Origin: Hemiscyllium ocellatum
Taxonomy: Eukaryota
Direction of reading: 5' to 3'
Assembly (NCBI RefSeq): GCF_020745735.1
Contig: NC_083409.1
Location: 24,200,048 to 24,264,047 of the forward strand
Length of the DNA stretch: 64,000 nucleotides
Shown: positions 1-64,000 of the stretch, piece by piece
Layout of the letters: each line of letters starts with the position of its first letter
How positions within the stretch are numbered: the stretch's first letter is position 1
Position numbers and translations under genes: made by a program
Notes under the pieces: generated by a model
The model's input: the letters and a program-made list of their open reading frames with translations, nothing else
What the model was told of the DNA's origin: nothing
Databases searched by the model: none

Positions 1-1049
1 GTTGAGATATCTGGTTTGTGCGGGTGAGTTGGGTCTGTTGTATAACTGATTCTGTGACCACTTGCCTTTTGACCCCCATGCTCAATCAATCTTTTGAGAT
101 GAAATATTTCGTGGCCAGAACTGTTTGGAGTTTAACATTGTTTTAAAAAAAGATGCATTTGTAATGAAGTCGATCTGTTTATTCTGTATATGAAAAAGAA
201 AGAGAATAAATCATTATTTTTAAAGATGAAATGATGGCGGAAGGTTGCATTTGACATAAAACCTGTATACTTGCTGCTGCAGAATATTATATGTTCATAT
301 AGAATATAATCAGTTCAGTTGGGTGGCTTTTTGAGATGTGCCTTAAAACAGTCTAGTGGGTGAAAGATTTCTCCAAAGTATTGAGTATTTTTGGAATGGA
401 GAACTGCCACATACGTTGTGATCCGACCCCCATGGTGAAACTTTTCAAATAATGAAATAGACAATATCACTGCCCATTCATATTCAATACCCTTTTATAC
501 ATGAAATATGACCTTTATTTTGCTTCCCACTTCCTTATCTTTATCTACTGAGGATCTAAAACCTGAATACAGACTGAGGTAACTAGTTGTTGTCAGGAAC
601 AACCACTTAACCCATGCTGTTACTAACTTAAGTGGGAACAAAATGGCTTCTCAATGCAAATAATATGACATAATGGCTTCTCGGTTGCAAATTGACAATT
701 CCGTTAAAAGCTGCATAAAATAGCTTTTAACGGTGTTCGAGCTGCATAATTGACTAATCACAGTCTGCCTCAACAGAGATTATCAGACAATGCTTCCTTT
801 ACAGCATAGATGTAACTAGACTAGATGAGACATTACTGGCCAATCTAACTGACCTTCAAGTGCAGATGGCAAGACTCGGTTAGTGAGGTTAGGGTGGCTT
901 AAGTGTTGGAAAACAAAGTTGGTTCCCAGGAAATATCATTGGACCGAGTAGCTGTCAGTTAAGATTGTTTCATAAGTTAGTTGGTAATTACCTGAATGTA
1001 CTATACGATAATGGCCTGTACCTTTCTTTAAGAGAAGTATAAAAATGTT

Positions 1050-1860
1050 TGTTTTAAGGGGTGTGGGTTTGCTCGCTGAGCTGTAGGTTTGATATCCAGG
1101 CGTTTCATTACCTGGCTAGGTAACATCATCAGTGGCGACCTCCAAATGAAGCGAAGCTGTTGTCTCCTGCTTTCTATTTATTTCTTCCTCCTGTATGGGG
1201 TTCCTGAGCTTTGTGGTGATGTCATTTCCTGTTCATTTTCTGAGGGTTTGATAGATGGTATCTAGATCTATGTGTATGTTTATGGCGTTGCGGTTGGTGT
1301 GCCAGGCCTCTAGGAATTCTCTGGTATGTTTTTGCTTAGCCTGTCCCAGGATAGATGTGTTGTCCCAGTCGAAATGGAGGGTTTTTTCATCCGTGTGTAG
1401 GGCTACGAGGGAGAGAGGGTTCTGTCTTTTTGTGGCTGGCTAGTGTTCATGTATCCTGGTGGCTAACTTTCTTCCTGTTTGTCCTATGTAGTGTTTGTGG
1501 CAGTCATTGCATGGAATTTTGTAGATGACGTTGGTTTTGTCCATGGGTTGTACTGGGTCTTTTAAGTTTGTTAGTTTTTGTTTGAGAGTGTTGGTGGGTT
1601 TGTGTGCTACTAGGATTCCGAGGGGTGATAGTAGTCTGGCTGTCATTAATGAAACTTCTTTGATATATGGTAAGGTGGTTAGGGTTTCTGGCTGTGTTTG
1701 GTCTGCTTGTCGTGGTTTGTTCTTGAGGAATCTGTGTACTGTATTTTCTGAATATCCGTTCTTCCTAAATACGTTGTGTAGGTGGTTCTCCTCTGTTTTC
1801 TGAAGTTCGTCTGTACTGCAGTGTGTGGTGGCTCGTTGGAATAGTGTTCTGATACAACTC
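1050..1860 (-). mobile_element. 5'-truncated Penelope-like element (RT thumb/GIY-YIG end plus 3' pseudo-LTR)
   Basis: ORF 1440-1646 contains VIYKIPCNDCHKHYIGQTGRKLATRIHEH (GIY-YIG with the PLE CxxC motif). Upstream minus-strand frames read SCIRTLFQRATTHC...LPYIKEVS. The 3' end carries a CTGATGA...GAAAC motif. Confidence 0.9.
1096..1135 (-). ncRNA. Minimal type-I hammerhead ribozyme motif in the PLE 3' end (probably inactive)
   Basis: Minus strand reads CCA-CTGATGA-T-GTTACC(TAGCCA)GGTAAT-GAAAC-GCC-TGG. Core boxes, helix II and a 3-bp helix I are present, but the cleavage triplet is GCC instead of GUC. Confidence 0.7.
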
Positions 1861-2335
1861 TCTTCCTTCTCGGGATTGGCTTGGCGACATTTCTGAGGTT
1901 CAAGGGTTAAGGCATGTCATTGCGATCATCAAAAAGAAGCTCTACTCTGTATCAAACCCCATGCTGACCCTGTTCTGGGGGTGTTTGACTGGGGCAGTGA
2001 TGTCCTGTGATGCCAAATCAAACCTATTGAAAATGCTGAAATCTGTCAGCTGTACAAAACAATGTGAACCTCAGAAGTCTCTGCTTCAGTAAAACAGACC
2101 TACTTCCTGCTCAGCTATCAGTTCCAATTTTAGGTTTTGTCACTGTTTAAAGGGACATGATTCTTAGGTTATTGAGAAAATCTCCACAAGTGTTTTCCTC
2201 AAGCTCCAATGTGGCTGTGAATTTGTGCAGCTTCCTCTGTCTGGGCTGTTCATTGTAGTCTGTTTTCTGTCAATGTCAATCTGGAAAAGGGAATAAAGAT
2301 GAAGAAGATTCAGTCTCTGTCTCGTGTGTGCTTTC
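1855..2335 (+). pseudogene. Orphan copy of the Ig light-chain C 3'UTR with poly(A) signal and no C exon
   Basis: Colinear with 62,100-62,575 and with the reverse complement of 7,260-7,740 (for example cagctgtacaaaacaatgtgaacctcagaagtctctgcttcagtaaa). AATAAA is at 2292-2297. Homology stops at the PLE junction. Confidence 0.9.
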
Positions 2336-2610
2336 TGTGACAGAGAATTCCACAGACTCACCGCTCTCTGGGTGAAGACATTTTTCCTCATTTCTGTCCT
2401 ATAGAGTTTACCTCTTAACCTTAAACTGTGAGCCTGGTTCTGGACTTCCCCACCATTGGGAACATCCTTACTCCATTTGACCTAGTCCAATTTTATAGCT
2501 TTCTCCAAGGTTCCCTTCCTTAACTGTTTTAAACTCCAGTGAACACAATCCTCAACAACTCAACCTCTCCTTATACATCAGTCCTGCCATCACAGAAATC
2601 AAATAGCATT
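2336..2610 (-). mobile_element. CR1-type LINE 3' fragment
   Basis: The minus-strand frame MRKNVFTQRAVSLWNSL is the typical CR1 ORF2 C-terminus. Confidence 0.75.
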
Positions 2611-3164
2611 CAGTAATTAATATTACTCAGCCCATTGTGGAATGTCGTGGAAATTAAATTGACTCGACGTGGCTATTAGCAAGAGCAACCAAAAAGAGCT
2701 TTATTAATTATCTTTACCCTCTGCATTGCAGGGGGACCACATGCACTTGACAAAAATGTCTTGTGCAAGGGCCCTGAGCATAATTCAGATATTTGACTTA
2801 TCCTGTTTCTTATCACACTCTCAAGGACAAAGACTGTGAAGATTTGAGTTGTTATTCTTTTCATTCCCTTGTTGTGGACAGACTGTTCTTATATTTTTCT
2901 CTTGTTGAATGTTTACAAAGTTCCTCGGAGAGAAGCTGTCCCTCGACTGCAGACTTCAGCAAAGTGTCAGAGAGTTTTAATTTTAGTCAAGCACTGTCTT
3001 TCAGGTTTCAGAGTAAATGGATTTCAGAGTAAATGTTAATTTTCCATTACATGGAACACAGACTTTGTAGGTCAGAGTTAGAAGACAATCACTGCCGGTT
3101 CCAAAATTCAGGCTTCGGGTCCAGTAATTTCAATGGAATCATTGGATACAATCTTACAACAGCA

Positions 3165-3390
3165 GAAAGATGGGAGGTGTAGATGGAGGGTGCAGATAGT
3201 GGTGTAGACAGTGGGTGTAGATGGTGGGTGCAAACAGAGGGACTAGACAGTGGCTGTGGATGCTGGGTGCAGACAGTGGGTACAGACAGTGGTGCAGACT
3301 GAGGGTGCAGACGGTGGGAGCGACTGGTGTTGTAGACAGAAGGTCCAGACGGTAGTTGCAGATGGTGGTGTAGACAGTAGTGTAGACAAG
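3165..3390. repeat. Degenerate 11-12 bp G-rich minisatellite (GGGTGCAGACAGT-like)
   Basis: Roughly 18-20 recurrences of gt(g/a)(c/t)agac(a/g)gtg variants are visible directly. Confidence 0.75.
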
Positions 3391-4023
3391 AGCAATATCA
3401 TGCGTGGTGACCACATGGGTGGCTGTGTGGAATCACACAGAGAGCAGCCAGTGAGCCTGACACAGTCCGGGACACCCCCTGGTGCTGAAGATCATGTTGT
3501 TGCTGGCAAAGGTCGCATTTCAACTGGAACTGCACTTCCTCCCTACACACTTCCCTCTTGTCCCCACATGCCTCACTCCAACCCCTGGATTGCCAGGCAG
3601 CACCCTGTGCCCTCACTCAGTCTCCGTTGACCTTGTCTCCATTAGCCTTGATGCTCCTCCCAAGCACTTACTTGGGCCTTCACTGAAGCTTGAGCCATTT
3701 CCTCTGACCCTTGATCATTGATTTGCCATCTTGGAACTGTCTAACCTAGTCACCATTAACCTGTACTGCCCTCTCAGCATGGAGCATAGATTGATACAGC
3801 ACAGAAAAGGCCCTTTGGCCCATTGAGTCTGCACTGACACAACTACCGCTAAAGGCACGCTAAGCTCAATTTCTTGCACTTATCCCAAATCCTTGCATGT
3901 TATGATATCTAAATGTTGTAAGGTTTCCAGCCTCCACTACCTTCCCTGACAGAGGGTTGTGTGTTTATAATTCATATCATGTCAGGCTCACGGAGTTTAA
4001 CAAAAGCTCCTGTTCTTTAATGT

Positions 4024-4328
4024 GCAGCGTGGTAGCTCAGTGGTTAGCACTGCTGCCTCACAGCACCAAGGGTTCGATTCCAGCCCAAGGTGACTGTCTT
4101 TGTGGAGTTTGCACGCTCCCGCTGTGTCTGTGTGGGTTTCCTCCCACAATCCAAAGATGTGCAGGTTAGATGAATTGGCCATTCTAAAATTGCCACAGTG
4201 ATCAAGAATCTGTCAGTCAGGGGAAATGTTGAGTAAAAGTGTAGGGGAATGTGTCTCAGGGAGTCTGACTTCAGAGGGTTGGTGTTGGCTTGTTGGGCCA
4301 AATGGCCTGTTTCCACACTGTGGAGTCT
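4024..4328 (+). mobile_element. HE1-like tRNA-derived V-SINE
   Basis: A-box TAGCTCAGTGG, B-box GGTTCGATTCC, and V-domain tgtggagtttgcac...cctcccacaatccaaagatgtgcaggtt. Confidence 0.85.
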
Positions 4329-5310
4329 GTGACAGTCCATTCCAGATTCCCATCACCCAGAATTAAAATCTTATTTCCCAAATCTCATTTATGATGTTCG
4401 TAATGAAACCATTCATTTTGTCTTGTCTCGTTTAGCTCTTGTGCTCCTTGTTCGATAAGTGTTTTTTTTCAATAAAATATGAGCCTCTTGATGGGTTGTT
4501 AACCTTGTCCAATCAGGGAGCCCCAGCTGACAGATAAAAAGGGGAGTGTCAGAAGGACTGATACTCTGGGACCTGACTCTGAATAACAACCTACCGACCA
4601 ACCCCCTCCTTCTGTCACCCTCAACCTCCCCATGCTTACTCTTGATTCCCCATCAATCCAGCTTGTGCTGCCTTTGGGAGAGGTTGGCCTTCCTTCCATT
4701 CCTAATGAGCTTATGCCCAAAACATTGATTACCCTGCTCCTCGGATGCTGCCTGACCTGCTACCGTTTCCCGGCAACACACTATTGACTCTGATCTCTAC
4801 CATCTGCAGTCTTCACTTTCTCCTTCCCTCCAGCACCCAGGAAAGTGGATATCATCCCAGAAGAGCATAGTCCCACTCACTCATTACAGACAGAGATGAC
4901 TGGTGGTGTGTTTAACCTGACGGTCTCGACAGCTGAGGCAGGAGGAGTGAAGGTGGCACCTTCATGGTGGTAGCACCCTTCATTAATCCACTGCAATTCC
5001 TCTTTGGGCTGCAAGAATTCAACCTCACTCACTGCTCTCCTCCCTGTAAGGTAATATTGCTGCATCTAGTTTAGAGCTAATTGACCATTGAAATATGACT
5101 ATGGCTAGTCAGCATTGGCTGAGCAGGCAGCCCATACTGCAATGATCCCAGCTCCAGAAAATCCCCTTGTAATTGGGGAGCACATTAGGGAGCACAGTGT
5201 GCACTGCCTCTGAAATCCCTCCCTTACTGAGAATACACTCTCAGTATTCACCTTTCTCAGCTGCCATCTCAATTTCACTGTAAATTCTGTGAACTATGAT
5301 CCTGCCCCAC

Positions 5311-5410
5311 TAGCTGCCTGATGAAGGAGCAGTGCTCTGAAAGCTTGTACTTCCAAAGAAACCTGTTGGACTATAACCTGGTGTTGTGTGATTTCTTAAC
5401 CTTGGCCAAC
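5311..5410 (+). mobile_element. Short PLE-derived element (family B) with a hammerhead core at 5318-5346
   Basis: CTGATGA-A-GGAGC(AGT)GCTCT-GAAAGC-TT followed by the ttccaaagaaacctgttggactataacctggtgttgtgtgattt tail. The paralogous copy is at about 63,500-63,600. Confidence 0.75.
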
Positions 5411-5580
5411 TCAATGAGCTGCCATCTCATACTGAGTTGTTTTTCTTCTGAGATTTGACAACATTAAAGCCTAATCTTCAATCCCCATCACAAAGCCCAT
5501 TCTCTACCCATCACTCAGAGATAAATACTTCAGAGACACCGACAGGCAGCACAGAGTAACACACTCCCACTCATTGAGAT

Positions 5581-5810
5581 ACAAAGTTAAAAATCACACA
5601 ACACCTGGTTGTAGTCCAACAGGTTTAATTGGAAGTACAAGCTTTCGGAGCGCCACTCCATCATCAGGTGGTTGTGGAGGATTCTTCCTTGATGATGGAG
5701 TGGCGCTCTGAAAGCTAGTGTGCTTCCAATTAAACCTGTTGGACTATAACGTGGTGTTCCGTGATTTTTAACTTTGTACACCCCAGTCCAACACCGGCAT
5801 ATCCAAATCA
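5581..5810. mobile_element. Fold-back (inverted dimer) family-B mini-element inserted after the duplication
   Basis: Arms at about 5581-5668 and 5688-5777 are reverse complements. The element is absent at the paralogous site (about 63,310-63,330). Confidence 0.85.
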
Positions 5811-6177
5811 TTGCACTGCCTACAGCCAGTGCAGAATAGCACACACACACACAGAGACACCTACAGGCAACACTGAGTAACACACACTCAGAGAGTCAGG
5901 CAGCACTGAGTAATGCTCCATGCTGCCTGTAGGTGTCTCTGTGAATAACTAACCCACTCTCAGATTGGCACCGACAGGCAGCATTATGTAGGACACTCGC
6001 ACTCAGAGGGACATGCAGCCTGCAGTGTCAGTGATTGGCCTCAGATTATTTCAGGTACAACACAGCATGCAGCAAAGAGTGCAGAGTGCAATCCCAGCAC
6101 CTGAGGCCTGGACCACAGAGTAAAGAGGGAATGCCTAAGATTGTAATTATTGAGTCCTCACAACTTTCTGTTTGTAG

Positions 6178-7075
6178 GTTAAAAACAAGGACTGCAGATG
6201 CTGGAAACTAGAGGCTAGATCAGAGTGGTGTTGGAAAAGCACAGCAGGTCAGGAAGCATCCAAGGAGCAGAAAAATCAACATTTTGGGCAAAAGGCCTTC
6301 ATCAGGAATAGAGGCAGGGTGCCTGCAGAGTGGAGAGATAAATAAGAGGGGGTGGGGAGAAAGTAGCATGGAGTACAATAGGTGAATTGGGGATGGGGAT
6401 GGAGGTGATAGGTCAGAGAGGAGGATGGGGGAAGGTAGCAAAGAGTACAATAGGTGAGTGGGGGTGGGAATTGAGGTGATAAATCAGAGAGGAGGCTGGA
6501 GTGGATAGGTGGAAAGGAAGATAAGCAGGTAGGACAGGTCATGAGGATGGTGCTGAGCTGGAAGTTTGGAGCTGGGGTGAGGTGGGGGAATGGGAAATGA
6601 GGAAACTGGTGACATCCACATTGATGCCATGGGATTGAAGTGTTCCGAGGTGGAAAATGAGGTGTTCTTCCTTCAGGCGTCGGGTGGTGAGGGAGCGACG
6701 GCGGAGGAGGCCCAGTGTGGAGTTCTGTCCTTGTTATGGTTGGAGGGGTGGGGTTTGAGGGCGGAGGGGTGGAATGTGGATGAGATGGAGGGCATCTTTG
6801 ACCACATGGGAAGGGAAATTGCAGTCTCTAATGAAGGATGCCATCTGGTGTGTTCTGTGGTGGAACTGGTCCTCCTGGGAGCAAATATGGTGGAGGCAGA
6901 GGAATTGAGAATATGGGATGGCATTTTTGCAGGAGGTAGGTTGGGAAGAGGTGGAATCCTTGGGGTTGGTGGGTTTTGTAAAATATGTCAGTGTCAAGTC
7001 GGTCATCATTAATGGAGATGGAGAGGTCCAGGAAGGGGAGGGAGGTGTCAGAGATGGTCCAGGTGGTCATTAATG
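6178..7075 (-). mobile_element. Penelope-like element fragment (RT C-terminal/thumb region plus pseudo-LTR, family A end)
   Basis: Minus frames read LPFLDLSISINDDRLDTDIFYK and CKNAIPYSQFLCLHHICSQEDQFHHRTHQMASF. The terminal segment is cctgatgaaggccttttgccc...tgcagtccttgtttttaa. Confidence 0.88.
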
Positions 7076-7296
7076 GAGATCTGTTAGGAATCTTGTAACC
7101 TCCACAGATTCCAGATCAAAGGGATAATTTGAAAGAGATTGATGATTGGCTGTCAGTATCCTCTAAAACAGATGTGTCATTGATTGACAGGCCAATGAGC
7201 CAATTGGCTGCATTTCAGCATGGCATTGTCACAATCAGCTGAATGGAGTGTTCAATCTCCAAAGCACACAGACACAGAGACTGAATCTTCTTCATC

Positions 7297-7302
7297 TTTA
7301 TT
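7297..7302 (-). terminator. Poly(A) signal of C1
   Basis: AATAAA on the minus strand about 530 nt after the C1 stop, followed by a GT-rich tract. The same position is seen in C2 and in the orphan UTR. Confidence 0.8.
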
Positions 7303-7829
7303 CCCTTTTCCAGATTGACATTGACAGAAAACAGACTGCAATTAACAGCCCAGACAGAGGAAGCTGCACAAATTCACAGCCACATTGGAGCTTGAGGAAA
7401 ACACTTGTGGAGGTTTTCTCAATAACATAAGAATCCTGTCCCTTCAAACAGTGACAGAACCTTAAATTGGAACTGGCGGCTGAGCAGGAAGGAGATCTGG
7501 TTTACTGAAGCAGAGACTTCTGAGGTTCACATTGTTTTGTACAGCTGACAGTCTTCAGCAACTTCAAGAGATTTTACTTGGCATCACAAATCAACCATGT
7601 CCCCATCAAACCCTCCCAGAACAGGGACAGCATGGGGTTTGACACAGCGTAAAGCTCTATTTACAGTGTCCCAATGACCTGCCTTAACCCCTGAAATTCA
7701 GAAGTGCCCCCTAGTCCAATCCTGAGAAGGAAGAGAGTTGAAATTCAGTGCTGACAATGACCTTTGTCCTGCCAGCTCAGCCCTGTTCTATTTAAAGTTG
7801 TGTCTCCTCTGTGGACTGTCTCAAACACT

Positions 7830-8158
7830 CTACACAAATTCTGATCTCCTGATGCTCTTGCTGAGGGGAGAGGGGAGGGTCACATGGGTGAGGGCACAGG
7901 AGAAGCGAGCGTTGGACTCCCAGTCAGACCCAGAGAGGGTCAGCAGGCTGCTGACACTGTAGGTGCTGTCCGAAGCTCGCAGGTAGTTGCTGGTCTGAAC
8001 CCCGTCCGAAATGACTGCACCATCCTTCTTCCACTGCACCTCCAGCTCATCGGGATAGAAGTGATTGGCAAGGCACATCAGGGTGGCAGTGCCCTTGGCA
8101 TTGATCTGTTCCGGGAAGGGGGGCAGCAGGGTTAGCTTGGGCTGAGAGTTGTCATGGC
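7830..8158 (-). CDS. IGKC: Ig kappa-type (NS4-like) constant exon C1; ORF open but ends SEFV* (interchain Cys lost) and has PPF for PPS
   Basis: Acceptor tctttcag| followed by (S)HDNSQPKLTLLPPFPEQINAKGTATLMCLANHFYPDELEVQWKKDG...FSCALTHVTLPSPLSKSIRRSEFV*. The C1-set Cys-Trp-Cys pattern is present; length 329 nt. Confidence 0.97.
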
Positions 8159-8284
8159 CTGAAAGACAAGAGAAACAATTTTAATCCCTGCCATTTGAAG
8201 TGATTTCAACTCTCAGAAAATGTTTGAACATTTGTAGCCAATACCTAACAAACCCCAGAAAAGAACAGGCATTGTTTAAGTTGC

Positions 8285-8615
8285 TTCTTGGGATGTGAGT
8301 GTCACTGGCAGGATCAGCATTTATTGCCCATCCCTAATCACCCAGAGGGCAGTTTAGAGTCAACCAAATTGTTGTGGGTCTGGAGTCACATGGTAAGGAT
8401 GGTAGTTTCCTTCCTTAAAGGACATCAGGGAATCAGATGGCTTTTTCCTGACAATCAACAATTGTTTCATGGTCATCATTAGACTCTTAATTGCAGATTT
8501 TTTTATTGAATTCACATTCCACCATCTGCTGCGGCAGGATTCTAACCCTGGCCCCCAGAACATTAATCTGGATCTCTGGATGAACAGCTCAGCAATAGTA
8601 CCATTAAATCATCAC
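8285..8615 (+). mobile_element. Unclassified shark interspersed repeat (SINE-like)
   Basis: cagcatttattgcccatccctaat...gagtcaacc...gtgggtctggagtcacatg; related copies at about 44,200-44,470, 46,300-46,340 and 60,200-60,530. Confidence 0.6.
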
Positions 8616-8739
8616 CTCCTTTATCTTATTTTTAGTTGAGAGTGAAAGCAAGAAGTTTGTTCTGAACAGGGTGATTAGGAAAAGCACAACTGAAAGACTC
8701 CCAGTTCATCCCAAAAAAGATTAGTTCCTTGAAAGTGGA

Positions 8740-9410
8740 GTTGCAGGTAGGTAGGGGGGTGACGAAGTCATTTGGCATGCTTTCCTTTATTGGGCAATGC
8801 ATTGAGTATTGGAGTTGGGAGTTGATGCACCTGTACAGGACATTAGTTTGACCCCTTTTGGAATACTGTGTGGAATTCTGGCCTCCCTGCTGTAGGAAAA
8901 ATGTTGGGAACCTTAAAATGGTTCATAAAAGATTTCCAAGGATGTTGCCAAGTTGGAGGGTTTATGCGATCGGGAGAGGCTGAATAGGCTGAGGCTATTT
9001 TCCCTGGATCGCTGGAGGCTGAGGGATGACCATATCGAGGTTTCTAACATAATGAGGGACATTGATCAAGTGAATAGAGAAGATATTTTGGCTAGAGTGA
9101 AGGAGTCCAGAACTAGAGAGCATAGGTGGAAAGTATCAGGAGAATGATTTAAATGAGAACTAATGCAGAACGTTTTCCTGCCGAGAGTGGTACATTTTTG
9201 GAATGAGCTGCCAGAGGAAGTGGTGGAGGCTGGTATGATAACATTTAAAAGGCATTTGGGTGAGTATATGAATAGGAAGGGTTTTGAAGGATATGGGCCA
9301 AATGATGACAAATGGGACTAGATTAATTTAGTTTATCTGGTCGGCATGGACAAGTTACACAGAAGGATCTATTTCTGTGCTGTACATCTCTCTGACACTA
9401 TGACTCTATG
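8740..9410 (+). mobile_element. CR1-type LINE 3' end
   Basis: LEYCVEFW / ERLNRLRLFSL / VVHFWNELPEEVV motifs and an (atgactct)n-like tail. The paralog is at 58,445-59,120. Confidence 0.85.
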
Positions 9411-9699
9411 TCTCTGTGGTTGGCATGGATGAGTCAGATCGAAGAGTCTGTTTCCATGCTGTACATCTCCATGACTCTCATTGTGTTTCAGTCAAGCCCT
9501 CAGCACCTCAGGCTCTCCCAAAGACGGTTACACTTTGCTTGAAAACCAGTCACTGTTGCAATTTCAGGAAAGGGACAGCCAATTTCTACACAGCAAGATC
9601 CCACTGGAAGCAATGAGATCAAAGAGAATTCTTCATGATTTTGGTTCAAGGATAAATACTGTCCTGAACTCAACCCAAAGAGAAAGGAATTTGGTTCAG

Positions 9700-12600
9700 T
9701 TGGATGAAAAATGAGAAAACAGAAGGTAAAGGAGAAGGTAGGATTGCTGGTTAGTGATGGGATTGATTGTTACCAGAAAATAAAAGGAAGGGATGGAATT
9801 TTTGAATATCAAAGGAACCATGAAAGTGCATGGAAAATCAATAGTAGTACAAACTTAGAGGTTGTATCTAAAAGTGCAGGGAAAATCAATACTAGATCAA
9901 ACTTAAAGACTTTGTGTCTAAATGCATGAAGCATTCTGAGTCAGGGAGACAAAGTGATGCCCCAAATCGAGGTAAATTGAGTTTCCAAAGAATTTAAACT
10001 AGTTAAAGTGGAGGAGGGCTCAGGAGAGGTTAGCAAAGATTCTAGAAGATGTAATAGGACTGAGAGCATGGAAGGGATCAGGAATCAAATGTCAAGCACA
10101 GCAGATAAGAGAACAATGATGAGGAGGAGGGCAGTCAATGCAGGACTGAGGGTGTTGTACTTGAATGCACACAGTGTACACAATGAGCTTGTAGTGCAGA
10201 TTGAAACAAGCAGGTACGATATTCTGGGTATCAGAGAGACATGGCTGTAAGGGGATCCGGGCTAGGAACTAAATATCCAAGGATACATGTCCTATCAAAA
10301 GGACAGGCTGATGGGCAGAGGGACAAGAGTTGCCTTGTTAGTAAGAAATGACTTTAAATCAATAGCAAGAAAGATACAGTCAGAAGGTGTAGAATCTGTG
10401 TGGGGAGAGTTGAAGAACACAAGAAATAAAGAATCTGATGCAAATTATGTTCAGGTCTCCGAGCAGTAATCAGGGTGTGGGGAAGGAAATCAATCAGGAG
10501 ACAGCGAAGCCATAAACAAAATGTCAGGGCAGACTTCAATGGATAAGTGGCCTGGATAGCACGTCTCAAGGAAAGAATTCCATGGAATGGCTATGAGATG
10601 GTTTTTGAAACTGCTTGTAGTTTGGAACAGGCAGTTTTGGATTCAGTGATGTATAATGAGGCAAATTTGATGAGTGAGCTGAAGATGAAAGTGTCCCTCT
10701 GGATAAGTGACCATAATACGATAGAATTCCCCCTGTAGTTTGAGAGGGAGAAGCTGCAATCAGATGGAACAGTATTTCAATTGAGTAAAGGGAACGACAA
10801 AGATGTGAGGAAGGAGCTGGCCAGAGTTGATTGGAAGGGAAGCTGAGCAGGTAAGATGGTGTGGCAGCAAACAGGGTTTCTGGGGGTAATTCAGGAAGCA
10901 GAGCAGGAATTCATCCCAAAAAAGAAGAAACACACTAGGGGGAGGACAATGTAACCATGGCTGATGGGGGAGGTCAAGGACAGCATAAAAGCAAAAGAAA
11001 AAGCACACAATGTGGTGGAAAATAGTGGGAGGCCAGAGGATTAGGAAGTCTTTAAAAACCTGTAGAGGATAACTTAAAAAAAAAATCAGGGTACAGAAGG
11101 TGAAATGTGGGGGAAAGCGAGCCAGTAATATAAAAGAAGATTGCAAGAGTTTCATCAGATATATAAAAAGGAAGAGGGAGGCAGAAATAGACATTGGAAA
11201 AAGAATAATAGGAAGTGAAGAAAAAGCAGAGGAATTGAATACATACATTACATCAGTCTGCACAATGGAAAACATGAGCAGTGTCCCAGTACTTCAAGAC
11301 TGTCAGGGGGCAGAGGTGAGTGCAGTGGCCATCACTAAGGAGGAGGTACTGGGGAAGCTGGAAGGTTTGAATGTGGATAACTCACCCAGACTGGATGAAC
11401 TACACCTGTGTGTTCTGAAGGAGATCACTGAGGAGATTGTGGAGACATTGGTAATGCTCTTTCAGGAATCAATGGAGTCAGGGTGTGGAGGTATTTTCTA
11501 AATAAGGAAGGCCTTTGGAAATCTAAAGCACAAACCACATTCAGGATTTTCTTAAGGTTAACAGGCAGGTGTGGCTTGTGCTTGGGAAGGCAAATGAAAT
11601 ATTAGCATTCATTTCAATAGTGCCAGAATACAAGAGCAGAAATGTACTGCTGAGGCTGTGTAAGGCTCTGATCAGACTGAATTTGGAATATTGTGAACAG
11701 ATTTGTGACCCATATTCTAAGAAACAATGTGCTGGCATTGGAGGGGTTTACAAGAATGATCCTGGGGATGAAGGGCTTGTCATATGAGGCACGGTTAAGG
11801 ACTCTGGGTCTGTACTCAATGGGGTTTAGAAGGATGAGGAGGGATCTTATTGAAATTTGCAGAATACTGATAGGCCTGGATAGAGTGGAAGCAGAGAAGA
11901 TGTTTCCAAAAACAGGAGAGACTCGGTAACCAAGGCACAGCCTCAGAACGAAGGGCCGACCCTTTAGAGCTGAGGTGAGGAGGAATTTCTTCAGCCAGAG
12001 GGTGGTGAATCTGTGGAACTCATTGTTACAGAGGACAGGGAGGCCAAGTCACTGAGTGTATTTAAGACAGAGATAGATAGGTTTGTGATTGTTAAGGGGA
12101 TGGAAATTTCCTGTGGAGTAGGCAGAAGAATGGGGGTGAGAAGCATATCTGCCAAGGTCAAATGGCAGAGCAGATTCAATGGGCTGAATGGCTGATTTTT
12201 GCTCCTATTTCTTAAAGACTTCTGGAGAGTTTCACCAAATCCCTGAAACACTGAACCCACTGAACACTGGACTCTGAGCCCTGCTGTAGTAGCTGTTTGT
12301 CATCAGAACTTTGCAAAGAGATAATCCAAGAGTGGAGAGAGTGTGCATCCATGTGGGAACTTCAGAATGTTTCCCAGCTCCTGGAATACCATGAGTACAG
12401 GAAGTGTGGTCAGTGACAGCAGTTAGAGCTCCGGGTTTCAGAGCTTGAGCAGCAGCTGGTGTCAGTGCAGAGCGTCCGTGAGGCTGAGAGCACGTTTCTA
12501 GATGTGGTCACTCTGCAGCTTCAGAGTATGCAGGGAGAGAGGGAATGGGGGAGCAGCAGACTGTCAAGAGGACCAGGCAGCTAGTACAGGAATCCCCAGG

Positions 12601-13300
12601 CATCCTACTCTCCAACCAGGATTCAGTTCAGAATCCTGATGAGAATGATGGTTCATCTGGGGAGTGCAGCCAGAGCTAAGTCCCTGGCACCACGGGGGGC
12701 TCAGCTGTACAGGGAGGCACAAGGAAGACTGAAAGAGTGATAGTGAGGGGAGATTGGAGAGTGAGGGCAGTCGATAGGTGTTTCTGCAGCTGCAGATGGG
12801 TTTACAAGATGGTGTGTTGTCTCCCTAGTGCCAGGGTTAAGGATATCACTGAGCGGCTGCAGACCACCCTGAGGGGAGAGGGGGAACAGGCAGCGTTCAT
12901 GGTCTACATCAGTCCCAGTGACAGAGGGAGAAAAGGGATGTGGTCAGAAGTTTTGGAGCTTCCTACTTTTAAGTAATGTGGAGCTTCCTACTTTTGAGTT
13001 CCTGCTGCTAATTAGTAGCAGGAACTCAAAAGTAAAAATCTCCAGACTACTCCCAGTGCCCCGTGCAAGTGAAGAAGGGATCAGGCCCGAAACGTCGACT
13101 CTCCTGCTCCTTGGATGCTGCCTGACCTGCTGCACTTTTCCAGCAACACATTTTCAGCACCCCACACAAGTGAGAATAGAATCAGGAGGTGAACACAGGT
13201 GATTGCTGGGTTGGAAAGAGGATCCATGAGGGAGGGCTTTAGATTTTTGTGAGGTGGTTTACTACTGTTAAAGAGGGTTTAAACTAACTTGGCAGGGCTG
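9700..13300 (+). mobile_element. Degenerate CR1 pieces (endonuclease, RT-linker, 3' end and ORF1 esterase fragments) in the J-C intron
   Basis: LRVLYLNAHSV...YDILGIRETW (APE), KSFIRYIKRKR, PRLDELHLCVLKE, and MVCCLPSARVKDITERLQ (ORF1 SGNH). Shared in inverted form with 54,000-58,250. Confidence 0.85.
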
Positions 13301-13589
13301 TGGGAGCCAGGTGCGAATATCAGAGAGGAACACCAAGGACCACAGAATCCTCAGAGCAGTCAATAACTCACCACCCAGTGGGAAGGATGTGGAGAAATAC
13401 AAATGCAAGGAATTTAGAGACCTGCAAATATGATAGAGCCGTTATAAATGGGGGGGGGGGGGTCTTTAATTTCTGAATATAGTGACCAGAGTGGCAAGAG
13501 TGTGTTTTGGTGAATTTTCAGATGGCATTGGTGGCTTAGTGGTGGATCGGGTTGTGGGGGGTGGGGGGGCAGAGGTGGGGGTTCGGGTC

Positions 13590-13885
13590 AGCATAGTGGC
13601 TCAGTGGTTAGCACTGCAGCCTCATAGTACCAGGGTCCCAGGTTCAATTCCAGCCTTGGGTGACTGTGTGGAGTTTGCACATTCTCCCTGTGTCTGCATG
13701 TTTTTCCTCCGTGTGCTCTGGTTTCCTTCCACAGTCCAAAGATGTGCAGGTCAGGTGAATTGGCCATGCTAAATTGTCCATAGTGTTTGATGCATTACTG
13801 AGAGGGAAATGGGTCTGGGTGGGTTACTCTTCGGAGGATCGGTGTGGACTTGTTGGGCTGAAGGGCCTCTTTCCACACTGTGGAG
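13590..13885 (+). mobile_element. HE1-like V-SINE
   Basis: TGGCTCAGTGG A-box, GGTTCAATTCC B-box and V-domain. Confidence 0.85.
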
Positions 13886-13899
13886 AATCTAATCTAATC

Positions 13900-16290
13900 A
13901 TTGGCAGTGAAGAAGGCTGTCTAAGAATACAGTGGAATCTTGACCAACTGGGCCAGTGGACTGAGGAATGGCAGATGGAGTTTAATTCAGATAAATGTGA
14001 GTGCTGTATTTTGGTAAGACACAAGAGATGGGTGAGATCCTGAACAAATATTTTAGGTCAGTATATATTGTGGAGAAAGCTAGGGAATTTGGAAAAATAG
14101 TGATGTCTTGAAAAGAGACCACACAAATGAGGAGATGCTAAAGATCTTAAAACACATAAAGGTAGATAAACCCTAGGACCTGACCAGGTGTATCCCAGAA
14201 CATTGTGACAAACTAGGGAAGAGTTTTTGGGACCCTTGCTGAGATATATGTATCATCGGCAACCATGGGTAAGATGCTGGAGAAACAGAGAGGTTGGCTA
14301 AGATTACGCCATTAATTCAGAAAAGCTGTAAGGAAAAGCAAGGGAACGATAGACCAGTGAGCCTGATGTCAGTGCTGGGTAAGATGTTGGAGTGGATTCT
14401 GTGGGACAGGATTTACATCGTTTGGATAATCAGTGTGGCTTTGTGAATAGGCAATCATGTCTCCTGAATTTGATTCAGGAGGTGACAAAAAGATTGATGA
14501 AGACAGAACAGTAGACATTGTCAATATGGACTTCAGAGTAAAGTGTTTGACAAGGTTCCACACCATAGACTGGTTAGTAAGGTTAGACCACGTGGGATCC
14601 AGGGGGAGCGAGCCATTGGGGTCAAAAAATTGGCTTGAAGATAGGAGACAGAGAGTGGTGGTAAATGGTTGCTTTTCAGACTGGAGATCTGTGAATATCT
14701 GTGTGCCGCAAGGATTGGTGCTCAGTTCACAAATGCTTTTCATCATTTAAAGAAATGATTTGGATGTGAATATAGGAATTACTCTAAGTTTGTAAATGAC
14801 ACCAAAATTGGTGGGACAGTGGATAGTGAAGAAGATTATCTCAGGGTACAGCGGGACCTTGATCAGATGGGGCAATGGGTAGAAGAGTGGCAAATGGAGT
14901 TCAGTTTAGATAAATGTGAGATGTTGCATTTTGGAAAGGCAAACCAGGGCAGGAGTTATACAGTTAATGGGAGGGCCCTGTGGAGTGTTGCTGAATAACA
15001 GACGTAGGGGTGAAGATGCAGGTACATTATTCCTTGAAAGTGGGGTCACAGGTAGACAGGGTGATGAAGAAGGTGTTTGGTTTGCTTGCTTTTGTTCATC
15101 ACTGCATTGAGTCCAGGAGTTGGAACATCATGTTACAGCAGTACAGGAGATTGGTGAGGCCACTTTGGGAATGATGTGAACAATCCTATCATCCTGAGAT
15201 AGGAAGGATGTTGTTAAACTTAAAAAGCTGCAGAAAAGATTTACAAGGATGTGGCCAGGATTTGGAGGGTTTGAGCTGTCGGGAAAAGCTGAAGAAACTG
15301 GGGCTATATTCCCTGCAGCATCTAAGGCCTCGGGGTGACCTTATGGATGTTTATAAAACCATGAGGGGCATGGACAGGGTGTATATCCAAGGTCTTTTCC
15401 GTTGGAAAGGGATTCCAAAACAAGAGGACATAAGTTTAAGGTGAGAGGCAAAAGATTCAAAAGGGACCTGAGGGGTAACTTGTCACACAGAGGGTGGTGC
15501 ATGTCTGGATTGAGTTGCCAGAGAAAGTGTTGGAGGCAGATACAGTTACAGCATTTAAAACACATTGGTATGGGTACAAGAATAGGTTGGGTTTCGAGAG
15601 ATGTAAGCCAAATGCTGGCAAATGGGATGTGGTCATTTTAGGATATTTGGTTAGCATGGACAAGTTGGACTGAAAGGTCTGTTTCCACGCTGTATGACTC
15701 CATGACTATGAGCGGCTGGAAAAGCTGAGACTTCTTACCCTGAAGCGGAAGGTTCTGAGGAGTGACCTTGTAGAGGTTTGGAAAATCATGAGGGATATAG
15801 ATAATGTGAAGAATTCTGGAAGGAGGCGAATGTTTTGTAGCGATGGCAAAAATTGTTCCCAAAGATTATTCCGGGGATGAGGAATATCAGTTATGAAGTT
15901 TGATTGGAGAATTTGGGACTGCCTTCTTTGGAGAAGGTTGAGAGGAGACTTGTTCAAGGAATTCAAAATCAGGAAGGGCCTGGACAGAGTAAATAGGGAG
16001 AAAATGTTCCCAATTTAGAAAGGATTCAGACCAAGAGACCACAGATTGAAAGCAATTGGGAAAAGTAACAAAAGTGAGATGGGGAACAACATTTCTAGCC
16101 AGTGAGTGGTTAAGGTGTGGAATGCACTGCCTGAGAGTGTGGTGGAGGCAGCTTCAATTGAAACATTCTGAAGGGAATGAGGCTGTTATTTGAAAAGAAA
16201 CAATGTGCAGGGTGACAGGGAGAAGGCAGGAGAATGACACTCAGTGAATTGCTCATTCGGAGAGCCGGTCCAGACAGGATGGGTGGAATT
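13900..16290 (+). mobile_element. CR1 RT and 3' fragments (two or more copies)
   Basis: VDIVNMDF, NWLEDRRQRVVVNGCFSDWRSV..VPQG and FTQRVV..WNALPE motifs. The paralog is at 50,560-53,250. Confidence 0.85.
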
Positions 16291-16339
16291 GCGTCCTTGT
16301 GCATTGTAACAATTCTGTGATTGTGAGATTGAGCAGAGT

Positions 16340-16580
16340 TAAAGCTGGGGGAGGTGGGAGCTCGGTGTCTCACTGTGCTGCTGCTGCTGCTGCTGCTGCT
16401 GAGGTCAGTGAGATCAGAGACTGGGACAGGGAGCCAGAGCTCACATCAAACTCTGCCCATGTCTGTCACACTGAGACTGGCAGAAGGCTAGTCATTGATT
16501 TCACTCCATGCTGCAGGAATGGGACCACAGGCTGCAAATGGACAGAGCTCCTCCACACAGTGAGTAAAACTGACTGACTT
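16340..16580 (-). promoter_or_regulatory. Conserved J-proximal intronic block (candidate intronic enhancer) with (CAG)n and lone heptamers
   Basis: About 8 substitutions in about 240 nt versus 50,300-50,535, against about 80% identity in the adjoining J-proximal segment. It contains overlapping CATTTG/ATTTGCAG next to TGTGGT. Confidence 0.5.
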
Positions 16581-16774
16581 CTGTCTTGCTGCTTAAGCGG
16601 GTCAATGGAACTAAAGAAGTACAGCTGGACACCCTGTTCGACACAGTGCTCCTCAATCAACCATTTCATTCACTGCAGCTCCCCACTAACACCTTCAACA
16701 ATTCAGCATTTGTGTTTTAGAAAGTGTATTTCAGTATTGACAGGGTTAATAACGGACAATTGAGGTTTACTTGC

Positions 16775-16809
16775 TCAGTCTGAGCTTGGTTCCTTTCCCG
16801 AACGTGTAC
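16775..16809 (-). CDS. IGKJ: J segment J1 (YTFGKGTKLRL); splice donor is GCAAGT
   Basis: FGxG motif, 35 nt, flanked by a canonical 23-RSS. The phase-1 donor position matches J2 but reads GC. Confidence 0.97.
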
Positions 16810-16848
16810 CACAGTGAGAGCTCCCAGTGCAGAGGCTGTACAAAAACC
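16810..16848 (+). other. 23-bp-spacer RSS of J1 (canonical)
   Basis: CACAGTG at 16810-16816, 23-nt spacer, ACAAAAACC at 16840-16848. Confidence 0.98.
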
Positions 16849-17292
16849 TCTGCTCTCTGCTTCCCCCTGTCACTCTCAACCTCTCCCTGTCTCTCTCTGT
16901 CTCTGTCTATTCTTGGTCAATCTCATTCACTCCCTACCCCTCTCTGTCTCTCCCTCATTCATGTGTCTTTATCTCTCTGTCTCCCTGGGTTGTGTCCAGC
17001 TACTCTCGGGGGTTTGTGAAATTTAGTTTTCATTGTTAAATCTTGCAGCTGTTCTTCACATGCGGCCATGGAGTGTAAGAGGGAAACTTGAGGCCTTCAG
17101 TGAGCGGTGGACACCACAGGGACTGGAGTGTGAAGTGGACAGTGACAATCCCAGCATGAGGTAATTTGTTCAATTTACTTTATATATAACTGTGGATGTG
17201 TCAGTGCAGGAGGTGGGACTGTCTGTCCATTATTATGCATTTCATATAACTGTTGGATGTGTCAGTACAGGAGGTGGTGTTGTGCGTGTTGA

Positions 17293-17320
17293 GGTTTTTA
17301 TATGGCTCTGTATCACTGTA
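17293..17320 (-). other. 12-bp-spacer RSS of V1 (defective)
   Basis: TACAGTG (17320-17314), 12 nt, ATAAAAACC (17301-17293). The first C of the RAG-critical CAC is mutated. Confidence 0.95.
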
Positions 17321-17616
17321 AAGGCTGCTGCTATACTGCTGACAGTAATAGTCAGCGACATCTTCATTCTGAACATTGCTGATTGTCAGGGTGAAACTGG
17401 TCCCTGATACACTGCCGGTGAATCGATCGGAGACTCCTGTGAATCGATTTGTTGCATAATAGATCAGGAGAGAGGGTTTGTGACCTTCTCGCTGCTGGTA
17501 CCAAGCAAGGTTGCTGCTAATGCTTTGACTGGCCGTACAGGTGAGTGTTGCAGTCTGGCCCAGTCCCACTGACAGCACCGGGGGAGACTGGGTCATGATG
17601 ATGTCCCCACTGATAC
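17321..17616 (-). CDS. IGKV: V exon V1 (11-nt leader part 2 plus 95-codon kappa-type V region)
   Basis: ccctcag|GT ATC AGT GGG then [38 protein letters not shown]...[15 protein letters not shown]; conserved Cys/Trp/Cys. Confidence 0.97.
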
Positions 17617-17800
17617 CTGAGGGGTCAGAGAGAAACACAGTGAAGTCAGAACTGTCATAGAAAGAGCCAGTCAAATGAGAGATTGTTTGAGACACTGAGC
17701 ATTCCTCTGGTTTCAGCATTTTCCCTTCAATCACAAGTCAGTGGAATTGGAGTGAAATGGAGAGCAGCGAAAGATTCAAGGTGGAAGGAGAGATTTGTAC

Positions 17801-17849
17801 CTGCAACACAGAATGCCAGGGGCCAGATTAACTGGATGTGTGAAATCAT
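17801..17849 (-). CDS. IGKV: Leader exon L1 (MISHIQLIWPLAFCVA-G)
   Basis: cacaccATG context, 49 nt, phase-1 donor G|GTACAA, 184-nt intron to the V exon. Confidence 0.93.
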
Positions 17850-17904
17850 GGTGTGTGCTCCTGTCCCTGTGCCTGGTTCCTGATAAACTCTCCCTTCACT
17901 GGGC

Positions 17905-18005
17905 TCTGCTTTATAAAGCTGCAGCCTGTGAGAGTCTGGGTGTTCCTCAGTATGTAAATGGCATCAGGCAGAGAGAGCCACGTCAGCCCCTGACACTTCC
18001 ACTTC
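17905..18005 (-). promoter_or_regulatory. V1 promoter: TATA, octamer variant, CRE/G-box and ETS site
   Basis: GCTTTATAAAGC at 17908-17919, ATTTACAT at 17959-17952, TGACGTGG at 17985-17978, GGAAGTG at 18000-17994. Confidence 0.75.
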
Positions 18006-18039
18006 TCTCTCGCTCTCTCTCTCTCAGAGAATCATTGAT

Positions 18040-18720
18040 GTGAACAACATTGAATGAGGCCATTTGGCCCATTATGTCTGTGCTGGGAAACAAAGATCTG
18101 ATGACACTAATCCCATCCTCCAGCTCTTGGCCCATTACCCTGGGGGCTACAGCAACACAAGGGAAGATCTAAACACTGCTCCAATGTCACGAGAGTTTGT
18201 GACTCAGTCAGACTTTCAGGCAGTGAGTTCAAGACTCCCACCTCCCTCTGGGTGAAAACATTTCTCCTCAATTCTCCTCTCACTCCAATTTGACTGGGCC
18301 TGGACTCACTCAAGTTCAGAAGGATGAGAGGGAATCTGATTGAAATGTATAAAATTCTAACAGGGCTGGGCAGGGAGGAGGTTTCCCCTGGTTGGGAAGT
18401 CATGGGACCCAGTCTCAGGGGGATACAGGGTAGACAATTTAGGACTGAGATGAGGAAACATTTCTTCACTCAAAGGGGAGGACAACTGTGGAACTCAAGG
18501 AACTGAATAAATTCAAGAAAAAGAGAGAGATAATTGTTTTGCATTTTAACAGCATGAAGGGAATGGGGAGAAAGCAGGAATATGGTTTTGAGGTGGAGGA
18601 TCAGCCATGATCATACTGAATGACAGAGCAGAATGAAAGGGCCAAAAGGCCTACTCCAGTTCCGAGTTTCTATGTGTCCATGTCTGTGTTACCTGGGACA
18701 CAGGTTATTGAGTCCTTTAC
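18040..18720. mobile_element. CR1 3'-end fragments in both orientations upstream of V1
   Basis: ELRRNVFTQREVGVLNSLPE (minus) and MRGNLIEMYKILTGL (plus). The paralog is at 48,060-48,870. Confidence 0.8.
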
Positions 18721-18929
18721 TGATGTGTAAAGTGCCTTCTTACCCACGCTACCACTTCCCCAAATAATCTTATCCCCCTCTATCATGTCCCCTCTCAGCC
18801 TTCACTGCTTCAAGGAAACAATCCCAACCTTTCCAAGATTTCCCCACAGCTGACCCTTCATCCCAGGCAGCATCTTGGTAAATCTCTGCACCCTCTCAAG
18901 TACAATCACATCCTTCCCAGAATGTGGTG

Positions 18930-19296
18930 ACCAGGACCTATCCACCTCTCTCTCTCTGTCTCACATCTGTCACTTCTTTCTCTCTATCCCTCTTTCTCCT
19001 ACTGTTAATAGCTTTCATGTTCTCTCTCTCTCTCACTCTGTCTCATAGCCACTCTCCCCAATTCACTCATGCTTTCTCACTCCATCTCATCATTATTTTT
19101 CCATCTCTCACTGTCTCCATAACTCCTTCCCTCTCTCGCTTCAATTTAAATCCTCTATTATCTCTCCTCTCTATACCTCCCTCTGTCTCTCTCCCTCCCT
19201 CTCTCCATTCCCAATCTACAGTCGTACTCCCTCCCTCTCTGTCATTCTGTTTCTAATCATACTCATGTCTCTCACTTTCTTTCACTCTCTCTCTGT

Positions 19297-19349
<53 letters not shown>

Positions 19350-19390
19350 ACAGACACTCACCCTTTGTCTCTGACTCACTTCTCTCTCTT
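18930..19390. repeat. CT-rich low-complexity tract with (CA)n at about 19,299-19,347
   Basis: Seen directly; the paralogous GA-rich tract is at 47,165-47,870. Confidence 0.9.
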
Positions 19391-19895
19391 TCTCAGTGTC
19401 CCAGGTTGTGGCAGTTGAATTCAGGATGAATCTCCCTCTCTCTGCCCCACTCATGGATGTTAACCCTTGACCCCAGAAGCATGTTTTCTCCTGGAGTAAG
19501 GCCCCATTTTCCACATTGACCTGGATTTGGCCTCTCTCAGAAAGATGGCTAGATTCTTGTCAAATGAAGGGCAGTTCTGTGCTGTTGGCCTATTCTCACT
19601 GGGGACTGGTTTGGACACAAAGCTCATTCCATGAAGACCCAGCAGAGAGAGGAGATCCTCAGGCCATCAGTATGACCTGGAGGGACAGGACAGGCTCTGA
19701 CTCACTGATCTAGCCTGTCCATTCACAACATGTTCCAATCCCTTTCCCTCTCCTACCCCTCTCCTTCCCTTTCCATGATCAGTCTCTGAGTCAGGGTGTT
19801 TTACTGGGATGTGGGTTGAACCATTACATAGTTAAAACAGAAAGGAACTGAACCCCACACTCACCTTGGAGTCTATGATGCACTGGACTCTCCTA

Positions 19896-21535
19896 CAGAG
19901 TCCAGTAAACATGGCCTCCTTCCTGCAGGAGCCTCCACTAGAGATCAGTAAACATTGGTCTCCTTCTGACTGGACACTCCAAAGGAGAAGAGTAAACATG
20001 TACCTCTTTCAGACTGGATCGTCTAGTAGAGACCAGTAAACATGGACCTCCTTCCTGCTGGAACCTCCAACACAGACCAGTAAACATGGATCTCCTTCTG
20101 ACTGGATCCTCCAAGACAGATCAGTAAATATGGGCCTCCTAATCACTGGAACCTCCAATGGAGATGAGTAGATGGTTGAGTTTTTGAAGAAGTAAGCAAG
20201 AAGATAGGTAAAGATAGAGGAGTTCACTCTGTCTACATGGAGTTAATACAAGGTTCCCCATGGTAGACTGCTCAGTAAGATTATATCACAGAGGATCCAG
20301 GGAGAGCTAACCAATTGGATATAAAATTGGCCTGTTGGTAGGAGGCTGAGGCTGGTGAGAGAGGGTTGTTCTTCAGACTGGAGGCCAGTGACCAACTGTC
20401 TGTCACAAGAATCGATCCTGGATGCACTGTTGTTCATCATTTATATGAACAATTTGGATGAGAAAATAGAAGGAATGGTCAGTAAGTTTGTGGCTGACGT
20501 TAAAATTGTTGGCATCATGGACAGGGAAGAAGGTTATCCAAGAGTGCAATGACATCTTGATCAACTGGGCCAGTGGGTCAACAAATCCAGATGGAAATTT
20601 TGATAAATGGAAGGAGTTGCATTTTGGTAAGACAAACCAGGGCAGGAATTACACAATTAATGGTAGAGCCATGGGGAGTGTTGTTGAACAGAGAGACTGA
20701 GGGGTGCAGGTACATAGTTCCTTGGAAGTGGGGTCACAGGTAGACAGGGTGGTGAAGAAGGTATTTGGCACGCTCACCTTCACTGGTCAAAGCAGGGAGT
20801 ACAGGAGCTGTACGAGGCATTGGGAAGGCCACGTTTGGGCACAGTACATTTCTGCTCATCCTGGTATAGGAAGGAACTTATGACAGTGGTTTGAATAAAA
20901 GAAAGATTAACAGGGATGTTATCAAGATTGGAGGATTTGAATTACAAGATGAGGATGAATAGGCCAAGATGTTTTTCCAGGAAATGCAGAAGATTGAGGG
21001 GTGACCTTATAGAGGTTGTAGAATCATGAGGGTCATAGATAAGGTGAATAGTCAAAGTCTTTTCCCCAGGGTAGGAGAGTCCAATACTAGAAGGAGGAGG
21101 CTTAAGTTGAGAGGGAAAAGATTTAGTAGGAAACTGAGAGGCAACATTTTCACACAGAGGTTAGTGTGTATGTGCAATGAGCTGACAGAAGAATTCATAG
21201 AGGTGAGTACAATTACTACATTTCGAGGACATTTTTACAGGAACATGGATAGGAAGGATTTAGAGAGAATTGGGCCAAACACATGCAAATGGGACTAGTT
21301 CAGTTTTGGATACGTGGTTGGCATGGATGAGTTGAGATGTACGGCCTGATCCCATGCTGTAAACCTCTATGACTCTTTGATGATGTATACATGGGACACT
21401 TTCCCATAGAACCAGTAAACATGGACCTCTTTCCACTGGAACCTCCAATAGACACAAATAAACAGGGCCTCCTTCCCACTGGATGCTCCAGAAGAGAACA
21501 GTAAACATGGCCCTCCTTCCCTCAGGACTGTCCAG
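19896..21535. repeat. About 44-bp minisatellite (about 11 units) split by a CR1 RT fragment (about 20,171-21,388)
   Basis: The cagtaaacatgg core occurs at 19903, 19946, 19990, 20034, 20078, 20122 and 20166, then at 21413, 21457 and 21499. Confidence 0.9.
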
Positions 21536-22779
21536 CACCTGAGCTGCAAACCCCACATCCTCTCCATCATGTATGCCTCTTATTTCAAACTCAACAACAT
21601 TGTCTCTGCACTACCTCTGCCCCTTGACCACAGAAACCCTAATTCCTGCTCGTCCTGCCCCCTAACTCTATGATTCCAATGTCCTCCCCCAGCTTCCTAA
21701 AGCCATATTCCATAAACTCCAACTTGTCTGATATGGAGTGGCCCCTCCCTGTCTTATCCATCTGTCATTCCAGAATGACCCCTGACCTCACTGCCAGCCA
21801 AATGCCTCCATGGCCTCCCTCCTCCCTCCGTCTGTGTCCTGCTGCAGACTCACATTCCCTCCCTCCCCCTTCCATCTTCTGTCTCTGGTCTCCTGCCCAT
21901 TGCTGCTTGCTCCAACCCACCATTGACAGCAGAGCCTTCAGACCCCTACAGCATGCTCTCTGACCTCCTGCCCTTGATCCCTTCCCCTCTCAATGGTTGT
22001 GCTATTGAATATACTGTTCAATCCCATCACTTTTGGTTCACTGTTCCCTTGCCATTGATCTGCTGAATTATTCCTCATCAGTAAATCGAGTCTGGCCTGT
22101 TCCCTGAGTTGGTTCAAGAGAGTTTTCCTTGAGAAAACACTCTTCTGTTGTCTGTTTCTCCCATACTTTGTGTAAAGGTGAGTCGAAGTGCATGTAAGCT
22201 CTTATACAGCACAGACAGAGGTCACTGGGCTGATTGTGACTGTTAGTCAAATGAGTCCAATGAGTCCCATTTCCTCAGCCTTTCCTGTATAACCCTGCAA
22301 TTATTTCCTTTTCAGCTATTTCTCAAAATGCCCTTTTGAAAGTTGCTGTTGAATCCACTTCCACTCACCTTGCAGACAGTCATCATGAACTCGCTGGATA
22401 AAAAACATTCCTAACTTCTCTCTTGTCCTTCAGACTCTTTCTGAAATGTGTGCCCTCTGGTTACTGACCCTCCTGCCTGGAGAAACAATTTGTCCTGTAT
22501 TTACTGCACCCAGACTCTCTAATTGTGAACCCCTCATTGAGTGAGATCTATTTCCAGCACAGGGGGAGAACATTCAGCCTGTCAGGTAAATGTTGTCATT
22601 TCATGGAGCAATCTAGTCAGTCCCACCCTCTCCCCTACTCGACCCCCAGGGCCTTGCAGGTTTATTTCCATCAAGAGCCCATCCAATCTGCCATTGCAAT
22701 CACTGAGTGTCTTCACCCGCCTCACCTGAATGGGCACTAATTTCCAAGACTTTGCCAATTGCTGCTAAAATCAAAGTTC

Positions 22780-23360
22780 TTTCCTGACATTCCATATCTC
22801 TTGCCCAAAAGAATGTAAGATAATCTCAAAAGATTATCTCCACACGGACTGTGCGGTGGTCACCCTTACTGATACTGTCATGGACAGATACACCACCAGC
22901 AGGCAGATTGGTGAGGGTGATAGTGAGTATGTTTTTCCCTTTTGTTGGTTCCCTCACCACCTGCCCCAGGTCTAGTCTAGCAGCTGAATCAGGTGGAGTG
23001 TGACCAGTTTGCTCAGTAGTGATGCTTCTGAGCAGCTCTTGATGGTGGGCTTTGAAGTCCCTGACTCAGAGTATATCCTGCATCATTCCCATCCTCTGTG
23101 CTCCCTCCAAGTGTTGTTCTACATGGAGGAGGACTGACTGCTCAGTTGAGGTTGGAGTGGAGGGCGGTGCTATGTGGTAATCAGCAGGAGGTTTCCTTCC
23201 CCATGTTTGACCTGCTGTCATGAGGCTTCATGGATTCCATAGTTAATGGTGAGGACTCTCAGGGCAACTCCCTTCCGACTGTACACACCACTGTGTTGCC
23301 TCCCCTGCTTGGTCTATCCTGCCAGTTATAAACTGAATGAGGGAAAAATTGTGTGCAGGT
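22780..23360 (-). mobile_element. Non-LTR retroelement endonuclease fragment (a second LINE family; related copy at 45,000-46,340)
   Basis: Shares gactttgaagtccc...gtgttgttc...ggcaactccc segments with 45,700-46,000. APE-like peptide IGKSDHHTV is present in the longer copy. Confidence 0.65.
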
Positions 23361-23494
23361 TTCACAGCTTGGAGACAGAGCTGCTGCTGGATTCTACTTC
23401 TGATCTCCGAGTGCAGGTGTATGTGTTTGTGAGAGAGTGACTGACACCTTTTCCAAAAATGCGCTGTTTCTGCAAAAAATAAATCCCAGAACCA

Positions 23495-23790
23495 GCCTCC
23501 TGTGCTGTCAGATTCCAGGGAGTGCAGATGGTTCACAGTTTTCTCCCGTCTCAGTAACAAACACCCAGCTGCTCCGAGCTCCTTCTTTCACTTCCTCTTT
23601 TGGTGAAGTTTCAACCTTGTGCTCTGACAGTCTTTGCAGTTATTTTTTACACTGGGGCTTTCTGCTGTGGTCAGAATCTCTAATAATAAGTGTCCAATCA
23701 GTGATAATCACACCAGCTAAGAGCAGTCAGGACTGAGGAGCCAGGCTCACTGTGAAACATATTGGGAAGATCAAAGCCATCCTCTTCAGA
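23495..23790. promoter_or_regulatory. Candidate upstream B-cell enhancer, copy 1
   Basis: CAGATG at 23525, CAGCTG at 23566, ETS-IRF composite TTTCACTTCCTC at 23586-23597, RUNX TGTGGT at 23666, CCAAT at 23694. About 94% identical to 43,620-43,920. Confidence 0.55.
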
Positions 23791-24384
23791 TCCTGGTATA
23801 AACTCCATCCCTCTCCCTGAGCACTGTCTGCTGTTCAACCAGACTTTTTACAAACTGGGTCTCATGTTTGAGAATGATCTAAGCCCCATATCTTCCATAT
23901 CACAAAGATCAGCCACTGAAAATCTCAGCCATGTTTATGGGGCTCCAAACATGACCATTCCAATGGCTGATGCACATCACAGCCACTGCCCTCCGTATCC
24001 TTCAGTTCATCCAAAATTCTGCAGCCCGTATCCAAGCTTGCACCAAGTCCCGTTCCCACAACCCCCTGCACCCTGTGCCTAGATTGGCTCCTGGTCGAGC
24101 AACACCTCGATTTTCAAATTCTCATCCTTGTTCTCAAATCCCTCTCTGCCCTCTACCCTCCCTATCTCTGTAACCTCCTCCAAGCTGCCTCACTCCATGT
24201 GGTCAGCAATCTTGGATAATTGGTTCTCTATTCCTTCATCCAAGTCATTGAGAAATATTGTGAAATACTGAGGCCCCTGCACAAATCCCTGGGGACACCA
24301 CTATTCACATCTTGTTCATTGGAGAGCACACACATTATCCCTCTTCTCTGTCTCCTACCTCCAAACTAATTCCTAACCAAAGAC

Positions 24385-27300
24385 AAATACTTTTCTATCA
24401 CTGTCTTGATGATAGGAAGCAGCGGGTAATATTGGAAGGATGCTTGTCAGACTGGAGGTGTGTGTTGAGTGGAGTGCCTCAGGGCTCAGTGCTGGCCCCA
24501 TTACTGTTTGTTATCAAGATTAATGATTTGGATGAGAATCTGTAAGGCATGATTAGTAAGTTTGATGCGCAGGTCAGGTGAATTGGCTATGTTAAATTGG
24601 CCATAGTCTTAGGTACATTAGTCAGAGGGAAATGGGTCTAGGTGAATTACTCTTCAGAGGGTCGGTGTGGATTGGTTGGGCCGAAGACCTGTTTCGACAC
24701 TGTAGGGAATCTAATCTCTAATTTGTACAGGATGTCAGTGAGGTCGCACTTGGAATATTGTATTCAGTTTGGTCACCTTGTTATAGGAAGGATATTACTA
24801 AACCAGAAAGAGTACAGAAGAAATTTGCAAGGATGTTGCCTGGACTCAACAATCTGAGTTATAGGGAGAGGTTAGGCAAGTTAGGACTTTTTTCTTAGCG
24901 CGTAGGAGACTGGTGGGGGAACTTTTAGAAGTGTATAAGATCATGAGAGACATGGATAGGGTTGGGGAAACGAGGATGAGAGGGCATCAGTTTAGTGTTG
25001 GAGAGGAATGAATAAAAGGGAACCTGAGGGGCAACATTTTTACACAGAGGGTGGCACGCATGTGGAATGAGATGCCAGCTGAAGTGATTGAGGTGGATAT
25101 ATTAACAACATTTAAAAGACATTTGGACAAATACATAGATAGGAAAACATTTGAAGGACATGGGCCAAGTGCAGGGAAATGGGGTTAGCATGGATGGACA
25201 TTTTGGTCAGCACGGTCCAGTTTGAGCCAAAGGGCCTGTCTCTGTGCTGTAGGACTCGATAGCTCTAAGACTCTATAATTCCATATGTTTCCATGTTTAT
25301 GAACAGTCTCTCAAACATAGAAACAAAGGAACTAGGAGCAAGAGGAAGCCATTCAGCCCTTCGAGTTGGCTCTGCCATTCAATATGACCATGGCTGATCA
25401 TCCAACTTAGTCCCCTGCTCCCATTTTTTCTCCGTAAAATTTAACCCCTTTAGTCCTAAGAAAATACTTATCCTCTCTTGAAAATATTGAATGTTTTGGG
25501 CTCAACCGCTTTCTGTGACAGAATATTCCACAAGCTTCCCAGTCTCTGGCTGAAGAAATGTCTCCTCAGCTCAGTCTGAAATAACCTTTCCCTTTTCTTT
25601 AAACCATAACTCGTAGTTCTGGATTCCCCAGTCATCAGGAACATCCTCCCTGTGTTGTTCTAGTCTTGTCCTGTTCGGATTTTCAAGGTTACAATATGAT
25701 TCCTTTCAATCTTCTAAGCGCCAATGAATATAATCCCAACTGATCCAGTTTCTCATCAGATCTAAGTGCTGTCCTCCCAGGAATCAGTCTGGTAAACCTT
25801 CGCTGCCCTCCCTCCACAGCCAGAACATCCTTCCTCAGATAAGGAGCCCGAAACTACCCACGACAGAATCATAAAATCTCACAGTACAGAGGAGGCCCTT
25901 CAGCCCATTAACTGTGTACCAGCCAAACTACACTAAACCTATACCAGTCCCACTTTCCAACATGAGGCCCATAGCTTGAATGTTATGACATTTCAACTGC
26001 TCACCCAAGTACATTTTAAAGTTTGTGAGGTTTCCCACCTCAACTCCCCTCCCAGGCTGTGCACTCCAGATGCACACCAGCCTCTGGATGAAAAACATTT
26101 TCTTCAAAACATCTTGAAACCTCCTATCTTTCACATTGAATGTGAGCCAACTTGTTATTGACCCTCCCACGAATGAGAACAGCTGCTTTCTCTCCTCCCT
26201 GTCCATTCCCCTCATAACCTTATACACCTCTATCAGGTCCCCCCTCCACCTTCTCTGCTCTGAAGAAAACAACCCGAGATGATCCAATTTCTCTTCATCA
26301 CTGAAAGGTTCCATTCCACACAACATCCTAGTGATTCCCCTCTGCACCCCGTCCAGTGCAATCACCTCCTGCCTACAGTGTGGTGACCTGAACTGCTGTG
26401 GTCTAACCAATGTTCTACTTAACTGCAACATATCCTCCTGCTTTTATAACCAATACCTGACATGACAAAGGCAAGTGTCCCATATGCCTTTATAACTGCT
26501 CTGTTAACCTGTCTTGCCATATTCAGCGATCAGTGGACAAGCACCCAAGATCACGCTGTTCCTTAGAGCTTCCTCAGTTCAAAGAACAAAGAACAATGAA
26601 AATTACAGCACAAGAATTGGCCCTTTTGCCCTAATAGCCTGCGCTGGTCCATATCCTCCATCTAAACCTGTCATCAATTTTCCAAGTTTCTGTCTCCCTT
26701 TGCTCCCTGCCCATCCATGTATCTATCTAGATATATCTTAAAGAATGCAATTGTGCCTGCCTCTACCACCTCCACTGGCAACGTGTTCCAGGACCAATCA
26801 CCCTCTGTGTGAAGAACTTTCCATACATATCTCCCTTAAATGTTTCCACTCTCACTTTGAACTCATGACCCAGAGTAATTGAGTCCCTCACACTGGGAAA
26901 AAGTTTCTTGCTATCCACCCTGTCTACACCTCTCATGATTTTGTAGACGTCAATCAGGTCCCCCCTCAATGTTCGACTTTCTAATGAAAATAATCCTAAT
27001 CTACTCAACCTCTCTTCATAGCTAGTGCCCTCCATACCAGGCAATCCTGGTAACCTCCTCTGCACCCTCTCCAAAGCATCTACATCCTTCTGGCTGTGTG
27101 GCGACCAGAACTGTGGGCAGTATTCCAAATCTGGCCAAGCCAAAGTCCGATATAATTCTCACAAGACCTGCCAACTCTTGTACTGAATACCATGTTTGAT
27201 GAAGGAAAGTATGCCATATGCCTTCTTGACCACTCTGTCGATCTGTGTTGCCACCTCCAGGGTGCAATGGACCTGAACACCCAGGTCTCTCTGGCCATCA

Positions 27301-30300
27301 ATTTTCCCAGGGTTTTCCATTCACTGTACAGTTTATTCCAGATTTGGATCTTCCAAAATTCATCAGATCGCATTTGCCCAGATTGAACTCCATCCATCCA
27401 TTGCTCTGCCCAACTCTCCAATCTATCTATATTCTGCTGTATTCTCTGACAGTCCCCTTCACGATCTGCTCTCCACCAATCTTAGTGTCATCTGCAAACT
27501 TGTTAATCAGATCACCTATACCTTCCTCCAGATCATTTATGTATATCAAAAACAAGAGCGGTACCAGCACGGATTCCTGTTCTCCATTCTGAAAAACTCC
27601 TTCCACTACTACTGTCTGTCTCCTGTTGCCCAGCCTGTTCTCTATCCATCTAGTGAGTACACTCTGGACCCCATGCGACTTTAATTTCTCCATCAGGCTA
27701 CCATGGGGAACTTTATCAAACACCTTACTGAAGTCCATGTGTATGACATCCGCAGCCCTTCCCTCATCAATCAACTTCATCACTTCTTCAAAAACGTCTA
27801 TAAAGTTGGTAAGACATGACATTCCCTGAACAAAATCATGCTGTCTATAACTGAAATTTCTTCCAAATGTAAATAGATCTTACCCCACAGTATCTTCTCC
27901 AGCAGCTTCCCTACCACTACATCAGGCTCACTGGTTGATAGTTACCTGGATTATCCTGGTTACCCTTAAAAATTAGCAATTCTCCAGTCCTCTGGGACCT
28001 CATCCATGTTCAAGGTTGCTACTAAGATGTCGATTAAGGACCCAATTATTTCCTCTCTTGCTTCCCTCAGTAACCTGGGATCGATACCATCCCGACCTGG
28101 GGACTTGTGCACCTTGATGCCTTTTAAAATACCCAACACTTCCTCCCTCCTTAAACCGACTTGACTCTGAGTAATCAAACATCTATCCCCAACTTCAACA
28201 ACTGTCATTTCCCTCTCCTTGGTGAATACCGACGTAAAACACTCATTAAGAATCTCACCCATTTTCTCTGACTCCACACATAACATTCCTCCTTTGTCCT
28301 TGAGTGGAACAACCCTTTCTCTAGTCACCCACTTGCTCCTTATATATGAATAAAAGGATTTGGAATTTTCCTTAATCCTGTTTGCTAATGATATTTCATG
28401 ACCCTTTTTAGCCCTTCTAATTCCTCATTTCAGATCGGTCCAACTTTCCCAATATTCTTCCAAAGCTTTGTCTATTTTCAACCACCTAGACCTTATGTAT
28501 GCATCCTTTTTCCTCTTAGCTAGTCTCACAATTTCATCTGTCATCCAACGTTCCCTTTTTCTGCAATTTCAATCCCTTATTTTCACAGGGACATATCCGT
28601 CCTGACTCTAGTCAACCTCTCTTTAAAAGCCTCCCACATATCAAATGTGGATTTCCCTTTAAACAGGTACTCCCAATCCACAGTCCCCAACTCCTACCAA
28701 ATTTTGCGATAGTTGGCCTTCCTCCACTTTAGCCCTCTTCCTTGAGGACCAATCTCATCTTTGTCCATGAGCATTCTAAAACTTATGGAATCATGATCAC
28801 TCTTCCCAAAGTAATCCCTTACTGAGATTTCAACCACCTGGCCGGGCTCATTCCCCAACACCAGTCCAGTCTGGCCCCTTCCTGAGTTAGACTATTTCCA
28901 CATTACTCTGTAAAATCCTCCTGGATGTTCCTTACAAATTCTGCTCCATCTTAACTGCAAATATGAAGTGAATCCCAGTCAATGTTGGGAAAGTTAAAAT
29001 TTTCCATCATCACCACCTTGTTACTCCTACAGCTTTCCATAATCTGTTTACATATTTGTACCTCTATCTCACGTTCACGGTTAGGAGGCTTGTAGGATAG
29101 CACCAACATTGTTACTGGACCCTTCCTGTTTCTGAGCTCTGCCCATATTGCCCCACTGCTTGAGTCCTCCATAGTGCCCTCCTTCAGCACACCTGTGATA
29201 TCCACTCTGGCCAGTAATGCAACTCCTCCATCCCTTTTATCTCCCTCTCGAACCCATCTGATACATCTGTATCCTTGGGATGTTTAGTTGCCAATCTTGC
29301 CATTCCCTCAACCACGTCTCAGTAATAGCATTAACATCATACTCCCAGATACTAGTTCAAGCCTTAAATTCCTCTGCCTTACCTACTACACTTCTCACAT
29401 TAAAACCAATGCACCTCAGACCATCTGTCCCTTTGTGTTCATCATCTGCTCCCTACCTACTCTTAACCTTAGTCACGCTGACTTCAATATCTAGTTCCTG
29501 ACAAGCTTTAGTTACTCCCTCCTTATTGTCCACTAACCACCTCATTTGGTTCCCATCCCTCTGCTACACTATTTTGAACTCTCCCCAAGAACGTGATCAA
29601 ACACATCCCACAGGACACTGATTCCAGTCCTGCCCAGGTGTAGACCGCTCGATTTGTAATTGTCCCTCCCCAGGAACCAGTCCCAATGTCCCAAAAATCT
29701 GAACCCTTCCCTTCTGCACCATCTCTCAAGCCACGCATTCATCCTGCCTATATTTTCATTTCGACTCTGACTAGCACATGGCACTGGTAACAATCCTGAG
29801 ATTACTACGTCTGAGATCCTACATTTAATATGGTTCCTAACTCCCTAAATTCTGCTTGTAGGACCTCATTCCATTTATTACCGATATCATCAGTCCCTTC
29901 ATGAACTGTCACAGCTAGCTGTTCACCTCCCCCTTCAGAATGTCCTGCAGCCGATCTGAGACATCCCTGACCCGTACAACTGGGAGGCAGCATGCCATTT
30001 GTGAGTCTTGTTTTTGACCACAGAATCGCCGATCTACTCCCCTTACAAAGTCCAAACAAACCATATCTATGGGCCCCCCCCTTATCAAATCTACTCACTA
30101 CATCCTCAAACAATTCCAGTCGATTTTTTAAGCATGATCTCCCTTTCGAAAATTCATGCTGACTCTGTCCAGTTCTGCCACTGTTTTCAAAGTGCTAAGC
30201 TATAAAATATTTTATGATGAACTTGAGCATTTTCTCCACTGCTGACTTCCGGCTAATTTGTCTAAAATTTCTTATTTTCCCTCTCTCTCTCTCTCTCTCT

Positions 30301-30600
30301 CTTTTTCAATAGACGTGTTAAATTAACTCCCTCCATTTTGTAGGACCTATTCCACAGTCGAAAAACAGATAACCATCAATGTTTCTCATATTTTACAACC
30401 ACTTCCTGAAGCACTCCTGAAAATAGATTATTTAGCCCTGCTGATTTAAGACATTCCAATTTTCCCAGAACCATTTTCTTCCAACAACTGACTTCCTTCA
30501 GCTCCTTCCTCTGATAAAACCCCAAGTTCACCAACATGTCTGAGATTTATTTGAGAATTCATCTGTGCAGAAAGGTCCAGAATATGTTTATCTGTCATCT
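24385..30600. mobile_element. Nested CR1 insertions specific to the left arm, including a ~3.4 kb minus-strand CR1 (about 26,700-30,110) with ORF1 esterase, APE and RT remnants
   Basis: VTVHEGTDDIG / FRFLGHWDWF (SGNH), NFNFPNIDWD (APE), and MSCLTNFIDVFEEV...DFSKVFDKVPH...NKFADDTKIGG (RT). The segment is absent between the paralogous anchors at about 43,010 and 42,840. Confidence 0.85.
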
Positions 30601-30844
30601 CTTTGTTCCAACTATAACATTATAACACTTGTGTGGAACTTCCTTGAATGTCATCTGGACGTCCATATAAACAACACATTACCTTATCTCACACATTAGT
30701 GACCTCGTTAAAACATGTAACCAGGTTAGTTAAAGATGTCTGACCCTTTTAAATCCATGCTGATTTCGTCTGATCTGTTCACATTTGTCAGACATTCTGT
30801 CTCTAAACAGATTCAATTACTTCCCCACAATAGACATTCAACGA

Positions 30845-31390
30845 AGATAAAAACAATGACTGCAGATGCTGGAAACCAGATTCTGGATTAGTGGTGCTGG
30901 AAGAGCACAGCAGTTCAGGCGGCATCCGAGGAGCAGGCAAATCGACGTTTCGGGCAAAATCCCTTCATCAGGAATAAAGGCAGTGAGCCTGAAGCGTGGA
31001 GAGATAAGCTAGAGGAGGGTGGGGGTGGGGAGAAAGTAGCATAGAGTACAACCAAATGTGGCTGTGGGAGCGAGTTTGTTTCACAACATGGTTGAAGAGC
31101 TTCTCTCTACAAGAATCTCAGGGAGTCCCTCTCCCACTGCAACTCTCAGGTCATTTCCTCTGCACTGAAGCTCTTCAACCATGTCGTGAAACAAACTCGC
31201 TACCAAAGCCACATTTACTTGTACTCTCTGCTACTTTCTCCCCACCCCCACCCTCCTCTAGCTTATCTCTCCACGCTTCAGGCTCACTGCCTTTATTCCT
31301 GATGAAGGGCTTTTGCCTGAAGCATCGATTTCACTGCTCCTCGGATGCTGCCTGAACTGTTGTGCTCTTCCAGCACCACTAATCCAGAAT
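30845..31390. mobile_element. PLE-derived fold-back element (about 224-bp arms, 63-nt loop) with hammerhead cores
   Basis: 30880-31103 and 31167-31390 are reverse complements. The core on the minus strand at 30944-30971 is intact. The element is flanked by ATTCAA, and the empty site is in the right arm. Confidence 0.88.
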
Positions 31391-31464
31391 TCAATGGAGA
31401 TGTTCATTGTGAGTGAGGTTAGTAAACAGCTAGTACTGACACAAGGGGCTGAACAGCCTCCTCC

Positions 31465-34400
31465 TAGAATCATAGAGTCATAGAGATGTACAGCATGGAA
31501 ACAGACCCTTTGGTCCAACTTGTCCGTACCGACCAGATATCCCAACCCAATCTAGTCCCACCTGCCAACACCTGGCCCAGATCCCTCCAAACCCTTTCAA
31601 TTCATAGAGGTAAAAACAATGACTGCAGATGGTGGAAACCAGATTCTGGATCAGTGGTGCTGGAAGAGCACAGCAGTTCAGACAGCATCAAAAGTGCAGC
31701 GAAATCGACGTTTTGGGCTGCACTTTGGATGCTGCCTGAACTGCTGTGCTCTTTCAGCACCACTGATCCAGAACCTTCCTATTCATAAACCCATCCTGAT
31801 GCCTTTTAAATATTGCAATTTTACCAGCCTCCACCACTTCCTCTGGCAGCCCATTCCACACTCGCACCACCCTGTGCGTGAAAATGTTGCTCCTCAAGTC
31901 TCTTTTTTTATCTTTCCCCTCTTACCCTAAACCCATGCCCTCTATTACTGGACTCCACCACCCCAGGGAAAAGACTTGGTCTCTTTGCCCTATCTATGCC
32001 CCTCATGATTTTGTAAACCTCTGTAAGGTCAACCCTCAGCAGGGACCTCTGTAAGGTCACCCCTCACTCTAGGGAAACCATCCTCAGTTATTTAACCTCT
32101 CCCTATAGCTTAAATCGCCCAACCCTGGTAACATCCTTGTAAATCTTTTCTGAACCCTTTCAAGTTTCACAACATCTTTCTGATAGGAAGGAGACCAGAA
32201 TTGAACACAATACTCCAAAAGTAGTTTAGGTGACCTCCCAACACCTGTACTCAATTCTCTAACCAATAAAGGAAAGCATCCCAAATGTCGTCTTCATTAT
32301 CCTATCTACCTCCGACTCTACTTTTAAGGAGTTATGAACATGCACTCCAAGGTCTCTTTGTTCAGCAACATTCCCGAGAACCTTACCATTAAGTGTATAA
32401 GTCCTGCTAAGATTTGCTTCCCTAACTGCAGCACCTTGCATTTATCTAAATTAAACTCCATCTGCCATTCCTCAGCCCATTGGCCCATCGGATCAAGATC
32501 CTGTTATAATCTGAGGTAACCTTCTTCGCTGTCCACTACACCTCCAATTTTGGTGTCATTTGCAAACTTACTAACTCTACCTCCTATGTTCAGATCCAAT
32601 TCATTTATGTAAATGACAAAAAGTGGTTGCCCCAGCACCAATCCTTATGACACTCCACCGGTCACAGGCCTCCAGTCTGAAGAACAACGCTCCACCACCA
32701 CCCTCTGTCTTCTACCTTTGAGCCAGTTCTGCATCCAAATGGCTAGTTCTCACTGTATTCCATGAGATCTAACCTTGCTAACCAATCTTCCATGGGGAAC
32801 CTTGTCGAATGTCTTACTGAAGTCCATACAGATCCTGTCTAACGCTCTGCCCTCATCAATTCTTTCTGTTACTTCTTCAAAAGACTCAATCAAGTTTGTG
32901 AGACATCATTTTCCATACACAAAACCGTGCTGACTATCCCTAATCAGTCTTTGCCTTCCCAAATATATGGATAATCTGTCCCTCAGGATTCCTTTCAATA
33001 ACTTCCTCACAATCAACGTCTGGCTGACTGGTCTACAGTTCCCTGGCTTGTCCTTACCACCTTTCTTAAATAGTGGCACCAATTAGTGAACCTCCAGTCT
33101 TCTGGCACATCATCTGTGACAATTGAGGATACAAATATCACAGTAAGAGGCCCAACAATCACTTCCCTAGCTTCCCACAGAGTCGTAGGGTACACCTAAT
33201 TAGGTCCTGGGGATTTATCCACTTTTATGCATTTCAAGGCATTTGGCACCTCCTCGTCTGTAATATGCACATTTTTCAAGATATCACCATCTATTTCCCT
33301 ACATTCTATATCTTCAATATCCTTCTCCACAGTTAAAGTGAAGCAAAATACTCGTTTAGTATCTGCCCCATCTCCTGCAGCTCCACCTTGCTGATCTTTG
33401 AGGGGCCCTGTTCTCTCCTTAGTTACCCTCTTGTCCTTAATGTATTCATAAAACCCCTCTGTATTCTCCTTAACCCTATTTGCCAAAGCTATCTCATGTT
33501 GCCCTCCTGATTTCCCTCTTAAGTATACTCCTACTGCCTTTGTATCCATCTAAGGATTCACAAAATCTATCCTGTCTGTATCTGACATATGCTCCATTCT
33601 TTTTCTTAACCAAACCCTCAACTTCTCTCATCACCCAATATTCCCTACACCTACCAGCCTTTCCTTTCACCGTAACTAGAATATACTATCTCTGGACTCA
33701 AATTATCTCATTTCTGAAGGCTTCCCATTTTCCAGCTGTCCCTTTACCTGCGAGCAACTGTCCCCAATCAGCTTTTCAGAGTTCTTGCCTGATACTGGCA
33801 AAATTAGCCTTCCTCCAATTTAGAATTTCAACTTCTGTATCTAGTCTATCCTTTTCCATCACTATTTTAAAATTAATAGAATTATGGTCACTGACCAAAA
33901 GTGCTCCTCCACTGACACTTCAGTCACCTGCCCTGCCTTATTTCCAAGAGTAGGTCGAGTTTTGCACCTTCTCTAGTAGGTACATCCACATACTGAATCA
34001 GAAAATTGTCTTGTACACACTTAACAAATTCCTCTCCATCTAAACCCTTATCACAATAGCAGTCCCAGTCTATGTTTGGAAAGTTAAAATCCCCGACTAT
34101 AACCACCCCATTATTCTTACTGATAGCTGAAATCTCCCTACAAATTTGTTTCTCAATTTCCCGCTGACTATTGGAGGGGGGCTATAATATAATCCCAACA
34201 AGGTGATCATCCCCTTTTTTTCTCAGTTCCATCCAAATAACTTCCCTGGATGTATTTCTGGGAATATCCTCCCTAAGTACAGCTTAATGTTATCCCTCAT
34301 CAAAAATGCCACTCTCCCTCCTCTTGTGCCTCCCCTGCTGTCCTTCCTATAGCATTTGTATCTTAGAACATGAAACAGCCAGTCCTGTCCATCCCTGAGC

Positions 34401-35330
34401 CATGTTTCTGTAATTGCTATGATATCCCAGTCCCATGTTCCTAACAACACCCTATGTTCATCTTCCTTCCCTGTTAGGCCTCTTGCACTGAAATAAATGC
34501 AGTTTAATTTATCAGTCTTACCTTGTTCTCTGCTTTGTCCCCGCCTGCCCTGACTGTTTGACTAGCCTTTGTTCTCAACTTTACCAATCTCAGGTTGAAA
34601 TCTTTCCTCACTATCTCCCTGGGTCCCACCCGCCCACCTTACTAGTTTAAATCCTCTCTTGCAAATCTCCCTGCCAGTATATTAGTTCCCTTCCAATTTA
34701 AGTGCAATCTGTCCGTCTTGTACAGGTCACTTCTACCTCAAAACAGCTTCCAAAGATCCAAAAATGTCAATCCTTTTCCCATACACCAGCTCCTCAGCCA
34801 TGCATTCATCTGCTCTATCCTGCTATTCCTGCCCTCACGGGCTCAAAGCACCAGGAGTAATTCAGATATTCCTACTCTTGAGGACCTCCTTTTTAAATTC
34901 CTGCCTAACTCTCTGCAATCTCCCTTCAGAATCTCAACCTTTTCACTTCCTATGTCGTTGGTTCCAAAGTGTACAATGACCTCCTGCTGGTCCCTCTCCA
35001 CCTTAAGAACGTTCTGCACCCTCCCCGAGACATCCTTGATCCTGGCACCAGGGAAGCAACACACCATTCTGATTTTTCACTACTGGCCACAGTAATGTCT
35101 GTCTGTACCTCAGGCTAGAGATTCTCCGAACACAGTCGATTGTTTGGAACCCGACGTACCTCCCATTACATTAGAGCCAGTGTCTATACCAGAAACTTGG
35201 CTGCTCATGCTCAGTACCCCTGAGTTTCCATCACCCCTTACATTTTCCAAAACAGCATACTTGTTTAAAATGGGAATAGCCACAGAAGACTCCTGCACTA
35301 CTTGCCGACCTCTCTTGCCTTTCCTGGAGT
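31465..35330 (-). mobile_element. Long degenerate CR1 (3' end to ORF1 esterase), interrupted by a small fold-back at 31,610-31,773
   Basis: LEYCVQFWSPSYQKD, MVIVGDFNFPNIDWD, IIAITETWL, and MVCCFPGARIKDVSG...VIVHFGTNDIG. Confidence 0.88.
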
Positions 35331-35554
35331 AATGGTCAGAGCCCATGGGATCCAAGGCACTTTGGCAAATTGGATCCAAATATGAGGCAAAGAGTGATGG
35401 TGGAGGGTTGTCTTTGTGATTGGAAGCCTGTGACCAGTTGTGTGGGACAGGGATTGGGGCTGGGACCCTTGCTGTTTGTAATGTACATTAACAAATTGAC
35501 TGTGATTGTATAATTAGAAAGTTTTCAGAGGCCACATAAATTGGTGGTGTTATT

Positions 35555-36310
35555 GATATTGATTTGATTTTTATTTTAGTTTATTGTCACGTGTACTTGA
35601 GTGCAAAAGTATTGGAGTACAGTGAAAAGTATGTAACGTCACCTCACAAGATGCCATCTTAGGTACAAGGACCTCAGTACAGAATCGTAAGAACAAGGTA
35701 GAAAGAAAGAAAGTTCAAAGTTACATGTTGCAGATCTTTTTGGTTTTAAGTAGAAAATGAAGAAATAAAGCTGAAAGTTCAAGTATTAGAGCCTTTTGTA
35801 AGAACTTAGCTACCATGGGATCATACTTTAAGTCATCATCTCGAGACCGGAAGTCCACGCTGAGGCCTTCCCGGGTGGAGAGACCACCATATACAGAAAG
35901 GACCACTATGTGGGCTGAGAGACAACCACGCTGGGCCATTCAGAGATCACAACACGAGGCCGAGTGACCATCACGCTGGGCTGACAGTCTAGCATGCTGG
36001 GCTGAGAGGCCACCACATCGAAATGAGAGGCCATCATGTTGGACTAAGAGTCTGCCTCGTTGGGCTGGAAGGTCTCCCTGCCAGGCCAGGACACTGCCAC
36101 ACCAAGCCAAGAGGCCACATCATTAGTCTGCACTGGGTCAGAGGCCTGGCGACTGAGGCTGGGAGTCCGAGCCCGGGAGAAGAAATAAGGGAGAAGGACA
36201 AAAGAAAAACACGAAAAAAAAGGAAAAGTGAAGTGGGATAGAAAGAAGAAAAGGAAATAGACGGAGCAGATAAACTCCGGCTGAAGCATGCTACTCTGCT
36301 GCTATCTTGG
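35555..36310 (-). mobile_element. Nested insertion inside a CR1 RT fragment; resembles a LINE 5'UTR
   Basis: Splits the CR1 motif ggtggtgttattgat|...ggattactgggtctcaggctacag. The minus strand starts TCCAAGATAGCAGCAGAGTAG (AAGATGGCG-like) and has short gggctgagaggccacc repeats. Confidence 0.45.
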
Positions 36311-38230
36311 ATTACTGGGTCTCAGGCTACAGTCTGATATTGGTCAGCTGGTAAACTGGACAGAGCAATGGCAGATGTAATTTAATCCTGATACCTCTGA
36401 GGTGATCTAACTTGGGAGGTCTAATAAGGGAAGGATATACACAATGAAAGGCATGTACCTTGAGTGTCCTTATGCATGAATCACAGAGGGTTGGTCTACA
36501 GGGACAACAAGCAATTAGGAAGGCAAATGGAATTTTGTCCTTCATTGCTAAAGGGATTGAGTTTAAAAAGCGGGAAGGTTATGTTGCAGCTGTACAGGGT
36601 GCTGGTGAGGCCACACCTGGAGTACTGCGTGCAGTAATGGTCTCCTTACTTGAAAAAGGCAATACTGGCACTGGAGGGATGCAGAGAAAGTTCACCAGGC
36701 TGATTCCGGGGTGGAGGGGGTTGGCTTATGAAGGGAGACTGCGCAGACTGGGATATATTCATTGGAACTTAGAAGAATGAGGGGAACCTTATAGAAACAA
36801 ATAAAATTATAAAGAGAATAGATAAGACAGAAGTAGAGAGGATGTCCTCACTGGCAGGTGAAACTAAAACAAGAGGGTTTAACCTCAAAATTAGGGGGAG
36901 CAGATTTAGGACTGAATTGAGAAGGAACTTCTTCACCCAGAGGGTCATAAATCTATGAAATTCCTTGCTCAGTGAAGAAATTGATGCTACATCAGTAAAT
37001 GTTTTAAAGCTAAGACAGATTTTTTTTTAACAATAAAGGAATTAAGAGATACAGTGAGAGCAAATGCCAGGAATTGCACTTTAGAAAAAAGACTACAGGC
37101 ATGGACAATTTTCTAAACGGTGAGAAAATTCATAAAGCCAAATTACAAACGGATCTGGGAATGCTAGTCCTGGATTCTCTAAAGGTTAACTTGCAGGTTG
37201 AATCTGTGGTTAAGAAAGCAAATGTAATGTTGCCATTTATCTCAAGAGCTGAAAAATGTGTTGCTGAAAATGCGCAGCAGGAATGAAGAAGGGCTTATGC
37301 CCGAAACGTCAATTCTCCTGGTCCTTGGATGCTGTCTGACCTGCTGTGCTTTTCCAGCAATACATTTTTCAGCTCTGATCTCCAGCATCTGCAGTCCTCA
37401 CTTTCTCCTAATTTATCTCAAGAGGGTTGGAATGTAAAATGAGATGTGCTACTGAGACTTTATAAAGCTCTGGTTAGGCCCCATTTAGTCCAGTTTTGGG
37501 CCCCACACCTCAGGAAGGACATATTGACACTGGACTGTGTCCAGTGGAGATTCACATGGATGATCCCTGGAATGGTAAGCCTAATATATGATGAGCGGCT
37601 GAGGATCCTGGGATTGTATCCATTTGACTTAACAAGGGGAGATCTAATAGAAACTTACAAGATAATGCATGGCTTTGAAAGGTGGATGCTGGGAAATTGT
37701 TTCCATTAGGTGGGGGTACTAGGACCCGTGGGCACAGCCTTAGAGTTAGAGCGGGTCAGTTTAAAACAGAACTGAGGAGACATTTCTTCAGCTAGAGAGT
37801 GATGGGTCTTTGGAATTCGTTGCCGCAGAGCGCAGTGGCGGCTGAAATATTAAATGTCTTCAAGGAAGAGATTGATAAATTTTTAATCTTGGAATGAATT
37901 AAGGGCTACAGGGAGAGTGTGGGTAACTGTCCTTCAATGTCCATCACCCATGATTGAATGGCGTAGTGGACTCGATGGACCAAATAGCCTTACTTCCACT
38001 CCTTTGTCTTACGGTCTTATGTGGAGCTGAGTCCATGAAAAGATCAGCCATGATCTTATTGAATGGCAGAGCAGGGTTGAAGGGCCAGATGGCCTACTCC
38101 TGCTCCTAGTTCTTATGTTCTGATGTTCCTTGGGAGTACTGAGGAACAAAGGGACCTTGGTGTACGAGTCCATCAATCCCGGAGTGTATCAGCACAGCTA
38201 GACAGGGTGGTGAAGAAGGCATATGGGATG
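36310..38230 (+). mobile_element. CR1 3' fragments (several copies) with a family-A mini-element at about 37,255-37,410
   Basis: LLRLYKALVRPHLVQFWAPHLRKD and related motifs; gaagaagggcttatgcccgaaacgtc. Confidence 0.8.
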
Positions 38231-39199
38231 CCCTATTCCCAGCTGAGAAGGTTGCATACTGAGAGTTTGTAGTATATCATTCTTGTATAAAATTGATTTA
38301 TTAAAAGGATGTTGACAAGAACTCACTGATAACTAGAACTAAGTGAGTTTCTGTATTTATCACACCTAATGGATTATACCCAATGGCAAGTTTTGCTCTG
38401 TGGACTTAACAACACTCCAGTCACATTTGAATGATTATTGTGAAAATGAACAAGGTCACACTACCCCACATTACACTCCATCTGCCCAATATTTCTTCAA
38501 AGCCCAGCTGTATCTAATATTCAGCAGGATGGGCCTTCACTGGGAAATAGCCATTTGTAACTAGAATAATGATACATCTCTGAGAATCACATTAATAATT
38601 ATTTTTATTGAAGCTTTCATAAGTTCTGTGTTGATTGACACAATGCTCTGGTTTGGGCTTTGCTGTCTGTACAAACCATCTGTCATGTCTTTGCTGCAAT
38701 GGTTCACATTTCCATCATCAAACTCACACTCCAAATATCCCGTCATTATTCTCCATGGGATTCACTGGCATTGGCTCAGATCGAACTCCCAGCAGCTGAA
38801 ATGGAGGGAGGGATACAGCTTAGAGACTAAGAGATGCAACACAGGGGGAGGGACGGACGGACGGACGGGAAGGACAGAGCTTGGACAGAGAAAGAGGGAT
38901 GGAACTCAGTGAGATCTATGCAGCTGAGTTAGAAAGGGGTGGGGAGAGAGAGTGAGAGAGATAGATGGAGTCAAGGAGTTGGATGTCAAAGATAAATTAT
39001 ACTCTGTTAAAGATTGCACTGGATGAATGCTGACTGTCTGACTCTACAAACACTACCTACAAAGCTGGCTAACTTTGTGTCATTAGCAAACTAGATTATC
39101 TGACTTTCTATTGCCATTATCCAATGCATTAATAAATAATGTAAATAATTGAGGTGTGCGCACACATTCCTATTGGACACCACTGGTCACATCCTGACA

Positions 39200-42100
39200 A
39201 TTTCAGCACTTATCCATGATCCCTATTTTCTGTCACCTGTCACTCAACCAATTTCGGTATGGCAGTATTTTAGCCTCAATTCTGTGGATTTCTAACTGAG
39301 TTGACAGTTTCTTACATGGGATTTTATCAAATGCCTTCTGGAAGTCCCTATAAACAACATCCATTGACATTACTGTGTCCAGTAATTTTGTTTCCTCTTC
39401 AAAAATGTTCAATGAGGTTTTTCACCATGACCAACTTGTCATGAATCCATGCTGATTCTCCCTGATTAACTGACAATTTTCAAGGTCTTCAGTTACCCCC
39501 ATCCTTGATTATAGACTACAACAATTTCCACACCACAAACGTTGGCTTAGTGACCTGTAATTCCCTGGCTTTTCTCTAACATCCTTGTTAAATGTGAAAT
39601 GAAATTTGCAATTTTCCAATTCAGAGGTACGACTCCTGAATCCAGGTAACTCTGAAAGATTATAGTCAGGGTGCCTGCAATGTGGTCTATTTCTACTTTA
39701 TCACCCTCAGGTCCTGAGGATTTGTCACTCTTTAGTTCCATTATTTTCCTTATTACTCATGTTATATTGACATTAACTTTATTTAGGTGACACAGTGGTT
39801 AGCACTGCTGCCTCACAGCACCAGCGTCCCCAGGTTCGATTCCAGTCTTGGGTAACTGCCTGTGTGGAGTTTGCACATTGTCTGCATGGGTTTCCTCCTA
39901 CTGTCCAAAGATGTGCAGGTCAGGTGAATTGGCCATACTAAATTGCCCATAGTGTTAGGTGCATTAGTCAAAGGGAAAATGGGTCTGGGTGGGTTACTCT
40001 TCGAAGGGTCAGTGTGGACTGGTTGGGCCAAAAGGCATGTTTGCACACTGCAGGGAATCTCATCAGTCCCTGACACAGACCCTCTGATAATTCCTTTGGG
40101 CCTTCAAGCAAGTCCTCTTCCTTTTCTATTGCAAATCTTGAGGTAAAGTATTTATTTAACATGTCTGTCATTTCCCCATTGTCACTGACAATATCTCTCA
40201 CTTACAGTCTTTAATGGCCAACATTGCTCCTGACCTCCCAGCTTCCCTTTTATGGAACTGTAACATTTCTCCTTATTGATTTTGTTATCCCTAACATGTT
40301 TCCTTTCAGAATCCCTTTTGGTAGCTCCTAGAAGCAGATATGTGGCCCTTTTGTATTCTTCCCATTCAGCGGAATCTGTCCTTATTTTTTGCTTTTCTGT
40401 TAGCCTTTTTTAAACATTTTATTCTTTCCCTGATCTCTTTAATTGACCATTGTTGTTTGTTTGCTTTTCCCTCTCAGGTATAAACTGGCTTTGTTTTGTG
40501 TTGAATGTTCCTTTAAACATTCCCCACTGTTCTTCAGTTATTTTACCCATGAGCAGATTTTCCCAGTTTACTGTGGGCAGTCTCTGTCTCATCTCATTAA
40601 AGTCGGCCTTACCTTAAACTCAAATTCTAGCAGCTGATTCATGCGTTTTACTTTCAAATGCGACACTGAGCTAGATCATGTTATGATCACTATTTGATAA
40701 ATATTCATGCACAAATAGTTACGAACTAAATCTGGCTCGTTATTCATTACTAATTCCAACATTGCTTGTCCCCTTGTTGTATCCAGGACCTATTGCTGTT
40801 GAAAACTATTCTGGACACACAGCAGCAATTCACTACCTTTCTGACAGAGGGCTTGTCTGTCTCCCAATCTAAGTTAAAGTTAAACTTCACCATTAATAAT
40901 ACACTGGCTTTGCTACACACTTGTCTAGTTCCTCCATTTATATAATCCAGCACCTCAGAGCTACTGTCAGGGGGCTCTGTATCCAACATCTACTACAGTT
41001 TTCGATCCTTTCCTGCTCCTCAGTCCCACTGAGTGTTTTCTCCTCATTATGACCTCCCTCACCATTGAAGCCATTTTTTCCCTCATCAATGAAGCTGCTC
41101 CACCTCTTCTGCCATTTCCCTATATCCATCCTGTGAACCTTCTAACCCGATAGATATCGTTCCCAATCTGAATGATTCTGCAACTATGGCTCAGTAATTG
41201 ATCCGATACCATAATCTTAAATTTGAACTTGTGCCTGCAGATTATTGTATTTATTCCTTACGCTCCGTGCATTCGTATATAGAACTCGTATTTGGTCCAT
41301 TCACTGGAATCTGTTCCTCAGCACTGATGCTGTATTCACCTCTTTCTTATTTCTCTCCATCTGTTTAATCAATATCCTTCTGATAGCTTTCCTGATATTG
41401 TTCAAATAGGGCCTTTTGCCAATTTTTGCTGATGTTGTTGGTCCCAACACAGACAACAACAACTGGATCCTCAACCCCCCCATCCCACCTCCTCCCACCT
41501 CCGCCCCCCCCAACCCCCCCCAAGTCTGTTATAATTAAAAGCTGGCTCGAGATGCCCTTACCTTGAAACCAGGCAGGCAACACACCATGTGGGGCTCTCA
41601 ATCCTGCTCAAAAAGGATGCTATCAGTTCCCCTCATTATCAAGACCTCTCTTTTCTTTGTGCTCCCCCAGTCTGAGTGGCCTCCTGGACCATGGTGCAGT
41701 GGTTTCCTTCGTTCATTCATAGGAAATGGACATCTCTGGCCAAGCCAGCAATGACTGCCCTTAGGAGTCATCGAATCATAGAATCCATACCGTGTGAAAC
41801 AGGCCATTCAGACCAATGAGTCCACACCAACATTCTGAAGAGCATCCCACCCAGACTTGTCTCCCTACCTTATCCCTGTAAATCTGCATCTCCCATGGCT
41901 AATGCACCTAACCTACACATCCCTACATTTTCCCCAGTTTAGGCATTATAATTTCTGCTCTATCTTTATCTTTTCATATAATGACTTTGAAACTTACAGA
42001 GTTATGGTCACTGTCACCAAAATCCTCAAATTACATTTGCCCATTCTCCCGACAAACCTTTTCCTCATTTACACGGGAGCAAGTTTATGTTATTCCTGTT

Positions 42101-42530
42101 AGACAAGGAGCTGAGGCACCTGTAAGGCTAAATCCAGGCTGCATCGGCCTGTTCACTTTTGGTCACACCCTCCTGTCCCTGACCACTGGCCATAATTTGA
42201 AGTATTTAACCTACAAGGTGTGACTGTCTCCCCAAACACAGTGTCCAGGTAACTCTCCCCCTCCCTGATGTGTCACAGTGTTTGAAGCTCAGATTCCAGC
42301 TCATCAACTCTGAGCTGGAGTGCCTTGAGCAACCAACACTTGCTGTAGATGTGGTCACTCTGAGCTACAATGGGCTCCACCAGCTTCCCCATCGTGCAAT
42401 TACTACACATCGCCTGGCCCTGTATGTGGAAATTATTTGACGAGTTTTGAATTTATATTTTAAAATTTGCTGCTGGTCTTTAGTTTTTAATCTGTAAAAT
42501 ATTTCCGTCAAGGAGACAGAGAAGGTGCCA
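39200..42530 (-). mobile_element. Degenerate CR1 (RT, APE, ORF1) with an HE1-like V-SINE at 39,785-40,070
   Basis: VVPLNWKIANF, FNFNLDWET, VVVVCVGTNNISK (SGNH). The SINE has A/B boxes cagtggttagc / ggttcgattcc. Confidence 0.8.
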
Positions 42531-43619
42531 GCACAGGAGGAGGCTGTTCAGCCCCTCGTGTCAGTGCTAGCTGTTTACGAGCCTCAATTATAATGAACAT
42601 CTCCATTGAATGTCTGTTGTCAGGAAGTGATTGAGTCTGTTTTTAGAGACAGAATAATGGACAAATATGATCTGGTCTGAGAGAATCAGCATGAATTGAC
42701 AAAGGTTCAGACATCTTTAACTAACCGGGTTACACTTCGTTAGGAGCTCACTAGTGTGGGATATAAGGTAATGTCGATGGCTATTGTCCATAGGGAATTC
42801 CAAAAGACATTTAAGAATGTTCCACAGAAGAAACATTGATTCAGATCTTACACTCCACAACCATCTGATGAAGGAGCAGCGCTCCAAACGCTGATGCTTC
42901 CAAACAAAGCTGTTGCATTAGAACCTGGTGTTCTGAGATTTTTAACATTTACACGACAGTCCAACACTGGCATCTCCAAATCATGGAATTGGATGGAATT
43001 TGAGAAATGCATTTACCTTGGGTCAGGAATGGGTCTGCCTAGGAGACAGAGAGGAAGGATAATGTGCATGTGTTCCAATGAGCCAGATGTGAGTAGTGGT
43101 ATTCCCAGGGATCTGTGCTGGGACCTCAGCTTTTCACGATATTTCTCAATGACTTGGAAGAAGAAACAGAGAGCCATATATCCAAGATTATCGATCACAG
43201 AGTGAGGCACCTTGGAGGAGGTCACAAAGATAGGGCGGGTGGAAGAACAGGGAGCAGATTGAGTACAAGGATGAGAATTTCAAAATCGAGGTGTTGCTGG
43301 ACCAAGAGCTGATGTCAGTCAGTGAGGATTGTGGTGGTCATGGTGGGGTGGGGCGGTGTGGGCAGGAGTGTGGGGTGGACTTGGTGTGAGTTTGAACATA
43401 GACAGCAGAGTTTGGGATGAGGTGATGTTTATGGAAGTAAATAGCTGTGATGTGGGCCTGGATAACATTGGAATGGTCACAAAAACATGGTTGAGATTTT
43501 CAGTGGTTGATATGTGGAGGATTTGTGCCTCAAATCAGCCCCAAAGATGAGGACAAAATTGTTAAGAGTCTGGTTGATCTGCAGTCACTGCTCAGGGAGA
43601 GGGATGGAGTTTGTACTGG

Positions 43620-43920
43620 GAGCTGAAGAGGATGACTTTGATCTTCCCAATGTGTTTCCCAGTGAGCCTGGCTCCTCAGCCCTGACTGCTCTTAGCTGCT
43701 GAGATTGTCACTGATTGGGCACTTATTATTAGAGATTCTGACCACAGCAGAAAGCCCCAGTGTAACAAATAACTGTAAAGACTGTCAGATCGCAAGGTTG
43801 AAACTTCACCAACAGGGGAAGTGAAAGAAGGAGCTCGGAGCAGCTGGATGTTTGTTACTGAGACGGGAGAAAACTGTGAATCATCTGCACTCCCTGGAAT
43901 CTGACAGCACAGGAGGAGGC
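43620..43920. promoter_or_regulatory. Candidate upstream B-cell enhancer, copy 2
   Basis: ATTGG at 43714, ACCACA at 43741, GGAAGTGAAA at 43817-43826, CAGCTG at 43841, CATCTG at 43882. All motifs of copy 1 are retained. Confidence 0.55.
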
Positions 43921-44999
43921 CATTGAACCCATCAATCCTTTGAATGACCCAGTTAGTCCCACTGCTTCCCCCATCTTTCCCCGTAACCCAGCAAATCTTT
44001 CCTTTACAGTTCAATCTCCAATTCTCTCTTATAGACCTCATGTCCACAGAGTGAGACTGCCCTGAACCTGGGCTTCAAATTGGCATCTCATTCATTCATT
44101 GGGAGATAAACTGCCTGGGCTGGGAAATGAAGTTCAGGATCCTGAACATTCCCTCTCCCTTCCTGAGGAACACTTCATTTGGTTTTGTCTATTCACTTGT
44201 GGGAAGTGGGCTTCACCGGCTGGGCCAACATTTTTTACCCTGTCCCTAGTTGCCCTGGAGAAGGTGGTGGGAAGCTGCCATCTTGAATTGTTATCGTCCA
44301 CAAGCTGTAAGTTGACCCACAATGCCAGCATTTTAACCCAGCAAGGCTGAGGGATCAGCGACATATTTCCAAGTCCAGATGCTAAGCTTTTTCGAGGGGA
44401 ACTTGCAGCTCACAGTGTTCCCATGTATCTGCTGCTCTTGTTCTAAATGGAAGTGAATGTGGGTTTGGAGGGAAACCAAAAGAACTGCAGATGCTGTAAA
44501 TCCGAGACAAAATAGAAAGTGCTGGAAAAGCTCAGCAGGTCTGGCAGCATCTGTGAAGAGAAATCAGAGTTAATATTTCATCCTCAACCCGAAATGTTAA
44601 TTCTGATTTCTCTCCAAGATGCTGCCTGACCTGCAGAGCTTTTCCTGCAATTTCTATTTTTGTCCATGGGTTTGGAAGGTGCTATCTGAAGATCGGTGAT
44701 GAATTTCTGCAGTGCATCTTGTCGATAATACACACTGCTGCTATGAAGCATCAGTGACGGTGAGTTTGGATACTTTGAGAATGTGATGACAATCAAGGAG
44801 TTTGCTTTGCTCTGGATAGTATCAAGCTTTTTGAGTGGATAAGAAAGACATAGGATACAATAGACATAGATAGGAAAGACTTCAAGGGATATGTGTGAAA
44901 CACAGGCAAATAAGATGAGTCCACTTCAGAAAACCTGGTCAGCGTGTAGAAGTTTGGCTTAAGGGTTTGTTTCTGTGCTGTATGACTCTGTGACACAAT

Positions 45000-46340
45000 C
45001 AATCTATGAATGTTGTTGCAGCTGCACCTGTCCAGGCAAGTGGGGAGTATTTGCTCCCACTCCTGACTTGGTTGACAGGCTTTGGGGGATCAGGAGGTGA
45101 ATTACTGGATGCAGTATTTCTAGCCTCGAACTTGCTCTTGTAACCACTGTGTTTCTTTGGTGAATCCAGTTGTGTTTCTGGTCAATGGCACCTCAAGAAT
45201 GTTGATAGTGGGGATTCAGTGATGGTAATAGCATTGATTGTCAAGGGTCGATGTTAAGACTGTCTCTGATTGGTAATGGTGATTGGCTGGCATTTGCATG
45301 GCACCAATGGGAAATGTCACTTCTCAGACAAAACCTGGATATTGTCCAGATATTGTTACATTTGCACGTGGACTGCGTCAGTATCTGAGGAGTTGAGAAT
45401 AGTGCTGAGCATTGTGCAATCTTTGGCAATCATCCTCATTTACGAGTTTGCCTTGAGTTGCAATATCTGTTCGGAGTCTGTCCTATTTAGTACGGTGATA
45501 GTACCACACAACACAATGGAGGGGATTCTCAATGTGAAGGTCAGTCTTTGTTTCCACAAGGACTGTGTGATGGTCACTCTTACCAATACTGTCAAGGATA
45601 GGTGCATCTACAGCCACAAGATTGGTGAGGGTGGGTTCAAGCATCTTTTTCCATCTTTTTGGTTCCAGCTGCAGAGCCAGTCCCTCAGCTACATCCACGA
45701 GGAACCAACCAGCTCGATCAGTAATGCTGCTGCCGAGCCACTCTCAGTGGTGGGCATTGAAACCCCCACCCAGAGTACACTCTCTGCTGTCATCACCCTC
45801 CAAATGCTTCCTCCAAATGTTGTTCAACATCCAGGAGAGACTGATTCATCAGCCGAGGGAGCAAGGTATCTTGTAATCACCAAGAGGTTTCCTCGCCCAT
45901 GTTTAACCTGGTGTCATGAGTCTTTACGGGGTCCAGAGCCAACTTTGAGACTTCCCAGGGTAACTCCCTCCTGACTGTCGACCACTGTGTCATCAGCTCT
46001 GCTGGGTCTGCCTTTCTGGTGGGACAGAACACATGCAGGGACAGTGATGGTGGTGTCTGGAGCATTGTCTGTAAGGTATGGTTCTGTGAGTATGACTGTG
46101 TCAGGCTGCTGCTTGAGTCATCTGTAAGACAGCTCTCCTGAATTTGGCCCTAGCTCCCAGATGTCAGTAAGGAGGATGGAGCAGGGTAGACAGGGCTGTT
46201 TCTGTCATTGTCTTTTCGGTGTCTAGATCGATGCCTATGGTCCGTCCGGTCTCATTTCTTTATTGAAACATTGTCATAATTGATACAACTGAGAGCCTTG
46301 CTCGGCCATTTCAGAGGGCACTAGAGAGTCAACCACATTG
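45000..46340 (-). mobile_element. Non-LTR retroelement APE/RT fragment
   Basis: MLEPTLTNL...IGKSDHHTVLVETK and PDIVILTE-like frames. Confidence 0.7.
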
Positions 46341-47164
46341 CTAGAGGACAGTGCCGTGTACCCCGGCAGTACATTCCGACCTCCCCCACTTCCCCATTCT
46401 GTATATGGAAGGCAGAAGCCTGCCGGCAGGATATTCAACCGCAGGAGCTATCACAGCCCGTGCGCAATTCTGTCCCCACGTTAAATCCACACAAAACTTG
46501 AATTCACATAACACCCTCAATGTCCAAGCATTCCAAGAATGTTCACAAAGTTGCAGTAAGAGGGATGGGGGAGAGGGTGGAGGAACATAAGAACTAGGAG
46601 CAGGAGCAGTCAATTCAGCCCCTCGAACCCACCCCACCATTTAATACAATCATGGCTGATCCCATCTCAGACTAAACTCCACTTTCCTGCTCATTCTCCA
46701 TCATCCTTTAACCCATTAATCATTAAATATCTGTTCATCTCCTCCTTGGTGTGAGACAGGGAAGGGACCACTCCATTTCAGAAAAGACTGATCATGGAAG
46801 GGGAAGGAGAGGGCAAGAGATTGGAACATGTTGTGAATGGACAGGATGGGTCAGTGGGTCAGAGCCTGTCCTGTTCCTCCAACTCACACTGATGGCCTGA
46901 GGATCTCCTCTCTCTGCTAGGCCTTCATGGAATGAGGTTTGTGTCCAAATCAGTCCCCAGTGAGAATAGGCCAACAGTACAGAACTGCCCTTCATTTGAC
47001 CAGAATCTGCCCATCTTCCTGAGAGAGGCCAAACCCTGGTCAACGTGGATATAGGACCTTACTCCAGGAGAAGACAGGAGTCAAGGGTTAACATCCATTA
47101 GTGGGGCAGAGCAGAGGGAGATTTATCCTGCATTCAACTGTCACCACCCAGGACACTGTCAGAA

Positions 47165-47870
47165 AGAGAGAGCATTGAGGCAGAGAGAGAGAGATGGAGG
47201 GAAAAATTGTGTGTGTGTGCGTGTGTGTGAGTGAGAGAGAGAGAGCGAGAAAGAAAGAAAGAAAGTGAGAGAGAGAGAGAGATAGAGGGACGAGCATCTG
47301 ATACGGTATAAGATATGTGAGGGGACCGAGAGGGGTAGAGGGAGGTAGAAATGGTGAGGTTGGGGGATAGAGAGAGAAAAACAAGATGTGAGACAGTGTG
47401 ACTGAGAGGGATGGAGAGAGACAAAGAGACAAGGAGAGAGAGAGAAAGAGACAGGATGGGTGTGAGACAAAGCATGAAGAGAGTTGAGAGGGAGGGTAGG
47501 GTTGAGTGTGAGAGAGAGAGAGATGAGTATGGGTAGATTTATAATGACAGAGAGAGAGGGAGAGAGACTGTAAATTGGGAGGGAAGGAGAGAGAAAGAGG
47601 GAGGAATAGAGAGTGACAGATAACAATTGAAGGCTTTTAATTGAAGTGAGAGAGGGAGTGAGTAACAGAGACAGTGAGAAATGGAGAAACAGATGATAAG
47701 ATGGAGTGAGAAAGCATCAGTGAGTTGGAGAGAGTGGCTATGAGACAGAGTGTGTGTGTGTGAGAGAGAGAGAGAGAGGGAGAGAACATGAAAGAGATTA
47801 ACAGTGGAAGAGAGAGATAGAGGTAGAGAGAAAAAATGGCAGATGCGAGTCAGAGAGAGAGAGAGGGACA
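47165..47870. repeat. GA-rich low-complexity / microsatellite tract
   Basis: Seen directly; paralog of 18,930-19,390. Confidence 0.9.
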
Positions 47871-48899
47871 GGTCCTGGTCACCACACTCTGGGAAGAATG
47901 TGATTGTACCTGAGTGGGCACAGGGGAGATTTCCCAGGATGCTGCCTAAATGTGAGCTTTGAGCAGTGAAGGCGTAAAAGGGACCTGATAGAGAGGGATA
48001 ACATTATTCAGGACAGTGATAGGGTGGGTAGGATGGCACTTTTTACATGAGTAAAGGACTTCATAACCTGGTACAGAGATTGAAGGTAACACAGACATGG
48101 ACACGTAGAAACAGCAGGCCATTCGGCCCTTTGAGTCTGCTCTGTCATTCAGTATGATCATGGCTGTATCAATTTGTGAATGTCATAATTTCTTCGAGGG
48201 TCGGTGTGGGCTTGTCGGGCCAAATGGCCTGTTTCCACACTGTAGGCATTCTATGATCTATGGCTGATCCTCTCTCTCAAAGCCATATTCCTGCCTTCTC
48301 CCCATTCTCTTCAAGTTGTTAAAATGCAAAACAATTATCTCTCTTGTTTTCTTGAATATATAGTTCCTTGTCCTCCACAGCCTTCAGTGGTAGAGAATTC
48401 CACAGGTCGACCACTCTCTGAGTGAAGAAATGTTTCCTCATCTCAGTCCTAAATGGTCTACCCTGTATCCCCCTGAGCCTGTGTCTCCTGGTTCCAGACT
48501 CCCCAACCAGGGGAAACCTCCTCCCTGCCCAGCCCTGTTACAATTTTATATGTTTCAATCAGATCCCCTCTCATCGTTCTGAACACGAGTGAGTCCATGG
48601 CCAGGCGAGTTGGAGAGTGAGAGGAGAGTTGAGAAGAAATGTTTTCACCCAGAGGGTGGTGGGAGTCTGGAACTCACTGCCTGAAAGGCTGGTTGAGTCA
48701 CAAACTCTCGTGACATTGGAGCAGTGTTTAGATATTCCCTTGTGTTGCTGTAGCCCCCAGGTAATGGGTCAAGAGCTGGAGGATGGGATTAGTGTCATCA
48801 GATCTTTGTCTACGAGCACAGACACAATGGGCCAAATGGCCTCATTCAGTGCTGTTCACATCAATGACTGAGACAAAGCGAGTGAGATATAGAGAGAGA

Positions 48900-49000
48900 G
48901 AGAGAAGAGGAAGTGTGAGGGGCTGACGTGGCCCAATGACACTTACATACAGAGGAACACCCAGTCAGACTCTCACAGGCTGCAGCTTTATAAAGCAGAG
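48900..49000 (+). promoter_or_regulatory. V2 promoter: PU.1-type ETS site, CRE/G-box, degenerate octamer and TATA
   Basis: AAGAGGAAGTG at 48905-48915, TGACGTGG at 48924-48931, ACTTACAT at 48941-48948, TATAAA at 48989-48994. Confidence 0.75.
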
Positions 49001-49054
49001 CCCAATGAAGGGAGAGTTTATCAGGAACCAGGCACAGGGACAGGAGCACACACC

Positions 49055-49103
49055 ATGATTTCACACATCCAGCTGATCTGGCCCCTGGCATTGTGTGTCG
49101 CAG
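49055..49103 (+). CDS. IGKV: Leader exon L2 (MISHIQLIWPLALCVA-G)
   Basis: cacaccATG context, 49 nt, donor G|GTACAA, 186-nt intron. Confidence 0.93.
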
Positions 49104-49289
49104 GTACAAATCTCTCTCCTTCCACCTTGAATCTTTAGCTGCTCTCCATTTCACTCCAATTCCACTGACTTGTGATTGAAGGGAAAATGCTGAAACCAGA
49201 GGAATGCTCAGTGTCTCCAACAATCTCTCATTTGACCGTCTCTTTCTGTGAAAGTTCTGACTTCACTGTGTTTCTCTCTGATCCCTCAG

Positions 49290-49588
49290 GTATTAGTGGG
49301 GACATCAGCATGACCCAGTCTCCCCCGGTGCTGTCAGTGGGACTGGGCCAGACTGCAACACTCACCTGTACGGCCAGTCAATCTGTTAGCAAGTATGTTA
49401 ACTGGTACCAGCAGCGAGAAGGTCAGGAACCCTCTCTCCTGATCTATTATGCAACAACTCGATTCACAGGAGTCTCCGATCGATTCACCGGCAGTGGATC
49501 AGGAACCAGTTTCACCCTGACAATCACCAACGTTCACAATGAGGATGTCGCTGACTATTACTGTCAGCAGTATAGCAGCTACCCTCGA
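49290..49588 (+). CDS. IGKV: V exon V2 (leader part 2 plus 96-codon kappa-type V region), apparently functional
   Basis: ccctcag|GT ATT AGT GGG then [38 protein letters not shown]...[11 protein letters not shown]. Confidence 0.97.
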
Positions 49589-49616
49589 CACAGTGACACA
49601 GAGCCGTACAAAAACC
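49589..49616 (+). other. 12-RSS of V2 (canonical)
   Basis: CACAGTG at 49589-49595, 12 nt, ACAAAAACC at 49608-49616. V-12/J-23 is the kappa configuration. Confidence 0.98.
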
Positions 49617-50034
49617 TCAATACATAAAGCACTACCTCCTGTACTGACACATCCCACAGTTACATAAAATGTATAATAATGGACACAAAGTCCCACCGCC
49701 TGAACTGACACATCCAGTTAGATCTAAATGAAACTGATCAAATTACCTCAAACTGGGATTGGCACTGTCCACGACACACCCCAATCCCTGTGGTGTCTCA
49801 ATGCTCACTGAAGGCCTGTCGTTTCCCTCTAACACTCCATAGCCACATGAGAAAAGCTGCTGCAAGATTTAACATCAAAAAATAAATTTCACAAACCTCC
49901 CAAGCCCAGCTGGAAACAACCCAGAGAGAGAAAGGCACGTGAATGAGGGAGAGACAGAGAGGGGCAGGGAGAGGGTGAGAGTGAGTGAGAGACAGAGAGA
50001 GGTTGACAGTGATAAGAGGGAAGCAGAGAGCTGA

Positions 50035-50073
50035 GGTTTTTGTACAGCCTCTGCACTGGGAACTCTCACTGTG
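50035..50073 (-). other. 23-RSS of J2 (canonical)
   Basis: GGTTTTTGT at 50035-50043, 23 nt, CACTGTG at 50067-50073. Confidence 0.98.
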
Positions 50074-50108
50074 GTACACGTTCGGTAAAGGAACCAAGCT
50101 CAGACTGA
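50074..50108 (+). CDS. IGKJ: J segment J2 (YTFGKGTKLRL), canonical donor
   Basis: FGxG motif; CTG A|GTAAGT phase-1 donor at 50109. Confidence 0.97.
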
Positions 50109-50299
50109 GTAAGTAAACCTCAATCCTCTGTTATTAACCCTGTCAATACTGAAACACACTTTCTAAAATACAGTTGCTGATTTGTTGAAGGTGTTAGTGG
50201 AAAGCTACAGTGAATGAAATGGTTGATTGAGGAGCACTGTGTCTAACTGTGTCCAGCTGTATTTCTTTACATTCATGCCCTCTTTAAAGAAAGTAAGAT

Positions 50300-50535
50300 A
50301 TAAGTCAGTAAGTTTTACTCACCGTGTGGAGGAGCTCTGTCCATTTGCAGCCTGTGGTCCCATTCCTGCAGCATGGAGTGAAATCAGTGAGTAGCCTCCT
50401 GCCAGTCTCAGTGTGACGGACACGGGCAGAGTTTGATGTGAGCTCTGGCTCCCTGTCCCAGTCTCTGATCTCACTGACCTCAGCAGCAGCAGCAGCAGCA
50501 GCACAGTGAGACACCGAGCTCCCACCTCCCCCAGC
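50300..50535 (+). promoter_or_regulatory. Conserved J-proximal intronic block, copy 2
   Basis: ATTTGCAG at 50343, TGTGGT at 50353, (CAG)7 at 50481-50501, CACAGTG at 50502-50508. Confidence 0.5.
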
Positions 50536-50954
50536 TTTAATTCTGTTCAATCACACAATCACAGAACTGTTACAGTGCACAAGAGGCCATTCCGTCCATC
50601 CTGTCTGGACTAGCTCTCCAAATGAGCAATTCACTGAGTGTCATTCTCCTGCCTTCTCCCTGTCACCCTGCATATTGTTCCTTTTCAAATGACAGTCTCA
50701 TTCCCTTCGGAATGTTACAATTAAAGCTGCCTCCACCACACTCTCAGGCAGTGCATTCCACACCTTAACCACCCACTGGCTGAAATGTTGTTCCCCATCT
50801 CACTTTTCTTACTATTCCAATTACTTTCAATCTGTGGCCTCTCGGTCTCAATCCTTTCACAAGTGGAATCATTTTCTCCCTATTTACTCTGTTCCAGGCC
50901 CCCTCCAGATTTTGAATATCGGGAACAATTCTCCTCGCTGCCTTCTCCAAAGAA

Positions 50955-51154
50955 TTGGAGGTGCCGGTGTTGGTCTGGGGTGGACAAAGTTAAAAATCTC
51001 ACAACACCAGGTTATAGTCCAACAGGGGGTTATTTGGAAGCACTAGCTTTCGGAGCGCCCCTCCTTCATCAAATGGTTGTCAGCAGCGCTCCGAAAGCTA
51101 GTGCTTCCACATTAACCTGTTGGACTATAACCTGATGTTGTGTGATCTGTAACT
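50955..51154. mobile_element. Family-B fold-back mini-element with a 12-bp target-site duplication
   Basis: TTCTCCAAAGAA at 50943-50954 and 51155-51166; single copy (empty site) in the left arm at 15924-15935. Confidence 0.9.
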
Positions 51155-51169
51155 TTCTCCAAAGAAGAC

Positions 51170-54100
51170 AGTCCCAAATTCTCCAATCTATCTTCAGAAC
51201 TGATATTCCTCATTCCCTGGAATGATCTTTTTGCATATGTTTGCCAGCTCTACAAAACATTCACCTCCTTCATGAATTATTCACATTATTCATGTCCCTC
51301 ATGATTTTATAAACCTCTATAAGGTCACTCCTCAGCCTCCGGCACTTCAGGGTAAAAGATATCAGCTTTTCCAGCCTCTAATGGTCACGGAGTCATACAG
51401 CATGGAAACGGATCTTTCAGTCTAACTTCTCCATGCTAACTAGATATCCAAAACTGACCTCATCCCATTTGCCAGCATTTAGCCCACATCCCTCTAAACC
51501 CTTCCTATTCATGTACCCATCCAAACATCTTTTAAATGCTATAATGGTATCCGTCTCCAGCACTTTCTCTGACAGCTCGAACCATACATGCACCACCCTC
51601 TGTGTGACAAGTTACCCCTCAGGTCCCTTTTGGATCTTCTGCCTCGCATCTTAAACCTATACCCTCTAGTTTTGGATTCCCTTTCCCAAGGCAAAGACCT
51701 GGGATGTACACCCTGTCCATGCCCGTCATGATTTTATAAGCATCTATAAGGCCACCCCTCAGTCTCCGATCATGCAGGAAAAATAACCCGTCTATTGAAC
51801 CTCTTCCAACAGCTCAAACCCTCCAGTTCCAGGCAACATCCATGTAAATCTTTTCTGCGGAATTTTAAGTTTAACAGCATCCTTCCTATCACAGGATGAT
51901 CAGAATTGTTCACGTTATTCCCAAAGTAGCCTCACCAATTTCCTGTACAGCTGCAAATGATGTCCCAACTCTGATACTTAGTGCAGTGACCAATAAAGGC
52001 AAGTGTACCCAACACCTTCTTCATCTCCCTGTCTCCCTGTGACTCCACTGTCAAGGAATAATGCCCCTGCCCCTGCCCCTGCAGCTGCCCCTGCCCCTGC
52101 ACCCTGAGGTCACTTTGTTGAGCAACACTCCACAGGGCCCCACCATTAACAGTATAAGTCCTGCCCTGGTTTGACTTTCCAAAATGCAACATCTCACATT
52201 TATCTAAATTAAACTCCATTTGCCACACTTTTAGATCAGAGTGGTGCTGGAAAAGCACAGCAGGTCAGGCAACGTCCGAGGAGCAGGAAAATTGACGTTT
52301 CATGCAAAAGCCCTTCATCAGGATTCCTCTAGCTGAAACGTCGATTTTTCTGCTCCTCGGATGCTGCCTGACCTGCTGTGCTTTTCCAGCACCACTCTGA
52401 TCTAAACTCTAGTTTCCAGCATCTACAGTCCGCACTTTTGTCCATTTGCCACACCTCTGCCCATTTCCCCAAATGATCAAGGTCCCACTGTACTCTCAGA
52501 TAAGCTACTTCACTATCCACTGTACCACCAATTTTGTGGTCATTTACAAACTCGCCATAATTCCTATATTCACATCCAAATCATTTATTTAAATGATGAA
52601 AAGCCATGGACACAGCACCAATCCTTGTGGCATACAGCTGACATCTGATCTCCAGTCTGAAAAGCAACCCCTTACCACCACTCTCTGTCTCCTATCTTGA
52701 AGTCATTTTTTTACCCAAATGGCTAGCTCCCCCTGGATCCCATGTGGCCTAACCTTACTAATCAGTCTATCATATGGAACCTTGTCAAATGCTTTGCTGA
52801 AGTCCATATAGATAGTGTCTACTGTTCTGCCTACATCAATCTTCTCTTCAAACAACCTCAATCATGTTAGTGAGACACAATTACCATGCACAAAACTGCA
52901 ATGCTTGTCCAAATGCATCTAAATCCTGTCCCTCAGAATTCACTCCAATAATTTGCCCAGCAATGACATCAGGCTCACTGGTTTATAGTTCCTTGGTTTT
53001 CCTTACAGCCTTTCTTAAATAATGGCTAACATTAGCCAACCTCAGCAAGGGATCCAGCAATCTCCTTCCTAGCTTTCCACAATGTCCTGGGATACACCTG
53101 ATCAGGTCCTGGAGATTTATCTTCTGTCTTGCACTTAAACTCATCTTCTTCTGTAATGTGGACTTGTGTCAAGACATTACTATTTATTTGCCAAGTTCCC
53201 AAATTTCCATGTCTTTCTCCATGATAAATACTGACCTGGAATATTCATTTAAGACCTTAACCATTTCCTGTGGATCCACTCAGAGGTACATTGTTCATCT
53301 TCATGGGGCCCTATTCTCTCTCTAGTTACTCTTTTGCCCTTTTCTTATTTACCATAATTCTACCACTTTTGCCCTTAAGTAAGTTCAGGAATTGTTTGCC
53401 CTCCTTCAAATGTATCTCGAATATACCTGGTCCACATCCTCTACTATTCTTTTCAGGACTTTCCTGCCAACCTTTGATCCCACTTTATTCAGATCCGATA
53501 CATCCATATCCTATAGAAGCTGATATTTCCCCAGTGAAGATGTTTGACCCTGAAAAGGCCTTTGTTCTTTTCTACCATCACCCTCAACTTTGTGATACAA
53601 TGATCACTCTTCTTTAAGTGTCCTCTCATTGACACCTGATCCACTTGGGCCTCCTCATTCCCAAGATCCAGATCTAGCAGAGCCTCCTTTCTCATTAGAC
53701 TGGAAACATGTGGCTGGAGAAAATTCACATGAACACACTCTCACGACTCTGGCCACTCTCTGTCCTTCACACTGCTACTACCCCAGTCTATGTTCAGAAA
53801 TTAAAGACATCCCCCCACCGCCCCATTTATAATGACTATTATATTTGCAGGTCTCTGTAAATTCCTTGCAAATGTAGTCCTCTAAATCCTTCCCACTGGG
53901 TGGTAACTTATTGACTGCACTAATGATTCTGTGGACATTGGTGTTCCTCTCTGACAGTCCCTCCTGGCTCCCACTGCCCTGCCAAGTTAGTTTAAACCCT
54001 CTCCAACAGCACGAGTAGACCACCTCAAAGGAACTCAGTGCCAGCTCTGTTCAGGAGCAACGCTGTCTGGTCTATCCAGGTCCCATCTCACCCAGACCCA

Positions 54101-57100
54101 GTCCCAATGTCACAAGAATCGAAAACCCTCCCTCCTGGAACCTCTTTCCAGCCCCACAGTCACTTGTGTTATCCTCCTGCTTCTCTTCTCACTTGCCTGG
54201 GGCACTGGGAGTAATCTGAAGATTCCTACTTTTGAGTTCCTGATGTTAATTCCCTTCTGAGCTCCCTAAATTCTGACTACAGGACCATATCCCTTTTCTC
54301 CCTCTGTCACTGGGACCGATGTGGACCACGACTGCTGCCTGTTCCCCCTCTCCCCTCAGGGTGCTCTGCAGTCGCTTAGTGACAGCCTTGACCCTGGCAC
54401 CAGGGAGACAACACACCATCCTGGATTCCCATCTGCAGCTGCAGAAACACCTATCGATGCCCTCACTCTCAAATCTCCTTTCACGATCAGTCTTCCTTAA
54501 ACTAACACCCCTCCACCCCCCCACCACAACCACCCCCCACTCCCCCCCCCCAACAATACAGCTGAGCCACCAGTGATGCCATGGACTTGGCTCTGGCTGC
54601 ACTCCCCAGATGAACCATCATTCTCATCAGGATTCCAAACTGAATCCTGGTTGGAGAGTGGGATGCATTCAGGGGATTCCTGTACTAGCTGCCTGGTCCT
54701 TTTGGACTGTCTGCTGCTCCCCCATTCCCTCTCTCCCTGCATACTCTGAAGCTGCAGAGTGACCACATCTAGAAACGTGCTCTCCACGGAGCTCTCAGCC
54801 TCACAGACGTTCCGCACTGACACCAGCTGCTGCTCAAGCTCCAAAATCCGGAGCTTCAACTGCTGTCACTGACCACACTTCCTGTACTCATGGTATTCCA
54901 GGAGCTGGGAAGCATTCTGAAATTCCCACATGGATGCACACTCTCTCCACTCTTTGGTTATCTCTTGGCAAAGTTCTGATGACAAACAGCTCCAGCAGGG
55001 CTCACAGTCCAGTGGGTTCAGTGGTCCAGGGTTTTGGGGAAAATCTCCAGAAGTCTTTAAGAAATAGGAGCAGAAATCAGCCATTCAGCCCATTGAATTT
55101 GCTCTGCCATTTGATCTTGGCAGATATGCTTTTCACCCCCATTCTCCTGCCTACTCCACAGGAACGTTCGATCCCCTTTACAATCACAAACCTATCTATC
55201 TCTGTCTTAAATACACTCAGTGACTTGGCCTCCCTGCCCTCTGTAACAATGAGTTCCACAGATTCACCACCCTCTGGCTGAAGAAAGTCCTCACCTCAGC
55301 TCGAAAGGGTCGACCCTTCATTCTGAGGCTGTGCCTTGGGTACCTAGTCTCTCCTGATTTTGGAAACACCTTCTCTGCATCCACTCTATCCAGGTCTATC
55401 AGTATTCTGTAAATTTCAATAAGATCCCTCCTCATCCTTCTAAACTCCATCGAGTACAGACCCAGAGTCCTCAACCACGCCACATATGACAAGGCTTTCA
55501 TTCCCAGGATCATTCTTGTAAACCCCTCCAATGCCAGCACATTGTTTCTTAGAATATGGGTCCCAAATCTGCTCGCAATATTCCAAATGCAGTCTGACCA
55601 GAGCCTTACACAGCCTCAGCAGTACATCTCTGCTCTTGTATTCTGGCCCTATTGAAATGAATGCTATTATTTCATTTACCTTCCCAAGCACAAACTGGAC
55701 CTGCCTGTTATCCTGAAGAGAAACCTGAATGAGGTTTGTGCTTCAGATTTCCAAAGGCTTTCCTTCTTTAGAAAACAGTCTTTGCATCTCTTCTTCCTCC
55801 CAAAGTGCACACCCTCACACTGTAACACATTGTATTCTATCTGCCACTTCTTTGCCCACTCTCCGAGCCTATCCAGGAGCTTTTACAGTCTTCCCACTTC
55901 CTCAACACTACCTGTCCCTCCACCCACCTCATGTCACCTGCAAACTTAGCAACAATGTCTTCACTTCCTTCATCCAGATTGTTAATGTATAACGTGAATC
56001 GTTTTGGTCCTAACATTGACACCTGCAGAACTCTACTCGTCACCAGCAGCCATTGTTCCTCATGCTCTGCTTTATGCCAACCTGTCAGTCCTCGGTCCAT
56101 GCCAGTACATTGCCCCTAACACTATGGGCGCTTATCTTATGTCAAATGCCTTCTGGAAATCCAAATAGATTACTTCCTCGGACTCTCCTTTGTCTGACTG
56201 GCTCATTGCCTCCTCAAAGAATTCTAACAGTTTTGCCAGGCATGACATCTCCTTGATGAAGCCATTGCACTTCCAAGTCCTCTGCAATTTCATCCTTAAA
56301 TTGAAGTCTAAAACCTTACCAACAACTGAGTACTGGCTAACAGGCCTATAATGTCCCATCTTCTACCTCCCTCCCTTCTTAAACAGGGGTGGTATGTGAG
56401 CCATTTTCCTGTCCCTTGCCCCCACCAAATCCATCCCCACCCCTCCTCCACACCCTGACTCCATTGATTCCTGAAAGATCATCACCAATGTCTCTACAAT
56501 CTCCTCAACAATCTCCTTCATAACACACGGGTGTAGTTCGTCCAGTCTGGGTGCGTTATCCACATTCAGACCTTTTAGCTTCCCCAGTACCTCCTCCTTA
56601 GTGATGTCCACTACACTTCCCTCCGACCCCTGATAGTCTTGAATTACTGGTACACTGCTGGTGTTTTCCATGGTGCAGACTGATGCAAAGTATCTATTCA
56701 ATTCCTCTGCTATTCCTTCATTTCCTGTTATTCTTTCTCCAGCCTCATTTTCCAGTGATCCATAGTCTATTTTTGACTCCTTCTTCCGTTTTATACACCT
56801 GATAAAACTCCTGAAATCTTCTGTTATATTACTGGCTAGATAGCTTCCACATTTCACATTCTCCACCCTTACTGCTTTTTCCGTTATCCTCTGCAGGTTT
56901 TTAAAGGCTTCCTAATCCTCTGGCTTCCCACTACTCTCCACCACATTGTGTACTTTTTCTTTTGCTTTTATGCTGTCCTTGACCTCCCCCATCAGCCATT
57001 GTTGACTTGTCCTCCCCTTAGTATGTTTCTTCTTTTTTAGGATGAATTCCTGCTGTGCTTCCTGAATTACCCCCAGAAACCCTGCTGTTTGCTGTCCCAC

Positions 57101-59120
57101 CATCTTACCTGCTCGGCTCCCCTTCCAACCAATTCTGGCCAGCTCCTTCCTCATGTCTTTGGAGTTCCCTTTACTCAACTGAAATACTGTTCAATCTGAT
57201 TGCAGCTTCTCTCTCAAACTACAGGGGGAATTCTATCGTATTATTGTCATGTATCCATTGGGATACTTTCACCTTAAACTCACTAATCAAGTTTTCCTCA
57301 TTACACATCACTGAATCCAGACCTGCCTGTTCCATAATGGCTCAACCACAAGCTGCTCCAAAATCCATCTCGTCGACATTCCGCGAAATCCTTTCCTTGA
57401 GCCGCGCTACCCAGTCCACCTATCCATTGAGGTCTGCCCTGATACTTTGTGTATGACTTTTCTGTCTCCTGATTGATTTCCTTCCCCACACCCTGGTTAC
57501 TGCTTGGAGACCTGGACATAACTTGCATCAGATTCTTTATTTATTGCAGTTCCTCAGCTCTACCCACACACATTCTACACCTTCTGACTCTCCATCACTT
57601 CTTGCCATAGATTTAATTTCATTTCTCACTAACAAGGCAACACTTGTCCCTCTGCCCATCTGCCTGTCCTTTTGATGGGACATGTATCCTTGGATTTTTA
57701 GTTCCCAGCCTGGATCCCCTGACAGCCATGTCTCTGTGATACCCATAACACCATACCTGCCAGTTTCAATCTGCACTACAATCTCATTGTGTACACTATG
57801 TGCATTTAAGTACAACACCCTCAGTCCTGCATTGACTGCCCTCCTTCCCATCATTGTCCCCTTACCTGCTGTGCTTTACGTTCGATTCCTGATCCTTTCT
57901 GTACTCACTGTCCTTTTACATCTTCTAGAAACTTGAATAACCTTTCCTGAGCCCTCCTCCACTTTAACTAGTTTAAATTCCTTAGAAACTCAATTTATCT
58001 CAATGTGTGGCATCACTTTTACTCCCTTACTCGGAATGCTTTGTGCATTGAGATACAACCTCTTTAAGTTTGTACTATTATTGATTTTCCATGCACTTCC
58101 ATGGTTCCTTTGATGTTCAAAACTTCCATCCCTTTCTTTTATTTTCTGGTCACAATCAATCCCATCACTAACCACCATTCCACCTTCTCCTTTACCTTCC
58201 ATTTTCTCATTTTCCATCCAACTGAACCAAATTACTTTCTCTTTGGGTTGAGTTCAGGCCAATATTTATCGTTGAGCCAACATCATTATTACTCTTTGAT
58301 CTCATTGCTTCTAGTGGGATCTTGCTGTGCAGAAACTGGCTGCCATGTTACTGACATTGCAACAGTGACTGCTTGTCAAACAAAACTGTCTGTAAATGCC
58401 TTTGGGAGAGCCTGAAGTGTTAAGGGCTGGATTGAAATACAATTAGAGTCAGAGAAATGGACAGCACAGAAACAGACCCTTCGGTCCAACTCGTCCATGC
58501 TGACCAGATATCCAAAATTAATCTAGTCCCATTGGCAGCATTTGGCCCATATCCCTCTAACATCTTCCAATTTACATATCCATGCATTTTAAATGGTGTA
58601 ATTGTACCAGCATTCACCACCTCCTCTGGCAGCTCATTCCATACATTTAACACCCTCTGAATGAAAATGTTGTCCCTCAGGTCCCTTTTAAATCTTTCCC
58701 CTGTCACCTTCAGCCTATGCCCTCCAGTTCTGGACTCCCCCACTCTGGAGTAAAGATCTTCTCTAGTCACCCTATCTATGCTGCTCATGATTTTATAAAC
58801 CTCTATACGGTCACCCATCAACCTGCAATGATCCAGGGAAAACAGCCCCAGCCTATTCAGCTTCTCCCTTTCACACAAACCCTCCAACCTTGGCAACATC
58901 CTTGTAAATTTTTTCTGGATCATTTTAAAGTTCACAACATTTTTCCTCCAGCAAGGAGAACTGAATTACACACAGTATTCCAAAAGTGCCCTAACCAATG
59001 TCCTGTACAGCCGCAACAGCTCCCAACTCCAATACCCAATGCACTGCCTAATAAAGGAAAGCAAACCAAATGACTTTGTCACTCCCCTACCTTCCTGCAA
59101 CTTCATCTTCAAGGAACTAT
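51170..59120 (-). mobile_element. CR1 fragments of the cluster-2 J-C intron (paralogous to 8,740-15,900), with a family-A fold-back at about 52,232-52,440
   Basis: Inverted copies of the same APE/RT/ORF1 peptides, for example LRVLYLNAHSVHNE and MVCCLPGARVK. Confidence 0.85.
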
Positions 59121-61681
59121 TCTTCATTTTATCGATGAACTGAGAGTCTTTCAGTTGTGAAAGATGCCATTCCACGGCACTATTGGATGAAGAGCAGGTA
59201 GTTCCCCCTGGTGTCCCTGGACAATATTTATCCCTCAGGCAAAATCACTCAGAATGTATTTCTCTGCTAATTATCACATGGTGTTTGAGATTTTGCTGGG
59301 CACAGTCTGTTGGAAAGATCCAGTGGGACATACTGAGTTGGGGACAGGTGGTACACAAATGCAAGTCTTTCTTTAAGGGTTGGAGTCTCCTGATCTGGAT
59401 CCTCACTCATTGTCTGCACACTCTCACCTTCCAGGAGTCATGGAGTCATTAGGAGCAGTGACCCTGTCTGACCCTAGGACACTGAGACTCTTTGCAGCCT
59501 CACCCTTGAGCTCAGCCCAATAGTGTGCAGCAAGGTTTGAAATATAATCTAGAATCTTCTACACAGACACCCAACGTGACTCTTTCATGAAGTGTGTGGA
59601 TCCGAGTCTGCTCCAATGTTCTTGGATAAAGTTCTCCTGATCTGTGGGTGATCGGAGGTTTGTCAAAGAGATATCGAGCTCCATCCCACTTTCCAGCTCT
59701 TGCTCCATAGTTCTGGAGGTTTTGCTGTTTGAAGTGAATATCCAAGTGTTTTTTTCAATATGATGAGGGTTTCTGCCTCTCCCACCCTTTCAGACAGTGA
59801 GTCCCACATCCCACCAACCTCTGGCTGAAAACAAATACCGTCAACTCCCCTATAATCCTGCCCCTAACTGATTTCAATCTCTCCCCATGGTTATTGCCCT
59901 CTGTGCTGGTGGAAATCAGTCCTTCCTACCCAGTCTGCCCAGGCCCCTCATCATTTTACACACCACCATCAAATCTCCCCTCTCTGCCTCCTCTGTTCCA
60001 ACGAAAACATTCCCAGCCAATCCAACCATTCCTTAAAGCTCAAAGTCCCCATTCCAGACAAACTCTTCCTCTGTCCTGGTCTCTCGAGAGATCACATCCT
60101 TCCTGTAATGTGGTGACCAGAACCATACACAGTTCTCTCACTGTGCTCTAACTGGAGTTTTATACAGTTCCAGAATAAACAAACTCCTTGCTTTCATAGT
60201 CAACCAAAAATGAGATAAGGGAGATGATGGTCTAATGGTGTTATTGCTGAGCTGTTAATCCAGAGATCCAGGTAATGTTCTGGAGACCAGAGTTAGAATC
60301 CTGCAGATGGTGGCATTCAAATTCAATCAAAAAAAAATCTGCAATTAAGAGACTAATAATAACCATGAAACCATCGTTGATTGTCAGGAAAAAGCATCTG
60401 ATTCCCTTATGTCATTTAGGGAAGGAAACTGCCATCCTTACCATGTGACCCCAGACCCACAGCAATGTGGGTGACTCTAAACTGCCCTTTGGGTGATTAG
60501 GGATGGGCAATAAATGCTGCCGATCCAGCAATGCCCTCATTCCATCAAGGGAAAAAGTAAAACAGTTTCTCCCATGTGTCTTCTGAACCACCTCACTGAC
60601 CTGCATTAATCACCATGGCCACATCTTCCACCTCCACACACATCTGACTTCCAGCTTCAAAATGATGAGAGACATCCCTTCATTATCTGAGAAACAGATA
60701 GAAACATCAAACACAGGAGCATCAGTAGGTCATTCGGCCCTTCAAGCCTGCTCCACCATTCAGTATGATCATGGCTGATCATCAACACAGATCCCTGTTC
60801 CTACTTTCTCCCCACATTCTTTGATCCCTTTAATCCTAAGTATATCTAATTCCTTCACAAATGCACATTGCATCTAATTCCCTTTTGCTGGAAAAATGGA
60901 TGACAATTATTGGGTTGTTATTTTTTGACCAGTATGGACACAATGGGCTGATGGGCCTTTTAGGTCCCTATGACTCTATTCTTATATATTATGAATAACT
61001 GGGTACCAAGGGCTGACCCCTGTGGCACCCTAAGTTGTAATTACCTGCCATTCAGAAAAAGACTCATTCTTTCTGTGCTGCCTGCCAACCAGTTCCCAAT
61101 CCATGTCAGTACGTGAACCCCAATCCTCTTGTTCATTTGGTCTAGATCTGGGAGTCCCACCCTTACTCATGTGGGAACATATTCTGAACAGTCTGTCTCA
61201 TCTTTCGAGGGCTCCCACTGCCCTGACACTGATTTCCCATCATGCCATTGGTTCCGATCCACTTTTACCAAAGCACCGCACAGTTTAGTAAAATGAAAAT
61301 TTTTACACTTGCTCCATGGTTCTCCATTCCCATCCCTCCTCTCAATCTCACTGAGGTTTTGATCACTGTCACTAAAATGCTCCCCCATCGATAGCCCTTC
61401 CAGATGCCCACATTCATTCCATAAATGATGGTCCAAAATTGTCCCTTCTCTCTCTGCTGCTTCACCATCACCTTCTCAGGGGCAACTAGGGACGGTAATG
61501 AATGCTGGCCCTGCCAGTGACACTCAGATCCCAAGAAGCAATTTGAACAGTGTCTGTTCTTTTGTTGGGTTTATCCTGTATTGACTAAAAATGTTCAAAA
61601 AGATTGTATTGCCAGTGAATATTGTGAGGGTTGAATTCCCTTCAAATGGCAGGAATTAAATTTGTTTCTCTTGTCTTTCAG

Positions 61682-62010
61682 CCCGTGAGAACTCTCAGCC
61701 CAAGCTGACCCTGCTGCCTCCCTCCCCGGAGCAGATCAATGCCAAGGGCACTGCCACCCTGGTGTGCCTTGCCAATCACTTCTATCCCGATGAGCTGGAG
61801 GTGCAGTGGAAGAAGGACGGTGCAGTCATTTCAGACGGGGTTCAGACCAGCAACTACCTGCGAGCTTCGGACAGCACCTACAGTGTCAGCAGCCTGCTGA
61901 CCCTCTCTGGGTCTGACTGGGAGTCCAACGCTCACTTCTCCTGTGCCCTCACCCATGTGACCCTCCCCTCTCCCCTCAGCAAGAGCATCAGTAAATCAGA
62001 ATGTGTGTAG
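61682..62010 (+). CDS. IGKC: Ig kappa-type (NS4-like) constant exon C2, apparently functional
   Basis: tctttcag| then (T)RENSQPKLTLLPPSPEQINAKGTATLVCLANHFYPDELEVQW...FSCALTHVTLPSPLSKSISKSECV*. Retains the penultimate Cys; in frame with J2. Confidence 0.97.
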
Positions 62011-62535
62011 AGAGTGTGAGACAGTCCACAGAGGAGACACAACTTTAAATAGAACAGGGCTGAGCTGGCAGGACAAAGGTCATTGTCAGCACTGAATTTC
62101 AATTCTCTTCCTTCTCAGGACTGCTCAGAGAACCTTCTGAGGTTTGGATGTAAAAGCAGGTCATTGCGACAGTGTCGACGGAGCTTTACGCTGTGTCAAA
62201 CCCCATGCTGTCCCTGTTCTGGGAGTGTTTGATGGGGACAGAGTTGACTTGTGATGCCAAGTAAAATCTCTTGAAGTTGCTGAAGACTGTCAGCTGTACA
62301 AAACAATGTGAACCTCAGAAGTCTCTGCTTCAGTAAACCAGATCTCCTTCCTGCTTAGCTGTCAGTTCCAATTTAAGGTTTTGTCACTGTTTGAAGGGAC
62401 AGGATTCTCATGTTATTGAGCAAACCTCCACAAGTGTTTTACTCAAACTCCATTGTGGCTGTGAATTTGAGCAGCCTCCTCTGTCTGGGCTGTTAATTGC
62501 AATTTTTTTTCTGTCAATGTGAATGTGGAAAAGGG

Positions 62536-62541
62536 AATAAA
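62536..62541 (+). terminator. Poly(A) signal of C2
   Basis: AATAAA about 525 nt after the stop, followed by a GT-rich element. Confidence 0.8.
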
Positions 62542-62917
62542 GATGAAGATTCAGTCTCTGTCTCTGTGTGCTTTGGAAATAGATGACCTTCCCCGCCCCC
62601 CAGTTGATTGGCTGCATTTCAGCAGGTCATTGTCAAGATTGGCTGGTTGGCCTGTCAATCAATTACAATCATCAATCATTAATCATTTTCAAATGATCCC
62701 TTTGGTCAGGAATTTATGCAGGTTACAAGATTCCAAAAAGAACAGAAACTGAAAGTTGTTAGGACTCAATAAGTACAATCTGACGCATTCCCTCTTCACT
62801 CTGTTGGTCCAGGCCCAGCTGATGGGATCGCACTGTGCAGTCTCTGCTGTATGTTGGGTAGCAACTGAAACAATCTTTGGCCAATCACTGACATTGTCAG
62901 CTGTGTCTCTCTGAGGT

Positions 62918-63152
62918 AAAAACAAGGACTGCAGATGCTGGAAACCAGATTCTAGATTAGAGTGGTGCTGGAAAAGCACAGCAGTTCAGGCAGCATCTGA
63001 GGAGCAGGAAAATCGATATTTCGGGCAAAAGCCCTTCATCAGGAATAGAGCTTTATTCTTGATGAAGGGCTTTTCCCCGAAACGTCGATTTTCCTGCTCC
63101 TCTGATGCTGCCTGAACTGCTGTGCTTTTCCAGCACCACTCTAATCTAGAAT
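62918..63152. mobile_element. Family-A fold-back mini-element (99-bp arms, 6-nt loop) with hammerhead cores
   Basis: 62949-63047 and 63054-63152 are reverse complements. The minus-strand core at 63015-63042 reads CTGATGA-A-GGGC(TTTT)GCCC-GAAAT-ATC. Confidence 0.88.
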
Positions 63153-64000
63153 GTGTGCCTCTCTGAGTGTGAGTGTTTAACTTAATGCTGCTTGGAGGGG
63201 TCTTTCTCAGTGTGGATTTGTTACTCAGAGACACCTACAGGCAGCGTTCAGTAACGCACCCATATTCGGAGACACCTGTCTACAGCATGGAGTGTGATCA
63301 TGTTCCTCAGTGCAACCTGTCTCACAGAGTGAGTGTGTTACTCTGTGCTGTCTGTAGGTATCTCTCTGATGTATGTGTCTCCGAGCGATGGATTGAGAAT
63401 GGACTTTGTGCTGGGGATTGAAGATTAGGCTTTAATCTTCTCAAATCATGAATGAAAAACAGTTCAGCTGATTCAGTCTGAGATGGCAGCTCATTCAGAT
63501 GGCCGAAGTTAAAAAATCCAACAACTCCAGGTGATAGTCAAACAGGTTTATTTGAAAGTAGAAGCGTTCAGAGCACTGCTTCTTCATCAGGTAGCTGGAG
63601 GGGCAGGATCATTGGACACAGAATTTATTGTAAATTGAGATGGCAGCTGAGAAAGGTGAATACTGAGAGTGTATTCTCAGTAAGGGAGGGATTTCAGAGG
63701 CAGTGGTCACTGTGCTCCCTAATGCAGAAATGTCGATTTTCCTGCTCCTCAGATGCTGCCTGACCTGCTGTGCTTTTCCAGCACGACTCTAATCTAGACT
63801 GTGCTCCCTAATGTTTTGCCCAATTACAAGGGGACTTTCTGAATCCAGGGTCAATCGTGGCTGCCTGCCCAGCCAATGCTGGCTCCCCATAGTCATATTT
63901 CAGTGGTTAATTAACCCAAAACAAGGTGCAGCAATATTACCTTCCAGGCAGGGGAGCTGTCTGAGGGAGGGAGGTTGAATTCTTGCAGCCCCAAGAGAGG

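Follow-up and report, generated by a model that had tools for sequence, protein, structure and literature searches.

The kappa-type immunoglobulin light-chain unit at positions 7830-17849 of the window (the whole 64,000-nucleotide stretch of Hemiscyllium ocellatum DNA analysed here), on the minus strand and hereafter called cluster 1, is probably one arm of an old head-to-head minilocus duplication that has recently lost its function, or very nearly so, and that belongs to the gene class termed 'ORF' by IMGT. It is an open L-V-J-C minilocus. All four segments had been described as having no stops or frameshifts by a previous sequence-only reading, and translation bears this out, with zero such events and with phase kept over both introns; the coordinates and base calls of that reading were all correct when read again. 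Its proposal that a duplicate has been silenced holds in part. Cluster 1 has very probably been silenced or strongly weakened, by defects that lie in signals and spare the frame, but selective targeting of the signals and maintenance of the remainder are not borne out. The status of cluster 1 is an early, ordinary stage of gene-copy death.

The gene order, all on the minus strand, is V, 471 bp, J, 8.6 kb and C, with one V (12-bp signal), one J (23-bp signal) and one C in the same orientation (Table 1). Pfam identifies a V-set domain (E=3.6e-18) followed by a C1-set domain (E=8.1e-22), and the closest proteins are annotated shark kappa chains: identity to the Hemiscyllium and Chiloscyllium proteins called 'immunoglobulin kappa light chain-like' is 87-93% for V and 92-96% for C. 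Both domains and layout are thus those of a kappa-type (type III / NS4-like) cluster, and not those of a germline-joined light chain, as 471 bp separate V from J and both signals are in place. The kappa relatives were collected with the cDNA P0001 as query, which retrieved full-length shark kappa chains; the C exon alone gave three short matches. Two of these three are shark cDNAs mislabelled as bacterial; apart from these two stray cDNAs, the protein searches retrieved genome models only.

Table 1. Features of cluster 1 and of its inverted sister, cluster 2 (window positions).
Feature	Positions	Strand	State
Cluster 1 octamer-like promoter element	17952-17959	-	ATTTACAT, unaltered
Cluster 1 TATA-like box	17909-17917	-	TTTATAAAG, intact
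Cluster 1 leader exon	17801-17849	-	ATG at 17849, open; GT donor 17800-17799
Cluster 1 V exon	17321-17616	-	open V-set domain; AG acceptor 17618-17617
Cluster 1 V 12-RSS	17293-17320	-	TACAGTG, 12-bp spacer, ATAAAAACC
Cluster 1 J 23-RSS	16810-16848	-	GGTTTTTGT, 23-bp spacer, CACTGTG; fully canonical
Cluster 1 J coding segment	16775-16809	-	YTFGKGTKLRL, open; FGKG motif kept
Cluster 1 J splice donor	16773-16774	-	GC, not GT (T-to-C at 16773)
Cluster 1 J-C intron	8159-16772	-	8.6 kb; AG acceptor 8160-8159 unaltered
Cluster 1 C exon	7830-8158	-	open C1-set domain, ends ...RRSEFV; stop TAG 7832-7830
Cluster 1 poly(A) signal	7297-7302	-	AATAAA, kept in both clusters
Cluster 2 (comparator)	49055-62010	+	canonical signals
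Cluster 2 leader	49055-49103	+	
Cluster 2 V	49290-49588	+	
Cluster 2 12-RSS	49589-49616	+	canonical
Cluster 2 J RSS	50035-50073	+	
Cluster 2 J	50074-50108	+	GT donor 50109-50110
Cluster 2 C exon	61682-62010	+	ends ...SKSECV

The J 23-RSS differs between the two clusters at one of 39 positions, and the counterpart promoter element in cluster 2 is ACTTACAT. The J-C intron is crowded with decayed repeats, is mostly collinear with that of cluster 2, and contains a conserved block (16569-16300) with 4.1% divergence between the clusters. A Pfam scan of its open stretches returned a single weak reverse-transcriptase match, below the cut-off (E=0.011), and ARAGORN found no tRNA-like gene.

The polarity of the differences was established with a Chiloscyllium punctatum cluster (L004), two shark cDNAs (L001, L002) and 18-21 shark kappa proteins as outgroups. 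All of them show the cluster 2 state at the five sites noted in the earlier reading, so that the five changes are derived on cluster 1's own branch. The first C of the V heptamer is indeed mutated (17320-17314 is TACAGTG, against CACAGTG in cluster 2), as is the second base of the nonamer (17301-17293 is ATAAAAACC, against ACAAAAACC), each being a derived C-to-T change, at 17320 and 17300 respectively. The J donor has likewise lost its T (16774-16773 is GC, against GT) in the context GA/GCAAGT (GA/GTAAGT at J2), and splicing at the next GT, 4 nt 3' of this donor, would change the frame and run into a stop. The terminal Cys has been replaced, the third-to-last codon (7838-7836) being TTT (Phe) against TGT (Cys) in cluster 2. 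The fifth change, FR3 GSGSG to GSVSG, is real at the base level (codon 17410-17408 is GTA, Val, against GGA, Gly), but we rejected it as a lesion, since it is natural variation: other shark kappa V regions show Q, R, K or a QVSS variant there.

Four further lesions had escaped the earlier reading: a 3-bp deletion abutting the heptamer at the V 3' end, a Ser-to-Phe change at 8116 in the invariant PPS motif of C, a Val-to-Met change at 8078 in the C exon, and a Gln-to-His change at 17480 in FR2, which is, with Gly-to-Val at 17409, one of the private V changes of cluster 1; the CDR1 SISSNLA is a further private mark of V1. Among shark kappa chains, 21 of 21 have the terminal Cys, 18 of 18 the PPS Ser and 17 of 18 the Val of the 8078 site. 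The heptamer C-to-T, the Cys-to-Phe and the Ser-to-Phe changes fall at invariant positions; two of the five noted originally, the FR3 Val and the GC donor, are weak. A scan of the surroundings of V1 revealed no substitute RSS.

Mutation of the heptamer CAC dramatically reduces recombination (PMC2193808), CAC being 'strictly conserved' (PMC12711392), and a bottom-strand A at nonamer position 2, that is, a top-strand T, is correlated with low functionality (PMC12711392). With T for the first C of CAC in its sole recombination signal, V1 would not be efficiently cleaved by RAG, V1-J1 joining would fail, and the remainder of the cluster, yielding no selectable product, would be left to drift. The lesion of the V end and heptamer probably came first, as this block is common to a second cluster that keeps both the Cys and PPS; the remaining hits would be private and later. 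On the same branch the terminal Cys, the link between light and heavy chain, has given way to Phe, and two further near-invariant C-domain residues have been replaced. The frames may still be open only through the shortness of the branch. Exchange in the germline with other members of the family probably retards this decay and repairs it in places, given the mosaic history of the locus and the likeness of the two arms in promoter, leader intron and 3'UTR, which far exceeds that of the background.

This mosaic history is apparent from the divergence between the arms, which is 3.8% in the leader intron and 4.9% in the promoter against a background of 14%, from a maximum chi-square breakpoint at 17326, and from a nearest relative that varies by region. 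In addition, the RefSeq model of another epaulette-shark cluster (P0021) reads through its RSS identically to cluster 1, including the Y that corresponds to TAC, and, unlike cluster 1, retains PPS and SECV. The Chiloscyllium V models that read through have H (= CAC) at this position in 8 of 8 cases. The recurrence of the V-end and TAC block in P0021 implies that this lesion was inherited or converted and is not private.

The claim that hits are concentrated on signals did not hold when the proposed comparison of signal and coding mutation rates was run, lesion density being not significantly higher than expected from neutral decay (p about 0.12). The rates, which are strictly lineage-specific and tree-independent, are 3.06% for non-coding and 2.77% for coding positions of cluster 1. 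Core signal positions changed on their own branch number 3 of 40 in cluster 1 (Fisher p = 0.13 against non-coding and 0.115 against coding positions), 3 of 40 also in the frank pseudogene L004, and 0 of 40 in cluster 2. Maintenance of the sequence fares no better: the coding to non-coding rate ratio is 0.90 in cluster 1, 1.03 in L004 and 0.48 in cluster 2, this last value being possibly distorted by mosaic history. Treated as a plain outgroup, L004 yields 15 against 40 'derived' changes for the V-J spacer, which indicates that in this spacer it lies closer to cluster 1 than does cluster 2, and this use of it was dropped. L004 (model chiPu_0016820, P0022) is a close relative, 88-94% identical, but unlike cluster 1 it is already disrupted, by frameshifts and a 22-bp deletion in V and by the loss of several conserved C residues; the decay seen in cluster 1 has here reached a later stage.

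Nor are the open frames remarkable. For the 19 coding substitutions of the cluster 1 branch, about 0.7 stops and about 1 frameshift are expected, and the probability that all frames stay open is about 0.1-0.65; we therefore rejected the lack of stop codons as a sign of selection. The ratio of synonymous to nonsynonymous changes on this branch is 9:10 (omega about 0.4, one-sided p = 0.034, uncorrected), against 5:12 in cluster 2, so that omega is the lower in cluster 1, and this suggests some purifying selection on part of the branch. No other result hints at maintenance, and this one would lose its significance once corrected over tens to hundreds of clusters; it is also the pattern of a gene that was working during part of the branch. 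In the proteins, derived changes of the framework and of C are as numerous in cluster 2 as in cluster 1, which counts against reading cluster 1 as a dead gene.

One might ask whether cluster 1 is a working gene of low efficiency, rarely cleaved by RAG at TACAGTG, spliced from its GC donor, and giving a chain that pairs non-covalently with the heavy chain. We consider this unlikely. Every frame is open, the octamer-like and TATA-like elements, the ATG, the leader donor, the V and C acceptors, the J 23-RSS, FGKG and AATAAA are intact, omega is low, and GSVSG lies inside natural variation; moreover, GT-to-GC donor changes are often tolerated and have been fixed repeatedly in working vertebrate genes (PMC2490688). 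However, GC donors make up <1% of sites and depend on a strong surrounding context (PMC2490688), and the donor here is without a compensating exonic AG (TGA/GC). In addition, CAC is regarded as an absolute requirement (PMC2193808, PMC12711392), nonamer position 2 has the least favourable base, and the terminal Cys is the residue found in all 21 relatives. Joint tolerance of four independent weakening changes is itself unlikely.

It is distinctly improbable that silencing of the duplicate was aimed at its signals and that selection preserved its coding sequence, perhaps for use as a conversion donor or as a spare J-C unit to which a different V could join (V2, for instance, by inversion). The 9:10 ratio would fit such a history, as would the change of 7.5% of signal positions against 2.8-3.1% elsewhere, a joint test of three signal hits with zero frame breaks (p = 0.02-0.05), and the perfectly kept J1 RSS. 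The clear exchange among clusters (leader intron, promoter, 17326 breakpoint) and the reappearance of the TAC block in P0021 point the same way. But no test survives correction for picking cluster 1 out of a family of tens to hundreds, coding and non-coding DNA have the same overall rate, and derived replacements at the invariant Cys, Ser and Gln are unlike what a maintained template would show. As a spare, the J-C unit itself has a GC donor and is without its Cys. As for a conversion donor, exchange among clusters says nothing of the direction or benefit of transfer, and somatic gene conversion is not a known route of diversification in sharks. The pseudo-V donors of the chicken, in which somatic conversion is documented, resemble the V of cluster 1 in being readable yet unable to rearrange, but they have no leader, promoter or RSS and lie upstream of a single working V, whereas cluster 1 has its own promoter, leader, RSS remnant, J and C.

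The TACAGTG V-end block common to cluster 1 and P0021 may mark a sub-lineage that has spread on the chromosome by duplication or conversion with its frames open, a scenario to which we give very little credence. If it were true, either non-rearranging V units would be kept for some use, as a template for germline exchange or as a transcribed decoy, or shark RAG would tolerate TAC. Finally, it is hardly conceivable that the lesions are assembly errors or single-allele variants, a view without direct support even though the base calls come from one assembly, as they comprise five separate substitutions and a clean 3-bp deletion, not homopolymer slips, and the V end with its TAC block is also translated in the independent RefSeq model of another locus (P0021).

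A recently disabled gene copy of this kind is already known. The IMGT 'ORF' class is defined by open coding sequence with defects in splice sites, RSS, regulatory elements or conserved residues (PMC2880031), and cluster 1 combines open coding with TACAGTG, ATAAAAACC, the GC donor, Cys-to-Phe and Ser-to-Phe. Its recombination and splice signal defects set it outside the 'functional' class, and a search of its L, V, J and C for the defects of an IMGT 'pseudogene' (P) found none. The expectation that standard annotation would miss cluster 1 is therefore right for generic gene predictors but not for the IMGT standard, whose 'ORF' class fits exactly (PMC2880031). The kinds of defect are the same, but in cluster 1 they extend over an entire L-V-J-C minilocus instead of being confined to one V segment of a translocon locus. 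An example of this class is given by human VH segments whose frames are open but which never appear in cDNA (PMC2212390).

Pseudogenes with like defects were described in 2000 in the nurse-shark NS4 family, which comprises about 50 genes with one V, one J and one C per cluster (PMC2193156), that is, the light-chain type and cluster layout of cluster 1 in another species. The NS4 pseudogene S5 (Lee et al. 2000) has non-canonical RSS heptamers, a GT-AT splice pair in its leader intron and a stop codon (PMC2193156). Cluster 1 has no stop yet, and is thus at an earlier stage.

By itself this carries little weight, as large antibody gene families always hold copies at all stages of decay. Cluster 1 is nevertheless a clean example of the first stage, in which signals are lost and frames are open, and the three-way comparison of rates, in which a frank pseudogene serves as the internal yardstick, offers an easy means of separating 'maintained' from 'merely young' for any copy of this sort. 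The two-arm mosaic and the shared TAC block are further evidence of germline sequence exchange among shark immunoglobulin clusters. Generic gene predictors label such units 'kappa light chain-like', translating through their recombination signals, so that the numbers of working shark light-chain genes drawn from such annotation are too high.

Two immunoglobulin light-chain miniloci lie head to head in the window, each opening with a leader exon and a V exon that carries a signal with a 12-bp spacer; J, whose signal has a 23-bp spacer, follows V at a distance of about 0.4 kb, and a single C exon lies beyond a long, repeat-filled J-C intron (8.6 kb in cluster 1, 11.6 kb in cluster 2). The exons are assigned by Pfam to V-set and C1-set, and the closest proteins are 'immunoglobulin kappa light chain-like' models of Hemiscyllium ocellatum and Chiloscyllium punctatum and a nurse-shark NS4-type chain. 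Collinearity between the arms extends over about 15-17 kb, and old repeats are common to both. Both contain decayed retroelement pieces, one of which, an open stretch inside the J-C intron and antisense to the immunoglobulin gene, weakly matches reverse transcriptase (RVT_1, E=0.011, below cut-off). A third light-chain 3'UTR copy is 80-84% identical to those of clusters 1 and 2 and of L002, a shark kappa cDNA; a BLAST search upstream showed no C exon, and the copy is probably a remnant of a further cluster in tail-to-tail arrangement with cluster 1.

Features of the two light-chain arms and their surroundings (window positions)
Feature	Position	Strand
Cluster 1, ATG to stop	17849 to 7832-7830	minus
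Cluster 2, ATG to stop	49055 to 62008-62010	plus
Third 3'UTR copy	1853-2334	plus
Open stretch with RVT_1 match	14759-14995	plus
J-C intron block, cluster 1 arm	16300-16569	minus
J-C intron block, cluster 2 arm	50313-50580	plus
Promoter octamer region, cluster 2	48925-48965	plus

All base-level statements of the sequence-only reading on cluster 1 hold. All four segments (L, V, J, C) have open frames that remain in phase; V is flanked by the signal TACAGTG-12-ATAAAAACC, where cluster 2 has CACAGTG-12-ACAAAAACC, the J donor is GC instead of GT, and the chain ends in ...RRSEFV instead of ...SKSECV. The change of FR3 from GSGSG (cluster 2) to GSVSG is also present, but we rejected it as a lesion, since Q, R, K or a QVSS variant occupies that site in other V regions of shark kappa chains. 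Outgroup comparison (the C. punctatum cluster L004, two stray shark kappa cDNAs, L001 and L002, and 18-21 shark kappa proteins) placed all five changes on the branch of cluster 1, the terminal Cys being invariant in 21 of 21 relatives. The same branch carries a 3-bp deletion abutting the heptamer, Ser-to-Phe at 8116 within the invariant PPS motif, Val-to-Met at 8078 ahead of the first C-domain Cys, and Gln-to-His at 17480 in FR2. In the promoter, the octamer-like and TATA-like elements are undamaged, and so are the leader donor, the two acceptors, the whole J signal, FGKG and AATAAA. A scan of the neighbourhood of V1 found no replacement recombination signal.

The CAC triplet is the one signal part whose mutation 'dramatically reduced recombination efficiency' (PMC2193808), and it is described as 'strictly conserved' in a 2025 study (PMC12711392). 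At nonamer position 2, C or T is tolerated and low functionality correlates with a bottom-strand A (PMC12711392), which is what cluster 1 has (top-strand T). GC donors make up <1% of vertebrate donors and are functional if the remaining site is near consensus; fixation of GT-to-GC changes is frequent (PMC2490688). The J donor of cluster 1 would be a weak site, because its exonic side (TGA before the junction) mismatches the consensus, and use of the next GT, 4 nt beyond, would shift the frame into TGA.

Divergence between the arms is highly uneven, from 3.8% (leader intron) and 4.9% (promoter) to 14-15% (V signal, V-J spacer and beginning of the J-C intron), with a maximum chi-square break at 17326, where V ends (permutation p < 0.001). 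In the V-J spacer cluster 1 differs by 10.6% from the Chiloscyllium cluster and by 14.9% from cluster 2; in the C exon and 3'UTR its nearest relative is cluster 2, one Ile being common to C1 and C2 and absent from 18 other chains. Such a change of nearest relative by region, together with the uneven divergence, shows that the clusters exchanged sequence in the germline, and the duplication is, at least in part, about as old as the split of the two genera. Early in the J-C intron, a ~270-bp block with a (CAG)n run at its end shows 96% identity between the arms (4.1% divergence) and 95-96% identity to Chiloscyllium, the flanking intron differing by 14-15%; it is a candidate intronic regulatory element. 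Cluster 2 has the weaker promoter octamer (ACTTACAT versus ATTTACAT in cluster 1), a 9-bp deletion directly upstream of it and, at V residues that are invariant elsewhere, Lys-to-Glu in FR2 plus Ser-to-Thr and Gln-to-His in FR3. The 'intact' cluster is no pristine reference.

Pairwise, the arms differ by 14% over 11,146 aligned non-coding sites and by 4-5% in coding sequence (framework, J, C; dN/dS 0.38). Changes confined to one sequence, against agreement of the remaining two, were counted as lineage-specific for both clusters and for L004, a frank pseudogene (frameshifts and a 22-bp deletion in V) used as yardstick.

Lineage-specific change by site class (core signals: heptamers, nonamers and splice dinucleotides)
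Class	Cluster 1	Cluster 2	L004
Non-coding (2,483 sites)	3.06%	5.44%	4.95%
Coding (687 sites)	2.77%	2.62%	5.09%
Core signals (40 sites)	3 hits	0 hits	3 hits
Coding / non-coding ratio	0.90	0.48 (possibly in part an artefact, because of mosaic history)	1.03

The supposed concentration of lesions on signals was not borne out: the signal rate of cluster 1 is not significantly above the non-coding (p = 0.13) or the coding rate (p = 0.115). A lesion density no higher than neutral decay predicts is the outcome that the sequence-only reading itself had named as refuting it. Its open frames, which had been taken as a sign of maintained sequence, are unremarkable. Random substitutions create a stop in these exons in 3.8% of cases, about 0.7 stops and one frameshift are expected given the 19 coding substitutions, and the chance of intact frames is 0.12-0.65, varying with the duration of drift.

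Cluster 1 is a textbook IMGT 'ORF' gene, a class of genes whose frame is open while splice sites or recombination signals are altered and/or conserved residues replaced (PMC2880031). It is likely, in our judgement, a recently disabled member of a large family of kappa-type clusters. The same kind of defect was described in 2000 in the nurse-shark NS4 genes, of which S5 combines non-canonical heptamers with a GT-AT splice pair (PMC2193156). Residual low-level use of cluster 1 is a less probable reading, and so is its maintenance as a conversion donor or a spare J-C unit. Speaking for maintained sequence, its branch has a synonymous to nonsynonymous count of 9:10 (5:12 in cluster 2, 12:23 in L004; one-sided p = 0.034), 'three signal hits and no frame break' tested jointly gave p = 0.02-0.05, and derived changes in framework and C are equally numerous in the proteins of the two clusters. 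All these counts are small, and they are uncorrected for the choice of cluster 1 out of a large family, ~50 genes in nurse shark (PMC2193156). The results would also be expected from a copy that was functional for part of the branch and then dead.

Several related database records deserve comment. L001 (GCA_012029535.1, 'Aeromonas veronii') and L002 (GCA_018272985.1, 'Salmonella enterica') are short contigs in bacterial assemblies that code for kappa light chains of shark type, already rearranged and spliced (V-J-C with 3'UTR), 75-82% identical to the C of the window; they are vertebrate cDNA contaminants under bacterial names. In a kappa cluster of C. punctatum (L003:5887-6640, BEZZ01000502.1), genomic V and J are directly fused, reading ...YYCMQDYSVPQTLSFGKGTKLQL up to a GT donor and lacking any recombination signal in between; this is a germline-joined VJ gene, a type known in nurse-shark NS4, and its product (P0020) is annotated solely as 'hypothetical protein'. 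In P0012-P0014, P0016, P0017, P0019, P0021 and P0054-P0060, all automatic models, V or J recombination signals are translated (e.g. HSDTEPYKN, AEVFVQPLHW). Public shark 'kappa light chain-like' proteins are partly artefacts, because models often translate through recombination signals.

One such RefSeq model, P0021, from another epaulette-shark cluster, reads through its V signal in a protein string identical to that of cluster 1, with Y for TAC and the same shortened CDR3, and retains Gln in FR2, Gly in FR3, and PPS and SECV in the C region. The 8 Chiloscyllium models that read through the signal all have H (CAC). The same V end and TAC beside these intact residues suggest that the lesion was inherited or converted and predates the private hits of cluster 1. 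The signal would then have been lost first and the remaining lesions acquired afterwards, the classic route to a pseudogene.

What the first reader, a model, noticed from the sequence alone, without database searches (positions are those of the whole stretch)
16810..49616. Head-to-head kappa clusters only ~31 kb apart create a 12/23-compatible inter-cluster inversion (V2 to J1)
Seen: the V2 12-RSS (49589-49616) and the J1 23-RSS (16810-16848) are both canonical and point the same way on the plus strand. RAG could therefore invert 16,810-49,588 (about 32.8 kb) and join V2 to J1-C1. The reciprocal V1-J2 join is blocked by the V1 heptamer lesion. Established: shark Ig miniloci are generally described as rearranging within a cluster, whereas inversional inter-cluster joining is known for teleost light chains. 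Inference: this pair may behave as a two-cluster unit, with cluster 1 acting as an alternative or non-productive sink for V2.
Basis: partly seen in the sequence, partly recalled or inferred. Interest (0 to 1): 0.75.

Follow-up and report, generated by a model that had tools for sequence, protein, structure and literature searches.

The report
Back-to-back shark kappa antibody mini-genes
Two copies of a shark antibody light-chain mini-gene face away from each other 31 kb apart, so the cutting enzyme could in principle flip the DNA between them and join one copy's V to the other's J, but nothing shows this happens, the receiving copy is decaying, and the layout is reportedly common in this genome.

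Summary
Cluster 1 lies on the minus strand (V1 17849-17321, J1 16809-16775, C1 8158-7830). Cluster 2 lies on the plus strand (V2 49055-49588, J2 50074-50108, C2 61682-62010). They are the arms of an old inverted duplication, 83-91% identical.

The V2 12-RSS (49589-49616) and the J1 23-RSS (16810-16848) both match the consensus at 16 of 16 positions. Both read coding-heptamer-spacer-nonamer on the plus strand. Cutting both and inverting 16810-49588 (32,779 bp) would give a V2-J1 coding joint and a retained signal joint. The V1 RSS is crippled (TACAGTG, ATAAAAACC), so the reciprocal V1-J2 join is disfavoured.

V2 has its own perfect J2 418 bp away. Cluster 1 has a GC splice donor after J1 and has lost the C-terminal cysteine, which is kept in every shark kappa chain retrieved here with a complete C-terminus. 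J1's intact RSS is not better conserved than neutral DNA.

Earlier notes of this scan report the same head-to-head layout several times on other DNA of this genome. Most likely this is an ordinary paralogous pair with rare, mostly non-productive cross-joining.

The parts
7830..8158 (-). C1 exon of cluster 1, including the stop codon. It begins (S)HDNSQ and ends SEFV. The interchain Cys is replaced by Phe.
   Evidence: Six-frame scan and tblastn. Alignment with C2 and other shark kappa chains.
16775..16809 (-). J1 coding segment, encoding YTFGKGTKLRL. It is followed by a non-canonical donor GCAAGT at 16774-16769.
   Evidence: Sequence read. Alignment with J2, which has GTAAGT.
16810..16848 (-). 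J1 23-RSS. Heptamer and nonamer are both consensus and the spacer is 23 bp. On the plus strand it reads CACAGTG-23-ACAAAAACC.
   Evidence: Pattern search, 0 mismatches.
17293..17320 (-). V1 12-RSS with two lesions: heptamer TACAGTG (position 1 C to T) and nonamer ATAAAAACC.
   Evidence: Pattern search, 2 mismatches. Sequence read.
17321..17849 (-). V1 gene: leader 17849-17801, intron, exon 2 17616-17321. The ORF is intact, but FR3 reads GSVSG instead of GSGSG.
16810..49588 (.). Interval that a V2-to-J1 inversion would flip (32,779 bp). It contains V1, decayed LINE fragments and no other recognisable gene.
   Evidence: Geometry. Length. Pfam scan of spacer ORFs.
49055..49588 (+). V2 gene: leader 49055-49103, intron, exon 2 49290-49588. 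The ORF is intact and CDR1 reads QSVSKYVN.
49589..49616 (+). V2 12-RSS: consensus CACAGTG, 12-bp spacer, ACAAAAACC.
   Evidence: Pattern search, 0 mismatches.
50035..50073 (+). J2 23-RSS, consensus. It lies 418 bp from the V2 RSS in deletional orientation.
50074..50108 (+). J2 coding segment, with canonical donor GTAAGT at 50109-50114.
61682..62010 (+). C2 exon of cluster 2. It begins (T)RENSQ and ends SECV. The interchain Cys is present.
5183..19764 (.). Left arm of the inverted duplication. It pairs with 63724-46796 at 83-91% identity, plus an island at 23496-23939 that pairs with 43916-43480.
   Evidence: Self-blastn on the minus strand.
46796..63724 (.). Right arm of the inverted duplication.
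   Evidence: Self-blastn on the minus strand.

Best explanation
An old inverted segmental duplication produced two divergently transcribed kappa-type V-J-C miniloci of a cartilaginous fish. Cluster 2 is intact and should assemble in the usual way, by deletional V2-to-J2 joining across 418 bp. Cluster 1 is degenerating. Its V1 RSS has lost the obligatory first C of the heptamer. The splice donor after J1 is GC. C1 has lost the C-terminal cysteine and changed other residues that are invariant elsewhere. J1 still carries a consensus 23-RSS that is co-oriented with V2's consensus 12-RSS. RAG could therefore invert 32.8 kb and make a V2-J1-C1 gene, leaving a chromosomal signal joint and placing V1 upstream of J2. 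This is shown as a possibility only. By inference it is a rare by-product, because it competes with a partner about 67 times closer and needs both clusters to be open in the same cell. It would also be mostly non-productive. The layout is a by-product of duplication, not a device selected for editing: each V and each J can still be used only once, so the pair gains no extra rearrangement attempt.
For: The inverted-duplication arms are 83-91% identical. The cluster 1 lesions were polarised with the RSS consensus and with other shark kappa chains. All retrieved chains with a complete C-terminus end SEC[VA]. Those with a recognisable FR3 keep GSGSG (one divergent chain has GSQSG). Those with a recognisable J-C junction have R after it and PPS. 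CAC is required for RAG cleavage (PMC9723617). J1 RSS conservation is within neutral expectation: P = 0.085 for at most 1 mismatch in 39 bp, and a 44% chance that one lineage keeps all 16 core positions. No signal-joint relic was found. No CTCF-type motif occurs above chance. Mouse data show that strong kappa RSSs allow inversional joining at about 60-300 kb (PMC13190342). Zebrafish data show inter-cluster inversions up to 81 kb (PMC3014032). These make the event feasible.
Against: There are no somatic data of any kind for this species, so the frequency of V2-J1 joining could be anything from zero to substantial. With V1 unable to be cleaved, J1 has no competitor 12-RSS in its own cluster, which could raise the share of J1 breaks that resolve with V2. 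GC-AG introns can be spliced, and light chains without the terminal Cys can associate non-covalently, so V2-J1-C1 is not necessarily dead. J coding plus RSS together are slightly better conserved than neutral DNA (P = 0.04), though this does not separate the two lineages.
Confidence: 0.65

Rival explanations
1. The pair is a working two-cluster recombination unit. Inversional V2-to-J1 joining, and V swapping between the arms, occurs regularly and adds V-J-C combinations or serves as an editing or silencing route.
For: Both RSSs are consensus and co-oriented. The clusters are only 31 kb apart, with no CTCF-type motif between them. There are precedents in zebrafish IgL and mouse Igk. The same layout is reported repeatedly in this genome by earlier scan notes, which are unchecked.
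Against: No transcript or DNA junction evidence is available. J2 lies 418 bp from V2. The inversion gives no extra rearrangement attempt, because each RSS is consumed once. J1 and J2 encode the same peptide, so the diversity gain is nil. The cluster 1 lesions argue against selection on its product. J1 RSS conservation is not beyond neutral. A follow-up on another pair in this genome concluded that joining is intra-cluster (not tested here).
Confidence: 0.12
2. Cluster 1 is a silent pseudogene cluster that is never opened in lymphocytes. No recombination centre forms on J1, its RSS is inert, and V2-J1 joining does not occur at all.
For: Cluster 1 carries five derived lesions and cluster 2 carries none of that kind. 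In sharks only a few miniloci are activated per B cell, and the heavy-chain miniloci studied rearrange within themselves (PMC2435157).
Against: The V1 promoter region, leader, splice sites and ORFs are intact and about 92% identical to those of cluster 2. Nothing in the sequence predicts transcriptional silence. RAG is promiscuous at accessible consensus RSSs.
Confidence: 0.2
3. The head-to-head arrangement is an assembly artefact, that is, a false inverted duplication of a single cluster.
For: Large inverted repeats in repetitive Ig arrays are a known failure mode of assemblers. This is general knowledge and was not tested here.
Against: The arms differ by 9-17% with many indels and arm-specific transposon insertions. 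That is far more than haplotype or read-error divergence. The window contains no N runs.
Confidence: 0.03

Closest known systems
Cartilaginous-fish kappa (type III / NS4) light-chain miniloci (nurse shark NS4, Lee et al. 2000, PMC2193156; reviews PMC5192425, PMC12227049)
   Same: [quoted passage not shown] The V carries a 12-RSS and the J a 23-RSS. The V-J gap is about 0.4 kb. V2 is 78-87% identical to kappa chains of Chiloscyllium, Hemiscyllium, Cetorhinus, Scyliorhinus, Ginglymostoma and Heterodontus. The J peptide is the same FGKGTKLRL.
   Different: The papers I could search describe clusters as autonomous, distant and of the same polarity. Here two clusters are divergent and only 31 kb apart. 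The J-C introns are long (8.6 and 11.6 kb) and carry transposon insertions.
Zebrafish IgL inter-cluster inversional rearrangement (Zimmerman et al. 2008, PMC3014032)
   Same: There are multiple V-J-C clusters on one chromosome. A V lies in opposite polarity to the J-C of a neighbouring cluster. The RSSs are 12/23-compatible, so inversion would move a V into another cluster. The distance (33 kb) is within the documented range (up to 81 kb).
   Different: In zebrafish the joins were proven with cDNA clones matched to BAC sequence. Here nothing beyond geometry is shown. In zebrafish many Vs are inverted relative to their own J, whereas here each V also has a same-polarity J 0.4 kb away.
Mouse and human Igk inversional V-to-J joining (PMC13190342)
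   Same: Kappa-type strong consensus RSSs. A V of opposite orientation joins by inversion, with the signal joint retained on the chromosome.
   Different: The mammalian locus has a single J-C unit, a Cer/Sis CTCF platform and more than 100 Vs. Here there are two complete units and no CTCF-type motif above chance.
Mouse Ig lambda two-cluster locus
   Same: Two V-J-C units lie in cis with compatible RSSs, and joins between units are rare compared with joins within a unit (as cited in PMC3014032).
   Different: The lambda units are tandem, so cross-joins are deletional rather than inversional.

Membership tests
Cartilaginous-fish Ig kappa (type III/NS4) V-J-C minilocus | V-set exon and C1-set exon homologous to shark kappa chains | tested here: met
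   V2 is 78-87% identical to annotated kappa chains of six shark genera. C1 and C2 are 73-82% identical to shark kappa C regions.
Cartilaginous-fish Ig kappa (type III/NS4) V-J-C minilocus | [quoted passage not shown] | tested here: met
   Both clusters fit. The V-J gaps are 444 and 418 bp.
Cartilaginous-fish Ig kappa (type III/NS4) V-J-C minilocus | Kappa-type signals: 12-RSS on V and 23-RSS on J | tested here: met
   The V1 signal is mutated.
Cartilaginous-fish Ig kappa (type III/NS4) V-J-C minilocus | Rearrangement confined to the cluster | not testable with these tools
Inter-cluster inversional IgL rearrangement (zebrafish type) | 12/23-compatible RSSs of a V and of a J from another cluster in the same polarity on one chromosome | tested here: met
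   The V2 12-RSS and the J1 23-RSS both read heptamer to nonamer on the plus strand.
Inter-cluster inversional IgL rearrangement (zebrafish type) | Transcripts or DNA in which a V of one cluster is joined to the J-C of another | not testable with these tools
The protein collection returned no chain more than 87% identical to V2, so none that could be assigned to this species.
Inter-cluster inversional IgL rearrangement (zebrafish type) | Chromosomally retained signal joint | tested here: not met
   The germline window has no heptamer-to-heptamer relic at 2 mismatches or fewer. This only excludes a past germline event, not somatic ones.
Mammalian-type Igk diffusion platform | CTCF-site element (Cer/Sis-like) between the V and J domains | tested here: not met
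   There are 0 CTCF core matches at 1 mismatch or fewer. At 2 mismatches or fewer there are 8 against 6.9 expected.
Non-functional 'ORF'-class Ig gene cluster (cluster 1) | Open reading frames intact, but defects in the RSS, a splice site or conserved residues | tested here: met
   TACAGTG heptamer. GC donor. GSVSG in V1, and H for R, F for S and F for the terminal Cys in C1, compared with the other shark kappa chains retrieved here.

The most novel reading that the evidence does not exclude
Shark kappa miniloci are not fully autonomous. In head-to-head pairs such as this one, RAG joins the V of one cluster to the J-C of its neighbour by inversion at a measurable rate. That would be the first inter-cluster V(D)J rearrangement shown in a cartilaginous fish. 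This pair would be a natural reporter for it: V1 cannot be cleaved, so any rearranged J1 must have taken a V from outside its own cluster.
Probability: 0.2. Interest if true: 0.6.

Novelty: new member of a known kind. Interest (0 to 1): 0.3.

Why it matters
Textbook and review accounts hold that shark antibody genes are independent miniloci that rearrange only within themselves. Part of the argument is that clusters are far apart and of one polarity. This window shows, at sequence level, two kappa clusters of opposite polarity only 31 kb apart with fully compatible signals. That removes the structural argument and makes the autonomy question directly testable by PCR or repertoire sequencing. 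This pair suits such a test well. V1's signal is dead, and J1 and C1 carry private markers: GGG in J, then S-H-D, PPF and SEF in C. Any use of J1 is therefore informative. Otherwise the locus is an ordinary paralogous pair, one member of which is on its way to becoming a pseudogene.

Tried and rejected

2. A protein-database test for expressed C1-type or V2-type chains was uninformative. The C1 query found only 3 foreign hits at 75-83% identity. The V2 query found shark kappa chains of other species at 87% or less and none from this animal.

3. I looked for neighbouring-cluster layout in a related shark through the look-up of encoding contigs. It returned no DNA and no coordinates because the file was too large.

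4. A search for a signal-joint relic that would mark a past germline inversion found nothing.

5. A search for a CTCF-type insulator between the clusters found nothing above chance.

6. A test for selection on the J1 RSS was not significant.

7. I rejected an assembly artefact because the arms are only 83-91% identical.

8. I looked for other genes in the spacer and found only a decayed LINE reverse-transcriptase fragment.

9. Hsu and Criscitiello 2006 is not held in the library.
Full report
**Anatomy**

The window holds two kappa-type light-chain miniloci.

- Cluster 1 is on the minus strand.
  - V1 leader is at 17849-17801 and V1 exon 2 at 17616-17321.
  - The V1 12-RSS is at 17320-17293.
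  - The J1 23-RSS is at 16848-16810 and J1 coding at 16809-16775.
  - The C1 exon is at 8158-7830.
- Cluster 2 is on the plus strand.
  - V2 leader is at 49055-49103 and V2 exon 2 at 49290-49588.
  - The V2 12-RSS is at 49589-49616.
  - The J2 23-RSS is at 50035-50073 and J2 coding at 50074-50108.
  - The C2 exon is at 61682-62010.

The two genes are transcribed away from each other, and their start codons are 31,206 bp apart. The window has no N runs.

**Origin of the pair**

A self-comparison shows that the clusters are the arms of a large inverted duplication. The stretch 5183-19764 pairs with 63724-46796 in a chain of blocks that are 82-91% identical. A further island at 23496-23939 pairs with 43916-43480. 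The centre of the spacer no longer aligns. It contains decayed LINE reverse-transcriptase fragments and no other recognisable gene. Divergence at this level rules out a haplotype or assembly artefact.

**Check of the observation**

Searches with exact 12-bp and 23-bp spacers find four RSSs that sit at V or J boundaries.

| Signal | Coordinates | Match to consensus |
|---|---|---|
| V2 12-RSS | 49589-49616 | perfect |
| J1 23-RSS | 16810-16848 | perfect |
| J2 23-RSS | 50035-50073 | perfect |
| V1 12-RSS | 17293-17320 | 2 mismatches (TACAGTG, ATAAAAACC) |

On the plus strand, both the J1 signal and the V2 signal read coding end, heptamer, spacer, nonamer. Signals of the same polarity join by inversion.

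- Cutting at 16809/16810 and at 49588/49589 and flipping the 32,779 bp between them puts V2 next to J1-C1 on the minus strand. That is the coding joint.
- It also fuses the two heptamers at the other end. That is a signal joint kept on the chromosome.
- V1 is carried to a position upstream of J2.

The V1 lesion is real as well. CAC at heptamer positions 1-3 is required for RAG cleavage (PMC9723617; PMC12711392). The reciprocal V1-J2 inversion should therefore be strongly disfavoured.

**State of the two clusters**

Cluster 2 has no visible defect. Both RSSs are consensus, the donor after J2 is GTAAGT, and C2 ends SECV.

Cluster 1 has open reading frames, but it carries changes at functionally important positions. 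Comparison with the RSS consensus and with other shark kappa chains shows that these changes are derived.

- The V1 heptamer and nonamer are both mutated.
- The donor after J1 is GCAAGT instead of GTAAGT. An alternative GT four bases downstream would shift the C frame.
- V1 FR3 reads GSVSG, where the other shark kappa chains with a recognisable FR3 read GSGSG (one divergent chain reads GSQSG).
- In C1, H replaces the R that follows the J-C junction in every other chain where the junction was found.
- In C1, PPF replaces PPS.
- C1 ends SEF where every other chain with a complete C-terminus ends SEC, the cysteine that links to the heavy chain.

C2 also has a few private changes (H, SK), but none at invariant positions. 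Cluster 1 therefore fits the 'open reading frame but defective signals' class.

**Is the J1 signal kept by selection?**

The neutral mismatch rate between the arms, taken from six non-coding segments, is 10.1%.

- The J 23-RSS pair has 1 mismatch in 39 bp (P = 0.085).
- Keeping all 16 heptamer and nonamer positions in both copies has P = 0.18.
- One lineage alone would keep all 16 with a probability of about 0.44.
- J coding plus RSS together give P = 0.04, but this does not separate the two lineages.

The intact J1 signal therefore needs no special explanation.

**How it most likely works**

The structural possibility is shown. The rest is inferred.

V2's own partner J2 is 418 bp away in deletional orientation. 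This is the spacing at which shark miniloci are known to rearrange: about 400 bp between segments, with the heavy-chain miniloci studied rearranging within the minilocus (PMC2435157). J1 is about 67 times further away. It can compete only if cluster 1 is open in the same cell.

Mouse work shows that strong kappa RSSs do allow inversional joining over roughly 60-300 kb by short-range diffusion (PMC13190342). Zebrafish cDNAs prove inter-cluster inversions up to 81 kb (PMC3014032). The event is therefore feasible.

V1 cannot be cleaved, so V2 carries the only consensus 12-RSS found in this window in cis to J1. This could raise V2's share of any J1 breaks.

The product would have to use a GC donor and a C region without the interchain cysteine. 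The inversion would also leave J2-C2 with the crippled V1. The net effect would be to disable both clusters on that chromosome. Each RSS is consumed once whichever way the pair rearranges, and J1 and J2 encode the same peptide. The layout therefore offers no extra attempt and no real gain in diversity.

I read the layout as a by-product of an inverted duplication, with cross-joining rare and mostly non-productive.

**What could not be tested**

- The protein collection returned no light chain that could be assigned to this species. The best V2 match was 87% (Chiloscyllium punctatum), and the best C1 match was 83% over half the query (82% over 91% of it).
- A look-up of a related shark's locus returned no DNA.
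- No signal-joint relic is present in the germline window.
- No CTCF-type motif is present above chance.

**Context from the scan**

Earlier notes are unchecked by me except where stated. They report the same head-to-head kappa layout, with spacing of about 28-52 kb, on other DNA of this genome (s1-228448, s1-198121, s1-213734, s1-213783, s1-216802). One follow-up judged the layout routine in an array of about 200 copies and judged joining to be intra-cluster. So the scan has found this before on other DNA. This window's particular feature is that one partner is decaying.

**Comparison with the literature**

Reviews state that shark V(D)J joining occurs within clusters, that segments share one polarity, and that the genomic distribution of clusters is poorly known (PMC5192425; PMC12227049; PMC3014032). 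Early NS4 work used clones of 2-6 kb and could not see linkage (PMC2193156). I found no paper that describes divergent kappa pairs or inter-cluster light-chain joins in a cartilaginous fish.

**Verdict**

This is a new member of a known kind: Ig light-chain clusters whose polarity permits inversional cross-joining, as in teleosts and in mammalian Igk. Interest is modest. The pair would be a convenient natural reporter for testing whether shark miniloci are autonomous, but nothing here shows that cross-joining takes place.

Noticed in passing
window 1855-2334: This is a third copy of the roughly 480-bp stretch that lies about 90-560 bp downstream of each C exon. It matches 7261-7740 in inverted orientation and 62100-62574 in direct orientation. 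No C exon lies beside it. It could be a relic of a tail-to-tail neighbour cluster or a dispersed repeat.
   Followed up: partly
window 23496-23939 and 43480-43916: An island about 5.6 kb upstream of each V is kept at 88% identity in both arms, while the surrounding spacer no longer aligns. It could be a shared regulatory element, as another first-reader note proposes, or simply a surviving piece of the duplication.
   Followed up: no
window 27430-27822 (minus) and neighbouring ORFs 25.9-28.3 kb: Decayed LINE-type reverse-transcriptase fragments lie in the inter-cluster spacer (RVT_1, E = 8e-9). The J-C introns (8.6 and 11.6 kb) also differ through arm-specific insertions.
   Followed up: partly
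window about 17950 (minus) and about 48960 (plus): The octamer-like motif upstream of the TATA box reads ATTTACAT before V1 but ACTTACAT before V2. The intact cluster therefore has the less canonical octamer.
   Followed up: no
window 49655-49693: A weak 23-RSS-like site (CACAGTT, 23 bp, ACAAAGTCC; 3 mismatches) lies 39 bp after the V2 RSS in the same polarity. It is at chance level.
   Followed up: no
P0001, P0002: Shark kappa light-chain fragments are filed in public databases under bacterial names (Aeromonas veronii, Salmonella enterica). They are evidently host or sample contamination in those assemblies.
   Followed up: no

What the first reader, a model, noticed from the sequence alone, without database searches (positions are those of the whole stretch)
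23495..23790. Candidate B-cell enhancer upstream of each V: ETS-IRF composite plus two E-boxes, RUNX and CCAAT, all retained in both arms
Seen: in about 175 bp, CAGATG, CAGCTG, (A/G)GGAAGTGAAAG, TGTGGT and CCAAT. Every motif is unmutated in the inverted copy (43,620-43,920), 5.1-5.6 kb upstream of each ATG, in a sea of TE debris. Established: GGAAnnGAAA bound by PU.1/Spi-B with IRF4/8 is the key site of the mammalian kappa 3' and lambda enhancers, usually with E2A and RUNX sites. Inference: each shark minilocus may carry its own enhancer 5' of V, unlike mammalian loci. In the head-to-head pair the two copies face each other across the spacer.
Basis: partly seen in the sequence, partly recalled or inferred. 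Interest (0 to 1): 0.7.

Follow-up and report, generated by a model that had tools for sequence, protein, structure and literature searches.

The report
Conserved upstream block of shark kappa genes
A roughly 350-base non-coding block a few kilobases upstream of shark antibody kappa light-chain genes is kept better than the genes' own variable exons across clusters and at least two other shark species. It carries a PU.1/IRF-type site, an E-box and a RUNX site at fixed spacing, so it is a credible but untested candidate for each cluster's own B-cell switch.

Summary

Retention between the two arms proves little. The arms are one inverted segmental duplication, the block is only at its 71st-95th percentile of identity, and the chance that no mismatch hits the motifs is about 0.07. 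The EICE consensus occurs 4 times in the window against 3.9 expected.

The real evidence comes from other loci I fetched.
- The block lies upstream of kappa V, in the same sense, in two Chiloscyllium punctatum contigs and one Stegostoma tigrinum locus. One of the contigs holds a second head-to-head pair.
- A 157-bp core (23532-23688 / 43724-43880) is 85-96% identical across those copies. V exons are 69-77% identical and other alignable non-coding DNA about 70-76%.
- GGAAGTGAAAG is exact in 5 of 6 copies, CAGCTG in 6 of 6 (13 nt from the EICE in all), and the RUNX site in 5 of 6.
- CCAAT (4 of 6), CAGATG (window only) and a TATAAA (left copy only) are not conserved.

There is no sign of a coding exon, a structured RNA or a dispersed repeat. 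Enhancer activity is untested. This scan has already flagged the same block at other kappa clusters of this genome.

The parts
23496..23850 (-). Left copy of the conserved upstream block, read in the sense of the left V gene. The homology tail runs on to about 23939.
   Evidence: Matches L001 3263-3615 (93%), L005 7295-7634 (87%) and L002 4839-5296 (76%).
23532..23688 (-). Most conserved 157-bp core of the left copy. It contains the RUNX site, a TAACTG box, the EICE, the CAGCTG E-box and the TTACTGAGA / GAGAAAAnTGTGAA boxes.
   Evidence: Alignment A3. Pairwise identity is 0.955 to the right arm and to L001, 0.91 to L005, 0.86 to L002a and 0.77 to L002b.
43562..43916 (+). Right copy of the block, in the sense of the right V gene. 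The core is 43724-43880.
23585..23595 (-). ETS-IRF composite element GGAAGTGAAAG, left copy.
   Evidence: Exact in 5 of 6 copies; L002b has GGAAATGAAGG.
43817..43827 (+). ETS-IRF composite element GGAAGTGAAAG, right copy.
23566..23571 (.). E-box CAGCTG, left copy, 13 nt from the EICE. The right copy is at 43841-43846.
   Evidence: Kept in 6 of 6 copies, with no indel between the EICE and the E-box in any copy.
23666..23671 (+). RUNX-type TGTGGT, left copy. The right copy is at 43741-43746 as ACCACA.
   Evidence: Kept in 5 of 6 copies.
23694..23698 (+). CCAAT (CCAATCAG), left copy. The right copy is at 43714-43718.
   Evidence: Kept in only 4 of 6 copies.
23525..23530 (+). E-box CAGATG, left copy. 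The right copy is at 43882-43887. It is not conserved outside this window.
   Evidence: present in 2 of 6 copies, and 0 of 6 columns are invariant.
17201..17849 (-). Leader ATG (17849) and V exon of the left kappa cluster. The C exon is at 7833-8160 on the minus strand.
49055..49586 (+). Leader ATG (49055) and V exon of the right kappa cluster. The C exon is at 61681-62007 on the plus strand.

Best explanation
The block is a conserved cis-regulatory module that belongs to each kappa-type (NS4 / type III) V-J-C cluster of orectolobiform sharks. It lies 2.4-6.5 kb 5' of the leader, and the distance varies with transposon insertions.

**Shown**
- It is part of the duplicated cluster unit and keeps its sense relative to V.
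- Its 157-bp core evolves several times more slowly than the flanking DNA and more slowly than the V exon.
- The core keeps a PU.1/Spi-type ETS site fused to an IRF half-site (GGAAGTGAAAG), a CAGCTG E-box exactly 13 nt downstream, and a RUNX site about 80 nt upstream.

**Inferred**
- In B-lineage cells a Spi-family factor recruits IRF4/8 to the composite site.
- Together with E-protein and RUNX binding this opens chromatin and activates the V promoter of that cluster, and possibly recombination accessibility or hypermutation targeting.
- Each cluster would then be switched on autonomously.
- In head-to-head pairs the two modules sit in the shared inter-V spacer, one serving each gene.
For: **Recurrence**
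- Copies lie upstream of V in the same sense in C. punctatum L001, C. punctatum L002a and S. tigrinum L005, as well as in both window arms.
- A reversed copy (L002b) sits 3.2 kb from L002a, which implies a second head-to-head pair.

**Constraint**
- Mean 100-bp identity of the block is 0.93 against 0.73 for other aligned non-coding DNA (L001).
- Against L005 it is 0.87-0.885, compared with 0.76 for other non-coding DNA, 0.79-0.80 for the V exon and 0.85 for the C exon.
- Against L002 it is 0.755 compared with 0.69-0.71.
- The core is 0.86-0.955 identical in the same pairs where V-exon nucleotides are 0.69-0.77.
- Binomial P is 1e-8 to 4e-6 against local neutral proxies.

**Motifs**
- EICE 5 of 6, CAGCTG 6 of 6, RUNX 5 of 6, with fixed EICE-to-E-box spacing.
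- GGAAGTGAAA equals the core of the mouse lambda-B PU.1 site printed in PMC4872103.

**Other readings that failed**
- No predicted protein covers the block, and 1-2 nt indels separate the copies.
- There is no Rfam hit and no compensatory pairs.
- There is no other copy in the window or elsewhere in the loci.

**One consistent case**
- The one evaluable cluster without the block nearby (L004) has a broken V exon.
Against: - There is no functional, chromatin or expression data.
- The motif set is short. The EICE consensus is at chance frequency in the window.
- Motif columns (22 of 34 invariant, counting CAGATG) are not significantly better kept than the core average of 52%. The constraint could therefore serve other factors or another function.
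- The core was delimited after seeing the alignment, so the P values are optimistic. The pairs are also not independent.
- Only one shark order is sampled. The window's own species is not identified, and orthology and paralogy of the loci are unknown. Localised gene conversion among clusters could inflate identity.
- The left cluster keeps the block although its RSS heptamer is damaged.
- L004 lacks the block, but it comes from a draft assembly with a gap.
Confidence: 0.55

Rival explanations
1. The block is a conserved element with a different job in the cluster. Candidates are the promoter or first exon of a non-coding (sterile or divergent) transcript, a boundary or insulator between head-to-head clusters, or a dedicated recombination-accessibility or hypermutation-targeting element like chicken DIVAC, rather than a classical transcriptional enhancer.
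For: - The constraint is real, but much of it falls on boxes with no assigned factor: TAGAGATnCTGACCA, TTACTGAGA and GAGAAAAnTGTGAA.
- The left copy shows CCAATCAG about 100 bp before TATAAA, pointing away from V.
- The blocks lie between the two V genes in both head-to-head pairs.
Against: - TATAAA is present only in the left copy and CCAAT only in 4 of 6 copies, so a conserved core promoter is unlikely.
- By eye I saw no convincing CTCF-type consensus. That is inspection only, with no matrix scan.
- DIVAC-type elements overlap enhancers in composition, so that sub-reading is an extension of the best explanation rather than an alternative to it.
Confidence: 0.25
2. The block is a neutral passenger. 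It is simply part of the inverted segmental duplication and of the ancestral cluster unit, and its similarity among copies reflects recent duplication or gene conversion rather than selection.
For: - Within the window the block is not exceptional. It sits at the 71st-95th percentile of arm identity, and motif retention has P of about 0.07.
- Shark Ig clusters form multigene families in which concerted evolution is plausible. This rests on established knowledge and was not tested here.
Against: - The same 157 bp stands out in every comparison, including S. tigrinum and the deeply diverged L002 cluster.
- Immediately adjacent DNA, and even the V exon, are far more diverged.
- Conversion tracts would have to hit the same short segment repeatedly.
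Confidence: 0.1
3. The block is an old transposon fragment, for example an LTR U3-like piece with ETS, RUNX, E-box, CCAAT and TATA sites. It was present in the ancestral cluster and has no present function, or it belongs to a dispersed repeat family.
For: - The motif set resembles retroviral U3 enhancers (recalled from memory, not tested).
- The block is embedded in TE debris. Its V-proximal edge abuts the tail of a common repeat (family D13). Its distal flank from about 24180 is a LINE reverse-transcriptase fragment.
Against: - The window has no further copies. The fetched loci have none outside the position upstream of V.
- No LTR-type termini or target-site duplications were seen, by inspection.
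- TATA and CCAAT are not conserved.
- Conservation far exceeds that of the neighbouring TE fragments.
- An ancient TE origin followed by co-option is not excluded, and it would be compatible with the best explanation.
Confidence: 0.1

Closest known systems
Mouse Ig lambda enhancers E-lambda 2-4 / 3-1 (lambda-B PU.1/IRF4 composite site plus E-box)
   Same: - The composite-site core GGAAGTGAAA is identical. The lambda-B oligo is printed in PMC4872103.
- An E-box lies close by.
- Both are associated with a light-chain gene. That lambda-B lies in the lambda 2-4 enhancer and binds PU.1 with IRF4 is established knowledge.
   Different: - The shark block lies 2.4-6.5 kb 5' of V, not 3' of C.
- There is one copy per V-J-C cluster.
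- No homology beyond the motifs could be tested, because no mammalian reference sequence is available in the tools.
- Activity is unmeasured.
Mouse Ig kappa 3' enhancer (PU.1/IRF4 EICE, E2A and other sites)
   Same: The factor logic is the same (ETS-IRF composite plus E-box), and both belong to a kappa-type light chain. This rests on established knowledge.
   Different: - The position differs (downstream of C-kappa in the mouse).
- The sequence of the composite site differs.
- The mouse element is one of three enhancers serving a whole translocon locus, whereas the shark block would serve a single minilocus.
Chicken IgL enhancer / DIVAC hypermutation-targeting elements
   Same: Both are compact clusters of E-box, ETS/IRF and related sites next to a small light-chain locus, and shark light chains also hypermutate. 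This rests on established knowledge.
   Different: The chicken elements lie 3' of C. Nothing here tests any role of the shark block in hypermutation targeting.
Earlier notes of this scan on the same genome (s1-216793, s1-228455, s1-228462, s1-198111 and others)
   Same: They describe the same kind of 260-350-bp block with an EICE, an E-box and a RUNX site about 5 kb upstream of other kappa clusters. The follow-ups likewise found it better kept than its surroundings.
   Different: - Those notes concern other windows. I could not read their DNA.
- It also adds a second head-to-head pair in C. punctatum and a block-less cluster with a broken V.

Membership tests
EICE-type immunoglobulin light-chain enhancer | ETS-IRF composite element GGAAnnGAAA | tested here: met
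   GGAAGTGAAAG is present in both arms and is exact in 5 of 6 copies across three genomes.
EICE-type immunoglobulin light-chain enhancer | Neighbouring E-protein (E-box) site | tested here: met
   CAGCTG lies 13 nt from the EICE in 6 of 6 copies, with no indel between the two.
EICE-type immunoglobulin light-chain enhancer | Location 3' of C or in the J-C intron, as in mammals and birds | tested here: not met
   The block lies 2.4-6.5 kb 5' of the leader ATG in every copy.
EICE-type immunoglobulin light-chain enhancer | B-cell-specific enhancer activity, and PU.1/Spi-B plus IRF4/8 occupancy | not testable with these tools
   This needs reporter assays and ATAC, ChIP or CUT&Tag in shark lymphoid tissue.
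EICE-type immunoglobulin light-chain enhancer | Sequence homology to tetrapod enhancers beyond the motifs | not tested
   No tetrapod enhancer sequence is available in the tools. Only the 10-mer shared with the printed lambda-B oligo could be compared.
Conserved non-coding element under purifying selection | Substitution rate clearly below that of adjacent non-coding DNA in several independent comparisons | tested here: met
   Caveats: the core was chosen after the fact, orthology is unknown, and only one shark order is sampled.
Dispersed repeat / transposon (including solo LTR) | Copies outside the Ig context; element termini and target-site duplications | tested here: not met
   There are no extra copies in the 64-kb window or in about 122 kb of fetched loci. 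No LTR termini were seen by inspection. Genome-wide copy number cannot be tested here.
Structured RNA gene | Rfam match or compensatory base-pair changes | tested here: not met
   There is no relevant Rfam match at E up to 1. None of 34 predicted pairs shows compensatory change, and the covariation term is unfavourable.
Protein-coding exon | Conserved reading frame, or inclusion in a gene model | tested here: not met
   Copies differ by 1-2 nt indels. None of the 122 retrieved proteins aligns to the block.

The most novel reading that the evidence does not exclude
Every kappa minilocus of sharks carries its own PU.1/IRF-E2A-RUNX enhancer 5' of V. That would make the block the first antigen-receptor enhancer identified in a cartilaginous fish. 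It would show that the EICE-based logic of light-chain activation predates the split of cartilaginous and bony vertebrates. It would also give a physical basis for the cluster-autonomous, stochastic activation proposed for shark Ig genes. In head-to-head pairs, which are seen here and in a diverged C. punctatum pair, two such modules share one spacer and might act as a joint hub.
Probability: 0.4. Interest if true: 0.75.

Novelty: new variant of a known kind. Interest (0 to 1): 0.55.

Why it matters
How sharks choose which of their many small antibody-gene clusters to switch on is an old open question. As far as I know, and in the paper library searched here, no enhancer has been described for any cartilaginous-fish Ig locus.

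A short, sharply bounded, deeply conserved block with a mammalian-type PU.1/IRF site gives a concrete target. It is small enough for reporter assays, motif mutation and chromatin profiling. It also allows a test of whether each cluster is regulated on its own.

If the block were active, the ETS-IRF/E-protein logic of light-chain control would be older than the split between cartilaginous and bony vertebrates. The position of the element, 5' of V, would still differ from that in tetrapods.

Tried and rejected
- **More distant species.** Two Callorhinchus proteins are not on record. Only orectolobiform sharks could therefore be compared.
- **Metagenome scan.** An exact-pattern scan of metagenome contigs for the EICE-E-box core found nothing. 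That was expected and is not informative.
- **Contigs too short.** L003 and L006 have only 2.1-2.7 kb upstream of V and cannot be scored.
- **L004.** It lacks the block, but a TE abuts the break and a gap lies upstream, so the result is inconclusive.
- **Promoter or LTR reading.** Dropped, because TATAAA occurs in one copy only and CCAAT in 4 of 6.
- **Structured RNA.** No Rfam hit and no covariation.
- **Coding exon.** No protein match, and there are frame-breaking indels.
- **MEF2 and CTCF sites.** By eye, the AT-rich stretch GTAAAAAATAAC is one base off the MEF2 consensus and varies between arms. I saw no convincing CTCF match. No matrix library was available for a formal scan.
- **Homology upstream of the block.** The stretch at about 25.3-26.0 kb that aligns to L001, L002 and L005 turned out to be a common LINE tail. 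It cannot be used as evidence that the unit extends further.
- **Literature.** Searches found no described shark Ig enhancer.

Full report
**1. What is in the window**

The window holds two kappa-type (NS4 / type III) light-chain clusters placed head to head.
- The left cluster is on the minus strand: leader ATG at 17849, V exon at about 17330-17640, C exon at 7833-8160.
- The right cluster is on the plus strand: ATG at 49055, C exon at 61681-62007.
- The closest V and C relatives are 'immunoglobulin kappa light chain-like' proteins of Hemiscyllium ocellatum and Chiloscyllium punctatum, and nurse-shark NS4, at 90-96% identity. No retrieved protein is identical over its full length, so the species was not identified. 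It is an orectolobiform shark or a close relative.
- The clusters sit in the two arms of a large inverted segmental duplication, about 5000-24357 and 43040-63997. The arms are interrupted by arm-specific transposon insertions.
- The 18.7-kb spacer holds only LINE reverse-transcriptase fragments.

**2. The observation**

Coordinates are given in the observation check. The block's V-proximal edge lies 5.65 kb (left) and 5.14 kb (right) from the leader ATGs.

**3. Is it more than chance?**

Not on the window alone.
- The two copies are the innermost homologous island of the duplication, 88% identical over 444 bp and about 93% over 23496-23850.
- In 100-bp windows along all collinear arm alignments the median identity is 0.84. 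The block's windows fall at the 71st-95th percentile.
- With 26 mismatches in 355 columns, the probability that none hits the 34 motif bases is 0.066, and the motifs were chosen after reading the sequence.
- GGAANNGAAA occurs four times in 64 kb against 3.9 expected.

**4. Other clusters and species**

From kappa proteins found and I fetched six loci.

| Locus | Source | Block | Identity to the window copy | Position |
|---|---|---|---|---|
| L001 | C. punctatum BEZZ01005289 | 3263-3615 | 93% | 6.4 kb 5' of the gene, same sense |
| L002a | C. punctatum BEZZ01000502 (V only 73% identical in protein) | 4839-5296 | 76% | 4.7 kb 5', same sense |
| L002b | same contig | 1644-920, opposite sense | 72% | 3.2 kb from L002a |
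| L005 | Stegostoma tigrinum CM060516 | 7295-7634 | 87% | 2.4 kb 5' of the gene |
| L003, L006 | C. punctatum | cannot be scored | - | under 3 kb upstream available |
| L004 | C. punctatum | none within 8.3 kb | - | collinear at about 86% with the left arm |

- The V-side flank of L002b matches the left-arm type of flank. L002 therefore holds a second head-to-head pair.
- In L004 a transposon abuts the exact break point and an assembly gap lies upstream. Its V exon is broken by two +1 insertions and a 22-nt deletion.
- The block is thus present at 5 of 6 clusters that could be evaluated. The single exception is a pseudogene in a draft assembly.

**5. Constraint**

Mean identity in 100-bp windows along collinear alignments:

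| Compared with | Block | Other aligned non-coding | V exon | C exon |
|---|---|---|---|---|
| L001 | 0.93 | 0.73 | - | - |
| L005 | 0.87-0.885 | 0.76 | 0.79-0.80 | 0.85 |
| L002 | 0.755 | 0.69-0.71 | - | - |

- The six-copy alignment (A3) shows a 157-bp core, window 23532-23688 and 43724-43880.
- Core identity of the left copy is 0.955 to the right arm and to L001, 0.91 to L005, 0.86 to L002a and 0.77 to L002b. V-exon nucleotides in the same pairs are 0.69-0.77 identical.
- Against local neutral proxies (the shared old LINE fragment, the distal flank, or the mean of other aligned non-coding windows) the deficit of substitutions has binomial P between 1e-8 and 4e-6. For L002b it is 0.015.
- These P values are optimistic. 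The core was delimited after the fact and the pairs share history. The effect is nevertheless large and repeated.
- Only the V promoter and leader, the J segment with the start of the J-C intron, and a second island at 19485-19764 reach similar levels.

**6. Which motifs are conserved**

| Motif | Copies keeping it |
|---|---|
| EICE GGAAGTGAAAG | 5 of 6 exact; L002b has GGAAATGAAGG |
| CAGCTG | 6 of 6, always 13 nt after the EICE |
| RUNX ACCACA | 5 of 6 |
| CCAAT | 4 of 6 |
| CAGATG | 2 of 6 (this window only) |
| TATAAA, 100 bp from the CCAAT | left copy only |

- Motif columns are not significantly better kept than the core average: 22 of 34 invariant against 52% overall.
- The safest statement is that the whole core is constrained, and that it contains an EICE, an E-box and a RUNX site.
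- The 10-mer GGAAGTGAAA is identical to the core of the mouse lambda-B PU.1 site as printed in PMC4872103.
- That EICEs bind PU.1/Spi-B with IRF4/8 in the kappa 3' and lambda enhancers is established knowledge. That cartilaginous fish have Spi-family and IRF4/8 genes is also from the literature, recalled rather than checked here.

**7. Alternatives examined**

- **Coding exon.** None of 122 retrieved proteins aligns to the block, and the copies differ by 1-2 nt indels.
- **Structured RNA.** No Rfam hit and no compensatory pairs.
- **Dispersed repeat.** There is no further copy in the window or elsewhere in the loci. The genome-wide count could not be made.
- **Transposon neighbours.** The block is flanked by transposon pieces: a common repeat tail on the V side, and a LINE RT fragment from about 24180 on the far side. 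An ancient transposon origin followed by co-option is not excluded.
- **Promoter or LTR.** This is weakened because TATA and CCAAT are not conserved.
- **Gene conversion.** It cannot be excluded formally. It would have to strike the same 157 bp in every comparison.

**8. Reading**

- The most likely reading (0.55) is a cluster-autonomous lymphoid enhancer, or a closely related cis-regulatory module, acting on the adjacent V promoter through Spi/IRF, E-protein and RUNX factors.
- A conserved element with another role (non-coding transcript promoter, boundary, or a dedicated accessibility or hypermutation element) gets 0.25.
- A neutral passenger and a functionless transposon relic get 0.1 each.
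- Nothing here measures activity.

**9. Relation to what is known**

- In factor logic the block resembles the mouse lambda and kappa 3' enhancers and the chicken IgL enhancer.
- It differs in position (5' of V) and in being present once per minilocus.
- Searches of the paper library found no described Ig enhancer in cartilaginous fish.
- This scan has flagged the same block at many other kappa clusters of this genome, and earlier follow-ups reached a similar verdict. I used those notes only as leads and re-tested the claims on independently fetched loci.

Noticed in passing
window 19485-19764 (-) and 46796-47049 (+): A second conserved non-coding island lies 1.6-1.9 kb upstream of each leader ATG. 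It is 91% identical between the arms, 89.5% to L001 and 83% to L003, and is still alignable in the diverged L002 cluster and in L006. It was not found in the Stegostoma locus L005. No factor sites were assigned.
   Followed up: partly
L002 920-1644 (reverse) and 4839-5296 (forward): A diverged C. punctatum kappa locus carries two block copies in opposite sense only 3.2 kb apart. The head-to-head pairing of kappa clusters is therefore not peculiar to this window. The partner V lies outside the fetched stretch.
   Followed up: partly
L004 7429-8327 and 14244-14977: This C. punctatum cluster is collinear (about 86%) with the window's left arm. It has a transposon where the block should be, and its V exon is broken by two +1 insertions and a 22-nt deletion over CDR1/FR2.
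   Followed up: partly
window about 17300-17330 (-), 3' end of the left V: The recombination-signal heptamer of the left V reads TACAGTG where the C. punctatum counterpart has CACAGTG.
   Followed up: no
window 17900-18000 (-) and 48900-49000 (+): The V promoters share a TTTATAAAG TATA box and a TGACGTGG CRE-like site. The octamer position reads ATTTACAT on the left and ACTTACAT on the right, not the canonical ATTTGCAT.
   Followed up: no
proteins P0113 and P0116: Two proteins labelled Aeromonas veronii and Salmonella enterica are 80-84% identical to the nurse-shark kappa constant domain. They come from contigs of 507 bp and 990 bp, and look like animal DNA contaminating bacterial assemblies.
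   Followed up: no
window 24400-43000: The spacer between the two blocks has no gene-like ORFs, only LINE reverse-transcriptase fragments and other repeats.
   Followed up: partly
window 19915-20214 and 47199-47829: A 44-nt tandem array of about 7 units lies upstream of the left V. A purine-rich GA/GT microsatellite tract lies upstream of the right V. Both are arm-specific.
   Followed up: no
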